This document shows, piece after piece, positions 1 to 64,000 of a DNA stretch of 64,000 bases (positions are counted from its first letter, which is position 1; the number at the start of each line of letters is the position of its first letter). Origin of the DNA: Bilabrum cf. latius. Its lineage: Eukaryota. The stretch is from assembly GCA_965178125.1 (NCBI GenBank), contig OZ237749.1, positions 1-64,000 on the forward strand, written 5' to 3'. The position numbers and the translations under genes are program-made. Under the pieces are notes generated by a model, which worked only from the letters and a program-made list of their open reading frames with translations, made no database searches and was not told the DNA's origin.

Positions 1-541
1 ACAAGCGATGATAGACTCTATCGGTTGAGGTAAACTCATATTCCGGACGGGTGTCAATATAGCGCGCAAAGAGTTTGTTTAGTGAGAAGTCATCATGGTA
101 AACCAGTAAAACCGGTTCTGCATTAAAGCCGGTTTCTTCCAGGTAATCGGTGAACATTTCTTCCCTGGCGCTTAGGGTATTTTCATGCTTCTTTATCCGA
201 CCTTCTAAATAATCCTCAACCGCAACAGCGGCTATTATCCCTATGTATTCATTCCCGTCTTTAACCTGACTGTAGAGGTAGTAACTGTTTTGTTTGTCTT
301 CCTGGAAAATTTCATCTCTGCACCAATGCTCAAATTCCTGTCGCACCAATTGGTACTTTTCTTGCCCAAAGGGGAGATTTCGACCTTCCTTAGGGTTAAT
401 GACGTGCATAAATGAATAAGGATTGTTATTCAACTTGTCATCAAGCTCCTCTTCAGTGTAACTTAGGTAGGATCTGGTGGCTACCAAATAGGCTTTATCC
501 CGTGGAGGGCGCAGAGCTTTGAAGGGTCGAATCTTGATCAT
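1..541 (-). CDS. Bacterial DUF1015-family protein, 5' part (runs off the left edge)
   Basis: Manual minus-strand translation from ATG at 541 gives MIKIRPFKALRPPRDKAYLVATRSY, matching the typical DUF1015 N-terminus (I.PF.A.RP). It is not in the ORF track because it is incomplete. Confidence 0.75.
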   Translation of the reverse strand, partial: MIKIRPFKALRPPRDKAYLVATRSYLSYTEEELDDKLNNNPYSFMHVINPKEGRNLPFGQEKYQLVRQEFEHWCRDEIFQEDKQNSYYLYSQVKDGNEYIGIIAAVAVEDYLEGRIKKHENTLSAREEMFTDYLEETGFNAEPVLLVYHDDFSLNKLFARYIDTRPEYEFTSTDRVYHRL

Positions 542-597
542 GCCACGAAATTAGCGATTCAGCCCGCTTTATAGCTACTTTTGAGGCAATTCTATTT

Positions 598-1239
598 ATG
601 CATTTTCTGGACCCCAAATTAGAGGATTACCTCAGTGCTCATCACGATCCCGAGCCTGAATTACTTAAAAGTTTGAATAGGGAAACTCATCTTAAAGTGC
701 TCCAGCCTCGCATGCTCAGCGGTCCTTTGCAAGGTCGTTATCTCTCCTTTCTTTCTAAAATGTTAAGCCCGAAGTACATTCTTGAAATTGGAACCTATAC
801 CGGGTATTCGGCTTTATGCTTAGCAGAAGGTCTTTCCGAAACTGGGGAGCTTCACACCTTAGAGATTAATGATGAATTAGAAAGCTTTGCTCAAGCTTAT
901 TTTAATCAATCAGATTACAAGGACCAAATTCATCTGCATATTGGAGATGCCTTGGATAGTTTAAAAACACTCTCCCGTCCCTGGGATTTAATTTTCATTG
1001 ATGCCGATAAACCTCGATATCTCGATTATTACAAAAAACTAGTTCCAGAATTAAAATCTGGTGCTGTAATTCTTGCTGACAATGTGCTTTGGAGCGGTAA
1101 GGTCTTGGAGAATCCTGATCCGCAAGATGAAAGTACCCTTGCCTTATTGGAATTCAATAAATTCGTGCAGCAAGATGATCGGGTAGATAATTTACTCCTA
1201 CCTCTTCGCGATGGTTTGATGTGTATCCAAAAGAAATGA
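598..1239 (+). CDS. Bacterial class I SAM-dependent O-methyltransferase (caffeoyl-CoA OMT-like)
   Basis: Motifs ILEIGTYTGYSAL, DLIFIDADK, ADNVLWSG and LPLRDGL; TGA stop. Confidence 0.93.
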   Translation: MHFLDPKLEDYLSAHHDPEPELLKSLNRETHLKVLQPRMLSGPLQGRYLSFLSKMLSPKYILEIGTYTGYSALCLAEGLSETGELHTLEINDELESFAQAYFNQSDYKDQIHLHIGDALDSLKTLSRPWDLIFIDADKPRYLDYYKKLVPELKSGAVILADNVLWSGKVLENPDPQDESTLALLEFNKFVQQDDRVDNLLLPLRDGLMCIQKK

Positions 1240-2492
1240 AACACCTACTTTTTTTAAGCCTTCTATTTGTAACAGGTCTTCAGGCACAAATGGTAAGCAT
1301 CGCTGAATCTAGTCTGATACGCAGTATCGGATACTGCGAACCGAGTATTAGCATCAGTCCCACAAATCCCGACAATATTGTTGCCGGAGCGGTTTTAGAT
1401 GGTGTTTTTTATTCTGAAGATGGTGGTCTCACCTGGCAGGTGGATACCCTGGTTTCATCCTATGGAGTTTGGGGGGATCCAGTCTTGATTTCAGATACAG
1501 CAGGGCATCATTATTACCTCCACTTATCTGATCCCACAGGACGGAATTGGTCCAGCGAGGAAATACTCGATCGTATTGTAATTCAAAAAAGTGTTGATGG
1601 AGGAAAGACCTGGTCGAATGGAACCTATACCGGAATGTTTCATCCCAAGGATCAGGATAAACATTGGGCAGTGGTAGATCCAAGAACTAATGCCATTTAT
1701 GTAACCTGGACTCAGTTTGATGACTATGGGAGTGAATCTCCCAAAGATTCCAGCAATATTCTCTTTGCCGCTTCCCTTGATGGCGGGCAAACCTGGAGCG
1801 ACCCATTAGTTATCAATGATATTCCGGGTAATTGTTTGGATGGAGATAGCACCACCGAAGGGGCGGTACCCGCTGTAGGTCCTGATGGAACCATTTATGT
1901 AACCTGGGCTAATCAGTCGAAACTCTTTTTTGATAAAAGTCATGATGGTGGTAAAACATGGATGGCAGAGGACAAGATTATCGCCCAACAAAGTGGTGGC
2001 TGGGATATTGATATTCCAGGTGTGCAGCGGGCCAATGGGATGCCCGTAACCATTTGTGATACTGCAGGAAACCTGTTTGTTAATTGGGTTGACGATCGGG
2101 AAGGGAACTATGATGTTTGGTTAATAAAGTCGACCGATGGTGGTGAAAGCTGGACTGAACCGGCCAAAATCAATAAGGATACTGGCGATGCAGACCAGTT
2201 CTTTAGCTGGATTTGTGTAGATCCAACCAGCAATTACCTGTATGCGGTTTATTATGATCGCAGAGAATTGGATGAATATGAGACGCATGTATACCTGGCT
2301 CGTAGTTATGATCAAGGTGAAAGCTGGCAGGAAATGCAATTGACGGTTAAGCCATTTAAAACAAATCCCCTTATCTTTTTTGGAGACTATAATCACATCT
2401 CAGCCTACGGTGGAAGAGTTCGTCCAATTTGGACCATGATTAAGGGGCTCAAAATGGGAGTTTGGACCTATCTTTACGAAGAAGAGAAATAG
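1236..2492 (+). CDS. Bacterial secreted BNR/Asp-box (sialidase-like) beta-propeller protein
   Basis: Signal peptide MKHLLFLSLLF with an ATGA overlap onto the upstream stop. Repeated Asp-boxes S.DGG.TW and a C-terminal FFGDY motif. It ends at TAG used as a normal stop. Confidence 0.8.
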   Translation: MKHLLFLSLLFVTGLQAQMVSIAESSLIRSIGYCEPSISISPTNPDNIVAGAVLDGVFYSEDGGLTWQVDTLVSSYGVWGDPVLISDTAGHHYYLHLSDPTGRNWSSEEILDRIVIQKSVDGGKTWSNGTYTGMFHPKDQDKHWAVVDPRTNAIYVTWTQFDDYGSESPKDSSNILFAASLDGGQTWSDPLVINDIPGNCLDGDSTTEGAVPAVGPDGTIYVTWANQSKLFFDKSHDGGKTWMAEDKIIAQQSGGWDIDIPGVQRANGMPVTICDTAGNLFVNWVDDREGNYDVWLIKSTDGGESWTEPAKINKDTGDADQFFSWICVDPTSNYLYAVYYDRRELDEYETHVYLARSYDQGESWQEMQLTVKPFKTNPLIFFGDYNHISAYGGRVRPIWTMIKGLKMGVWTYLYEEEK

Positions 2493-2538
2493 ACCTAAAG
2501 GTCCTTACTTCTTCCAATCTATCAACGAACACTAATTA

Positions 2539-3270
2539 ATGAAAACATACTACTCCGATAGTTCTCGCATCTTAATGATCTCCACTTCCAAAATTCATGG
2601 TTCCGGGTATATGGAGTATTTGTTGGATGAGGTGGCCGACTTCCTTGGCGATCGAAACGAATTACTATTCATCCCTTATGCACGACCGGATGGAATTAGC
2701 TATGATGAATACACTCGATACCCTAGAGAAGTACTAAAGAAAAAGGGAATTAAGGTGATTGGTATTCATGAACTACCTGATCCTAAAAAGGCCATCCAGG
2801 AAGCTCAGGCAATTTTTGTGGGAGGGGGAAACACTTTTTTACTTACCAAAACACTTTACGATTTAGATCTGATAGATACTCTTCGTTCGGCTATCAGCGG
2901 TGGTATTCCATATATGGGAAGCAGTGCAGGTAGCAATATTACCGGGCTTACCATTGGCACTACTAATGATATGCCGATCATCTATCCACCAAGTTTTGAA
3001 GCACTTGCTTTCGTACCTTTTAATATTAATCCTCACTATTTAGATCCTGACCCGGATTCAAAACATCAGGGAGAAACCCGGGCAACTCGAATAAAGGAGT
3101 TTCATTTTCAAAATTCTCAGCCGGTTATCGGTCTTCGAGAAGGTTCCTGGTTACGATTAGAGAATTCCACTCTGGAGTTGAAAGGTCCTCATTCTGCCCC
3201 TTTGTTTGAAGCAAATAAGGAAACTCGAGAATTGGATCAGGGTGATGTAAGTTTTCTATTACAAGCCTAA
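2539..3270 (+). CDS. pepE: Bacterial dipeptidase E (peptidase S51)
   Basis: Motifs LFIPYA, FVGGGNTF, GSSAGSN, INPHY and HQGETR. Confidence 0.93.
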   Translation: MKTYYSDSSRILMISTSKIHGSGYMEYLLDEVADFLGDRNELLFIPYARPDGISYDEYTRYPREVLKKKGIKVIGIHELPDPKKAIQEAQAIFVGGGNTFLLTKTLYDLDLIDTLRSAISGGIPYMGSSAGSNITGLTIGTTNDMPIIYPPSFEALAFVPFNINPHYLDPDPDSKHQGETRATRIKEFHFQNSQPVIGLREGSWLRLENSTLELKGPHSAPLFEANKETRELDQGDVSFLLQA

Positions 3271-3802
3271 TGAAAGCAGACCAGTTTATTGATGGTCTTG
3301 TTCCGTATGCCGATGAGGCTCACCGAAACAAACTGGCAGATTACGGCATATCAGTGAGCAATGCCTTGGGGGTGCGAATGCCAATTCTTAAATCTTATTC
3401 CAAGGCCCACAGGGGAAATAAAGAGTTGGCCCTTGAGCTCTATGCAAGTGATTATCACGAAGCAAAATTGGCTTGCGCGCTCATTTTTCCGCCTAAAGAT
3501 TTGAACCTCGAACAAGCAGATCGATTTATGGAGGGCTTTTATTCCTGGGATATGGTCGATCAGTTTTGCGGTTACCTTTTTCAGAAATCAGAGTTTGCAA
3601 GGGACTTGCCTTTTCATTGGACTCCCTTACCCGGAGAATATCAAAGGAGATCAGGCCTGGTAATGATTCTGGCCCTCTCCATTCATCACAAGAAAATGAG
3701 TGATAAGGAATTGCTAGAGTATCTACCACTCATTAAGGATTATATTAATGATGAGCGAAACTTTGTAAGAAAGGCACATTCTTGGGTGCTCAGAACATTA
3801 GA
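3270..3802 (+). CDS. Bacterial DNA alkylation repair (AlkD-like) protein, truncated at the telomere junction
   Basis: Motifs GVRMP, SWDMVD and DERNFVRKAHSWVLR. The frame runs directly into CCCTAA repeats before the expected C-terminus. Confidence 0.8.
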
Positions 3803-4954
3803 CCCTAACCCTAACCCTAACCCTAACCCTAACCCTAACCCTAACCCTAACCCTAACCCTAACCCTAACCCTAACCCTAACCCTAACCCTAACCCTAACC
3901 CTAACCCTAACCCTAACCCTAACCCTAACCCTAACCCTAACCCTAACCCTAACCCTAACCCTAACCCTAACCCTAACCCTAACCCTAACCCTAACCCTAA
4001 CCCTAACCCTAACCCTAACCCTAACCCTAACCCTAACCCTAACCCTAACCCTAACCCTAACCCTAACCCTAACCCTAACCCTAACCCTAACCCTAACCCT
4101 AACCCTAACCCTAACCCTAACCCTAACCCTAACCCTAACCCTAACCCTAACCCTAACCCTAACCCTAACCCTAACCCTAACCCTAACCCTAACCCTAACC
4201 CTAACCCTAACCCTAACCCTAACCCTAACCCTAACCCTAACCCTAACCCTAACCCTAACCCTAACCCTAACCCTAACCCTAACCCTAACCCTAACCCTAA
4301 CCCTAACCCTAACCCTAACCCTAACCCTAACCCTAACCCTAACCCTAACCCTAACCCTAACCCTAACCCTAACCCTAACCCTAACCCTAACCCTAACCCT
4401 AACCCTAACCCTAACCCTAACCCTAACCCTAACCCTAACCCTAACCCTAACCCTAACCCTAACCCTAACCCTAACCCTAACCCTAACCCTAACCCTAACC
4501 CTAACCCTAACCCTAACCCTAACCCTAACCCTAACCCTAACCCTAACCCTAACCCTAACCCTAACCCTAACCCTAACCCTAACCCTAACCCTAACCCTAA
4601 CCCTAACCCTAACCCTAACCCTAACCCTAACCCTAACCCTAACCCTAACCCTAACCCTAACCCTAACCCTAACCCTAACCCTAACCCTAACCCTAACCCT
4701 AACCCTAACCCTAACCCTAACCCTAACCCTAACCCTAACCCTAACCCTAACCCTAACCCTAACCCTAACCCTAACCCTAACCCTAACCCTAACCCTAACC
4801 CTAACCCTAACCCTAACCCTAACCCTAACCCTAACCCTAACCCTAACCCTAACCCTAACCCTAACCCTAACCCTAACCCTAACCCTAACCCTAACCCTAA
4901 CCCTAACCCTAACCCTAACCCTAACCCTAACCCTAACCCTAACCCTAACCCTAA
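3803..4954 (+). repeat. Telomeric array (CCCTAA)n, about 192 units, C-rich strand on +, i.e. a left chromosome end
   Basis: Uninterrupted hexamer repeat of the canonical TTAGGG type, followed by subtelomeric repeats. Confidence 0.98.
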
Positions 4955-4955
4955 G

Positions 4956-5190
4956 GTGTTCGGGCGATGGATGGGGGCCATGGTGGCTGTGCCGGGGCAA
5001 GGAGGGTGGGTGTGCGGGCGATGGATGGGGGCCATGGTGGCTGTGCCGGGGCAAGGAGGTTGGGTGTGCGGGCGATGGATGGGGGCCATGGTGGCTGTGC
5101 CGGGGCAAGGAGGGTGGGTGTGCGGGCGATGGATGGGGGCCATGGTGGCTGTGCCGGGGCAAGGAGGTTGTTTGTGCGGGCGATGGATGG
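4956..5190 (+). repeat. Telomere-associated 54-bp tandem repeat, about 4 copies
   Basis: Unit GCGATGGATGGGGGCCATGGTGGCTGTGCCGGGGCAAGGAGG(G/T)TGGGTGTGCGG, immediately internal to the telomere. Confidence 0.93.
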
Positions 5191-5285
5191 CGCCGTGGTG
5201 CCAATTTGGCTGGAAGTTAGGAGGGGGGAGTGTTGGGTGGATATAGAAGTGAGATGGCGAGTGCCCACCTGTATTGACCTAGTAT

Positions 5286-6470
5286 TTACTTCCCTGAAAG
5301 AAACGAAACTGCACCAGGGATGCTCCTACACCTTTTCGATGGCGTCGCATCCCCAGCGAGCAATTTCCTTTTCTCCCCTCTCCTCCTTTTGGGCAACTCG
5401 ACGGGTGTACGCGATAGGCTCGTTCTCGCTGTAGCAGTCCGCTTAAGTGGCACAGACCTCTTAGACTTGTCTGCGCGCGCCAGTTGCATTAGACGCCCGA
5501 GAGCTGGTTCGATGCTGCTGCTAGCCAATCTGACCAAGCTGCGAGCTTCCGCTCCGGTCAGGTGAGCCTTCTGCTCGCATGCGTCACAGAGCGTTCGCAG
5601 ATGCAGTACTGCCTCTTGCCACGAGTATACTTGGGCTTGAGTCGGCATCTTCTGGCCGTGGACCTTGGACTAGCCCCGCCGTGCACGCCGGTGCTACTGG
5701 CTGGAGCCTGAGCCAACATTGCCTTTCGATTCCGATCTTGCACACCCAGAGGCAGATGATCTCAGGCATGAGCCCTTTTGAGTATTTGCAGTGTCGTCTT
5801 CAGCTGCAGTAGCACATGCCATCTTTTCGACGTGCTTCGACGAGCTTGGTGCGTGCTTGCCGGTTCCATGCAACGCCAACCCATTCTGTGGAGCCAGTTT
5901 CATCATGGCACGTCTGATTGCGTCGTCAGACTTCTCTTTAATACTATTGATAGCATAACGCAAGTGTCTTTGGCCTGTTTCCGCAAGCAAGAAGCTTGGG
6001 TCGACACGCAGCACTTTGCCGTCATCTGTCGCACAAATACGCTGCATTACACTATGAAGTGATGTACGCTATCGCGCAGATACATAGGCACCATCCTAAA
6101 AGATGCACCGCACGGTTTCAACCGATATGCCGCAAGCTGCGATACACAAGCCTCGGCGGATTGCGAGACTTTCCGTTGCGAAGTCTACAGGCTTCAATCC
6201 AAGCAATGCCCACGGTGATGCATGGTCTGACATATATTTTTCACACTGCCTGGCAGAAGAGAAACAAAATGCCAGCAAGCAAACAAAAAAATCTTGATGT
6301 TCGAGACCACTTGCAGTTTGAGATACTGTGTTCCGCCGTCGAGCGCGGCGCCGCACGCACCCCCCACTGGTGGCACTCGCCCCCCACGAGGGGGACGCGC
6401 ACAATATTCCGTTGAGTATTGCTTGCGCCAGAACCGGCCTAAAGATGTCTGACGAAACCTTGTGTTCCAT
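5286..6470 (-). CDS. Hypothetical protein, about 394 aa with TAG read as sense
   Basis: ORFs 6096-6470, 5694-6047 and 5286-5648 share one frame and are separated only by TAG (6096, 6069, 5694, 5670). It ends at TAA and has a basic PKRRRGEKRK stretch. No family recognised. Confidence 0.5.
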
Positions 6471-6694
6471 TGACGATGCATGTAAAGTCTTAGATGATAC
6501 ACGCTAGATGCAATCTATGCACAAAGTACTCAAAAGATTGCAGCGAGCAATGAATCGTCGAGCTCTGTTTTGGTAGCACGTTCCAGTGAGTTCTATGTGG
6601 AGTATATGGGCAGTATTGATTTGCTATCCGCCGCAGACAGCTCAATACATACTTATGTTGCATTGTTACGCAGATATCCGAAGAAAAATTAGAG

Positions 6695-9600
6695 ATGATC
6701 CGCACTTTCGATCCCCAGCAGCCGAATCCGCCAGCTGAAGTAAGGCAGAGCTACAGTTGGGATAATAGGAGTACATCTCAGCAGCAACCGCAGTATATTG
6801 AACTTCAGTTTATTATATCGCAGATGGATGGCATCGAAGTCGAAGAAATTTAGGAGTGCCTTCGAGAACTTGGAGTCTCAAGCGATGTCATCGAAAATGG
6901 CATGCTGGCCGATCTTCTCACGGTCTACGATACACCCAGCGCTGATGCAGAAATATTTCACAAACAATTAATTGACGACTTGATCAAGGAGTCAGATCTG
7001 CATACATACGTATCGCTGGTTGATTGCTGCTAGTACGCGCCAACTGGATATCTGCCTGCCCAAGCTGCTCTCGCTGCCCGAGCAGAGATGTCAGGAGCAC
7101 ACAGTGAGATGCGGGGATTCGATCTTCCTGAAACGGCTACTCGTGCACGATCGTCACGAGGCGCAAGCAGCCCCAGCAGTAGTTCTCGTGGTGCCAGCTA
7201 GGCCACTGGCAGCTCGCCAAGCCGCCGTCGACAGTCGTCAGGCGCCGCAAGCAGCCACAGCAGTAGTTCTCGTGGTGCCAGCTAGGCCACTGGCAGCTCG
7301 CCAAGCCGCCGTCGACAGTCGTCAGGCGCCGCAAGCAGCCCCAGCAGTAGTTCTCGTGGTGCCAGCTAGGCCACTGGCAGCTCGCCAAGCCGCCGTCGAC
7401 AGTCGTCAGGCGCCGCAAGCAGCCCCAGCAGTAGTTCTCGTGGTGCCAGCTAGGCCACTGGCAGCTCGCCAAGCCGCCGTCGACAGTCGTCAGGCGCCGC
7501 AAGCAGCCACAGCAGTAGTTCTCGTGGTGCCAGCTAGGCCACTGGCAGCTCGCCAAGCCGCCGTCGACAGTCGTCAGGCGCCGCAAGCAGCCCCAGCAGT
7601 AGTTCTCGTGGTGCCAGCTAGGCCACTGGCAGCTCGCCAAGCCGCCGTCGACAGTCGTCAGGCGCCGCAAGCAGCCCCAGCAGTAGTTCTCATGGTGCCA
7701 GCTAGGCCACTGGCAGCTCGCTCGATCAGATGTCCCAACCAGAAACGGAGTCTGGACCTCAACAGCACCTGTCATCCCCCCTGGACTTCTTGGCAGGCAT
7801 GTGCCTTGGGTTCGCTCCATTGCCCGCCGTCCGAAGGCAAGGATCTCGTGCCGCAGCAAGGAAGAAAGTCGCTGTCAAAGAGAGTCGAACATCCAGCTAG
7901 CCCGTCACTCCGAGTGCAAGCCGAGGCCTGTCAAGCTCGGCCTCTCCGCGAAGATCAATGGACAGCACAATTCCGGACCAGCCTGCGATATATAGAGCGT
8001 TCAAGTCTGCACCAGGTTCCAGAAACGTACCGCTGTCTTGTCACAGCGATTCTGCATTTGATTTAGATGGGTTCACTGTTCTTGGAGCTGTCGCAGACCT
8101 CAATGGATCCAGTGCAGACGAGACTTCGAACCACTTTCTGCCTCACACGTTGGCAAGCCCACTGGGGCTTGATGGATCGGACCATGCACTGCTGGACTGG
8201 ATCACAGATGGCGTTCTAGGTGTACATGACTCAGATTCGCTGCTTCCGTCGTATACCAGCTTGTCTCAATCACCCTCAACTGGCGTGGTAGTTCGCGCCC
8301 CGCACGCACAGCGGCCGCCTGCCGGCGGATCAATGCGCATATCATGGACAGCATTCCTTGATGACGGGGATGACGTTTTCAAAGACTAGCAAACTGCGAT
8401 GCTGTGGGCTGAGCGTCGTTGCGACCAAGAGCAGATTGATAGCTTACGATCCAAGGTGACCGATCTGCAGCAGAAGTGTCCGAATGGACTTGGTGGCTCA
8501 AGCATCCGGGTGTTGGCTGCCGGAGCCTTGTCTGATGTTACCAAGTATAGCAAACTAATTGAGTAGGAGTGCACCCGATAGTTCCATCGTGATGTCGACA
8601 AGGCTGCAAGGGAAGGGTGGGCTTCAGTGGTGCCGCATTCTGGAACCTTGTGGAGTAGGGCTGTCAGCACGCAAGCAGAAAACGCAAACGATCAATCGTC
8701 GAAATTGCCAACGCTTCGTATACTGCGCGGACTCGCTGCTGACATCCACGTTCAACTTTTCGATGTTGGTGCTGCTACGGTATCTATTCTTGTACCTAGT
8801 GGATTGCTTGATCTTTGCCGTGACCTGATAGACTCGTTCGAACCTCCGTCTCAGTCCTTGCAGCAAACGCTTGATACTGAGGGTGTTGTAGAAATGAGTA
8901 TGCATGAAGGCTTCTGGACCCAGGGCTCCCATGTGGATGTAATCCGAAGCTGTGTGCTGTACGTCTTCGGCTGCGGGCTCACGGCTGCTGCCAGCAGGCT
9001 CGACTGGCTAGGTCCAGAGCTAGTGGTACGTGTCCAACGTGGTGGAGGCCAAGCCGGTGGATACCATTCGTCGCTCGCACACGCTGGGAGTGGACCTGGT
9101 CCACAGACAAGTAGATTCTGGCCTGGCTCTCACACCCTGCACAGAAGCCCATCCCGGTTGCTTTCGTGCGCATTTCATTGGGTACGGTGGCTTGGCTACC
9201 CAGCCGTTGACTAGTTGAGTGACTCTGACTCTGATTCTGACGAGGCTCAGCAGAATGAAGGCGTGGGAATAAGCGGTGGTGCTGCTGCGCAGAGCGATTC
9301 AGACGACACCGACGTGGACGTGGATGAGGACGACGACTTCGCTAAGCAACGTGGCGTGGAGGATGATGAAGCATAGCACAGCAGCTCCTACGAGTGGTCT
9401 TTGAGTCACGACTCTTTACTTGATCATCTGCACTTAGTATCACACTACAACTGCTTCCTCATGATACTGCTGATGAGACAGATAGCCAGGTGCTCCGTGT
9501 TCTACGCCTAGCGAGTGGGCTGCAAAGCATGCAATCCTATGTCTCTCTTGCAACAGGCAGCACAGGGACAGCTTCGCAAAGCTCATGAAGACTTGGCTGC

Positions 9601-12600
9601 CCAGCAGGCAGAAGAAGAACGTGCTCGGGAGATCGCAATGGATGAGAGCGATGAGGAGTTTGCCAGAGGCCGCAGAGGTGAATGGTTTGGTCCAACAGGA
9701 GATGGCAAGCGATCGGCGTCAGGCGCTACAAACAGGAAGGTGAGCAGGAAAACACTGACACGCAGTGCTCGGGAAGAGCTGTACCGCGGCGCGGCGCGAG
9801 CACCTGCTTGGACTGGACGTCATCAACGCCGAGGTATGAGAGATCTCGCAGCCATAATTCATCCGTACGGACAGCTGTGGCCGCAACAGGATGCGGATAT
9901 GGCCATGTACTGCAGTTTTGGCGTAGGCTTTGAGGTGTGTGGTGAACGCTCAGTGTCAGTTGCTGTACCGAACCCAGCAACAGTTCAGTACATGCATAGC
10001 TGTCGGGATCAGTTGCTGCGAGGAGTCATACACGGAACACGGCTCGAACACGCACGGTATGCCGTGATGCAAGAGCGAATTCGTCCATATGCGGCGCTGG
10101 CGTCCGTTGGAGAGTACGCCGGAACCTTCCAAGGAATGCTTCCAGCTACGCTATCCTGGGGTGACGTGCTTTCCGTGCACCGACGTGTTTTAGCCGAGAA
10201 TGACACTGGCAACGACTACGGCATGCCTTCATTTATGTCACTTGGCTGCATGCTGTCATCTCAGCTGCATTTGTACCAGCCTGGAGCATTCCGAGCATTT
10301 CAGCCTAGTCCAGGGGCGCACGACTCTGCATATGACCAGTTTCGCCGACGAGTTCTCTCTAAGGTTCGCCACTTCGCTGAATCGGGTGCACATGCTCCAT
10401 CGACTTTGAGTTCGAGAACTGCAAGCATGATTCGAGCCTAGGCAGCTCTGGATGCACTGCCAACCCGCCGGCGGATATACCTTGGGCTGCAAACGGCATT
10501 CACTCAAAGCTATGCAAGGCTAACTGCAGGAATCCTTGGATCGACCAGGGGCGAGTTCGATGTACCCGCGTCAACCATGAGTCTGATGCTGGCCTCCGTA
10601 GTGCTACCAGCTGAACTGCAGTACGGACAGTTACGGAGTGAACATCGCGCCGACACTATCGAGCATTTGTCAGTGGCTCCATTCTCGCAATGCTTCGTGG
10701 AGGTCGTGAAGAAGACATCCATCATGAATCACTTGGAAATGCTCAGGTATACACTCCGTCGGGCACTTTGCAGAATCGAAAGACTGCTCGTAGCAGCTGT
10801 CTGTGGTGCAGACAGGATTCCCACGTATCAGCGATCGGCGATGTGGGCGCTAGCTGCATCGATGAGCAGATGCTGTATGGAAGGCTGCGTGGCTCTACGG
10901 ACAGATGCATGGTCTCAGGTTGTTGCAGAGCAAATTGCCGTAACGTGGCTTCCCGCTACTAGGCCAGTTCTTCGAAACTTAGGGCCTTCGACACTGGAGT
11001 GGTCCAGCGTCCGTGACTGTTTGCAATCTGCTAGCAGTATGCCTGAGCAGTCTAATGTAATGGCGGTTGCATCCGCCATCATTGATCAAATCGGAAATGC
11101 GGTGTAGTCAGTCAGGGCTGGGGGGTGCAACGGTACGTTCTTGAACTCGTGGACTGTGCTTGCCGTCTGTGAGGTTATGGTAACGTCTTGGAGCCTGTGT
11201 GCGTTGGCAGAAGGCTTGGGCATGACATGGCAGATCTCTCGGATCTCCGAGAGGTATGGTCTTTCTGGACTCGTATCAACGCAAGGTGACGAGCACTTCC
11301 AGTTGGGCATCAGCGGTGTGAACAACGGAATCACCGGCTTTCGTGCTATGGTACGGGCTGACGTGCAGGCTGACATTTTGTCTCGACTGCCTGAGCGGTC
11401 CAGGCTATTGTTGCACTTTGCCAAGTCTACAGACATGTCCCACGCTGTAGTCATGGAGCAGCAGCTACGGAAGCTTTACCTTGCGCAAATGCACCTGGCA
11501 AAGCTCCACCTTCGCAGTGGCACACGGAAAGGAATGCTAGCAAGGGGCAGCCTAGCTGTAGCACTGTACGGGCTGCTCCTATCTCGGCTCAGGTGCTCAA
11601 GGAGTGCAATACTAGTTGGCTTGCAGATGTGCATATCCAAGATTGCCTTCAGTCCCAGGCCAGATGCAGGCGCAATGTGGCGCGGCTCTAAGAACGCTGG
11701 GAATCTCAGGGGTGACTTGGCGACCACGACATCTGCTAGGGCCTCCAAGCTAGGCTATGCGTTGATAACAACGTTATCCTGGACCATGCAACGCAAGCTT
11801 GCTGCCGAGTCATCTGTCCGGACCTCGTACGTCGCTTCAATTCTTCGTGCTGTCGTAGGCACCAGGCAGAACGGACAGCCATCCCTCGCAGACGAGCAGT
11901 TTCGTCGTATGGTATCAGTGTGGCTTTTACCTGCGTGTGTGATTGGGTCTGCAGTATTGCTGCCCGATCGGTTGCAGCGGCCCCCTCTGCCTGGAACGAA
12001 GCGACCAAGGGGAGGCCAGCCGCCGATTGCACGATCTGGACTTTAGACAGTGCTCGACGTCTCGCCACCACCAAGAACCGCCCAGCCTGCCGTTACCATT
12101 GCCCAGCACGTGGAGTCTGTCGTGCTAGATCATTTCAAGTGGATGAACCCAGGCTTTGATTGTCCTCAAGTCTTCAGAGGGGCGCTGAACAGGTAGGATG
12201 GGTCACTGCGTCGTGTCATCGATGTAGGCTACTACGGCGCTGGTCTCTGCATTAACCTGCCCTGTAGTCCATCAGTAGTGCCTGCACTATCAGAAGCCCC
12301 GTACTACAAGGCAGCAGGCAAGGGGCTGGTACGCAGGTCACTAGCTCAAAGCTTGAAAGCTGTGGGAGATGTCCGATCCATGGTGGCCCGAGCACGTGCA
12401 GAAGCAGGAGAAGCAGGCGTGAGTGCCGACCAGAGGCACGAGCTTTGGCGTGCGTATCACATACCTCAATCGCAACACTGCAGCTAGGTTCTTCGGATGT
12501 ACACACGTGCTCGTCCTCTTGACGATGGCGACAGCATCCTGTCACAGGCATCCACCGCTACTTCTGCTCTTGAGCATAGCCTAGATTCGTTGGGACATAT

Positions 12601-13123
12601 TTGGCCCGGCCATGAGAGCGATGAGGAAGAAGGGCAATAGAAGCGATCAAGGCACATGCGGCAATCCGGCGAGCATGCGAGCTCGAGACCCGCAGAACGA
12701 ACGGAGGCCAACGCATTCAACCGAACTGCGATCGGCAGCAGGGCATCGGAACCATTGAGGCCTGCCTCGGCATCAGCATCCAGTGGGGCTGGCAGCGATG
12801 ATGATCCAATCGGTCGATTGCTGCAGATGCCTACCGACAAGGCTGGTAGTGACGGCCTTGCCGAGTTGCAGCCGCCGCTGGGAGCAGCCTCCAGCGCCAT
12901 CACGCAGCCGCCGACTTCAGCACTGTCACGACCTAGAGGAATTCGTGGTGACCAGAACATGGCGCCATCAGTGCCCGGCGCTGGATTGCGTGGTATGGGC
13001 CAGCGAGATATTTCACGGGCACGTGGCGAAATCGAGATCCTTCTTCTTGGCACCGCTCCACGGTGGGTACACATCCCAGCAATTGAGCAAGAAGGCTGGG
13101 GGTTTGATGAGAAATGGACATGA
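6695..13123 (+). CDS. Large hypothetical protein, about 2,140 aa with TAG read as sense; start uncertain
   Basis: ORFs at 7958, 8627, 9515, 10577, 11141, 12278 and 12656 are all in one frame. Manual translation of the gaps shows only TAG (about 22) and no TAA or TGA between 6620 and the TGA at 13121. It contains an S/R-rich repeat and an acidic tract at 9220-9370. Confidence 0.75.
7163..7720 (+). repeat. 84-bp coding tandem repeat, about 6.6 near-identical copies
   Basis: In the long frame the unit reads SSSSRGAS(TAG)ATGSSPSRRRQSSGAASS(P/H). Confidence 0.92.
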
Positions 13124-14224
13124 GGCCAGTGAGGTGTCATGTTCTGTGATTTTCTATGCAGAACAGATAACTTGCAGAACCTCGAGCTGCATGTGCAGCA
13201 GTGAAGAGCTGCATTGCAGCACTGCAGACAGACAGGCCTCTCTCGCCATGAGTTATATCCACTGTAATATAAAGAGGTGCAAATTACACTGTTTCAAGAC
13301 GACATGTGCGTGTGTTGTATTTGGGCTAATGTAGTGCATGCAGGACGTCAGCCCTTCTCATGGAAGTAAATGAACCATGCATCCGATTCTGAAGGGTTAG
13401 GGCTAACCCTATCATGTGTATTACAAAACAGATTCCTAGCCCACAAACATCCAAGCATCGGTACCGTGAACCGGTGCACACCCTGCTACAGGCTTGCCCT
13501 GCTGGACGTCCTCGGCGCCGCGCATGCTGGTTCCGCTGTTCACGACCGTTTGCGGATTCTGGCGCAACCACACCTCTCAGCGCCACATACCGGCTCAACT
13601 GTACTGAGGCCTGTTGGGATTCATGTTAATTACCATTTACTGCCATACATCGTTGTGTGTTCAAGGTGACATGCTGCTGTGGGTCTGCTTTTGGTCTCGC
13701 CTCATTGGGGCGCGCCATGGCGTTTGCAGACAGAACAGCTAGGTACCGCATAGCCCGAGTACAACAACCGCCAGGTATTTTGATTCTATTGTATTCATTC
13801 AAATTGATTGTTGGTGTTTCTGTTAGGTTCTGGCATCTGTATGGGATCATCGCTGGTCTGCTAACGTGCTTGTGCGTTGTCCGGTTTTCATGGCAGCACT
13901 CGGGTATGTTGCCATGCATCGAGGGGCTATTAATTAGTTTCAATCGTTATATTCTTTTTCTATGCATTGCAGGCAGCCTTTAGGACCCACCTGTGCTGAT
14001 GAGACCCTCTCGCCGCTTCTGGCAAACATTGCATGGAACTGAGCAGATCTGTGCGGTGGGCGAGCAGAGAGTCAGACCGGCCAACCGTATAGGGATCCGT
14101 ACGGATGGCGGTTGATTCTTTGGTCTCTTCAGGGCAGTCCCAATGATGCGTCCCGTCCCCAGCTCCTGGACTCGGCCTTCGGCGGCACGCCCGTCATCCT
14201 CTCACGCGGCTGCCCGCGCACCCT

Positions 14225-14700
14225 CCCAGCACTCAGTCCTTGAGTCGGGCGGGAGCGCGGGTGCGTGCTTCGAGGCAGCGCGTGCCCCCGGGGCGAGAAG
14301 GAGCAGGCCAATGACGAGGAGCAGCATCCCGGGACAGGTGTCTCTGTAGATCCGATCGTCGAGTGTGGAGGTGTGTGTGGCAACACGATGAACCTGATGT
14401 CCCAGATCCGCAATGAGGTGGGGCAGGCAGTGCATGGGGAGCGCAAGCTTCTCGTGCACGCGCTTCATGCCGGCTCGCTGCCATCGGCCGCTGACTTGAT
14501 CCCCGGGCTCGCGCACTTGTCGCGGCCCGTGCTGTCTCAGTCACGGACGGGCGAGCTGGATGGAGCACCTGCCCGACGGGGAGACAACCCCCTATTCTCG
14601 CGGGCGAAACACAGCAGGGCACACCTCCTTGGCAAACCCAATTTGCACGACGCGGTTTGGTCCAGACTCGCCGGGTGGGCGTCCATCCCGTGCAGCCCCC
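14225..14700 (+). repeat. Dispersed subtelomeric repeat, copy 1 (paralogous to 15498-15800 and weakly to 16118-16235)
   Basis: Shared blocks CCAGCACTCAGTCCTTGAGTCGGGCGGGA and CCGTGCTGTCTCAGTCACGGACGGGCGAGCTGGATGGAG...CCCCTATTCTCGCGGGCGAAACACAGCAGGGCACACCTCCTTGGCAAACCCAAT. Confidence 0.85.
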
Positions 14701-14976
14701 TGGGTGCTCGTCACCCACGGGCAGCACCACCGAGGAGACCGAGGCCGAGATTCATTGCAAACCAAGCAGACAAGCATAATCATACACCAAATATGCATTG
14801 CTAATCACTTGCACCTCTTGTCGACTGCTTGCATATCTGCAACTGGCCCAGATCTGCCTCAGTGCGATCTTGCGACCACTTGGACACTGCGCGGCAACAC
14901 CGTCTTTGCGGAACATGATACTTTTTGCGGAACATGATACTTTCGCGGCGCCCGGGCCTGGCCTAGGATGGTACTG

Positions 14977-15171
14977 TAACCCTAACCCTAACCCTAACCC
15001 TAACCCTAACCCTAACCCTAACCCTAACCCTAACCCTAACCCTAACCCTAACCCTAACCCTAACCCTAACCCTAACCCTAACCCTAACCCTAACCCTAAC
15101 CCTAACCCTAACCCTAACCCTAACCCTAACCCTAACCCTAACCCTAACCCTAACCCTAACCCTAACCCTAA
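14977..15171 (+). repeat. Interstitial telomeric array (CCCTAA)n, about 32 units
   Basis: Perfect hexamer run in the same orientation as the terminal array. Confidence 0.96.
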
Positions 15172-15245
15172 ATATATATAATGTGCGGCGTTTTGTTTTT
15201 TGGTGAAAAATTGTGCGTGCCCCGATCCTAACATGACCCCCAGAT

Positions 15246-15300
15246 ACCCTAACCCTAACCCTAACCCTAACCCTAACCCTAACCCTAACCCTAACCCTAA
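15246..15300 (+). repeat. Second interstitial telomeric array, about 9 units
   Basis: Perfect CCCTAA run separated from the first by an AT-rich spacer of about 75 bp. Confidence 0.95.
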
Positions 15301-15488
15301 GGCGATGGATGGGTCCATGGTGCCTGTGCTGGGGCGCGCAGGCTGGATGTGCGGGCGACGGATGGGTCCATAGTGCCTGTGCTGGGGCGCGCAGGCTGGA
15401 TGTGTGGGCGATGGATGGGTCCATGGTGCCTGTGCTGGGGCGCGCAGGCTGGATGTGCGGGCGGCGGATGGGGTCATGGTGCCTGTGA
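15301..15488 (+). repeat. 53-bp tandem repeat, about 3.5 copies, homologous to the 54-bp telomere-associated repeat
   Basis: Unit GGCGATGGATGGGTCCATGGTGCCTGTGCTGGGGCGCGCAGGCTGGATGTGCG, placed directly after CCCTAA repeats as at 4956. Confidence 0.9.
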
Positions 15489-15497
15489 TAGAACCCT

Positions 15498-15800
15498 TCC
15501 AGCACTCAGTCCTTGAGTCGGGCGGGAATGCGGGAGCATGATTTGATTCGGCTCGATTTGAGGTAGCGCAAGCTCACGGGGGGAGAAGGAGCAGGCCAAT
15601 GGCTAGGAGCAGCATACCATTGACAAATGTCCGTGCTGTCTCAGTCACGGACGGGCGAGCTGGATGGAGTACCTGCCGATGGGGAGACAACCCCCTATTC
15701 TCGCGGGCGAAACACAGCAGGGCACACCTCCTTGGCAAACCCAATTAACACGATGCGGTTTGGTCCAGACACACCGGGTGGGCGTCCGGTCCGTGCAGCC
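15498..15800 (+). repeat. Dispersed subtelomeric repeat, copy 2 (internally deleted relative to copy 1)
   Basis: Matches 14225-14330 and 14527-14695. Confidence 0.85.
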
Positions 15801-16745
15801 GTCGAGTGCTCGTCGCTCGACGGCCCACGCCTCGGACGGAGCCCCCGTCGTGGCAGCCATTATTGTAAATAGAGATGGCACTGGCGTGTTCCTACTAATT
15901 GCAATTTAGCAGCCCAAGACCAAGTCAGGCCTGCCCAAGGTGCAACGAAGGCTGCTGCCAGGGGCACCCAGCGGCTGTGGCCCCTTGTGGGCATCCAAGC
16001 AGGCCATCAAGATGACCACCACCCGGCAGCGGTTGTCGGCCGATTGCACCAGCAAGGCCGACCTTGTGGATGCAGTGGCTTACAATACTTGGTTTGTGCC
16101 TGAGCGACTCATGGGTTTGCTTCATGCTGGATCGCTATCATCTGCCGTGGCTTGATCTCCGGGCTCATGCTCGCGCACTTGTTGCGGCACGGGCGTTTCT
16201 GGCACGAATGGACGAAGTGGGTGGAGCTCCTGACCTACTATGCTTAAGAATAGGAACTCAATGCAGCGGGTGGAAAGGCACTCAAGGAGGCTCCGGGAGA
16301 ATTGGTTTGTTGCGACCAATGATGACTAGTCGATGCCACGGTGACTGCGAGTGGCATTCGGCGGGTTCCGGTAAGGCAGGTACAGTGGCTTTGCCAAATG
16401 ACCACTCAAAAGGTAAAAGAAGTAATTTCTGGTGAAATTGATCTTGGTTGGTACCCTAAATACGGCTGAGGATATCCAACACGCCCTTTGCGCCAGGAGA
16501 GTAGGGCGAGGTGGAGCTCACGAACAGATAGCACTGGGACACATTTCTGCCCTCCTGTTGACCGGAATCGGCAGTCTTCTTCAGCAAGCGGTCGCAATAG
16601 CGTTTCCCAAGTATCACTTTGACTTTTGCTTGGATCACGCTACGGCGGATCGGCCCAGAGCTAAGGTAGATTTCCCAGTCATCAGCGTGCCACCGACACG
16701 TAAGCATAGGCAGTGTGAGGATCAACCGGTGGTTGCAACCTCGGG

Positions 16746-18764
16746 ATGCCACCGGCAAGATCTGGCTTCCTTGCAATACCCAGCGATAGCCAAAATGGCA
16801 ACAGAATCCCTTCCAGCTACAGGCCGTGGTACTTTGTGGATAGGATCGGGCCGTGTGGGGACAGAAGGTGGCTGAGTCTAGTGGCCGGCATTCTGATGCA
16901 GGCAGCTGCGGGGTCAGCGTATGCTTTCGGACTATACGCTAACGACCTCAAGCTGCGACTTAATCTGACGCAGCACCAGCTGTAGTCCATCGGGGCCATT
17001 GGCAACGTTGGCTATTATGGACAGGCACTGACCGGCGGGCCACTGTTCGATGTATGCGGACCATGGGTGGCTGGGGGCTACGGCACGATCGGTACGCTCG
17101 TTGGATACTTTCTTATGTACGCTGGGGCAAGTGACCGGTTCAACGTCTCTAATGGATGGATTGCGATGGCGCTGTATGCAGCCCTATGGCAGAATGCATC
17201 CGCAAGCTGCGACACTGTAGCCATCAGCGTTCAGGTGCTAAACCTACCTGCAGATAGAGGGCTGGTGCTCGGGATGGTCAAGTCTTTCTTTGGTTTCTCC
17301 GCCATTATGATTGCCATTGTACAAAGTGGGTACTATGAAAGTGACGCACCGGGGCTGCTGCTGTTTCTCACGGTGGCAGCATCTAGTGTCATTGGGGTTG
17401 CGACGGCTTCCCAGGCACTGGTTGGAGGGCAGGCTGCTGCTTCTGCTCGTGCTCAAGCGGCGGCTCATGGGGTGACAGAGTAGGATACAGAGCAACACGT
17501 GATGGAGGAAGCACGGAAGGAAGGAAAGAGACTCTCAGTCGGAGCAGGAGGGCACCTGCGGATGTGGACGATGTTTGGGGTAGTGGGTCTGGTCGCCGGT
17601 GTTTTGACTGCAGCAGCAGTCTTGCTGCACCTTGGATTCATCCCTACAGCTGCTCAATCCATCCTTCCATGGTTCATCATCCTGCTTCTGGCCATAGTTC
17701 TACTACCTGCTCTTCCCTGTCCTTGTTTCAGGGACAGGGAAGCTCACGCAGTATCTCCTGCGGTGGCTGCGACTGACCAAGCATCAGGAGTAGCAGAGGC
17801 TGGTAGTAGTGCATCAAGCCAGTCCGCCCCCACTGTATTGGAGTCAAACTCCATCAGCCACCCGCAGAATCGTTCGAAGGATACGTATGAAGTGGAGTCC
17901 GGGGATCAGGCCGCTGTGGACAGCGGGCAGCAGCTGACAGCTTGTGGCTCCCTTTGCACTATTGAATTTTGGCTTCTGTTTCTCATCATGCTTATTGGCA
18001 CTGGTTCGGGACTTGTGGTCTTCAATAACATCGGATAGATGACTCTGGCTATCTCCAGACGGACGAACGAAGAGGCAGTGTACGTGTCCCTCCTTGGCGT
18101 TGGGAATGGCTCTGGTGGCCTGCTGTTCGGCTTCCTCTCAGACCTAACCAAGAAGTAGGTGCCACGGCCCGTGTGGATCGCTATGGGCGTGGGACTTATG
18201 GGCGTGGCATGCTTCGTTTGCGCCGTGAGTGACATGGATCTGCTGTTCCTTGCGGTATTCATGGTGGGACTGGCCTACGGTGGCTTCTGGACCCTCGGTC
18301 CCTCCATCATCGCCGACGTATTCGGGGGCAGGAATTTTGGGATGATCTACAGCATCGTGTCCATGGCTGCGGCATGTGGATCGTATTCCTTCTCAGTCGG
18401 CCTTGCTAGCACGTTGTATCAGCGTGAGATCGAGCCAGGCGATGGAACGACGTGTTATGGGCACACGTGCTTCAGGGTCACATTCTTCATCCTGGCGGGG
18501 CTGTGCATTGCCGGAGTGGTCATGGGCCTGGTGTTGGCGTACCTTGCGTGGGGTGTGAGGGGTGCCTATCCCATGGTGGGGCCTATTTGTGGGCTGCAGC
18601 CAGCAGGCGGGCGCATCTATCAGGAGAGCGACTGGACCGGGACGCAATCAGGGTGGCAAGATCTTGAGGGAGGAGAGGTGCACCAAGGCAACCACAGACA
18701 GCAGCAGTGCAATCGGGACCAGAACAAATATCAGAGGTAGGAAGAGTGCGCTAACCATCTTTAA
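16746..18764 (+). CDS. MFS transporter, Nodulin-like/Mch1 family (about 672 aa, 5 in-frame TAG)
   Basis: Motifs RWLSLVA..AGSAYAFGLY, RGLVLGMVKSFFGFSA, EFWLLF..GTGSGLVVFNNIG(TAG)M and CYGHTCFRVTF. In-frame TAG at 16983, 17481, 18036, 18156 and 18738; TAA stop at 18762. Confidence 0.9.
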
Positions 18765-19159
18765 AGGGACCTATACGCTGGGCAAGGGGGCGGCGCAGTA
18801 TGGCCGGGGCTGAAGGTGTGAGACATAGCTGGCAAGGCTGTCGGGCGGGGATTGCTGACGACTAGTCTCCGCCGCTCCCACTCGCCCTGTCACGGATCAA
18901 TATGCTGGGCACGTGTTTGATGTTTGCACCATATATCTTCGGAGTAGGATTCGATCGACACAAATCCACACCGCACCATCTAGCGGTCACGCACGAGTGC
19001 AGCGCGACTTGCTGCTGCCTCGGTGGCCTCCTCAGCCGTGTACTTCATAGATGGCTCCGCTGCCACCGCCGGCCGAACTATTCCTCCCCCTTCACCCATG
19101 TCACCCTGCCCACGATTGATAAACAGGACCTGCCTTTCCTCCAGTATCACTGCTACCAT

Positions 19160-21891
19160 TTATCTGCGACGAGCAGCAAGGTCTTGTACGAAGTGTTTGA
19201 ATGCTGTGGCCAGTTGGGCCGCCCCGGCTTCGTCTGACTCAAACTCTTGAGACCCATCGAGCGTCAGAAGACTGGCAGCGCTCCGACTAGTCCCAGAGTC
19301 TCCGAATACTTGTTTGCACCATTCCGCTGGGACCTCACTTCCAATGCCTGCAATGCTACAGTCAGCTGATCCACCAAGCCAGTCGCGGTGCTTGGCATCA
19401 ATACTCTCCAAGTATTCGCGAGGCACGCCTCCCCCTGTCTCGCCTGGTCTTCCCCTTTTTGCGACTCGTTTCAAGGCAGTGTCGACGTCTGTGTCCAAGA
19501 ACACAATACCGTCATGCGCCCCGGCTGCGGCCCAGTCAGTGCCGGTGCATGATTGCGCCCCAAGTGCCTTGCTGATACCGATGCTACTGGCCCCCATGCC
19601 CAGAAGAAGCTCCCACTCGTGGTCTTCGAGCAGACCAGCGGCGCGTCGTGCCCTCCCAAAAACAAGAAGGTCAGATGCCACCGACCGCTCGACCAGCAGA
19701 ACGGGTATGACCCCTTCTGCAAGCGTGATGTTGCGCCCTTGTTGCACCCATTTCCTCACGTGCTGCTACAGGGCTCGAATGCGAGTGTGCGTGGCCCAGA
19801 GCTGAAGCTCCATCGCGTGTCTCTTTGGAGCACTATAGTAGGACTGGAGGATTGGGGCCCACTCCTCAAGTGGCTCGGCAATGCAGTCCACGATGCACAC
19901 CTGGGTGGAAGGGCCTTGCCCGCCTCCAGCTCCACTGGCTGGGCCGAGCCGGTCGGCTGGCGATACTGTGCCGTCTGCTGTTGGAAACGGAAATCTCTAC
20001 TGAAGCAACCGCAACAGCGTGCTCTTGCCGCCTGCGATGGTGGATTCTACGCAAACAATTAGCGGGCGGGCCCACTGCCGACTGGCCTGCTTGGACTCAA
20101 CTGTCGCCGATTCGGTCATGTTGGGCTGGAGTAGGCAAAGCGGGGGTACATCCGGCGCCACGAAAGGACTTCCAGATGCACGTGCAGCTCCAGAGCAGAA
20201 AGAAGCTAGCCTGGTTCGCAAGAGATCACAGGTAGCGCCGAGGTCATCCCCGCTGTTGTCCACAAGCAGATCGGCCTCCTCCCCATCCAGGTCCACCTCA
20301 GTCACGTGTGCGTCCTGGGGCACTGTCCCAATGAGCTTCACACCCCGTCGAATCATTGCTGCTTCGTCGGTGACGATGCGCACAAAGACACATCGGCCTG
20401 GTGGTGCCCTTGCACGCAGGAAGCTCAGCTCATGCCTCATTCGCACGTCCACAACAACGACAATGGGGCTCGAGCTGGCTCGAATGATCGCAGCGGCGTC
20501 TCGCAGCTCAAACTTCGGGTCCTTCGTATGTAGAGACTCGTAAAAATCCGTAAGTCCCTGCCTGTGGGTGTTCTTATAAGCGCGGTCCGCTGTGAGTCGC
20601 TCCAAGGTCACTCCCTCCTCCGCATGCAGCTTGGCGTAGCGAGCTTTGGTGGAGTCGCCGATACGAATCAGCTGCACAGGGACGGGACAGGTGCTGCTGC
20701 TGCTGCTGTCAGCGGTAATTTTGTTGAATGAGGCCGCCAAGGCTGCAGCCACAGAGTCTTTGCCGGCACCGCGCTTGCCTGCGACCAGTGATGAGTTGCA
20801 AGCCGAACCGAAGCAGAGCTATGGCGCTCAAGTCAGGGGACAGAGCCAGATATATCCACATGGCTCACCACTCAGTAGTAGAAGAACCTGCTAATTGGTA
20901 ACAAGGGTAGGATGCGGGCATGGGGCGGCATCACTCAGCTCCCTCTGCTGCTGACCTGTTGGGGCACTCAGCTGCCAACCATGGGCCGAGGACTTTACCT
21001 CGCTGCAAAAAGATACGAGCAGAAACACCAAAGGGCAAGTTTACAATGACGAGATGACTGGCGCACCGAATCACCCCAACGCGAACCATAAGAGAGGCAG
21101 CAGCCTAGTAGCCGCCTCACCTCGAGAACTACCGGAATGAGAGCCGAGTGGACGAGAAGTTGCTATCTTCGGCCGTGTCCCACTGCGCGCTCGCAGCTGG
21201 GTCGGATGCCAAATCGCAGTTTGTCTGCGCTTGACCTGGACGATCATGGTATTCCTCCTTCGTGACAGGCTTATCATCGTATTGATGCCCGCCATCGCGA
21301 GCTAGGAATCCCCAGGTCTTCGTCCGCGGCGCCATCATGAACAGCGTCCAGGCATCCTCACCAGGTTCCACCAAGACCCGGTGGAACGTTCGCGGATTGA
21401 TGCAGTTGCATGTTATTGCTCGGCGGTGCATGCGTCGTCTTTCATTAACCGGGGAATCTGCCGCATCGACCAGGAGCTCGTCATAGGAGCCCGCGAGAAT
21501 GAGCGACCATCCAGCTAGCCACGGGTGGTCATGAAAGCCACGATCAGGATCAGATGCCACGAACCGATGCAAAACAAGCTCGAATCCCATTATTTCGACG
21601 ATGTGATATCTCTCCTGCGAGCGCGCGTATGTAAGGGGTGGGACCTGGGTAAAATCCTACTGGTGGTCGAGTCATACATGTTAAGGAATTATCGCATTAC
21701 CTTACAAGAAAAGGACGTCCAGTAGGTCCTCTTATCAGCTTGCAGGGAAGATATCCTGAGAATTTGAGCAGTGCTCGTCTTGCAAACTGTTTCCATATCC
21801 AAAGCAGGACAGCAGTGGCAGAGACGACCGCAAGAACAGCAAGAGCTATCGGTTGAAGGGCTGCAAGTGCCTCTGGGCCGAACGTTTCCAT
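19160..21891 (-). CDS. Multidomain fusion: N-terminal TM + HDHPW cupin + phosphomevalonate-kinase-like P-loop domain + deoxynucleoside kinase (about 810 aa, 4 exons)
   Basis: Exons 21891-21706, 21614-21121, 21002-20869 and 20778-19160 are joined by phase-compatible GT-AG introns (2433 nt). Splicing restores PFL|ERYH and VLLLLSG|KRGAGKD. Motifs LHRF..SD..FHDHPW, YKNTHR, TEVDLD, ESTIAGGKST, EPLEEW, ERSVASD and RVAKRGRPGE. TAA stop. Confidence 0.8.
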
Positions 21892-22122
21892 ACCCGGTAA
21901 GCTACAACACACGCAGCAATAAATCTTCCGACGCTGTCGTGAAGTGTGGGTATACTATGAGTTGATAGACGCGATGTTGCAATGAACACACACGAGATCT
22001 TGTGAGGCATTATGAGTAGCTCGATCGGAGCTCTACAAGATACTTTTGGGGCATTGCTTTTGTGAGTATCGCTGGTAGATATGTAAGCTTTGTCTTACCA
22101 CAAAGATGTGCCAAGCCACCCA

Positions 22123-25100
22123 TCAATCGCCGGCACCGCCAGCGGCAGCGCCCTCGGCAGCATCGTCCGCCTTGATGGGCTCTGGGTCCCCGTTCCTCTT
22201 GCCCTTGGCTCCAAGGAAGAACTTGATGTCCGGCAGGGACAGGGTCGTGTCGAAGTCCTCCGTCTCGGCCGACACTCCGATGCGCAGAGCATGCGTGCCC
22301 TCCCCGATGGGCCCCACGAGCTCCTTCCAGGCCTCCACCACGGGGCTGTCCTTGTACTTTTTGGCAGCGTACTCGTTGAACATGAGCTTATCGATGGCCA
22401 CCAGGTCGGATACCACCATATTGTGCTTTTTATTCAGCAGCTCGCACAGCTCCATGCACGTCATCTTGTCGTTGCCATCCACCTCAAGGAAGTCCCAGCT
22501 GGTCCACCCGTTGGGGTGTGCGCGCACAGTGGTGCCCATGGTCGCGTCGTCGTACTCGCCCTCGTGTCGCTTGGGCCCGTTAGGCTCCTCGAAGGCGAAG
22601 CTGTCTGCGCTCAGGTCGCACGTAGGGGGCTGGAAGTACTTGACGTCCCTGTACCCCATGCAGTACTTGATCGACTCGTTGGTCACGAAGCCGGCCACCA
22701 TGCCCGTGGTGGTGGCCACTGCCGGGATGATGTGCCCCGCCATGACCTTGACCTGCAGCCGCTCCTCGAGGTCAATCTTGTACGAGGCGCATCGTACGTT
22801 GGTGAAGGCCGTCAAGAAGTCCACGTGGTGGTTCGTGTCGTCATCCTTCTCGAAATGCTGCCCCTCGAGGGAGTCGGCCCTGGCGGCGTACGAAGAGCCG
22901 TCCGCACCGACGATCTTGTCGAACAGCGCCAGCACAGAATCGAACTCCTCCTGCGCCGCCCCCGGGTCGGGCACCAGGTCCTCCTCCTTGGAGTCCTCGC
23001 CGCTCCCGGACTTGGGCACCATCTTCTTAGGTTTGTATGCAGGCACCTCCCCACCGGCCTGTGCGGCATCCACCATCTTGGCCAGCGCCTCCACGTCTCC
23101 CTCGGCAGGGACACCCTCCTTGATCCCGCACACCTGCGCAAACAGGCAAGCGGCGTGGTAGATGAAGGCGCGGTGCAGCTCGTTCCCGCGCACGTTCAGA
23201 GTCTCAATCGAGGGGAAGCGCTTGGTTCCCGTCCAGAAGGGGGTGCCGTCCTGCTGCTTGGCGTCCTCGGGGTACGAGTTGGCCAGGTCCTGGATGGGCG
23301 CGTAGCACTGCTCGAGGAACATGTGCGCGGCCGACTCCACGCACGACTGGAAGGTACCCTTCACGGCGGGGCGAGCCACCAGCAGAGTCTTGATGATCTT
23401 GCCCTTGGCTCCAGAAGGGGTGTCCTCGGCCCACGTCTTGCGGGCACCCGCCGCGTCCCTGGTGAAGTCCTGCGCCAGCTTGACGCCGCCCTCGAACTGG
23501 TCGTCGAAGTTGAACTTGGCGTGCACGACGCAGTGCTCCGACTTGTAGGGGTACTGCTTCACTGTGCACGAGTGCTCCGCGGGGCCACCGCCGCCCTCAC
23601 CGCCGGCCTCGCCGTCGTTCCAGCAGGGGGTCTTGCACGGCACCATGGAGCTGGCGTGGCACTTGAGGCCCTCCGTGCCCGACTCGAACTCGGCCACGCG
23701 GTGCCACGCGCACTTGCCATCCACGTACTTGCGGGCCTTGATCGTGTCCAGCGCGGGGATGACGAGGTCCAGCGCGTCCCAGAAATCGTCCGAAAAGATG
23801 TTCTCCGTGGAAGGGGAAGCAAACACGGTGTGCGACACGGTCTGGAAGTCGGGGTTCATCAGCTGCGCTCTAGCGCACGCCTGGGTGCTCTTGGGCTTCT
23901 TCACGTCAGGAGCGCGGAACAGGAACTGGCGGTTGAGGTTCGACCGCTCCACGTCATCTGCGTCAGTGACGGTGCACATGCCGCCCGCAGACTTGAGGCC
24001 CATGCCGGACAGGGCGAAGTTCTTGAGCAGCTCGCAGCCGAGGGCGCCCGACCCGACCATGAAGATCTTGCTCCTTGCCAGCTTGCCCACGTTGGCATCT
24101 CCGATCACAGCCCGCAGGTCGTCGTAGCGATCACCGCGAGGGGCGTAGTCGGCGGGCGCATCGCCGTCGGAGCCAGCCGCCGCGATGAATGGGTCAGCGA
24201 TATACAGGAGCTGCTGCTCCACGGGCCTGAACTGCCCCGTCAGCTTCACGATCTCCTGCGCGATGATCCCGCCGAACACCGCAGCCATGGACTGCAGCTG
24301 CACGCCCGAGCACCGCGCCACATCGCCCACCAGCTTGTCGTCGGCCTCGCCCTCCGCGAAGGTGGCCTCGTCCAGCATGCCGTCGGCCTTGGCCAAGTCG
24401 CGGGCGCGGGCACGCACGTCGGCTGTGTCCTCGGCGCTGTTGGTACGAGGGGCGGCACCGTCGTGCGCTGCTGCAAACGCGTCGCAAGCCTCAAAGGCAG
24501 CGTGCAGCTTGCTGGGCCGCATGAAGTCCACCCCGAAGTAAGGAGTGTCCATGAAGCCGGGCTCCTTGCGCTTCTCGGCGAAGGAGACCATGGCCCTGGG
24601 CTGGGGCTTCTTGAACTCGAACACCTCGCAGGTGCCAAGAGGGGCGAAGTCGGGCATGCCACTGGCCTCCCAGTCGTGGTCGAACTCGAAGTAGCCCGCG
24701 CCCTTCATGGCGTTGGACACCTCAAACGTCTTGCTGGGCTTGTCCTTGTCGTCCACTGTGGCGTTGAGCGACGGGATGCTCTGGCAGCCCTTGAAGTAGA
24801 CGTGCATGCCGTCGTCGATGGCCATCTGGTCGTCCTCCTTCAGGTCCATCCACACGCGCACTCGCTTCAGAGTCTCGGTCGGGTTCCCGTCGGCGTCCCT
24901 CTTCTTGACCTGCGTCTCCTTGGTGATCGACTTGACGATGTGCTGCACCGGGGGCTTGCCGTCCGCGTTCAGAACATCGAACCCAGGCCCGAAATCGAGG
25001 AACATACGACCCGCGGCACCGTTGAGCGAGCATGACAAGAAGCCGATGCGGCCGTCCTCCTCCTCATCGCTCGAGGGCCTCCGCGTGCTCCTGCAGAGCT

Positions 25101-25857
25101 CGTCCAGGGCCTCCAGGCGGGTGGGGGGCACCGCGTCGTCGCACAGCACCAGGCAATCGAAGGCCTTGATCGTCTCATCATCCAAACCAGCAGCGGGCTT
25201 CCCATCTACGCCAGACAGCACGCTCACGGGCACGTACTCGTTCAAGGTGTCCAGTTCTCCCAGCGAGGCTTCGTCGCGGCGAGCGCCCTCCTTCACGTGC
25301 TGCTCCGTGATGTAAAAGTTGAGGCCCATGTCCTTTGCCGTAGCTGGCGTAGGATCGTGCAGTACCACCTCCTTGACTCCGGCAAGGATGATGTTCTTGG
25401 CAGTCTCCATGCCAACACCGCGCAGCCCGACGATCAGAACACGCATTTTCACGAGCTTCTTCATGCACTCCATTCCCAGCGTTGCGATCTCTGCGAATTG
25501 CGACCCGACGTGGCGTAGCGCATTAGACATATGTGTACATGCGTTTTAGTGGTTCGAAGAGGTATTTGACGCAGCTGGACACAGAGATAGGCCCCTGCTG
25601 ATGCTGCAGAACGCGTGCATTCGGAGGCTTGCACCAAAAGGGAAATAGTCAGCAGTTCGACTAAGTTGAATTGAAACGAATGGTTCATAAAGCGGCCCGC
25701 ATAGAACCTCGCATTCAAGCAGTGATGCAGCAGCAACAAGCAAGGAACCCGATCAGCACAAAGATCCTTCTATCTCACGCCGCGAGTACAGATCCTGGTC
25801 GATACCATCGTCGCCGCCTGCTCCAGAGGCAGCTCCAGATCCAGCTACAGCCGCCAT
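22123..25857 (-). CDS. UBA1: Ubiquitin-activating enzyme E1 (UBA1-like), intron 25491-25778
   Basis: Exon 1 MAAVAG..IDQDLYSR|Q splices to IATLGMECMKKL. Motifs VGLRGVGMETAKN, VGSGALGCELLKN, SNLNRQFLFR, catalytic SCT and FEKDDDTNHHVDF, HIIPAVATTT. TGA stop and no in-frame TAG. Confidence 0.93.
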
Positions 25858-26028
25858 ATTCGTTGAGTACTAGTAGAAATTACCGTGTGTATCTTCGAAT
25901 GGCATTCAGTCGCGAGAACGCCGGCCACTCATCTGGTATTTTGAATGTAACGTATAGGTTTATGCACCAGATGCATTGCATGATTGCACTGTTTTAGCCG
26001 GAAGCGGTGCCTTAAAGCGCACGATAGT

Positions 26029-27939
26029 ATGGCTACGAAGCCAGTCAGATGTTGGGCTTGTGATTCACTCACGAGAGGTCCTGATGGTTATGCTGATTTC
26101 TACTGCGGCGCTAAAGATTGCGGTGCATTGGTAACGTCGCCAGATGTCCTACTCATTCGGGCTGGACGAAGAATGCATCCAGCATGGTGGAATGGGTTGC
26201 AATCATCTCCGATGTACATTGCATCTTCGGCCTTGCTTGGGGTTGCTAGTGAGCTAGCAGCAGGTGCATGATTATCGGATTGATCGACTGCTCTCCTAAC
26301 TTGTAGAACACTGATCCATTTTCTCACAGATTCAAGCTGTTGTCTTCTGCAATTGTATTGTTTTATCTTAAGCAATCTACAGCCTCTCGCAGTATTTGGG
26401 GTGTGGCGAGTGTTGCCGTGGTACCTGTCTGTCATAGAATCTTCAAGTCTTGCAACAATCGCACACTGGAGCTTTGTAGCAGTTCTGGCGGTTAATTGCG
26501 TTGGTCTTTATTGCCAACTAATGATCATGGATCCTGGATTTACCCGTTCGAAGGCTGGACTGTCGTGGAGAGGCCTGCTACAGCCGCACACATCGGTGTG
26601 CCGCTATTGTCCGCATTGCAAGGCCCCGAAGCCACCCGGGACCGCGCACTCAAGAGCTGAAGGCAGATGCGTGATGCAATTCGATCACTACTGCCTTTTG
26701 ATTGGGCGGGCTGTCGGCGGGCGCACCATTGGGAGGTTCATCCGGATGCTCGTGTGGCTGCTCCTGGGTTCCGCGTACGTGGTGGCATGCGGGGTGCACG
26801 GCGTGCTGAGTGCCCCTGACACGCACAGTAGACCACAAGGAGGGTCCACCAGCGGACCAGACATGCGTTCTATCGCAGGGCTTGGCAGCTGGGCCTCCAT
26901 GCCGCGGTCCCGCGCAGACGAGAGAGCCGCACATGCACTTGCAACCGATCTACAGAAGGTGAGCCTGCACTTGGCGGCGGGCCGGTTTCTGGTCGAGTGG
27001 GCCATGCACGAAGGGGTAGTGGGAGGGGCCTTCCAGAGAGGAGGGAGGGACCCTCTCGTGGAGGAGGGCAGGGTCATGCGGGCAGCGAGCGTGCTGCCGT
27101 TGTACTGGACGCTGCCTCTGCAGGCCATGGCCTAGCTGGGTGAGGGAGGGGAAGGAGGTGTGGGGACAGGAGAAGGGGAAGAGGGTGGGTGGGCGCTTCG
27201 CTCCACTGCCGCGATGAAAGAGGGCTGGGTGCACTGGTTCATGGGTCGGATGTGCCTTGGCTGGCTGTATCTGAACCTGAGGCTGGAGGACCACTCTTCG
27301 AGCATGGGGCGGAGCTTTGCCAGCTCGTTTGGGAGGATGGGGTACTCGGTCGTGTTCGCACATGGGCTGTGGACGGGACTGTCTGTTGTTTGGGTGTTTA
27401 TTGTATCGGGTAGCGCGATGTTTGGCTTCGTTCTGTTGCTTGGGAACACTGTCGTGGGCGAGGTGTGCTAGAGGGGGGACCCGATGGCTCGAGCCGAGCT
27501 GGTGAGGGACCGGTCGGCTGCGATCCAGCGGATCAAGGCAGACACAGAGGCCAAGGAGAACCCATTGAAGGGTGACATAGGTGGTAAGGATGCAGGTCAT
27601 GTGGCAGGCAATGGGGACGGGGCGCGGCAGAACCCAAGGCGGCGGGGTGGCAGGCAGAAGGTAGCAAGCAGCTCTGGCAGTACGACCCTAGGTGGGGGGC
27701 CCGGCACGTAGGGCGGCAGCATCTAGGAACCCATGGTAACCATGCGAGAACGACCTATGCTTGACAAGGTCCGGGCGCTCTTGCAGCTTCCAACTTGGAA
27801 ACAAGACGAAAATGCATGGTATGCTGTGTTGAAGGCGGCCGTGTACTTGTCGTTGCCGTGGCCGCCGCGAAGCAGAGGAGACATAGTAGAGGAATGGAAG
27901 GAGCTTGCGAGTGATAGGTTTGAATTTGTCGGGGTGTAA
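26029..27939 (+). CDS. DHHC-family palmitoyltransferase (DHYC variant); intron 26264-26329; 3' end may splice on to about 28046
   Basis: Motif DPG..C..CK..KPPGTAHS...RCVMQFDHYC..GRAVG, with TM segments. The frame continues through TAG at 27133, 27469, 27709 and 27724 to TAA. Confidence 0.78.
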
Positions 27940-28236
27940 GTCCTGGCTGCTGCCCGAGAGAGAGGCGGATCCACCACCATGCTGGCGCGGAGACCGCCCT
28001 CGTCACGGCGCACCGCAGGCATGATAGCCGAGGCGTTGAGCAGTAACTACTACTGCTACGTCTCCCGAATGTTCGTATTATTGAACACACAGAGCAGCAC
28101 ATTTGGAACACACTAAAGGCTTACTTCTTCGCGGTAAAGGTTTATCCGCAGTCGCTCGACGGGCATTCATTGGTTGCGAAAGTGCATCAGCTTGGGCTTC
28201 ACGAGGCGAGAAAATTTGACAACACCGGCGGGTGGA

Positions 28237-31200
28237 ATGAATTATGCCTCTACGACGAACTACCTTACCTTCGGACAGCGGCAGATCGCGCAGATCAGCG
28301 CTATCCTGCTAACAAGTCTCCTAGTTGTGTCGTCAGCTCTGGTGCATGAGCAGAAAATAGAGCACGTCGCTGCACCCCACAGTTCACCTAAGTCGATTAG
28401 TAGACATACAACTCTTGAAGCTGCAGATCACATCCATCATAACCACGGCTTTTGCGCATACGACGATGCGTTACAGGATGCCAAGAGAGACCGAGTGTTG
28501 CGCGGCAAAGATCCCGAGATTGCCCCTCGAATGCTCTTATCTGGGAGGCACACCAGGCACCCACGAGGACAACGTGCACTAGAAACTTAGGTATGGAGGC
28601 CACTTCGTGTGAGGGCTGATTTTTACGAAGGGAGCTCGACAACATGGCAGATGGATGCAGCAACAACGCAGTACTTCAAAGAAGAGGTGATGGGGTGGGC
28701 TCTTCAGCGCACCCAAGAACTTCTGTCCGTTCGGGAGCGACCAGCTGGCGCTGCTCTCTTTCTTGGGTATCCATGCACCAGCTGGTACACTGGCGGTGGA
28801 GATGGCCGGTGTGCTGCTCTTGACCTTGATCGTGAATGTGGGGCTAGCACGGTGACCCTCAACTCGACATACTTCGGGGAGGCAAGCACGTTTGAGTTCA
28901 CTGGTGGCCAGTTTCACGAGACGGTGGTGCCAGCGGGAGGGACTGGCGTGCCTGACGCGGATTTCGTGCTTGCCATCACAACTGACCACACCAGCAGCTG
29001 CGAAGGCTCCACGCTTGCATTTGCATCCACTTGTCTGCGGGACGACATAGATAGACCGGTGGCTGGTAGGTACAACCAGTGCCCCACCAAGGTGTCCATG
29101 GACCCTAGCAGGCTCAGACGCATGCGGCAGGTGGCGCTGCACGAGGTGTTCCACGCCATCGGGTTCAGCTCGGCCAACCTGGCCTACTTCAGGGATCCAG
29201 ACACCCTTGTGCCCTACCTGCAGCGAGACGACTCTCGGGAGGAGTACCTGCACGCGGATGCACAGGTGTCCATTACTTGCAGCGGGCAGAGCTTCACCGT
29301 TTCCCAGTTCCCGGACACGGTGATCGGGTGGAGCGGAGAGCGGGGGCAGCCCGAGTGCAACAACTTCACACAGGCCATCAGCGTCGGGCGCACTGGCTGC
29401 ACGCAGAGGTTGGTGCTGCCCAGCGCGCGCGACTAGGCCCGCGCATACACGGGATGTGGCCACCTACCCGGTCCTGAGCTTGAGAACCAGGACACGTCGT
29501 GCGGCATGGTGAGCTCGCACTGGGACGCCCGTGTGCTCGCCCAGGATACGATGGCACCGAGGACTTCTCACTGGTAGGCTGTCTCCCGAGTCACGCTGGG
29601 TTTCTTTGAATCATCGGGGTGGTATCAGGGCAACTACAGCGCGCTCGTGGAAGAGACGGGAAGGGACTGGGGCTCGGACGTGGGGTGTAATGCGGCCATG
29701 GATAGCCGAGGGGTCGTCGGGGACCCATTAATGAGCGTCACGACAAATTCGAGCCTGCGAGAAGCAGAACCGCTGTTTTGCGTCGAGCCAAGTACTGCTA
29801 ATGAGTGCACGTTCGACAGGCGAGCCAGAGGGATCTGCCAGCTAAAATCAGACTACTCTGCTGCCGAGCTGCCCGAGTACTACCGCTACTTCGGAGATTC
29901 AGAGCCTTACACTGGGGGAACGCAGGACACTCTAGACTATTTGCCATATATTGGAGGCTCATCACGGTGCGACGACCCCAGCCGTATGGGATCCAGTATC
30001 GTGCAGACAGACATGGGCGCGTTCTACGGCAACGAGTCGGCCAGCGCGTGCTTCGAGTCCAACCTGATACTTCAAGATACCATGTATGTGCCGCATGCCA
30101 CAGGATGCTACGCATACCGATGCAATCAAACAAGTCAAGACATGGTATTGCAGGTGATGCCGCTGCTCCGGAACGGAAGTGATGGCGCAGTGATCGAGTG
30201 CAAAGATGGTGACGGTGGTGCCCAGAAAGGAGCAATCGGATACAACGGTGCAGTCACCTGCGTCGAGCCTGCCTTGCTGTGCAACGAGGCACGGAGAATA
30301 ATTGATGGTAGCAATGCATTTGTGGAGGCACCTAGCCCCCCACCGGCACAGTCGCCCAGCCCCAGTGTCAGCGCCAGCCCAAGCAGCAGCAGCAGCACAA
30401 GTCCATCTGCATCGTCGTCTACGGGTAGTAGCTCATCGACCAGCCCGAGCCCATCGACCAGCGCGAGCTCGACCCCTTCGAATAGCGGGAGCTCGACCCC
30501 ATCGACCAGCGCGAGCTCGACCCCCTCGAATAGCGGGAGCCCAAGCAGCAGCAGCAGCACAAGTCCATCTGCATCGTCATCTACGGGTAGTAGCTCATCG
30601 ACCAGCCCGAGCCCACCGACCAGCGCGAGCTCGACCCCCTCGAATAGCGGGAGCCCAAGCAGCAGCAGTAGCAGCAGCGGCAGCGGCAGCACAAGTCCAT
30701 CTGCATCGTCATCTACGGGTAGTAGCCCATCGACCAGCCCGAGCCCATCGACCAGCGGGAGCTCGACCCCCTCGACCAGCGGGAGCCCAAGCAGCAGCAC
30801 TGGCACGTCTGTATCGCCGTCGAACACCTAGAGTTCGCGCCCCAGCGCCAGCCCGAGCGGTAGCGCCAGCCCATCATCTGAGCTCGACCGTCTGCCAAGC
30901 TTCTCTCCCAGGCCTCGCGAGGGGGCGGGGTCGGTGCCAATATTCGAGCTCAGCGAGCTCAAGGAGCGCTACTGCCCGGGCGTGGCGGAAGCGTGGCCTG
31001 GCAGCGATCTCTAGGCCGTGGCTGGTATTCAGTGGTAGCTCAGTGGGCTGCCAGTGGAAGGGGAGCTGTCCTGCAGTAGCGCGGGGGCGGTGCGAGAGGC
31101 GATGACATAGGTGCTGCAGCTCGAGGCAAGGCAAGTTGCCGTGCGGTTTCTGATGGATGAAGGCACTGAACGGCGCAGGTCGCTGCAGGGCGCCTCATCC

Positions 31201-31653
31201 TCTGGCCAAGCCCAGGGCGTGGAGGCCGCAGTGGCGGCAGAGAGCGAGGAGGAGGCCAGGCGGCTGGTGCTTGAGCTGGTGGTGGCGGTGAGCGATGGCA
31301 ATCTGGCACAGGTGCTGGAGGCGGCCAGCCCCGAGACATTCCTGGGGGTGTCTACAGCGGTGCCCGTGGGTCAAGCGCCTTTCTCCGGAGATCTGCCGGC
31401 ACCAGCCTCCGGCGAGGATGGAGGTGCGACACTTCTTGGGTTCGATCGCGCGCTTGCTATTGGAGTATTGGCTGGTGTTGGGATCATCGTCTTGCTGGCC
31501 GCAGTCGGCTGCTGCTACTTCTGCTAGTGCTGCTGCTTCAAGACCCCAGGGCGCAAGCGAGCGGCAGTAGTGCCGAGTGTGAGGGGCGACGATACGCGGC
31601 AAGGGGGTGCATACAGAGTCGATGGCCCTTAGTGCAATACTGCGCGTGCCTGA
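28237..31653 (+). CDS. Leishmanolysin/GP63 (peptidase M8) with S/T/P mucin-like stalk and C-terminal TM (about 1,138 aa)
   Basis: Motifs DRPVAG, HEVFHAIGFS, ELENQ, SHWDARV..DTM and SRVTLGFFESSGWY. The frame is continuous through TAG at 28588, 29434, 29575, 30829, 31012, 31036, 31108, 31525 and 31630, and ends at TGA. Confidence 0.9.
30335..30880 (+). repeat. Coding low-complexity Ser/Thr/Pro repeats within the M8 peptidase
   Basis: Recurrent SSSSSTSPSASSSTGSSSSTSPSP and STSASSTPSNSGS units. Confidence 0.85.
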
Positions 31654-31753
31654 AGCGACCTCGACAAATCTGAATAAATGTATTATAGCGTCGCGTTTTA
31701 GGCAGCAACGGACAGCTATCGGCAACTCCGGCCGTTGCCATCAGACTGGCACC

Positions 31754-34700
31754 ATGAGCTAGCCATTAGTGAGGTATTTTATAAACAATTGCATCTAATG
31801 TACCTATTTTGCATGAATTCCACTCCTACATTCCCCTGATAGTGAATTTTGATCGCAGTCTTTGGATTGGGTGTTCGGGGTCTCGTCCGATCGGCCTCGT
31901 ATGGTTCACGCATTGAGAGACAGGAAACTTTTCTATCCATCAGCTCACGTTGGTATTATTCTCGATCCTGATAGACAAACCTAGAAACATTTGCTCGCTC
32001 ACCGTCACCAAATTCGGTGTGTTGCGGTGTCTCCCGACAAGCGATGGATTGCCACGGCGGACTGTGGCAGTGAATCCCTGCTAGTTGTGTGGGATGCAGC
32101 ATCGTTAGCACCAGTTCGGACATACGCACGTCCCCATCGCTGGGGATGCGCTGGTGTCGCGTTTTCCAGCGATGGGTCCAGATTAGCGACTGCGGCTTCC
32201 GCTCGTCCAGAAGATGCTAGCGGCCCGTCATCGCAATCGCAGCCATCTGGCTCTGAATCTCGAGTGGAACTCGAGCACACAGGTACTGATTATGGTAGCG
32301 GATCGATGTGGTAGGAAGTGTGCGTCTGGGACTGGGCCGACGAGCCGTCGGACGATGGCGGCGACTAGGCCGATGCAGGTGCCACGGCCCGCGCCCGCAT
32401 CCCTGCATCGGACCCGATTTTGCACGTCGCATTTCACTAGGAAGATCCCACACTTATCGTAGCCACCGGTGCAGAGCGAGTGGTATTTCTGGGGCTGGAG
32501 CAGTCCACGGCGCCAGCCAAGGGACCCGAGGGGCCCCCGCTGCTGCTGCGGTTCGTGGCCCCCGCGGTGCCTAGAGGAGCTCTGGATCGACCCGTGGCCG
32601 CGTTCACCTGCAGCACCTTTCTGCCCGGCACTGCGGCAGCGCTGAGTGCCACAGAGGACGGGAGCGTGCTGCTGTGGGACGCCCCCCCAGCGGCAGTGCT
32701 CGAGGGCCGCGTGCTGGACAAGGCTGCCGTGAAGGCCGTGCGGCTGGCAGAGGCCCCCGAAGATGACGAGGGCACTGTGATCAGGAAGGGCGGAGAGGAG
32801 GAGGGGGAGGGGTCGGCCATCACGTGGATGGACACGGTTGCGCTGCCCCAGCGAGAGCAGGGGGGCGGCCTGCTGGATGCCACGGGGAAGCTGTCTCTCG
32901 ATGGAACCGCCAAAGGGGGGGAGCATGGGGGCGGCGGGGCGGGCAGTGGAGGCCCCGTGGAGCGTGTGGTGGTGGTGGGCACCGCAGACGGCGTGATCCG
33001 CGTCTTCGACACCGCCCTTCGCCTGCTCGCGTGGGCAGAGGACATTGACGCGGGGCCCATCACGTCGGTCTCCTTCGAGGCGATGGACGGAGAGGAGGCG
33101 GGGCTGAGAAGGGCCGAGAGGGCGGGCGAGGGCGAGACCGGGGCTGCCTCTTTGCCTCCATTCATCGTGTCAACATCTCGTGCGCTGGTGCTGGCAGTGG
33201 ACCCGGCGGCTGCATTCGGAGCCCTGGACGCGGATGCGCGCCGGGGCCAGCTTATCTTGCAGGGGCACGAGGACGCGGTAACGGCGGTGGAGTGCTCTCC
33301 CTCGGAGGACCAGCGCATGCAGAGGGTGCTCGTGGGCACGAGGGGAGGATCTCTGTACCTGTGGGATGCGCGGGCTAGGGCCCTGCTGCTGGTTCGGTTG
33401 CTGCAGGAGGAGGCCGAGGAGGCTGAGGCGGAGAGGCTGGCGGCTCTGCACGCACCCCGGACGGATGGCCTGCAGTGGCACGAGGACGAGTTCGCTGTGA
33501 CCGCGGCCTCGTGGCACCCTTCGAGCGCGGTGCTGGCGGTGGCGATCGGGGGAGCCGAGGGCGCCGCTCGTCACACCTCTGTACGGATCCTGGATGCTGC
33601 GACACTCGGTGACGCGCAGGCTCCGCTCGGTGGCTCCACTCGCATGCGAAGGACAGAAGCGGCAGCAGCAGCTGCCGCGTCCGTCGGGCGCGGGTCTGCG
33701 GCGTCGGGCGCGTCGGGGCCTGGCAAGCACGGGGCCGTGCCCCTGGACGGGCCCCAGGGCGTGGTGACCCACCTTGCCTTCTCGCCCGAGGGCCGGTGGC
33801 TGGCGGCGGCGGACGACCAGGGGTATCTCTGCCTGTGGCACTTTGCGCGCACCAGGGCGGGCGCCTCTGCGCAGGCAGCGGCGACTCTGGCGTGGAAGCA
33901 GGGCGTGCCTGGGCAGCACGGGGGCGAGGGCGAGGGCAAGGAGGAGGGTGGGCCCGGAGATGACCGGTGGGTGCTTGTGGGCCGCATGATGCCGCATGGT
34001 CGCAAAGGCAGGGTGACTGGGATGGCATGGTCGCCAGGCCAGGCGACTCGGAGGGCTGGCCTCGTGGACCAGGAGGGCAAGTCGGGCGAGGGGGGCGGGG
34101 ACGACCCCTTTGGGGAGGACGAGGACGAGGACGATGCTACGGTGCCCCAGCCGCGGCTGTGCGTGGTGGGCACAGACCGCCGCGCCGTGGAGATTGACGT
34201 GGGGGCCTCCTCCCTTGCAGTCGGACTCAAGCACCGCCCTGAGAGGCCCAGGCTGGAGCAGAGCGCCACACCCACTGCATGCGCCTGGATCCGGGCGGAT
34301 GGAAGGGCTGACGTGCGGGCGGCTCCTGGCGCCTCGGCTGCCACGGCCAAGGCGACGGGTTCAGGCGGCGGCGCTGGCGGAGAGCTCCAGCTGCTGGTGG
34401 CGTCGGATGCGCACAAGATCAGGCTCTGGGGCGCCTCGCCGCTGTCCTCCCGCTCATGCCGCCGCACAGTGCGGGCCCCCCTGTTCGGAGGAGCTCCCAG
34501 CCGCCTCGTCCCTGTGCCTGCGCGGGCATCCGCCGTGGGCGGGCTCGGGGGTGGCTCTGGTGCGGCGGCTGCTGCAGCAGGGGACAGCGAGGACGGGCCT
34601 GGCGCGAGGCAGGAGGGCACGGGGGACATGTCTGCCGGTTCGTCGTCCTCGCTGGACATTTCGGAGCGACTCATGGTGTTTGCGGCTCCGAATCGAGTGG

Positions 34701-35566
34701 CTGGTCTGCTGGTGCTTCCCACGGACGGGGATCCCCGGGGCGCGGCCGGCGTGGTGGCGCATCCCGGGGAGATCTCCGGAGTGGCGGTGAGCGGGGACGG
34801 TTCGAGGATGGTGAGCGCGGGCGGGGAGGACGGGGCGGCGATGGTGTGGCGCATCGACCCAGATGCCATGCAGCGGGCGTGCATGGCTCCTCTGCAGGCA
34901 ACACCGGGAGCGCTGGCCCAGGGGGCCGAGGCAGCGCTGCCCGAGGGGGTCGAGGAGACGGACCCATTCGTGGCGCAGCTGCCCGGGGGGCGCGCGGGGC
35001 AGTACTACCAGGACGTGTGCGACTTCTTTGCCCATGCGCAGATCCGCGCGCACGGGGAGGAGAGCGCGAGGCCCAGGGCGGCTGGCGTGCGGCTGCCTGC
35101 CAGCGAGCTGCCCAGCCTTCTGCGCGCGCTGGGGTGCTATTTGTCAGAGAGGGAGGCAGCGGCGGCCGTAGACGAGGTGAGGGGCGGGCCCCAGCTGCAG
35201 GGGGGGAACGACAAGGGATCTAAGGACGGGGCTGGGTTCGTTGAGCTGCCGGTGGCTGTGCGGCTGCTGGTCAACCACCGGCCAGTGCGCGGGGCGGGGG
35301 TCGATGGGATCAGGGAGGCCCTGGCTGTGGTGGCCCGCAAGCACGGGTCCACCGGCGTAGGGGAGGTCCCCACGTGGCAGGTGCTGCGACGGGCGCTCCT
35401 CCGCAGCGGCGAGGCGATGGGCGAGGTGGAGCTGGAGGCGTGCATGGAGGCGCTCACGGGGAGGCCGGACGGGGGCCTTCGAGAGATGGACGACGTGGAT
35501 GAGGAGGCATGGACGCATCAGGTGCTTGGCTTTGTGGACTAGGGCTAGGGGGCGGGCGGCACGTGA
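31754..35566 (+). CDS. CFAP251: Cilia/flagella-associated WD40 protein CFAP251 (WDR66)-like; intron 31769-31858
   Basis: MS(TAG)PL|SLDWVFG; LFYPSAHVGII..T(TAG)KHLLAH..VSPDKRWIATAD; (TAG)EVCVWDW; LPTDGDP..VVAHPG; C-terminal DFFAHAQIR..RALG.Y.SE and LVNHRPV degenerate EF-hand region. TGA stop at 35564. Confidence 0.87.
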
Positions 35567-35753
35567 CCGCCGACTAGAACGCATACAAAGAAATGTTACA
35601 TCAAGTAGCGCCAGCTGAACTAGCTCAAGCTGTGACAACTACTCTCACATTCACGCATTGCAATAACTCGCCAGTAGCAGCAGCAGCACTGCCTGGCGTG
35701 CTAGGCGCACCCGATAGGCCGCCCTCTCTCCCTCTCTCTGGTAGTAGAGCCTC

Positions 35754-37469
35754 TCACAGGACCTCGTCGTCGTCTTCATCGTCCTCCCCCTCTCCCCCAA
35801 GGAACTCGTCCCCCTCGTCATCACCAGTCCCGCCCTCCGCCTCCTTGCTCTCCTCCACCCCTGCACCCGCATCTGCTCCCGCGCCCGTGCCGGCACCTGA
35901 TGAAGCACCCGCACCGGAGCTGCCGGCCTCGCCGGAGCCACTCCCGCCCGCAGCAGCCCCGCTGGCAGGGGCCGGTGCAGCCACTGCCGGAGCCGCCTCC
36001 CCCGACCTGTCGCTGGCCCTGTCCAGCTGCCCCTCGGGGACGGGCCTGGCGGGTCGCTCCTCGACCTTGACCCCGGCCCTGTCCCCGCGGGCCTTCTCCT
36101 CCTCGAAGCCCTTGCGAGCAGCCTCCACCGCGGGTGCCAGCGCGGCCGCCTCCTTCTCAGCTGCCTCTGCCTCAGCGGTGGCCATGTCCAGCAGCAGCGA
36201 GCGCAGGCCGGCCAGCCGAAGCCTGGAGGACTTTGAGCTCTCGGCCGCGGCATGAGCAGCGTGTGCGTCCAGACCTCGCTCCGATGCCCCCAGCGACCGC
36301 ATCGCAGTGCGCAGCCGGGCCACCGCCGCGTCATACGCCCTCCTGGGCCCCTCGTCCCCCGCACTGGGGGGCTCCCCTCCCGCCGAGAGAAGCTTGGCCA
36401 CCGCTGCAGAGGCAGCGTCAACCTCCCTGGCGGCATCACGGCGGGTCTCGCCCGCCTGCAGGGCCGCAGCGAAGGTTCGCTGGTCCAGCTGCCTGCACGC
36501 CTGCACCGCCATGGCGGCCTCCTCCCCGATCCACGGGGTTACCCCGTCCGTGACCCGCTTGTTCGCACGGGCGCTCTGCAGCACCTCGTCAGCCATGGCT
36601 TCGAGGGACTTGCCGAAGCCGCCCGTCTCCGTGCGTCCCACCCCGCGTGTGGTCTTGGCCAGCGCCGCCGCCTGCAAGACGCTCTGGCGGCGCGCATCGA
36701 GGAGCCTCTGCGCCCCTGCCTCCATCTCTGTGTACGAGGCAGAGAGGCGCAGCACCGCCCCGCGAGCCCCCACGAGCCCCTGCTCCTGGTGCCCCGCCGC
36801 GTCCAGGTCCTCGATCCCGCCCACCGCCGACGTCACGCCGCGCACGGCGCGCCGCACGACCTGCGCCATCACGGAACCCGCCCCTGCCATGATGTTGGCC
36901 GCGCGACCAGCCGCCGTGGGGGTCTGGGTGGCCTTGGTGTGCGCGAACGAGGCCGTGTCCAGGGACAGGAAGTCCACAGTGGCGCGAGAGGCCAACAGCG
37001 GAGCGCTGGCGCAAACCTGGTCCAAGAAACGCTGCAGACCGCGCTGCCGCCGCTGCACGTGCGCGGGGTCTGTGGTACCGGCCAGGACCGCCTTGGGTGG
37101 CAGCACCGGTACGTCGAGCGAAGGCCAAGCTGTGGCAAGCTGGTCATACAGCCAAGTGAAGTCACTGTACCGCCGCGTTATATCAGCACTAATAGTCTCG
37201 CCAATGAGGCTTACCAACACCGCATCTGGGGACGCGACTGGTGTTGCGGGCTTCGCTGGGCTTCCATCAGCGGGCGGCACCGAGGCCTCCCCGGCAGTTG
37301 CTTTTACGCTATTCCCAGTCAAGCCATCAGGAAGTGGTTTTTGCGCTTCTGGTAACTCTGGATGGTTTTTGGACTGCGCAAGGAGCGGGATGCTGCACAA
37401 AGACGCTGCTTGGACGGGACCGGCAATTGCAAGCGCGATACACGGAGGATTAACGCTGAGAGCAGCCAT
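35754..37469 (-). CDS. Sorting nexin (PX domain + BAR-like helical region, acidic tail); start uncertain
   Basis: Motif RRYSDFTWL...VPVLPPK...RRQRGLQRFL...FL. TGA stop and no in-frame TAG. Confidence 0.85.
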   Translation of the reverse strand: MAALSVNPPCIALAIAGPVQAASLCSIPLLAQSKNHPELPEAQKPLPDGLTGNSVKATAGEASVPPADGSPAKPATPVASPDAVLVSLIGETISADITRRYSDFTWLYDQLATAWPSLDVPVLPPKAVLAGTTDPAHVQRRQRGLQRFLDQVCASAPLLASRATVDFLSLDTASFAHTKATQTPTAAGRAANIMAGAGSVMAQVVRRAVRGVTSAVGGIEDLDAAGHQEQGLVGARGAVLRLSASYTEMEAGAQRLLDARRQSVLQAAALAKTTRGVGRTETGGFGKSLEAMADEVLQSARANKRVTDGVTPWIGEEAAMAVQACRQLDQRTFAAALQAGETRRDAAREVDAASAAVAKLLSAGGEPPSAGDEGPRRAYDAAVARLRTAMRSLGASERGLDAHAAHAAAESSKSSRLRLAGLRSLLLDMATAEAEAAEKEAAALAPAVEAARKGFEEEKARGDRAGVKVEERPARPVPEGQLDRASDRSGEAAPAVAAPAPASGAAAGGSGSGEAGSSGAGASSGAGTGAGADAGAGVEESKEAEGGTGDDEGDEFLGGEGEDDEDDDEVL

Positions 37470-37887
37470 CTGAACGCGCAGAACTTACCACAACAATAAT
37501 TCTATACGATACATACTAAGACCTTCCCTCTCCATGTCTGGTAGTTTCTGCGATGACCGCAGAAACAGCAGCGGATTTCGCGATCAACTCCGTCGACTGC
37601 TTTAGAGTTGCCGCTGTATCGATGTATTGAGCCTCAGCCATGCTTGGAACTCAACGCTAAGCACGAGACAAGAAGTATTTATCCACTACTGTGTGCCGGC
37701 AGTGCTTTTCGGGATCCTCTCCGTGGCTTTCCAACTGACCGGACAAAAATCCTGGTACTGCACTCATCACGTGTAACCGTGGCGTCTAGCGGTGAAACAT
37801 TCATGAACACAGGGCGCGCACCACTGGAAAGATGCTGATTGTTCAAGCTCAACGCACTTAGCCAGTACATCTCCCCTCTTCCCAGCC

Positions 37888-38853
37888 TCAGGCCGAGGGC
37901 GCGGCCCCCTTGGCAGCCTGCCCCGCGTCCATCTTGAGCACCGTCCTGTACACCTCGGTCAGGGCCCCCCTCGCCTCCTGCTCCTGCCGGGTGAGGTGCT
38001 GCACGGCGCTGGCGGCGGCCTTGGCCCTCTTGTCCGCCTCAACCTGCTTGTCCTTCAGGAAGGACTCCAGCTTGGGCCTCTCCGCCCGCACGAACACCCG
38101 GCCCAGCTTGCGGTACAGGGGGGCCTCGGCGGGCAGCTCGCTCACGGCCTTGAGCTGCGAGTTGAAGGCCATGCCGCTGCGCTGCGCCTGCATCTGCCTC
38201 GACTTGGTTTGCTGCAGCTGCCGCTGCACGTGCCTGAAGCGGCCCTCGGTGTCGGCAAGGTGCCGCATGTCCTCCTGCGATAGCTTGGGCGCGTCAGAGC
38301 CCGCACCGCTGGAAGCGGAGCCCGATCGAGACGGCGCCTGCGGCTCGGCCGGGAGCTTGGAAGGGTCCAATTTCTTCAGGGCCACGCGGGCGCCTACGAC
38401 AGTGGGGTCCCTGTCCAAGACTGCTACGAAATCAGATACGGCCTCGGTAGTCTACCCGAGCTATTCGTACGCAGTTGCCCTGCGCAATATGCGGATAAGC
38501 TATATTACAAGATTCACTCGGTGCGAATCGTTGACAATTCTTGGCATGTGAGGTTGCATTCGATGCAAGCAATTCGAAGATTGAATGTCTCACCTTCGAA
38601 ACATGGCCTTGATGTTATCAGGAGCCAGCTACAAACAGGCGGTACAATCTTCCACAGCATCCGCAAAACGTTCCAGTTTAATGTTGACTTGGGCTCGGTT
38701 AGCCAGCACTGTCGCCCTATCTTTGCTTGAAATCTCTGGGTCCTGCAAGGCTTGGCCGTACTTTTCAGCCGCGGCAGCCAGGTCTCCGCTCTTGTACGCC
38801 TTATTACCAGCTTCCTTGCATGCCTACCACGATGCCGTCGTTGATGCGGACAT
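37888..38853 (-). CDS. TPR (3-repeat, co-chaperone type) + prefoldin beta-subunit fusion, 283 aa; intron 38480-38593
   Basis: Exon 1 reads KEAGNKAYKSGD..A.EKY..AL..LANRAQ..KLERF.DAVEDCT.CL(TAG)LAPDNIKAMFR and splices to RATAYE(TAG)LG. It continues into ELPAEAPLYRKLGRVFV flanked by coiled coils. The exons total 852 nt; TGA stop. Confidence 0.8.
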
Positions 38854-39696
38854 GGTTTACGAGTGCGGCGGCACGAGTCAGATTGCTGCCGCTCCACCAA
38901 AGCGCACGCTACACCAAAATGGAAATTCGAACTGCAACTTTGGTCCCCCAATAGCAAAGTAGCGGCATCGCACGCAGTTTGCAATGGAATACAGGATGAA
39001 ATTCGATAACAAAAATCATGTGGAGCAGACATTGTATAGTTCAAGCGGCGTTAGCGCATTTGTGAGCCTTGTGAGCAAGTTGCAGCTGGCGTGCAGGCGC
39101 CTGCAATCGTCAAGACATGGGGCAGGTGCGTCTGCATGTGACAGCATGGCATCACAACTGCACATTTGCTCGCAGGTATCCCAATGAGAGCCCCAGCACG
39201 CCTGAGTAATGCCTCGTTGCGCCGGGCCGCAATGCGCCCGCGATCTCGCACCTGGTAGAGCAGGCGATTCACAACAATAAAGCAGGTAGTATGACTTCCA
39301 GGCCATGCTGCCAGCAGTGCCTCTGGGATATGGAAAGTGCCACCATGATGACGGAGCCCCCCTCCACGAGATACAGCACCGAACCGCACAACCACATTTG
39401 GTTTGGATGGACTTATTTCCCCACTTTCCAAACCCAATGCTTGCTCCAACGCTCGAAAGGGAATCACACCGTTGCTCATGCTACCAGTGGTGCAGATGGT
39501 TCTTTGGCAACCTGGGTGCTTGTTTCCAGGCATTGTCGCAGCTCATGCTTGCGCCACTCCGAGCAGCTGCGCCGCTCGAAGCGGCATCCTTGGCTGACTT
39601 GCGCATAAGAATAATCAGGACACCACATCTAGTATATGCGCAGCCAGCCGCTCTGTGGGGAAGCAGCGTAGCAGTAGCTGGATCTGGGCGCAAGCC

Positions 39697-40110
39697 TCAG
39701 GATGCTGGAACAGCAACCATGCTAGATCCGATGCCACTCATTTGAGGATCTACGCCACTCGGAGTAGCCTAATCAGCGCCACTACTGTGTCCATAAGCTT
39801 GCTGCTAGGCTGCATCTGATGCAGACCCCGCGGTATCAGCTGCTGCCTCTGTTGTTGATTGCGGTACTGGAGCAGGGGCAGCAGCCTCGTCTGCTATTCC
39901 AGGCACCCGCGCTAGCTTTTCCTCAAGCAGTACAAGGCGTTTTTCTATCCCACCAATTCGTTGACCGACCTCGCGCAATTTACCCTCAGCAACTCTCGCA
40001 AACTAATTGAGAAATCTCGTGGTATCCACGACAAAGCTGTTGATCACAAGGAGGTGCTGTTTAGTAGGAACCGCCTCTGGCGGGGCACCACCAGGTCCGC
40101 TCTAAGCCAT
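39697..40110 (-). CDS. WASHC3: WASH complex subunit 3 (CCDC53)-like, 137 aa; absent from the ORF track
   Basis: Manual translation gives VINSFVVDTTRFLN(TAG)FARVAEGKLREVGQRIGGIEKRLVLLEEKLARVPG, matching the CCDC53 pattern N.F...T..FLN.F...E.KL.....RI..IE..L..L..KL..IPG. Four in-frame TAG; TGA stop. Confidence 0.8.
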
Positions 40111-40566
40111 AGAAACAGTTTTACGCCGAACAACAGCAGCGAATTGGAGTGCTCAAGCCACCGTGAATGTCGCCGAAATGTGATTTTATTGTGATTGTAG
40201 CGAATACCTTGATCAGATGCTCCGGCGGGCGGCGGCGCCGCTGAACTTCACAACCTTTCCCTCGAAATCTGGCAATATGAACGCTGAAACACGCGAGCAG
40301 AGGTTCAACACGCTTGATTTAGTGGATCAAAGACGCCCTCCCATGTATGTCGCTCAACACAAGCGTAGGGCGGAGGATGTCTTGACGTTGGAACTTGAGG
40401 CAGAGGCAGCTGCTTCAGAAAATGATTCCAGGTCCACCGATATGGCCAGCACGAGTAGACGTTAGAAATTTTAGAAACAGCTTAACATTACACGAGGGAT
40501 TAGGTGCCTGCACTGTCCTGGACATTCACACAATCTGATCGAAACTTTTGTCATGCTCGCTCGCAG

Positions 40567-42609
40567 ACGCAGACACATCCAGCTCACAAGACCCTACAAG
40601 CGCGTTATCATCAGGGGGCGACAGCTCAGCTGGTTAGTGTAGTGGTAGTGACGATGGATCATCCGCTCCGGTTGGTTCCAAACGGCCGCGGCGTCTTCGA
40701 GCCGCTACGAAGAAATCAGAATCAGCCGCTTCTGCCGACGGTGCAGGGGAGCAGGAAGCTGAGGATGAGCAGGAAGACAGTGCATCGCATGACTCCGGTT
40801 CTTAGAAAAAACGGCGTCGAACCTCAACTCAAAGCAAGCCGCGAAGACAGTGGAACAGAGAAAACGCTCGCCGGTCAAGGTGAGCACCGTTCGATCTCCA
40901 GGCCGTCTCTAACTCGCGAGGAAGCGTGTGCATAAGGGAACCTCCGTGGACTGCTTGTTTTGTGCACTCCCTGGGAGGTCTCTCTGGCCTTTTGATGCTT
41001 GCTGGCCATCCAGGATTAGATATCTGCCCGCACATAGTGACGAGACCCAACACTCTCACACTCAAATCAGCGCAGAATGAGAAAGAGGCTCATGGTGGAG
41101 AGCATGGCCGTACGAATGGAAGAATTGAGGGAGCAGGTTATGGGCATGCGCGCCATGATTGGCCGCGCTGGCCTGGAAGAAGACTGGCAGGCATGGGCGA
41201 AGTAGAACGCACCCAAGTACGTCCAGCCTTCCAGCGCCTCACTGCAGGGGCTCAGCTCGATTCAGATGCCGGGTGAAGAGCCAGGCAAGCTGGAGTAGCT
41301 CGCGGTCGTGGAGCTGGCGCGCAAGGCCGTCAAGCAAGCCAGGGAGGAGGGTACGGTGCAGGGCACTGCAGCGCTACCACCCAATCCAGCGTCCACCTCG
41401 TCCTCATCGTCGTCCCGACTTCCTTCGTCTTCGTCCTTACCTTTGAGCTCCTCATCCAGCTCATCGGCGCCGGCCCCCCAGTTACCGGTGCTGCCGTCCT
41501 CCGTGGATGGCATGGTCATGGTGGACGGCTCGATGGTTCCGCAGAGCCTCATGGCGCCGCGGGACCTGTCCTCCGCCACTCAGCTGCATGACACGGACTA
41601 CGCCCTGATCGACAGCATCAACACCTCCCGGCGGCACTTTTTGATCACGGACCCGCTGGCCCCGGACAACCCCATCGTGTTCGCCTCCTCGGGGTTCTTC
41701 GCCCTCACCGGGTACCCGCCGCAGGAGGTGCTGGGCCGCAACTGCCGCATGCTGCAGGGGCCGGAGACAGACCCGGCCGCGGTGGATGAGATCCGGATGG
41801 CGGTACGACAAGGCGCCGACGCGCACGTGGTGCTGCTGAACTACCGCAGGGACGGCACCCCTTTCTGGAACGACCTCTTCGTGGCCCCGCTGCGGGACCC
41901 CCAGGGGAGGGTGGTGCACTTCGTCGGGGTCCAGTGCGAGGTGACCCCCTCCAGGGCGCAGGCCCTGCTGGAGCTCAAGCGGCAGTCCCAGGCCAACGAC
42001 ATGGCGGCCATGCACGCCCGCATGGTCCTGCAGAGGGTGGCCGGGGGCATGGCCACCAGCGGTCCCGTGCCCACTGGTCATGGCGCAGGCAGCGGGGGCC
42101 CGGCGGCGGGGTCGCAGGCCGGGCCCTCGTCTGGCCGAGGCAAGGCCACGGCGCCGCACGAACCTGCCGTATCTCTCCGCGGCACAGGGTCGCCAGACCC
42201 GGCGCGCTCGAGGAATGGGAGCATGAGCAAGGGCTTCCCCGGGGCGAGCCACGCGCACCGGCAGATGGATCACGAGACCGACAGCCGAGCCTCGAGTCAG
42301 CACTCGGGGTCGCAGGCCCCCGCTGCCGCATCCACATGGTCTACTGTAGGTGGGGTGGGAGCCCCCGGCGGGAGCAAGCTGCCCGCAGGCGCGCCCATGC
42401 GCATGCCCATGTCTGTGGCGGGGCACGGAGGACTGCCGCAGCCGGGTGCGGGTGCGGGTGCGGGGGCAGTGCAGACCCAGGGCGAAGGCATCGAGGCCAA
42501 GGAGGGGAGGCTGGGGCCAGCACGGCCTTCGAACGTCTCCGATTTGGACGGGGAGGACATGTTTCGACATGCTGTAGCAGCGCAGCGCGCACGGGAGCAT
42601 CAAGGTTGA
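40567..42609 (+). CDS. Aureochrome-like bZIP-LOV blue-light transcription factor; intron 40880-41075; 5' end uncertain
   Basis: Basic region RRQWNRENARRS|RMRKRLMVESM..MEELREQV is assembled across a phase-2 intron. LOV domain FLITDP..PDNPIVFAS..GRNCRMLQGPETD..LLNYRRDGTPFWN..FVGVQ. In-frame TAG at 40635, 40803, 41203 and 41296; TGA stop. Confidence 0.87.
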
Positions 42610-43314
42610 CGGATACATGAGGTTATTTTGCAGCCAATAGATCTGTGACATTCTAGTATTCAGTGACAGCTTTCATGAATTCCTGACCACGATGATCACA
42701 GAGTCCCCCCGCAAAAACATCTTGTTGACCACTCTAGACTGAGCCGTTGGCTTGCCGCCAGCAGTCCTTGGCGGCTCGGTCCAGATTTCGCTGACATCCT
42801 CGAGAACCCTGCGAAAAGGAAACGGCGGCAAGGCACGCGCTGAGATCTATGGCTCACGCGTAGCATCATATTAGAAAACTAGATATGCAATCGTATCTCA
42901 CATGTTGCAATGCCTATCAAAAGCTTTTACGGAAGCCATCAACTTGTGGTTGTTGCGAAGTCCGATCAAAACCTTCTCTCCACTCTTTGCTGCCTTAAGC
43001 AGCACAGAGAGCGGACCCTATGCAAATTCTACCTTTCGCTCTTCCGCTACGGCAGCCGTTCGCTTGGCTTCAGCGCTGCGATAGCGGCATAGCTAAAATG
43101 CAGTACGGAAGCAGTTGGCTGCGTGTACCGATGCAAGACCGCGCGGGGATTCTGGGACGCTTACCTTGCTGCAGCAGATGCTTGCGACATAGGAGAACTA
43201 CAGTAGACCGATGGCTTTTCTGTAGAGGCTTTTGTTGAGAGCAAGGTGCTCGCCGAATTCGCGGTTGTAACCAAAATTGCCAAATTCCAGAAGTACTCCA
43301 AGCAGTTCCTCTAA

Positions 43315-45006
43315 ATGCCCTCCAATCCTGCATTGCTTGGCTTGGCATGCATAATAATATGCGCGGCCACGGGGGAAGGCTCCTGCTCAGCAGCAGCCGT
43401 GACAGCCCAAGTCTGGCCAATGCCATCAGGACCGTGCCAAGCTGGCGATGCTGCCGTTACGATCAACCCGAAGGCCTTCAAGTTTGATCTCAAAGGGAAA
43501 GCCAGCACAAGCACAGCCCTAGGCTCCGCTGTCCAGCGAGCAGTGGCACGAATGGCGCTGTGTGCCAGCCAACAGCAGGCACAGCTCGGCCTGCAGCAGC
43601 TCGCGAGTGCGACGGTCGAAGTGGACGCTATAGTGCCGCTGTCGGTAGATTCCGATGAATCATATAATATTTCAGCGTCTGTTAGCTGTGACGGTGCCCC
43701 GTGCGCTAGGATTGCCGCCCGGACGCAGTGGGGAGCCGTGCGGGGCCTGGCCACGTTTGCGCAGATAGCTGACGGCTGCACGTGGACCAGGCCCCCTCCT
43801 GGCGGGCCTCCCGGAGTGGGACCCCGGGCGGACAACCCCGTGGGTCTGGAAGGGCTCCCTCTGTCCATCGCAGATAGACCCCGGTTCGCCCACCGCGGGC
43901 TCATGCTCGACACATCGAGGCACTTCCTGCCCCCCGCTGTGCTCCGCCGGCAGATCGACGCGATGGCAGAGGTCAAGCTGAATGTGCTGCACCTGCACAT
44001 CAGCGACGCGCAGTCGGTCCCGCTGCAGGTCCCCGGCCTCCCCGCGATCCAGGCCAGGGCAGCGTACCACCCTTCCGCCTCTTACTCGGCCTAGGACCTG
44101 CAGGCGCTGGCCCAGTACGCCCTGGACAGGGGGGTGCTGCTGCTCCCCGAGATCGACCTGCCCGGGCATGCCTTCGCCTTCGAGGCGGCATACCCTAACT
44201 TGACGGCCAACTGCCCCTCCCTCAGCCACAACATCAACAACGTGCCACTCAGCCCAGCTGCCACCGCCTTTCTGCAGAAGGTCCTCAACGGGACCATCGG
44301 GGTCGCAATGGCGGCGGCGCCGGACACCCGCAGCGGGGACGGTCCATCGGCGGGTTGGATGCACCTGGGCGGAGACGAGGTGGTATCATCTTGCTGGAAA
44401 GATGACCCCGAGGTGGGGGCGTGGATGCAGCGGCAGGGGTGGGCACCCTCAGACACGGGCAAGCTGTACCAGTGGTTTTTGGAGCGGGGCTGGGAGGCGG
44501 CGGGGCGGGGTCGCACCGCGGTACACTGGCAGGACGCTTTCGACGCGGGTGCGGAGCTGCCCGCCGATGCGGTGGTGCAGGTGTGGAGGGGCACGGGGGC
44601 GCAGCAGGAGCTGGCCAGGGTGCTGGGGGCGGGGCACCGCGCCCTCCTGTCGAACAGTGACAAGTGGTACCTCAACTGCGGGGCCAACCCCTCGTGCACG
44701 TACAGCTCCTGGCAGCAGGTGTACGAGAACGAACCATTCCCGCAGGGCTCCCCTGTTCCCTCGGGTAGCAGGCATCTTCTGCAGGGGGGCGAAGCCGTGA
44801 TGTTCGGGGAGTTCGCCTCTGCTGCCGATGTGGAGCAGCAGGTGTGGCCCCGGGCCGCCGCAGCGGCAGAGAGGCTGTGGAGCCCCACGGAGGTGGCCTC
44901 GGCGGTGGATGCCGCGGGGCGCATGGCCTGGGTTGCCTGCAGACTGGTGACGCTTGGGTTCAGGGCGGGGCCGGTGGGGCCAGGCTTCTGCTCCAGCGAC
45001 CTGTGA
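43315..45006 (+). CDS. Beta-N-acetylhexosaminidase (GH20), 563 aa, 1 in-frame TAG
   Basis: Signal peptide, then DRPRFAHRGLMLDTSRHF, KLNVLHLHISD, YSA(TAG)DL..RGV..LPEIDLPGH, HLGGDEV and WPRAAAAAERLWS. TGA stop. Confidence 0.93.
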
Positions 45007-46144
45007 GCGGTGTGTAGGCGGGACACGGTGCTTGTCGCTGGAGGCTTCCCGCTGCGTGGTCGCCACATCAAACGTTGCGGCTTGCTAGCAGGCGATGCAA
45101 ACAGCAAAGGCATGGGAGGGACTTTCTTGCTGCCCGGGCACGATCCACCGCGATGCTGTGGATGTTACGGATGATTGGTTCGGGTTGCCGTATTTGCGAA
45201 CCGTAATTGTTCCGCAATGAATGCGCGGCGCCGTTCGGTCCATCACATGGCAGCATTGCAGCCCCTGCGTCCGACAAAAGCACCAACATGGACATTGATA
45301 AGGTTTAGGCTGAAGTTCAGAAACGGTTTGATGACGGCGTTGCTTTCTTGAAGTCTGTTCCGGCAGAGCTCCGAACGAACAAGCTTTGGCAGCTGACTGC
45401 AGATGATTTTGCGAAAAACGTTTCGATCGGAACGGTTGCTGGCATCGCCCTGTCTTTAATATTTTTTAGTGAGACGGTCATGTTGCCATTGAAAGCCGCC
45501 ATGCGCACCCTGAGATACCTTTGTTGACAGCTTGGTTCTCAGTATCCACCGCAGGGCGAGGCCGAGGATTGCGGGGTCTAACTGTTGGACTTGGGATGGG
45601 TGCAGGAATGGGTGTCACATATGAGCGGGCAAATCAGCGATTTATGGCGCTGCAAGCCATGCAGAAGTAGACAAACAGGGTGAAGCCATCAGAATCGGAC
45701 GGGCAGGATGCCGGCAAGCGCCAGTGAAGATGGGCGAGCCCGTGCTGTCCCGGATACGTGCTGCGGTATCATGATACCGAGTGTGTCCCCCTTGGTCTGG
45801 TCGAGGGGCAGCAGCACAATATGCTAGAAGCTGTGAACAGGTTGAAAGTGGGGCCTGCGAAGCTAAATTGGACGGGGCAAAGGGCGCGTTCGTGCATTCG
45901 CTCGTGAATTATACCACAAAGGTACGTATCTCTAGTAGACCCACTGGGCAGAGGCTCCCCACACGAACCTGACGTGCCTGGTTGGTGGGGGCATTCGGAA
46001 TCTCCACCTGCACACTAGACAATTGGCAACACAAAACACACACATTTGGTCTGCACAACTGCCCGCCTGGTCAGACCAAGCTTCGTTCAGGACTATAACG
46101 TCTGTTGGTAGCCCCCGCAACATCACGATTGCTGTTGCCCTAGC

Positions 46145-47977
46145 ATGCCAGGACGCAAGCGTAGCCATTCTGAGATTCTCTCTGATGCTGAGAGCTCGGA
46201 CAGCGACGCGTCCGAGCACAGCGGTAGGGTGAAGCTCGATAGGAAACGAAAGGATTACAAGGATAGATTGGCGGCTTGGCTTCATTCCTCCGGGCCGGGC
46301 GCGGCGTCCAGCGGGGCTGCTGCTGATGATGCCGATTCTGAGGACGAGCCGATCGCTCACTTGCTCGTTCGTATCCGCTAGGCCAGGGGCAAGCGCGGCT
46401 CAAAGGCCACCCAAGAGAAATAGTTAGCTGGTGCCGTGCTCCCAAAATCGGCCAAGCCCTCAAAAGGCCTCCTTGATGACGTGAAGCCGGCGCGCCGTTC
46501 CGGGGTTGGACTGCCGCTGAACGACAGCGGGCTAGTTGACCACGATTGGAGAGAAGAAAAGTGGCTTCCGCCAGGCATTTTAATCAGTGGTCGCTGGACT
46601 GCGAGAGAGGATGCCCGCCTGAAGGCCCTGCTCGTGGAATACGCGCGGGAGGTGCACGGGCTCAGCCGCGAAGACCTCGTCGACCTCGTCACGGCCGGGG
46701 CCCAGCAGCACGATCTCAGGGGGTTTTGGATCGACTTTGCGTCCAGATTTAGGTGGAGAAGCGTCAAGAGCATCTTCCTGCGGGCCTACCGGCTATTTCT
46801 CCCCGGCAACTACGTGGGCAAGTGGGCCGTGCAGGACCTCGAGACGCTGCGCGACCTCGTGGACAGGTGGGGCAAGCAGTGGGCCCGCATCGCCAGATAC
46901 ATGGGCAGGCACCCCACGTCGTGCCAGGTCATCTGGACCGCTCGTTTCTCGCTCCCAGGCAGGTACACCCACGCCTGGGCGAGGGGCGAGCTGAGGCGAC
47001 TGGCCAGCGCCGTGATGAGCCTCCGCGAGGGATCGTACGTGCCCTGGGGCCTGGTCAGCCAGCGGGTCAAGACCCGCACGCCCGCGCAGTGCTCGAGCAA
47101 GTGGAACGGGTCCTTTGGGCCCAGGTCAGACGGGGTCCCCTGGGGTCCCCGCCGGGACGCCGCCATGGTGGCCTGCGTGTCGGCGGACGGGGCCGAGTCG
47201 GTGGAGGACGTGGACTGGGAGGAGGTGGGACAGGAGCTGGGGGGCCTGCTCCCGGCGCAGGTGCGCGCGCGGTTCTCCACCCTGAGCAAAGGGGTTCCCG
47301 GGCATCGTGTGATGGGGCTGAGCCGGCTATGCGCCGAGCTGGACCGCAGGAAGGCAGCCGCGGACAAGCGGCGGAGCAAGCTGGCAGCTGCCGGCATCAC
47401 GGTGGATGCGCTGGAAGGGGCTAAGAAAGGGGCGGGGCAGGGAGACGAGCCAGAGAAGGAGTAGGCAGGCGGGGGTACAGGTGAACATGAGGCAGCTGAC
47501 GGGAAAGGAAGTGCGGGTTCTGGGGCAGGCTCAGGTGCTGGTGCAGGTGCGGGTACCGGGGCTGGTTCTGATGTTGGGGCTGCTGCTGCAGCTAGCGCAG
47601 ATACGTAGGACCTGGCCGAATTTGAGGGCCTGTACGACCGACTCCTAGCAGATATCCGCGAAGAGGAGCAGAAGGACGGCGACGTGATGGACGCGCTAGC
47701 AGACCCGCAAGACGAGCAAGAGGACGAGGATGAGGACGAGGGGGAGGACGAGGGGGAGGTCGATGCCACGTCTTCCTCCTCTGCTGCGAGTGCAGCAGGT
47801 ACCGCAGCACGAAGCAGATCGCACAGCAAGAAACCCAAGAAGGGCAAAACATATAAGAGGGAAAAGAAATCCAAGAATGCTAAAAGAGCGACAGCCAAGA
47901 AAGGAGGCAAAGGGCGTGGCATGGCGGGGGACAAATCCACGAAGCCCCCCAAGGCCAAAAAGGCAAGGGTAGCTTGA
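46145..47977 (+). CDS. Myb/SANT-repeat protein, Reb1/TTF1/DMTF1-like (about 610 aa)
   Basis: Motifs GRWTARED, GKWAVQDL..WGKQWARIA..MGR and PWGLVSQRVKTRTPAQC..KW, followed by an acidic then Lys-rich tail. The frame passes TAG at 46379, 46421, 47462 and 47606; TGA stop. Confidence 0.85.
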
Positions 47978-48479
47978 ACCTATCAGTTGGGTTGATTGCA
48001 CAAAAGTCTGAAGCAACCTGTACTTCTGGGGCGTATAAGCCTGATACTCACGACAAGCACCCCACCAGAAGCCTCCCACGCTCCAGCACCCAGACGACCA
48101 AGACTGGCCTAAACCCTCGCAATACCAAAAATCAAGTGGCAAAGAAGCTTGCGTTGGACTGGTCGGGAGGGCAGCCACTCAACCTTCCCCCGGGTTTAAC
48201 AGCAGCACCTAGTTGCCACCGACCAGCCCACGCAAAGCAGCACGACGCCCGAAACCGATCATGGCAAGCCAACTGCCTAACCGTTTCCGTCGTGCTTGAG
48301 TCCAGTCCAAACCGGGTATGATCTGGAGCCAGAAGCACCCCAGTACCAATTTCGCTTTGCCGCTCGCATCCGGCCAAGCAATCCCTTCAGGCAACCATTC
48401 CAACCTAAGGCCCTCTCAACACTTCCAACTACAACCAACAACGCTTTTTCATCTGTACATGCCAATGTGCGCGCAAAAT

Positions 48480-49106
48480 TCAGCTGCTGGCCCCACCGGA
48501 CTGCAGCAGAAGCTGAATCGTCAACATGAGGTCCAAATCCCCCTTGTGGCGGACGATGTCGTCGAAGCACGAGTACACCAGGTCCACCTGGCGCTTCAGC
48601 TGCTCCAGCGAAGGTCGGTCAACAAACTTAACGCTTTTTGTCAACGTGCGCGACATGGTGCGAGTGCATTCCCTCAATGCAGCACGCTCGTGCACGCTAT
48701 CACCAAACGACAGGACATTCTTCTGCAAGGAGCAGCTATCCGAGCTGGACCCACTGTATCGGGTATCAATCTCGTGTCTAAATGCCCTAACTTTCCAGTG
48801 AGTCGGCCGAGGGTCGTGCTTTTCATAGGTTGATCTCGCGGACAGCACTCGGACATCCTTGAGCGCCTCCAGCACCTACGGCATGAAGCGCTTTGCGCTC
48901 AGCTCAACCCATCCGTCTTCAGCGTTCGTGATAATAATAACCGAGCCGAACGACTGTGCCCGACGAAGTAGCCGGACGACAGAATCTGCGTGCTTTGCCA
49001 GCTGCGCCTTGAGCTCGGGTGACGGTAGAGGTCCATCAAGTCGCAGACCTTTTTGCGCCAGCCACGAGCTGCACAATAGTGTGTCGTCCCAGTCAAAGAT
49101 GATTGC
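48480..49106 (-). CDS. HAD-superfamily protein (protist DWDDT type), last exon; upstream exon(s) not resolved
   Basis: Motifs IIFDWDDTLLCSSWL, IITNAEDGWV, FMP(TAG)VL..VLSARS, WKVRAF, NVLSFGDS.HER and KSVKF. TGA stop. Confidence 0.8.
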
Positions 49107-50034
49107 TGCGCATATAAGTAGTGGACGCCCTCACGGAGTGCTACATACTCATGCAACGGGCTTTGAGACCAGTGCGTGCGAGAAAACCGACCTGAACAGA
49201 TAGTTCGTTGCTCGGAATCATGGAATCAAACCAGCCCAAGCACCACACAGTTCAAGCATTGGACATGAATTAATTCAACATGAGGGCGCATACGACGTGT
49301 CACAGCTAAGCAGATGCAGCATGAGAGCGTTTCCTCAAACCGGCAGTCGATGTATTCTGCCAAGAACGGCGCGTGCTGGAAGCCAAGCAATCGCCTTCTC
49401 ACCGGTGTCAGCGTCGTCATACTTTGGTTCAGGCTCTGGAGTAGAGACTGGGCTGGTCCCCGACCGCCCAACGCCCTCCTACATCGCAGAGCAAGCCGCC
49501 ATGATGTCGAAAGTAGAAATAGAGAGTTGCGAGTTGACCAAAACTCGACAATGAAGTAGCCTAGGAAGAACTCAGCAGTTCATTCAGGATGAGGAGAGGA
49601 TGAGGAAGAATTTGAAGGGGAAGGGAGGAAGCTTGGGAGGAGCAGTGGCTGGGGAGGCCACGGGAAAGGCTGAGCCACTCATCGCTTCGTTGGAAGATCT
49701 GGTTTACGGCATTTATAACGTAATATTAAATGCCAAGCTGGCTGTCGGAAAAGACAGTTCAAAATCGTGCAAGTTATTCTCTACTAGCCAATCTACTTTT
49801 TTGAATGTATAAATCATTGCGATGTGTCGGGAATCCATATGAACCGATGCACACGCTTGCTCATGAGCAAAAGTAGTCGCCGATCGAATGACGACGCACG
49901 CAACAATGTCTGGTTTGTGGACGAGGATCAGCCACACGTCGAAATCGTGATGTCCCCGTGCTTGTTAGGCATGACTAGACAAAAAAGGATCGATGACCAC
50001 AAATATTTATTGCTATATAAGTATCATCGTCAAC

Positions 50035-53000
50035 TCAAAATATCGAGAAAAGGTCATCATCGTCGCTGCGCGCTGCTGTCGTCTGGTCGTTGCCGGTGAC
50101 GGCGACGGCCACGGACAGAACAGCGCTCTAGTTGCCTCCAGAGCCACCCGGAATCTCCCCCCACAGCTCCATTCTCACTTCATCTAGCACGGGCGGCGGC
50201 CCGCACCCGTCCTCACCTTTGCAGACGTACCGCAGCGGCGAGCACGCCCTCCGCAGGGCCTCAATGGACCCCCGCAGCACGGTGACCTGGGAGCCCCCGG
50301 GGACTGCTCCTGCGTCCACCTGCAGCCCGCCCACAGTGCCTGCCCCCGCTGCAAGCGCTAGCTTGCCACTGCCGGCCCTCACCTCCAGCACATACCGCTG
50401 CAGCCCCAGCGCCGCCTGACCCCTGGAGCACCCCTCCGCGAGCCCCGCCTCGTCCTCCGCGGGGAACACACCCCGTAGCATGGCCCACGCGTCTACGGGC
50501 ACGGCCAGCGCCACGCCTGCCCGCCCCAGCGCCTCCTCCAGCTCGGCCTCCTGGAGCCCCACCGCCGCCGCAGACCCCAGGGCTCCCCTCACCACTGCCT
50601 CGCGCTCGGCCGGCGTCGTCTCCGGGACCTGCCAGGCGGGCTCGGCCAGCGCCCCAGCCTCCACCTCCACCCTCACACTCGTCCCCGCGATACCGCCTGC
50701 CTCCACCACAGTGGGCTCCCTCACGCCCCCGTGGACGCTCCCAGAGCCCCCGCTCTCGTCCTGCACCTCCCACTGCAGCGCGTGCGAGCCGCAGCTGCCT
50801 CGGCCAGCCCGCACCGTCACCGCCCTGAGCACCTCGTTGCAGGCGTGCGGGGTGCACTCGACGTCCAGAGAGGACACGGGCCCACCCCTCGCCGCCTCCA
50901 GCCCGCTGCTGCCCCTGAACACGACCACATGCGCAGCCGACACGAGCTCGGCCTGGTCCCGATGCACCCCCGGCTGCCTCCACCGGGGCACTCCATCCAG
51001 CCCCTGGTCCTCCCCCACGTACCGCAGCGCGGGCCACTGCGCGTCCGGGTCGGACCCCAGAGGGGGCAGCTCCGCCCGTGTGCCGGCGGGCGGTGTCACT
51101 CTGAGGAACAACGCCCCCGAGTATGACTCCTGGCCAGGGTGACCCGCCGAGCGCGCCTCCGGGCTCCCTGCCCGAGCCCTCTGGTCCCGCTCCGAGGCAC
51201 TGCCCCCTGCAGCCTCCACCCAGGCTCGCACCCTCAGCCGAGAGGTTGCGTTTGAGTCCACGTCGCCCACCAACAGCGACTGCCGACGGAAGCTGTCAAA
51301 CTCCCCGTGCCGGGCCTCGCCAGCACTACTGGTGTCAAGTGCTCCCAGGCCGAGGCCGTGCTTCCGCAGTCTCGCGTCCCCTCCACCGGTCACGATGGCA
51401 CTCGGCACCACCCCGGAGCCTGCAGATCCAGGTGCACCCACTGCAGTGAGCACGCATGGCATGGCAGCGTGCCTCGGGTCGGCACCTGTCTGCTCCGCCG
51501 CAAGTACCAGCCGCGGCGCCCCTCCCAGCACCTCTTCCTCTTGCAGCACCACGACACCTCCGTCCCTCCGAAGCACCACGGCGTCCTCCTCGCCCTCGCC
51601 CTCCCCCTCGCCCGGGCCCAGCAGAGCATCAAACTCGCCGCTCGTGCCCTCGAACAGCCGCCGAGCCACTGACCCGGCACCCTCCAGCACCCACAGGGCG
51701 TCCCTTCGTGCAGCGCCGCCTCGTGCCACTCGCCCGTGCGCCAGTGCCACGAACAGCAGGCGCTCCTGCCCTCCCGCAGACGCAGCTGGGAACGGCTGCA
51801 ACATGCGCGGTTCGCTGCCCACACCGCCGGGGACTGCGTCCGCCAGCAATCCGGTCCCGCCCGCCGTGCCGTCCGTGCTCCACAGCTCCCTTCCCCCCTG
51901 TGCGTCCCCGCCATCGGCCGCAAAGAGCACCACTCCGTCGTACCTGGTGAACCCACTGGGGGAGGACGAGCACACGCCAGGGCACAGGTCCAGGAGCGCT
52001 CTGGTGCCCCCGCGGCTGCCGTCAGAGACCCACAGCTCCCGCCCTTGCGCGCTGTCCCCGATCGCAGAGAAGAACAGCAGCTCGGTGCTGGTCAGCGGCC
52101 CCGCGCTCCCGTCGGGGTCTACGTCGAACCAGAGGTGCAGCGGGCTGGAGCCATCCGACCCCGGTTGAATGTCTCGCACCAGGTGGACGCCGGCCTGTCC
52201 ACCCGCACTGCCCGCCCAGCCGAGCGCCCACACCTCACGGCCTGTCCCTGGTCCCTCCGCCACGAAGAACCCGATTAGCTCGCCCCCTGTGGAGCTGAGC
52301 ACGGTGGTGTTGCCGGGCACAGCCGTGATGTAGGTAGGGTCCGAGGATGCGGGTCCCGGCCGCACCTCGGGCAGCGGAACCGTACCCGCTACGGTGCCGT
52401 CGGTGCGCCACAGCTCCCGACCCCTCGCGGGCGTGCTGGCCGAGAAGAGCACCCAGCGGGCAGAGGGCTGGGAGGACGATGCCATCCACCGGGGATCGCT
52501 GCCGGCCGACAGCCACGCGTCCGAGGCACCGGTGACGCGGAATGTCCCCTCAGCGGTCCCGTCCGTCCTCCAGAGCTCCCTGCCGCGCGGGGCCGGCCTC
52601 ACCGCAGGCGCGCCCGCCACCGCCGCTTGGCTGCCGGGGCCCAGCTATCCCCCCTCCGCCCCGAGGCACACAATACCGGCGAACCCCTCGGTTCCCTGGT
52701 CCCCCAGCACCACCTCGGCCAACTCGGCCCGCCCCGCGTGCTTGAAGGCGCCCGTAGCACGGCTGTCCGAGAACCGGAACTTCCAGCGAGAGCGGCCCCC
52801 GTGCTGGAGCCCCTCCCAGCCGCAGGCACCGGCGTACACGGGGCTCTAGAGCAGTGCGACACCCGCCGTCGTAGATAAGCCCCTCTTCTCGTCCCGTATG
52901 GTGGACAGGCCGCCAAAGATGGCTTCTCCCTCGGCCGTGCTGGCGGGCCGCATGCCACTCGGGCAGTCGTACGTCCTTGCTGGCTCCCACTGGTCCGACT

Positions 53001-56000
53001 CGGACACGACGTAGTACACGTCGGGAACGGTGGCAGGCGATGCACCAGGGCCGGCACGTGCCAGCAGTCCCTGAGACAGCCGCTCGTACTACTCCCCGGG
53101 CCGACCCCCAGTGGCTAGCAGCCAGTGCGCCCCCGGCTCGGGGTCTCTCCTGGCCCTCGTGGCCGCTTCCAGGGACAGCGGAGTGCCCGACAAGACGGAC
53201 CGCCTGGTGCCGTTGCATGCGTCTGCAGTGTACTGCCAAGCCACGTCTGGCCTGCCCTCCGCTGCAAAGTACACCAGCTCGCGCCCCTGCCCGTCCGTGT
53301 GCGCCACCAGGAAGGCGGGGTCCGACGACTCTGGGCCCGGCAGCAGATCCTCCACGATGGCCGTGCCCTGGTCCGTGCCATCCGTGACCCAGAGCTCTCG
53401 CCCCGCTGCCTCCGTCTCCAGCACGGCCATGGCACGGGCACCCCCTTCGATGCTCGTCAGCCACTGGGGGCGAGAGGACAGCTGGCCCTCCCGCGCGTCG
53501 GACACCAGCGCCAGTCTCCAGGCTTCGCCGGCCACGCCGTCCCTCACCGACTGTGGCGCTGGTCCTAGCAGGTCTTCTCGCACCAGTGGGGCGTCCACTC
53601 GGGAGAAGAAGAGCTCAACGCCGGCGCCAGACCAGGGCAGCGGGTTCTGGTTCCCACCCGCGAGCGACATGTCCGAAGCAGCCACCCCCGCAGCACAAGC
53701 GGCCCGCACACCTCCGAGCAACGTCTCGGTGCCAGCCACGACCCGCAGCACGGCCCGCTCTTCCGTCTCTGCCGCGAGGATGACTGGAGGGTCGTTCACA
53801 GGGGCCACCGTCAGGCGGACTCTGGCGGTCGCACCCAGGCCCCGGGCGTGTACCTCCTCCACCGACACCAAGAGAGCGTCCTCACCGCTCCAGTCCGCGG
53901 CAGGTTCGTACAGGATCCTCCTCAGGGCAACCGCTGCAGCATCCAAGGACGCCTCGAAGTGAATCGCAGCGTCCCGGATGCCATCGCCGCCGCCTGGGAG
54001 GTACGTCAGCTGCACGGGACCATCCCTTGTGCCGCTTCGCCGCAGCTCCAGGGCTTCTGTTTCGTTCCATCGGCGCAGCACACCAAGCAGTGCCTGCCCG
54101 AAGACGGGAGCACCCAGCGTCACTGCCCCGTGGGACGAGGTGATTGTTACCCGCACCAAGTCGCTGCCACGCAGGTCCACATCTCTCAGCGCCAGTCCTT
54201 GGATCGCCGCGACGCCATCTTCCCTCAAAGCCACGAGGAGGGCACCGCCTGCAGTCTCGCGAACAGAGAGACCGTCGTAGTGCCAGCTCGCCAGTTGAGT
54301 CGGATCCAGCTGGGCCGCGCCGGGCACGTCGACAACCGGCCCGTCCGCGCGGCCTGACACCCGCACGGTGGCCCTTGTGCTTGCCTCGGACTCGGCGCCT
54401 TCTCCGTCGCTCACATCTCGCACCACCACCGTCACGGTCGGCTCTGACTCAGTACCGGACAGCAGCGCCGAATCCAGGTTGGGGTCAGGCAGGAACTACA
54501 CCTCCTCGATCCAGCGATCCGTCTCAGCCGCACTGCCCCGGAACACGACGGAGCTCGAGAATCCGTTCATCGCTTGGAACGCAGAGGCATTCTGGGCGAC
54601 ACCAGCGGGTGTGCTGATGCTCCCGTGGTCCCTGCCCTTGGTCGACCTCAGCCCGCCCATGGTGGCCGAGACCACTGTCTCGTAGGCACCCTCCACACCG
54701 ACCTACTCGCGGACAGCGGCTGCGTGCGGGGGCACTGGGTCCGTGCCTTGGCCTGCGTATACATCAGCGTCCGCCACCCGCACCAGCAAGCCCATCTGCC
54801 GCAGGGTCTGCACGGAGTCCTCAGCCGTCCGCACCAGCACCTGTGCCGCGATGGGCTGACCTGCCCGTGCTCCTGGTTGCGCGCTATCAGTGAGCACGAC
54901 AGGGTCGGGCACTGGCCGCACTACCAACGGGATTGTCGTTGAAAGCCATGCTGGGACAGGATCAGCTGCTCCACTGCCGGTCTCAATGGATACCGTCACG
55001 TTGTCGCGGCCGAACCAGTGCGCCCACGGCTCATAGCTCACCTGCGCCAAGAAAGCAGCCATGGCGGGACCTTCCCCGCGAGCTACCAGCACGCGAGAAC
55101 TCGCCAGACCCCCGGTGCCAGTTGGACTTCCACCTGAGGTGACGTCAACCCCGACGGGGAACCGAGGGTACTGCAGCTCGCCCCTGGCGACGGACAGGGT
55201 GGCACCGTACTGCTTGCCCCGCACCGCGTTGCCTATCTCCATGGCAGGCAGGCGGAACGCACCGTCTTCAGGCAAGTGTGCCGCATCCACCCGCACCAGC
55301 TCTCGGCACCTCCGACTGGACACGTCGTCAGCATTGCATGGCCGGTCCACGTAGTGCCCGCCCTGCACAGTGAGGAACTCTCGCTGGTGCCTCCCCGGGC
55401 CATCCACCAGAGGCACACGCAGCAGCGATGCCGCTGGCCCTCGCTCTACTGCTTCGTCAAAGGCAGCTGAGAGTCCTAGGCGAGCCTCACCCGCCAGAGG
55501 GGAAGTAAGGCGTCCGTTGAGCATGCGCACAGACAGGCGCTCGAGCTGGGCAGAGACGCTGACTACCGGCCCATTCAGGCACACGCGCGTGTCTTCGCTT
55601 CCGCCACCGCACTACAGCACAACATCTGTCCCGGCCGCGTCGACGTTCAGCGCAAAGCTCCCACTTGAGTCCAGCAGGGACAGGTTGGCAGTCACGCGCC
55701 CGGTTCCTGGGGCAGCGCCCTCCTGCAGCAGCCCCAGGCCAGTCAGCTCCACCGGCTCATCTGCAGTCAGGAACGGCAGGCCATCAGGCAGCACCCAACG
55801 CAGCTGCGCCTCCTCCACCTGGCCCTGCACGGCGATGTCGAGTGTCGCAACCAGGCCCTCAGCCCCCGGAGAGCGCCCGGTGGCTGGGCGCGAGGAGTGC
55901 TTGGTCACCCGCACGTGCACCGTGTCTGACCCTGGCCAGGCCGTCCGCTCGACCAGGTACTACAAAGAGTGCAGTGCGGCGTTGACATCCTCTAGAGTTC

Positions 56001-59000
56001 CCGATAGCACCAAGTCCACGGGACCCGCTGCATCCACCGGGGACGTCATCGCGCCCTCGTGCGGGATCAGCTGCTGCACCCGGCCGTGCGCCGCTGCCAC
56101 GGTCGCAACATACAGGTCGGGTAGGTTCTCAGATCCAAACTGCAAGTCATAGTCTTCAACAACCACAGACTGGAGGCTGATTCCATGCGCGCGAGAGGGC
56201 AGCACAACCGGAGTGGTGCCAGCGTACCGGACGGTATGCTGTGACACGGCGGCCTGCACCTGCACGCCGACTGTCCGCTTGGTGGTCAGTGGGTGTGCCG
56301 CTGCCGCTTCCTCAAACCCAGTCACTGCTCGCTTCAGGTCCTCAAGCACCGGGGCGCGACTGGCGTCCAAGAAGACCAGCTCCGACCCGAACGCGTCGTC
56401 GTACGAGGCATTCAGGGTGTCCAGCCCCCGTAGCCCGAAAGTGCCCATATCCCTTACTACAATGCTGAGCTGAGCCATACCTCGAGCGGCAGTGTTGAAG
56501 CCGCGCGGAAAGCCAAGCGTAGTCAAATCAATGGCCTAATTGAGGCCAACCAGCGGACCACGCAGCACCACCTCAGAGGCACTGACGCTGCCGCTGGACG
56601 AGGCGCACTTCGCTGAGCCAGTCGATGCATGGATTGACGAGACCGCGGATGCAGTAGTACAGGGCACTGTCACAGTACCCCCGTCGGTGACAGAGAGCAC
56701 CACTTCCTTCTCCTATGCCAGGATGCTGCCGTTCGACGATCGCACCAGCTGATCGAGCTCGGGCGTCTCGTCCGCGTCTTGGATGGACAGCAGCACGCCG
56801 ATGTCGAGTGCAGTGTCTTCTGCCATCTATATGGGCGCGGCGCCCCTGTCATCGTCGGACCCTCGCACTCTTGCCACGCCCACGGTCGGGGCGTCGTTCA
56901 TGGGCACCACCAGCACGGGGATGTGCAGCAGGTCCGCCTGAGGGAAGAGCACCGCTGGCTGTCTGGCGATCGACCTGAGCCTCCGAGCAAGGGAAGGTCC
57001 CGCCTGAGCGACCACGCGCTGGAACTCGACCGAAGACTGGTCCAGAGGTCCCCCACTGACGAGGCCCTCTATGGCGACTTGCACGTCCATGGGCACGGTT
57101 GGGTCGGTCGCAAGTCTTGCCGCCCAGATCCTGGCGGCTTCAAGTGCCACAGCATCTGCCAGCTCGTCGCCCTACAAAGCAGTCTGGCCAGAAATCCCGC
57201 CTACGCGCACCGACTCGAAGGCCGTTTGTGGGAGCGGCACGACAGGCCGAGTTGCGTTGGACCCGGTGAGGGCATTCTTGGCAGTCCTGCTTCCGCCGTT
57301 GCCCAGATCGCTAGCGAACACTTCCACCAGATCTCGGCCGAAATAGTTCGATCTCGGGTGATACACCATGCCCAGGAGGGCGGCTCGGGCGGCAGCTGCG
57401 TCCGCCCTGAATCTGATCCTCTGGCCCCTGAGGTAGGAGGAGCCGTTGCGAGCTGCGCTAGCTGGCTCTAGTATCTGCTACAGTCGAGCAAAGGTTGCTC
57501 GCCCAAGCTCCAGCTGGCCCTCCTGGACACGAATCTCGACTTCTAGCAGGCCACTAGGTACTACGCTGGGCTCCACGAACCTGGGCTACTGGAGCTACTG
57601 GGCTCGTTCGTCAGTGGAGCTAGCCAGCAGAGAAACAAACTCGTCTCGTGTCACAGGGCCAAGCACCACGCGTTCTGGACCGGCAGATGCCGTGGACAGG
57701 CCGCTGGCAGCGCCGCCAGCGAGCAGAGGACTAAGCTCGGAAGCGTCGACATCCCGCACGCTCACTGCAATGGGCACGGCTGTGTCTTCTGCCACCACTA
57801 GCGGACGCACTGCCCGCACCGCATCGGAGAGACCGTCTCCGACCAGAGCACCTTCCTCTCTTACTGCGCCAGGGACATCCAGCACAGGGGGATCGTTCAC
57901 CGGAAGCACGCGCACGCGCAGGACCTAGCCCGCCATCGGGCCCCCGGCGGTGGTGGAGGCTGAGAAGGCCGCCAGCCAGCCCATTGTGTCCACAAGCACC
58001 CCATGCAGCGAGTCCGCAGTGACTCCACCCTGCGCTGAGCGCGCTGCCTCCAGCAGTACATCAAGTGCGCCAGTACCCTACGGACCTGCGGCGAACGCTG
58101 CGATTGCCGATCGAGAGGCTGCTGCCAGCGACGCCTGTGCTGCATATCCCGCGGATGCCGAAGCAGACGCAGCGTCCACGGCCTCTGGCAGTCTATCCGA
58201 CCCATCGTCAGTATCAGGGCCACTTCCATCTATAAAGGCAGGGGAGCTGCCGTTGACCAGCACAGCCCATATGCCCTCGAGCCTAGAGTCGGCCGCCCCC
58301 CCTTCACTTGCGAATAGGATGACACGATCCAGTGAGCCCGTGTCCTAGACAGCCCCGGTGCTGGACTCAGAGTTGAAATTCTGACTGGGCCGGTACACAA
58401 TCTCCTCAATGGCCTGGTTCACGTCCACGAGCGGGCCTTGGATCGCGCACGCCCGCACCCTCTGGCAATCACCGGCTGACAGGTCCAGTCCCGGGACCAT
58501 AGTAGGCAGCGACAGCGTCCCGAATCGCGCGGCCAGCCGCACGGTCACGTTTCCGCCAGCTTCATCGTTTACTTGGGTGCCAGCGATGCGGTAGTCAGCG
58601 TCTTCCAGCACCACGAGTGGGCCGGGGGGCACCACAAGGACTGGGGCCTCGTTCCTTGCCTGCACTTGCACCGGCACGGCACGCCTAGCGACAAACCCTC
58701 TGCCCAGTTCAAACGCTAGGGCTTCCTGCAGCTGACGGAGCCCTGCATCGGCCGACGGTAGTGATGACCCGAAGTCAGCGAGAGTCAGGTTGAGCGAGAG
58801 TATGCCAGCCACACCGGAGTCAGGAATCAGCACAGCCTCCTGTAGAGCAGCGTTGATCTGCGACTGCTTGCCAATGAGGGCCAGGTAGCGAGAGCCTAGG
58901 AAGGAAGGCTCTCCCAGAGCCTCAAATGTAGGTGCTGTGCCGCCGACAGCAACCGCCTCGGCAAGTGATGATGCTGACCGGAAATGTGCGCCAAGACCGC

Positions 59001-62000
59001 TGGTCCCAGCAGCTGAGCCAAGGCTCGAGTTGAGACTCCCTCCTTCGTCAGTGAACAGTGGGACAGAACTCCCATCGGCCGACACGTTTGAAAAAACTGT
59101 CACTAGGCAGCCGTCAGTGCGCGGCATGCGAATGCGCGCTCCCCCCACCGCCTATGCAACCAACAAGAGGTAGCTGTCCGGCACGCCCACAGCGGTGCCT
59201 GCCACCTGCTGCTTGTCAGCGTCCTGCACAGAGAGCTCATCGAGAGATATGGGCGTGGCTTCGATACCCTCAAGCAGACCAGGAGCAATGATCACTGGGG
59301 GGTCGTTCTGGCTGGCGACCTTAATGGCAGCAGAGGCGCAGCTCGTGCCGCCCTAGTCGCACGAAATAGACTGGCTGACGGGTTGCGACCAAATAGCTGG
59401 CGAAAGGCCCTCAAGGCCCGTCGATACCTGCGTGCGGTTCACACGTACATTCGAGGGCGACTGAGTTACGTAGCCAGTGCCAGAGGCGACTTGCGTTCCG
59501 CTCCCGACACTGTTGCTAGGTGTGCCCAACCGCGCGGTCACGCTGTCCCAGCCGTGGAAGTGTGCATCAGGCACGTACTCGATACGGGGCTGGGGACCCA
59601 GCAGATCCCGCAGTTTCGCTGCCGCACCCACAAGCAGCAGCTCACGGGGACTGTCTGGTATGCCAAGCACCGCACCACCGGTGGCACCAGCTCCGTCCTG
59701 CACGGTGCGGGTCACGCTGGGTGCCCTGATAGCACCGTGCTCGCACGACAGTCTCAGCTCCAGCACCTCGCTGCTATCCAGTCCGGACTCGGCTATGGAC
59801 AGACCACCAAGAAGCAGGACGGTGTCCTCCACGCCCTGCAGGACCGTTCCACCATCCTGCACCGCGCCACGGGTTTCGATCGACCACGCTAGCTATGGAA
59901 GGCCTGCCCTAGTGGGTGGCACCACGTCCAATGCGAAGCTGGCACTGGCGGTCAGAGAGGGGGCAGTCGCACCGATACGACCGCCAAAGAAGGGGCTAGC
60001 CACGGACAGAGTGCTATTCGAAGGCACACTACCAGTCAAGCCCATGTCAGACGCGACAAGCCGCACGACCAGTCGACCCACCTCTCTTGAAGCAGGTCGA
60101 ACCACCAAACGGCGAATAGCATCGTTCAGGTCCGCTGGCAGGCCTGCCAGTGTGAATGCAGGCCCCACGATCGTGTTACCCTGCACGCTAGACCTCGGAT
60201 CTGCAGCGAGTAGCCATCGACTGCCCCCAGCCGTGTGCTGGCCTTCAAGCAGCAGCTGCGAACCTTGCTCCGCGGGCACCAGCTCGTGGCTTGAAACAGA
60301 GGCGCCTGATGTCTCCGGTTGGAGCTGATCGCCATTGACAGCGACCCGCAGCCTGCCAGACGAGTCCCGTAGGCTAGCCCACACCGTGAAGGTGAATCCT
60401 CCACAGAGGGTCCGTGGCCCGCGCCTCACTGCCACCTGCACGTGCGACCCCAAGGCCTCCTGCGATCGAGCGTGGTCTTGTAACAATTCCTGGATGGACG
60501 CCGGCTCCATGGACTCAGACACCTCCAAGGCGCCAATGGTCAATCCTCCCGCCATGAGGTCGAAGGAGCCACTCAGCGTCTCTGGCTTTTGCACCGTCCG
60601 GATGAGGACATCCACGTCCTCGCCGGCAATAGTAGTAGCATCGCTGTCTACAACCGCACCCGAGAAATCGTGCGGGGCACCTCGGAACGTAACCGCCCAG
60701 CTGGCTCCCTGCAGCCCAATTCCATACCGCATGGACAGAGGCAAAGCATCGTCGACGTGGACCATGCGCCTTGCCTCCACCCGAATGGCGCCAATTTCCG
60801 ATTTGAGATGACTCCGTGGGATGCGGCCACTCAGCTCTTCCAGCGCATCCTGTAGCACCACCTCCATTGACGTGCCCTGCGGCATGTCGGGATTCTGGTC
60901 AGAGGCGGGTCCCGGCAAGCTGGGGTCGATTGCCCTGGTACCAGCGCTCTCTTCAATTCCAGCCATGTACCCAACATCGTCTCGGAACATGCCGGCCGTG
61001 GAAACGGTGGCTCGAAGGGCGCCTCTGAGCCGGGCCAATGGATCTGACGGGTCCGATAGGTTCGCCAAAGGGGGACCAGCCACCGTGATGATCTGCACCA
61101 GATCCACAGGCACGGCGTCAAGACTTACGTCAACGACGTATGCCTGCCCCGATCCACCCCGCACGACCTACACGCCAGCTTCGTATCCCAACGCCTGTGC
61201 TTGATCTGCCTATAGCTAGGATTCGATCTGCAGACCGGCTCGAAGCAGCGTGGGATACAACAGAGTCACTTGCCACTGCGCGCCACCCACCTGCATCCGA
61301 TCAAAGCGCTGCGACCGCGTGACGATCACCCTGTCCACGCCTTCCATGCCCTCGAGAAGGTCCCTGACCACCGTGGCACTCGAGTTGGGGTGCACCCAAT
61401 CAGAGCGAGAGAGTCCGAGGGCGAAACGAAAGGGAGCATCGGCGACACTGGCGCCACCGCGGGCCGCAGACACTGCTGGACCAGCGACCTCTGCCTCGCT
61501 GCTGTTCCCCACCTGCACGCCCACCGGGACAGCCGTCATCAACGGAAGGTCATGGGGGGCGTGCAAGAAAGTGACGCGGTAGGTGTACCCGTGGAGTGGT
61601 CCGCCCGAGGTCCGACTAGAGTGAGACCGAGATACGAGCACGTCGATCCCGCCGAACTCGTCGCTCCAATCAACAGGGTGGACGGCTCCAGTACCAGGCC
61701 TCAGATAGCCAGCATCATCTCCCGTCAGGCACGGCAGCGCCATGAGGGCGTCCCGCACGCTCCGCTGGCCGTAGGGCGGGGACCTGGTGTCTACTGGAGC
61801 GTTCACTTGCAGCAGTTCCGTCTCACATGCCTGTCCGCCATAGGCCGAGGAGTCCACTCGCAGCTTGAAGTGCCCCGACAGCCGCACACTGTCGACAGAT
61901 GGGTCTTCCACGGTCTCCCGTGCACCCACGAATATCTCCTGAATTGGCGCCCTCTCAACTGCATTCAAACTAGAGCTAACCCCGGCATGGAGCACGGTCG

Positions 62001-64000
62001 CAGTTGCCTCGCTGAACAACTCTGCATCCAGCTGCACGGTGCTACCGGGGAGACGAGAGGCATCTGCGTCTGACAGGCCCAGCTGGTGCACCTCTGGTCC
62101 AGCTGCGTGCGCTGCAGACGGGCAGGATGACGCTTTGGTATCCGGGTAGGCATCGAGCAGCCGTGCCTGCAGAAGGCCAGAAGCAGACGGGACAAGTGCA
62201 GGGCTGCAGGGCTAGCCAAGCTGAGGTGCCGTGTTGGCTGTTGTCACGCGCAGCTCCACGGCCACCGAAGACACTTGCCACCCTGGCCCTGGGCCCTTTC
62301 TTGACCATGCCTCTCGCACCTGAGAGGCAGTTGGGTCCTTGAGCAAATGTGCTGATACCGTTAGGTAGTCCGTCCCTGTGAATGTCGGCAGGCTGGCGTA
62401 CGTAGTCTGTGCCAGTGCAAGGTTCACCTCGGTGAGCGTGCCCGCAATGGCCTTCCGCGAGGCAGCAAGTCCTCCCGGCTAGCACCCAGGGCTCCAGTCC
62501 AGCTACCCGAAGGCCGAATGCCCGTGCTGCCCCGAGCAGTTCGAGAAGGAAATCTCCGCAAACTCGCTCTCGAGGACAACAAACAGAACATGCTAGCTCT
62601 GCAACTACCCAGGGTACGATAGTTGGAGCCGCGTGTCTTCATCGCGGTAGTTGAACTCGATTGGTCTGCCGAGAGTTACTTGCCTCCGCTCGGGAGCCTC
62701 GAAGCGCACGGCATCGTTGACCTGTGATAGTGCGACAAGCACATCCAGTGCAGTCGGCACCTACTGCGGATTGGGCCCACTCACCGACACGCGGATCACG
62801 TCGTCCTCTGCCTCGTCAGGACCTTGCGCGTAGCCCACACGGAAACTGCCCGATCCAGCTAGTAGCTCCTGCAGCACGGACAGGCTTGCTCTTAAACTGA
62901 GTCGATGATCTTCTAGCGTGATAGCATTCATACCGGCTGCATGGCTCACTGAAACCCCAGCAGCCTAGTCCAGCAACAGTACGTTTCCTCGACTGGCAGT
63001 CAAGTCCAAGTCAAGCATGGCTCCTCCTGATGCTCCTGCATCTGCCCACTCTAGCTAGATCGCCGGTAACATGCCCACTGAGTCTTCTTGCATGGTCAAT
63101 GACGCAGTGCTGTCGTTAGAAAACTGCAGAGAAGGGGCGTCCGGCAGCTGAGTCACGTTTAGGACAACTGCCGTACTAACATCGCCAGCCTCCTGCACGT
63201 ATGTACACACATCAGCTGAGACACCACTAGCAACAAGAAGCTCTGCAGATATGCGGACCAGCCCAGCGTAGTTCTGCGAGGGTGTCCACGCCATGGCAGC
63301 CAGCCATGCATTTGCGCACTTGCTCGTCCCTTTCATGTCCAGGACGTGCGCGCTCCCTCCCTCGCAGGAAGCCCACTCGGTGGCTCCCTCTGGAAGACAG
63401 CCCTCCTCGAAGGAGCCCACGAGCGACAGTGGACCCTCTTGCCCCCTTGCCACCGGGAGGAACTGCCCGGGCGAAATCGCCCTTGCCAGCACCCTCACGG
63501 TAACAGCCTCGAGTTGCCTCAAGCCAGACAACTCAAATAACGCACGTGCGCTCGACACCGCGAGCGAGCGATCTACGGTGGCCAAATCAACAGCGGACGA
63601 GTCGAGCACGACGGTGCGGTCCTCAGGCACACCTATGACTGGGACTCCGGGCCATGGGAGCGACTCGTTCACGTCAATTGTCAGGCGCAAAGCTCGATCA
63701 TTTCTTCGGGAGTTCACCAAATCCAGTATGACAGAGACAGACCGGGGTGTAGGGACTTGCTCCAAGCCGGGCACTTGTGTAGTGCGGTCGCCTCCACCCA
63801 GATCAAGTAAAAGTAAGGAACTTAAAACAGCTGTGGCTGCATCAGCGTACCCGCAGTTGCCTAGGTCAGATAGCACGACCGAGAGCTGGGCGTCATCCAG
63901 AATCGCATCATCTTCACATGAGACAGCGCACCTGGGCAGCATCGAATTGAGAGACTCTAGGGTGCCTCGCAGAACACCTCCGCCAGCTGCTGGCTCAATG
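50035..64000 (-). CDS. Giant extracellular-type protein with cadherin/Ig-like (VNDxP) repeats and ELWxxDGT repeats, more than 4,650 aa; 5' end outside the window
   Basis: About 17 minus-strand ORFs share one frame separated only by TAG (about 32 counted), ending at TGA 50035. Motifs VNDPP/NDAP/RNEAP, Y.P.....G.D, RELW(R/V/S)(T/S)DG(T/S) x5 and YDCPSG. Confidence 0.88.

Follow-up and report, generated by a model that had tools for sequence, protein, structure and literature searches.

The locus studied here raises the question of whether UAG is translated as an amino acid in a nuclear genome that still terminates its genes at UAA and UGA and, if so, which amino acid it specifies. The window, that is, the whole stretch of DNA analysed, comprises 64,000 nucleotides of contig OZ237749.1. 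The first-pass annotation had claimed that nearly every gene in it carries in-frame TAG and none an internal TAA or TGA. Our main count, in which TAG was read as sense, took in the 13 frames of gene size that lie from 5286 to 63999 (14,793 codons) and bore out this claim. The frames contained 94 in-frame TAG (0.64% of codons), distributed over 11 of the 13, and neither an internal TAA nor an internal TGA. When these regions were read shifted by +1 and +2, they contained 210 TAG, 81 TAA and 518 TGA, or about 105, 40 and 259 per frame. Since the in-frame counts are 94/0/0, TAG is about as frequent in frame as off frame, whereas TAA and TGA are missing in frame. In nearly all genes, UAG thus turns up as often as a triplet free of constraint would. 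Five smaller frames (the TPR/prefoldin gene in two pieces, CCDC53, a HAD-like frame and a bZIP exon) held 12 further TAG. The frames are full length, without frameshifts, and in the MFS, dNK, M8, GH20 and CFAP251 proteins TAG lies within the regions that match Pfam profiles or solved structures.

The eukaryotic part of the window begins at a chromosome end. Bases 1-3801 are bacterial DNA in a chimeric join to the telomere of OZ237749.1; the assembly is therefore not flawless at its left end. A telomere array (ACCCTA/CCCTAA; period 6, 192.2 copies, 100% matches) occupies 3802-4954 and marks the left chromosome end, from which the eukaryotic part extends rightward. The telomeres of the organism are accordingly of the TTAGGG type. 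Subtelomeric 54-bp repeats follow directly after the array at 4955-5190. The GC content of the genome is 55-70%. No tRNA gene was found in the 64-kb window, in L001 (a contig of a relative) or in L002, and an Rfam search of the window gave no match, with no rRNA within the window. The window does not include an eRF1 gene either.

From the telomere rightward, two frames belong to no known family: one of 415 aa at 5286-6533 (minus strand; five TAG, stop TAA) and one of 2142 aa at 6695-13123 (plus strand; 22 TAG, stop TGA), in which seven of the 22 TAG sit at an equal position in 84-bp tandem repeats. A Nodulin-like/NFD4_C major-facilitator transporter of 672 aa (16746-18764, plus strand; five TAG, stop TAA; Pfam) contains the motif NNIG(TAG)M at 18036. 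It is followed by a deoxynucleoside kinase (dNK) of 530 aa at 19160-20752 on the minus strand (two TAG, stop TAA; Pfam), the N-terminal part of which is phosphomevalonate-kinase-like. The divergent ubiquitin-activating E1 (22123-25530, minus strand; 1135 aa, full length, stop TGA) has no TAG, a GC3 of 0.86 and the deepest transcript contigs. On the plus strand, a DHHC palmitoyltransferase of 528 aa (26353-27939; four TAG, stop TAA) precedes a leishmanolysin-like M8 peptidase of 1159 aa (28174-31653; nine TAG, stop TGA; Pfam Peptidase_M8). The next gene on this strand, whose main exon at 31862-35566 codes for 1234 aa (six TAG, stop TGA), specifies a ciliary WD40 protein similar to CFAP251, which aligns to the C-terminus of solved chains named CFAP251; a 90-nt GT..AG intron at 31769-31858 lies just upstream of this exon.

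The remaining genes start with a PX-domain protein of 571 aa (35754-37469, minus strand; no TAG, stop TGA). On the same strand are a TPR plus prefoldin-like gene at 37891-38856, split into the frames 37891-38589 and 38593-38856 (five TAG), and a frame for the WASH complex subunit CCDC53 at 39700-40152 (four TAG; Pfam). An aureochrome-type gene (40539-42609, plus strand; four TAG, stop TGA) carries the bZIP basic region in an exon ending at 40879 and the zipper and LOV domain in an exon at 41076-42609. It is followed on the plus strand by a GH20 beta-hexosaminidase of 563 aa (43315-45006; one TAG, stop TGA; Pfam), the match of which spans positions 1-347 of the 348-position profile, and by a Myb-domain protein of 667 aa (45974-47977; six TAG, stop TGA; Pfam). 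The 216-aa minus-strand frame at 48483-49130 (one TAG) had been described as HAD-like, and a Pfam search of it returned 0 families. The other domain assignments made at first reading stood: GH20, Peptidase_M8, Nodulin-like/MFS, Myb, TPR and CCDC53 by Pfam, and CFAP251 by solved structures. A PDB search with the M8 protein, CCDC53 and the L001 cupin protein gave no match. The reported 14-kb open frame is also real: a giant minus-strand frame at 50035-63999 runs through 4654 codons until the window edge cuts it off, encodes at least 4654 aa with 32 TAG, and ends in TGA. The C-terminal part of its product is similar to bacterial ELWxxDGT-repeat proteins, and self-BLAST of the protein revealed no internal repeat at E <= 1e-3.

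All 13 frames end in TAA (four, at 5286, 18762, 19160 and 27937) or TGA (nine). The first three TAA had already been listed. The stop TAA of the dNK gene lies eight residues beyond the end of the dNK profile. The DHHC gene is in frame with the downstream M8 gene, and because three in-frame TAA divide them, the two genes would fuse if TAA were sense. The transcript contigs of run X6 for these genes are separate, with depths of 4.7 and 15.1. In this sample of 13 to 18 frames, UAA and UGA behave as the sole stops of the window.

We then considered whether the TAG codons are real and remain in the mRNA. Contigs of runs X1, X5, X6 and X8, from four studies, showed no differing letters over 16700-36699. 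The X5 and X6 contigs omit four stretches (90, 118, 288 and 90 nt) with GT..AG or CT..AC at their borders, all of which the X1 contigs retain. Since their contigs lack these four GT..AG introns, we read runs X5 and X6 as RNA-derived (the automatic label for X5 is 'RNA? (probably DNA)'). In the same region, contigs (not raw reads) of X5 span 18 of the 26 TAG codons and those of X6 span 13 of the 26. All nine TAG of the M8 gene are spanned by RNA-derived contigs, and one such contig covers the dNK region 19070-20777 with 0 differing letters. By the first-pass annotation, CAG at these sites in reads or transcripts would refute the claim; UAG was kept, with 0 differing letters in the X5 and X6 contigs. 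The genes are not intron-free: besides the four short introns defined by transcript contigs, a fifth GT..AG intron (40880-41075), read from the sequence, joins '...NRENARRSR' to 'MRKRLMVE...' in the aureochrome-type gene. These results confirm that the TAG codons are genuine, that they escape editing and that UAG is unchanged in mRNA.

Related lineages, at least three in number, share the trait. Counting the window strain itself, at least four can be distinguished: besides it, there are two close relatives, the lineage of L001 and another that carries M8. The L001 contig, the E1 of which is 78% identical to that of the window, has 24 in-frame TAG in five frames, of which one ends in TAA and four in TGA. 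At window TAG 928, the proteins of closer relatives are broken into fragments. In the database entries of the relatives, genes are split into fragments under the standard code. The closest M8 relatives, P0217 and P0375, are about 83% identical to the window protein and are sister sequences; the end of P0217 lies internal to a 9408-nt contig. Among close relatives, TAG sites change far more than the surrounding identity of 83-97% predicts. A CFAP251 protein search yielded two true relatives among 15 matches, WD40 repeats having swamped the rest. A metagenome scan with M8 gave 76 pattern matches and 0 confirmed, and a genome-contig scan with E1 gave 16 and 0 confirmed. With UAG standing in DNA and in RNA-derived contigs, inside conserved domains, with UAA and UGA acting as the stops of the window, and with the trait present also in L001, this part of the claim made at first reading is supported: UAG encodes an amino acid in this nuclear genome.

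The identity of this amino acid was approached through relatives, homologs and profiles. At two E1 sites, a CAG of the window faces TAG in the L001 ortholog in identical contexts; the chance of both TAG facing CAG is (31/1135)^2. The M8 fragments P0240, P0378 and P0379 stop just before window CAG codon 392, and P0142 stops before CAG 302. Among the more distant relatives, TAG or frame breaks therefore correspond to window CAG in 4 of 4 cases and to GAG in none. The codons at 18036, 31982, 32312 and 56536, singled out earlier as evidence for Gln, are indeed TAG in the contexts then described. The column of CFAP251 TAG 41 has Q in four of five homologs and E in none, and TAG 151 faces Q in the one homolog aligning there. 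The dNK TAG 252 faces Q of human dCK, giant TAG 1369 faces Q in P0287, and giant TAG 3168 faces Q in one homolog. The paralog pair proposed within the giant frame exists as a motif pair, but the other modules do not agree on the residue in this column. Other columns are mostly uninformative: D, Q, P and T at CFAP251-193, L at dNK-329, N at GH20-260, a single aligned Leu at M8-886, A/S/T at M8-139, A/V/E/K at M8-421 and S28 P27 A20 T10 Q8 N8 L7 E6 at M8-468. The columns at giant 3637, 3718 and 3785 are likewise variable among ELWxxDGT homologs. Over about 25 informative sites, the partners of TAG are Q at nine, E at four and S at three. When TAG was read as Q, E, S or K in ten proteins and Pfam profiles were re-scored, differences were about 4 bits or less, and the sums over seven families (K 690.6, Q 689.4, E 686.7 and S 682.1 bits) gave no discrimination. 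NFD4_C scored Q 49.8, K 48.4, E 47.3 and S 46.6 bits. Taken together, Gln is the best-supported and most likely, though contested, meaning of UAG, with Glu as a live rival.

The E and S partners all come from the closest relatives, in which window TAG sites face E, E, S, S and Q. The possibility that UAG specifies glutamate, at least in the window's own lineage, through a tRNA-Glu(CUA) and with UAA and UGA as stops, draws on M8-955 and M8-979, both E in P0217 and P0375, and on frames that end just before a window GAG, at M8 1049 in P0217/P0375 and at giant 1530 in P0287. In the closest relatives, TAG is thus paired with Glu codons four times and with a Gln codon once. This excess counts against Gln, since a synonymous CAG/TAG pair predicts the reverse. 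The profiles of TPR_2 (38.5 vs 37.4 bits) and WD40 (103.2 vs 98.6 bits) are also slightly better with E, and the available text of PMC11687900 gives a ciliate precedent for UAG = Glu. However, P0217 and P0375 are sisters, so that their E, E counts as one observation; E and Q swap easily, and among the codons one step away from TAG, GAG is the most frequent (638 GAG vs 453 CAG in the window genes). The distant TAG-using relatives and CFAP251 columns 41 and 151 point to Q, as do the NFD4_C, dNK, M8 and CCDC53 profiles, in which Q beats E by 2.5, 0.9, 0.4 and 0.4 bits. We therefore regard glutamate as unlikely, although it is the strongest of the competitors. Somewhat less likely still is a capture of UAG across an entire clade of GC-rich stramenopile flagellates with a non-uniform meaning, Gln in distant members and Glu or a Gln/Glu mix in the window lineage. 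If that were true, a stop-codon reassignment would have been caught while changing or settling its amino acid, in a high-GC setting, to which models that explain codon capture by AT pressure are not applicable. It would also seem doubtful that UAG has no one fixed meaning, be it a near-cognate mixture, differences between clade members, or internal sense with terminal stop. The mixture of Q, E and S in relatives, the turnover of TAG sites beyond the background identity and the lack of TAG in E1, the best-expressed gene, would fit such a state, as would four TAG within the last ten codons in three of 13 frames, versus about 0.8 expected. Yet beyond giant TAG 4624, which is S in P0286, 30 residues are identical in that relative, and 'GAGGT' is kept in P0001 past the C-terminal CFAP251 TAG pair, which faces S plus a gap in P0001/P0377. 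Because the tails beyond them are conserved as coding in TAG-less relatives, C-terminal TAG are read through; the idea that they are fossil or still-active stops was rejected. Moreover, the TAG frequency over 11 of 13 genes demands efficient decoding, and the replacements CAG, GAG and TCG are all single AT-to-GC steps, a neutral turnover expected at high GC.

Two further explanations were weighed. An ordinary UAR = Gln code (table 6 type), with sense UAA too rare in a GC-rich window to show, would agree with the coupled change of UAA and UAG, the usual pattern in the available text of PMC5304391 and PMC11687900, and with the disfavour of A-ending codons in GC-rich genes (CAA:CAG, 138 to 453). 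Nevertheless, the CAA:CAG ratio predicts about 30 in-frame TAA to accompany the 106 TAG, and none was found in about 16,900 codons; TAA also terminates four of 13 frames in the window and one of five in L001, and as sense would merge DHHC with M8. We consider this code very unlikely. It is least probable of all, to a negligible degree, that TAG is not translated as sense owing to sequencing or assembly error, pseudogenes or mRNA editing to CAG. Nothing was found in its favour except the chimeric left end of the contig, and against it stand the same letters in four studies, including spliced contigs over 18 and 13 TAG, full-length frames with no TAA, TGA or frameshift, and the conservation of genes and trait in relatives.

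The host had been taken for a probable stramenopile, an affinity supported here by one marker, the aureochrome-type bZIP-LOV gene. In this protein, a PAS/LOV domain at residues 195-290 follows the basic region and zipper. The best PDB matches to the LOV domain are 11 distinct sequences, all aureochrome LOV domains, at 158-165 bits; the next best match scores 141 bits, and phototropin at most 129. Aureochromes are called stramenopile-unique in the available text of PMC13737086 and PMC10967249. The E1 is a divergent paralog with at most 34% identity to any named protein, its best named match being a bicosoecid; a Protein Atlas search with it returned no usable taxonomy. The organism is thus probably a stramenopile.

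On balance, we favour, as a probable reading, that the stretch from base 3802 onward is a nuclear chromosome end in a flagellated eukaryote, probably a stramenopile, that is rich in GC and poor in introns, and that UAG there is sense and most likely Gln, with UAA and UGA as terminators. Its code would then match NCBI table 15. UAG alone may be decoded by a tRNA that has the anticodon CUA and arose from tRNA-Gln(CUG), so that UAA would be left unread, and recognition of UAG by eRF1 may have been lost or weakened. UAG seems to be a disfavoured codon, as would be consistent with its quick turnover between close relatives and its lack in E1 and PX, both of high GC3.

The annotation had suggested a new independent code. 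A full-text literature search of openly accessible main texts turned up no stramenopile in which nuclear UAG had been described as reassigned, nor is one described in the available text of 10.1101/2024.02.03.578753, 10.64898/2026.03.27.714854, PMC11412368 and PMC12614181. The type of code is already known, and the novelty is accordingly rated as one of lineage; if confirmed, the case would be the first in stramenopiles known to us. Few nuclear code changes separate UAG from UAA, and each independent case tests ideas on stop-codon capture. Codon loss driven by AT pressure is hard to reconcile with a genome of such GC content. With lineages at graded distances and DNA and RNA data already in existence, the order of tRNA gain, eRF1 change and spread of UAG could be traced. 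In addition, gene callers using the standard code fragment these genes, and any proteome, metabolic reconstruction or phylogenomic matrix that draws on such data would be wrong.

The stated rarity of UAG-only reassignment agrees with the Discussion of PMC11687900, in which such nuclear changes are rare (Iotanema, a rhizarian and some ciliates) and a fornicate, a rhizarian, a green alga and several ciliates are listed for the UAG/UAA split. The closest known systems are the UAG-only Gln codes of table 15 type in the fornicate Iotanema spirale and the ciliates Protocruzia tuzeti, Hartmannula sinica and Trochilia petrani. As in these, by the available text of PMC11687900 and PMC5304391, UAG is sense and UAA a stop here, and Gln is best supported. 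Unlike them, the host is probably a stramenopile with TTAGGG-type telomeres and high GC, and Gln is putative here. UGA is the commonest stop of the window, whereas phyllopharyngeans prefer UAA in the available text. The UAG-only Leu codes of the rhizarian exLh and the TARA phyllopharyngeans lack support here, Leu appearing only at dNK 329 and M8-886, and Ser, as in the UAG-only code of Scotinosphaera, scored lowest of the four residues on Pfam. In an uncultured oligohymenophorean ciliate, UAG = Glu is accompanied by UAA = Lys, whereas UAA is not sense in the window. These Leu, Ser and Glu codes share the uncoupling of UAG and UAA with the window, and Glu and Ser are the residues with which close relatives replace some of the TAG of the window. 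In the coupled UAR = Gln codes (table 6: many ciliates, ulvophytes, Hexamita, Streblomastix and Amoeboaphelidium), a stop is likewise taken by Gln, but the window has no in-frame UAA, and UAA ends genes. In the ambiguous stop/sense codes of Condylostoma, karyorelicts and Blastocrithidia, a former stop likewise lies inside genes; unlike those, one codon is affected here, two dedicated stops are left, and no frame needs UAG as a terminator.

Under the standard code, the eukaryotic region falls into short frames. When TAG was read through, 13 gene-sized frames (14,793 codons) were obtained, which contain 94 in-frame TAG codons, no internal TAA and no internal TGA. Twelve further TAG codons lie in five smaller frames. 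The two other same-strand frames of the 13 stretches contain 210 TAG, 81 TAA and 518 TGA, or about 105, 40 and 259 per off-frame. TAG is therefore about equally frequent in and out of frame, and TAA and TGA are excluded from the reading frame. The 13 frames terminate at TGA (nine) or TAA (four). The frame at 50035-63999 (-), hereafter the giant frame, stays open over 4654 codons and contains 32 TAG. These counts agree with the first-pass annotation, which had described in-frame TAG without internal TAA or TGA, one frame of about 14 kb with about 32 TAG, and genes ending in TGA or TAA.

Frames defined by TAA and TGA are circular evidence for these two stops. The circularity is broken, however, by the completeness of the frames relative to their families, since the frames would be truncated if TAA or TGA were sense. 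The Pfam families found are Nodulin-like/NFD4_C, dNK, E1 domains, DHHC, Peptidase_M8, WD40, PX, PAS/LOV, GH20, Myb, TPR, prefoldin and CCDC53. The GH20 frame spans profile positions 1-347 of 348, and the E1 frame (22123-25530, -) is full length. The WD40 protein (31862-35566, +) is matched by solved CFAP251 chains (E 2.7e-78), and its alignment reaches the C-terminus of the homologs. The dNK frame (19160-20752, -) closes with TAA 8 residues beyond its profile end. The DHHC (26353-27939, +) and M8 peptidase (28174-31653, +) genes share one frame with three TAA between them, and were found as separate contigs in X6, a public sequencing run. From the CAA:CAG ratio of 138:453, about 30 TAA would by analogy be expected beside the 106 TAG if UAA also encoded Gln, whereas none was found in the frames. 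We also considered that UAG might still terminate near C-termini, where TAG occurs at codons 1227 and 1229 of CFAP251, 665 of the Nodulin-like/NFD4_C transporter (16746-18764, +) and 1153 of M8. This was rejected, because relatives that have no TAG at such a site still conserve the tail beyond it; these codons are therefore read through.

Part of the window is present in 23 public sequencing runs. Contigs of four of these (X1, X5, X6 and X8, from four studies) were compared with 16700-36699 and showed neither mismatches nor insertions or deletions. Four segments were skipped by the X5 and X6 contigs and retained by those of X1, namely 20778-20867 (90 nt), 21003-21120 (118 nt) and 25491-25778 (288 nt), all bounded by CT..AC, and 31769-31858 (90 nt), bounded by GT..AG. 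The depth of X5 varies between genes from about 1 to 250. On the basis of the skipped segments and this uneven depth, X5 and X6 were read from their contigs as RNA-derived; the automated guess for X5 was 'probably DNA'. The genes thus possess a few short introns. Transcripts with CAG at TAG sites, which would contradict the reassignment, were looked for in these contigs, and the TAG codons covered by the listed pieces (18 of 26 in X5, 13 of 26 in X6) were all unchanged. Assembly error or U-to-C style editing is thus ruled out at the covered sites.

A scan of metagenomes with E1 yielded a contig of 12,347 bp (L001) and another (L002) that is 99.9% identical to part of it. The E1 of L001 is 78% identical to that of the window. 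The five frames of L001 together contain 24 TAG in frame, lack internal TAA and TGA, and are terminated by TAA (one) or TGA (four). Protein fragments of closer relatives correspond to E1 (P0016, 98%), CFAP251 (P0001/P0377, 97%), the giant protein (P0286-P0288, 89-92%) and the M8 tail (P0217/P0375, 83%). Among M8 fragments of more distant relatives, P0142 and P0147 lie on one contig, as do P0240 and P0384. The relatives' genes are split in the databases in the pattern expected from standard-code gene calling. The trait is common to relatives.

The amino acid had been proposed to be Gln. Both TAG of the L001 E1 align with CAG of the window, and the surrounding residues are otherwise the same (KEDD_MA and GVQL_SMAAVFGG); the chance of this is (31/1135)^2. 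P0240, P0378 and P0379 stop just before window M8 CAG 392 in the motif GERGQP, a position also occupied by Q in P0136 and P0137, and P0142 stops just before CAG 302. When residues at TAG columns were tabulated, Q was found at CFAP251 41 (four of five homologs, with R in one), at CFAP251 151 (the sole homolog aligning there), at dNK 252 (human dCK), and at giant 1369 (P0287) and 3168 (one homolog). The NFD4_C profile gave its highest score with TAG read as Q. The tabulation was not uniform, however: P0217 and P0375 carry E at both M8-955 and M8-979, P0286 has S at giant 4624, and in P0001 the C-terminal TAG pair of CFAP251 aligns with S and a gap. Outside the Gln cases the deep columns are variable and say little about the residue. 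Among 150 M8 representatives, column 139 holds A/S/T, 421 holds A/V/E/K, and 468 holds S28 P27 A20 T10 Q8 N8 L7 E6; GH20-260 is N, dNK-329 is L, and CFAP251-193 is D, Q, P or T. Summed over seven Pfam families, reading TAG as Q, K, E or S gave 689.4, 690.6, 686.7 and 682.1 bits, respectively, totals that do not discriminate among the residues.

It is worth noting that the E residues at M8-955 and M8-979 would also be explained if UAG encoded Glu. P0217/P0375 and P0287 stop just before window GAG codons, and the end of P0217 is an internal break, since P0217 lies inside a 9408-nt contig. The Logan contigs carrying P0287 and P0286 measure 8064 and 5094 nt. In the closest relatives, the partner of TAG is a Glu codon four times and a Gln codon once, whereas synonymous TAG and CAG should give the opposite pattern. 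Nevertheless, the two TAG of the L001 E1 and the M8 fragment ends at 392 and 302 all fall on window CAG, and Glu is unlikely. An unsettled or mixed meaning of UAG is more doubtful still. The observed replacements of TAG (CAG, GAG and TCG) are each one AT-to-GC step, which fits a disfavoured codon undergoing rapid neutral turnover where the genome is GC-rich. With the conserved-context cases weighted more heavily, UAG probably encodes Gln. The CAG partners in more distant relatives and CFAP251 41 speak for this proposal, but E and S at TAG in the closest relatives do not.

The tendency of the TAG share to drop as GC3 goes up suggests that the codon UAG is disfavoured. Only two of the large genes are without TAG, namely E1 and the PX protein (35754-37469, -), with GC3 of 0.86 and 0.76, and E1 shows the highest transcript-contig depth. 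Inside a 2142-aa frame, a tandemly repeated unit of 84 bp (28 aa) occurs in 6.8 copies (7151-7721). TAG occupies one and the same site in every copy, so expansion of the repeat followed the origin of this TAG.

The left end of the window differs in composition, with 43% GC in bases 1-3801 and 55-70% to the right. These 3801 nt match an internal stretch of a chromosome titled Croceimicrobium sp. MAG at 100% identity (0 mismatches). The agreement breaks off exactly at 3801, where the bacterial record continues with other sequence, and 192 perfect CCCTAA-type telomere units follow directly (3802-4954), interrupting a DNA-alkylation-repair gene at the join. Since the array is oriented as a left chromosome end, bases 1-3801 most likely derive from a co-cultured bacterium and were joined to the protist chromosome end in a chimeric read or assembly. 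Everything to the right is eukaryotic, beginning with 54-bp subtelomeric repeats followed by densely packed genes. About 10 kb inside the chromosome end is an interstitial telomere-like array, (TAACCC)32 at 14977-15171 and (ACCCTA)9 at 15246-15300, followed by 53-bp repeats related to the 54-bp repeats and in the same orientation. This region (14977-15487) looks like a former chromosome end or duplicated subtelomere. The surrounding 13.1-16.7 kb has no convincing gene; it contains a 125-nt duplicate (14573-14697 and 15676-15800).

No Pfam family was identified in the giant protein, which has at least 4654 aa; bacterial entries named 'ELWxxDGT repeat protein' align with its C-terminal part, with identities of up to 40% across about 6% of the query. 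Its module boundaries, NDPPV/NEAPV, are of a kind typical for adhesin-like repeats in bacteria. In this eukaryote it may represent an extracellular protein with a bacterial origin. The dNK gene combines its dNK domain (residues 286-522) with a phosphomevalonate-kinase-like domain at the N-terminus (residues 24-115), an unusual fusion. At 37891-38856 (-), TPR repeats and a prefoldin-like domain occupy adjacent same-strand frames and probably belong to a single gene, interrupted between 38589 and 38593 by an intron or a change of frame. A weak LSM match (E 2.7e-4) at the end of the frame 42901-43386 (-), which resembles the beginning of an Sm/LSm domain, suggests that a small spliced Sm-protein gene adjoins the GH20 gene.

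The window contains no rRNA. E1 shares no more than 34% identity with any named protein, and the best named hit comes from a bicosoecid. It has no FCCH domain and seems to represent a divergent paralog common to a few protist entries. Across a GT..AG intron (40880-41075), a bZIP basic region is continued by a zipper and LOV domain, a diagnostic architecture of the aureochrome type, and the best 11 solved matches of the LOV domain are all aureochrome LOV domains. Aureochromes are described as unique to stramenopiles, some heterotrophic lineages included (PMC13737086; PMC10967249). CFAP251 implies a flagellum. The placement as a stramenopile flagellate is thus supported by one marker, the aureochrome-type gene, rather than by phylogeny.

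The first-pass annotation had suggested a new independent code. No stramenopile with a reassigned nuclear UAG was found in the main text of openly available papers, and the host lineage appears to be new. The type of code, on the other hand, is already known. Among the known cases, UAG is Leu in a rhizarian and TARA ciliates, Ser in Scotinosphaera, and Glu together with UAA as Lys in one ciliate, and UAG alone is reassigned to Gln, as proposed here, in Iotanema, Protocruzia tuzeti, Hartmannula and Trochilia (PMC11687900).
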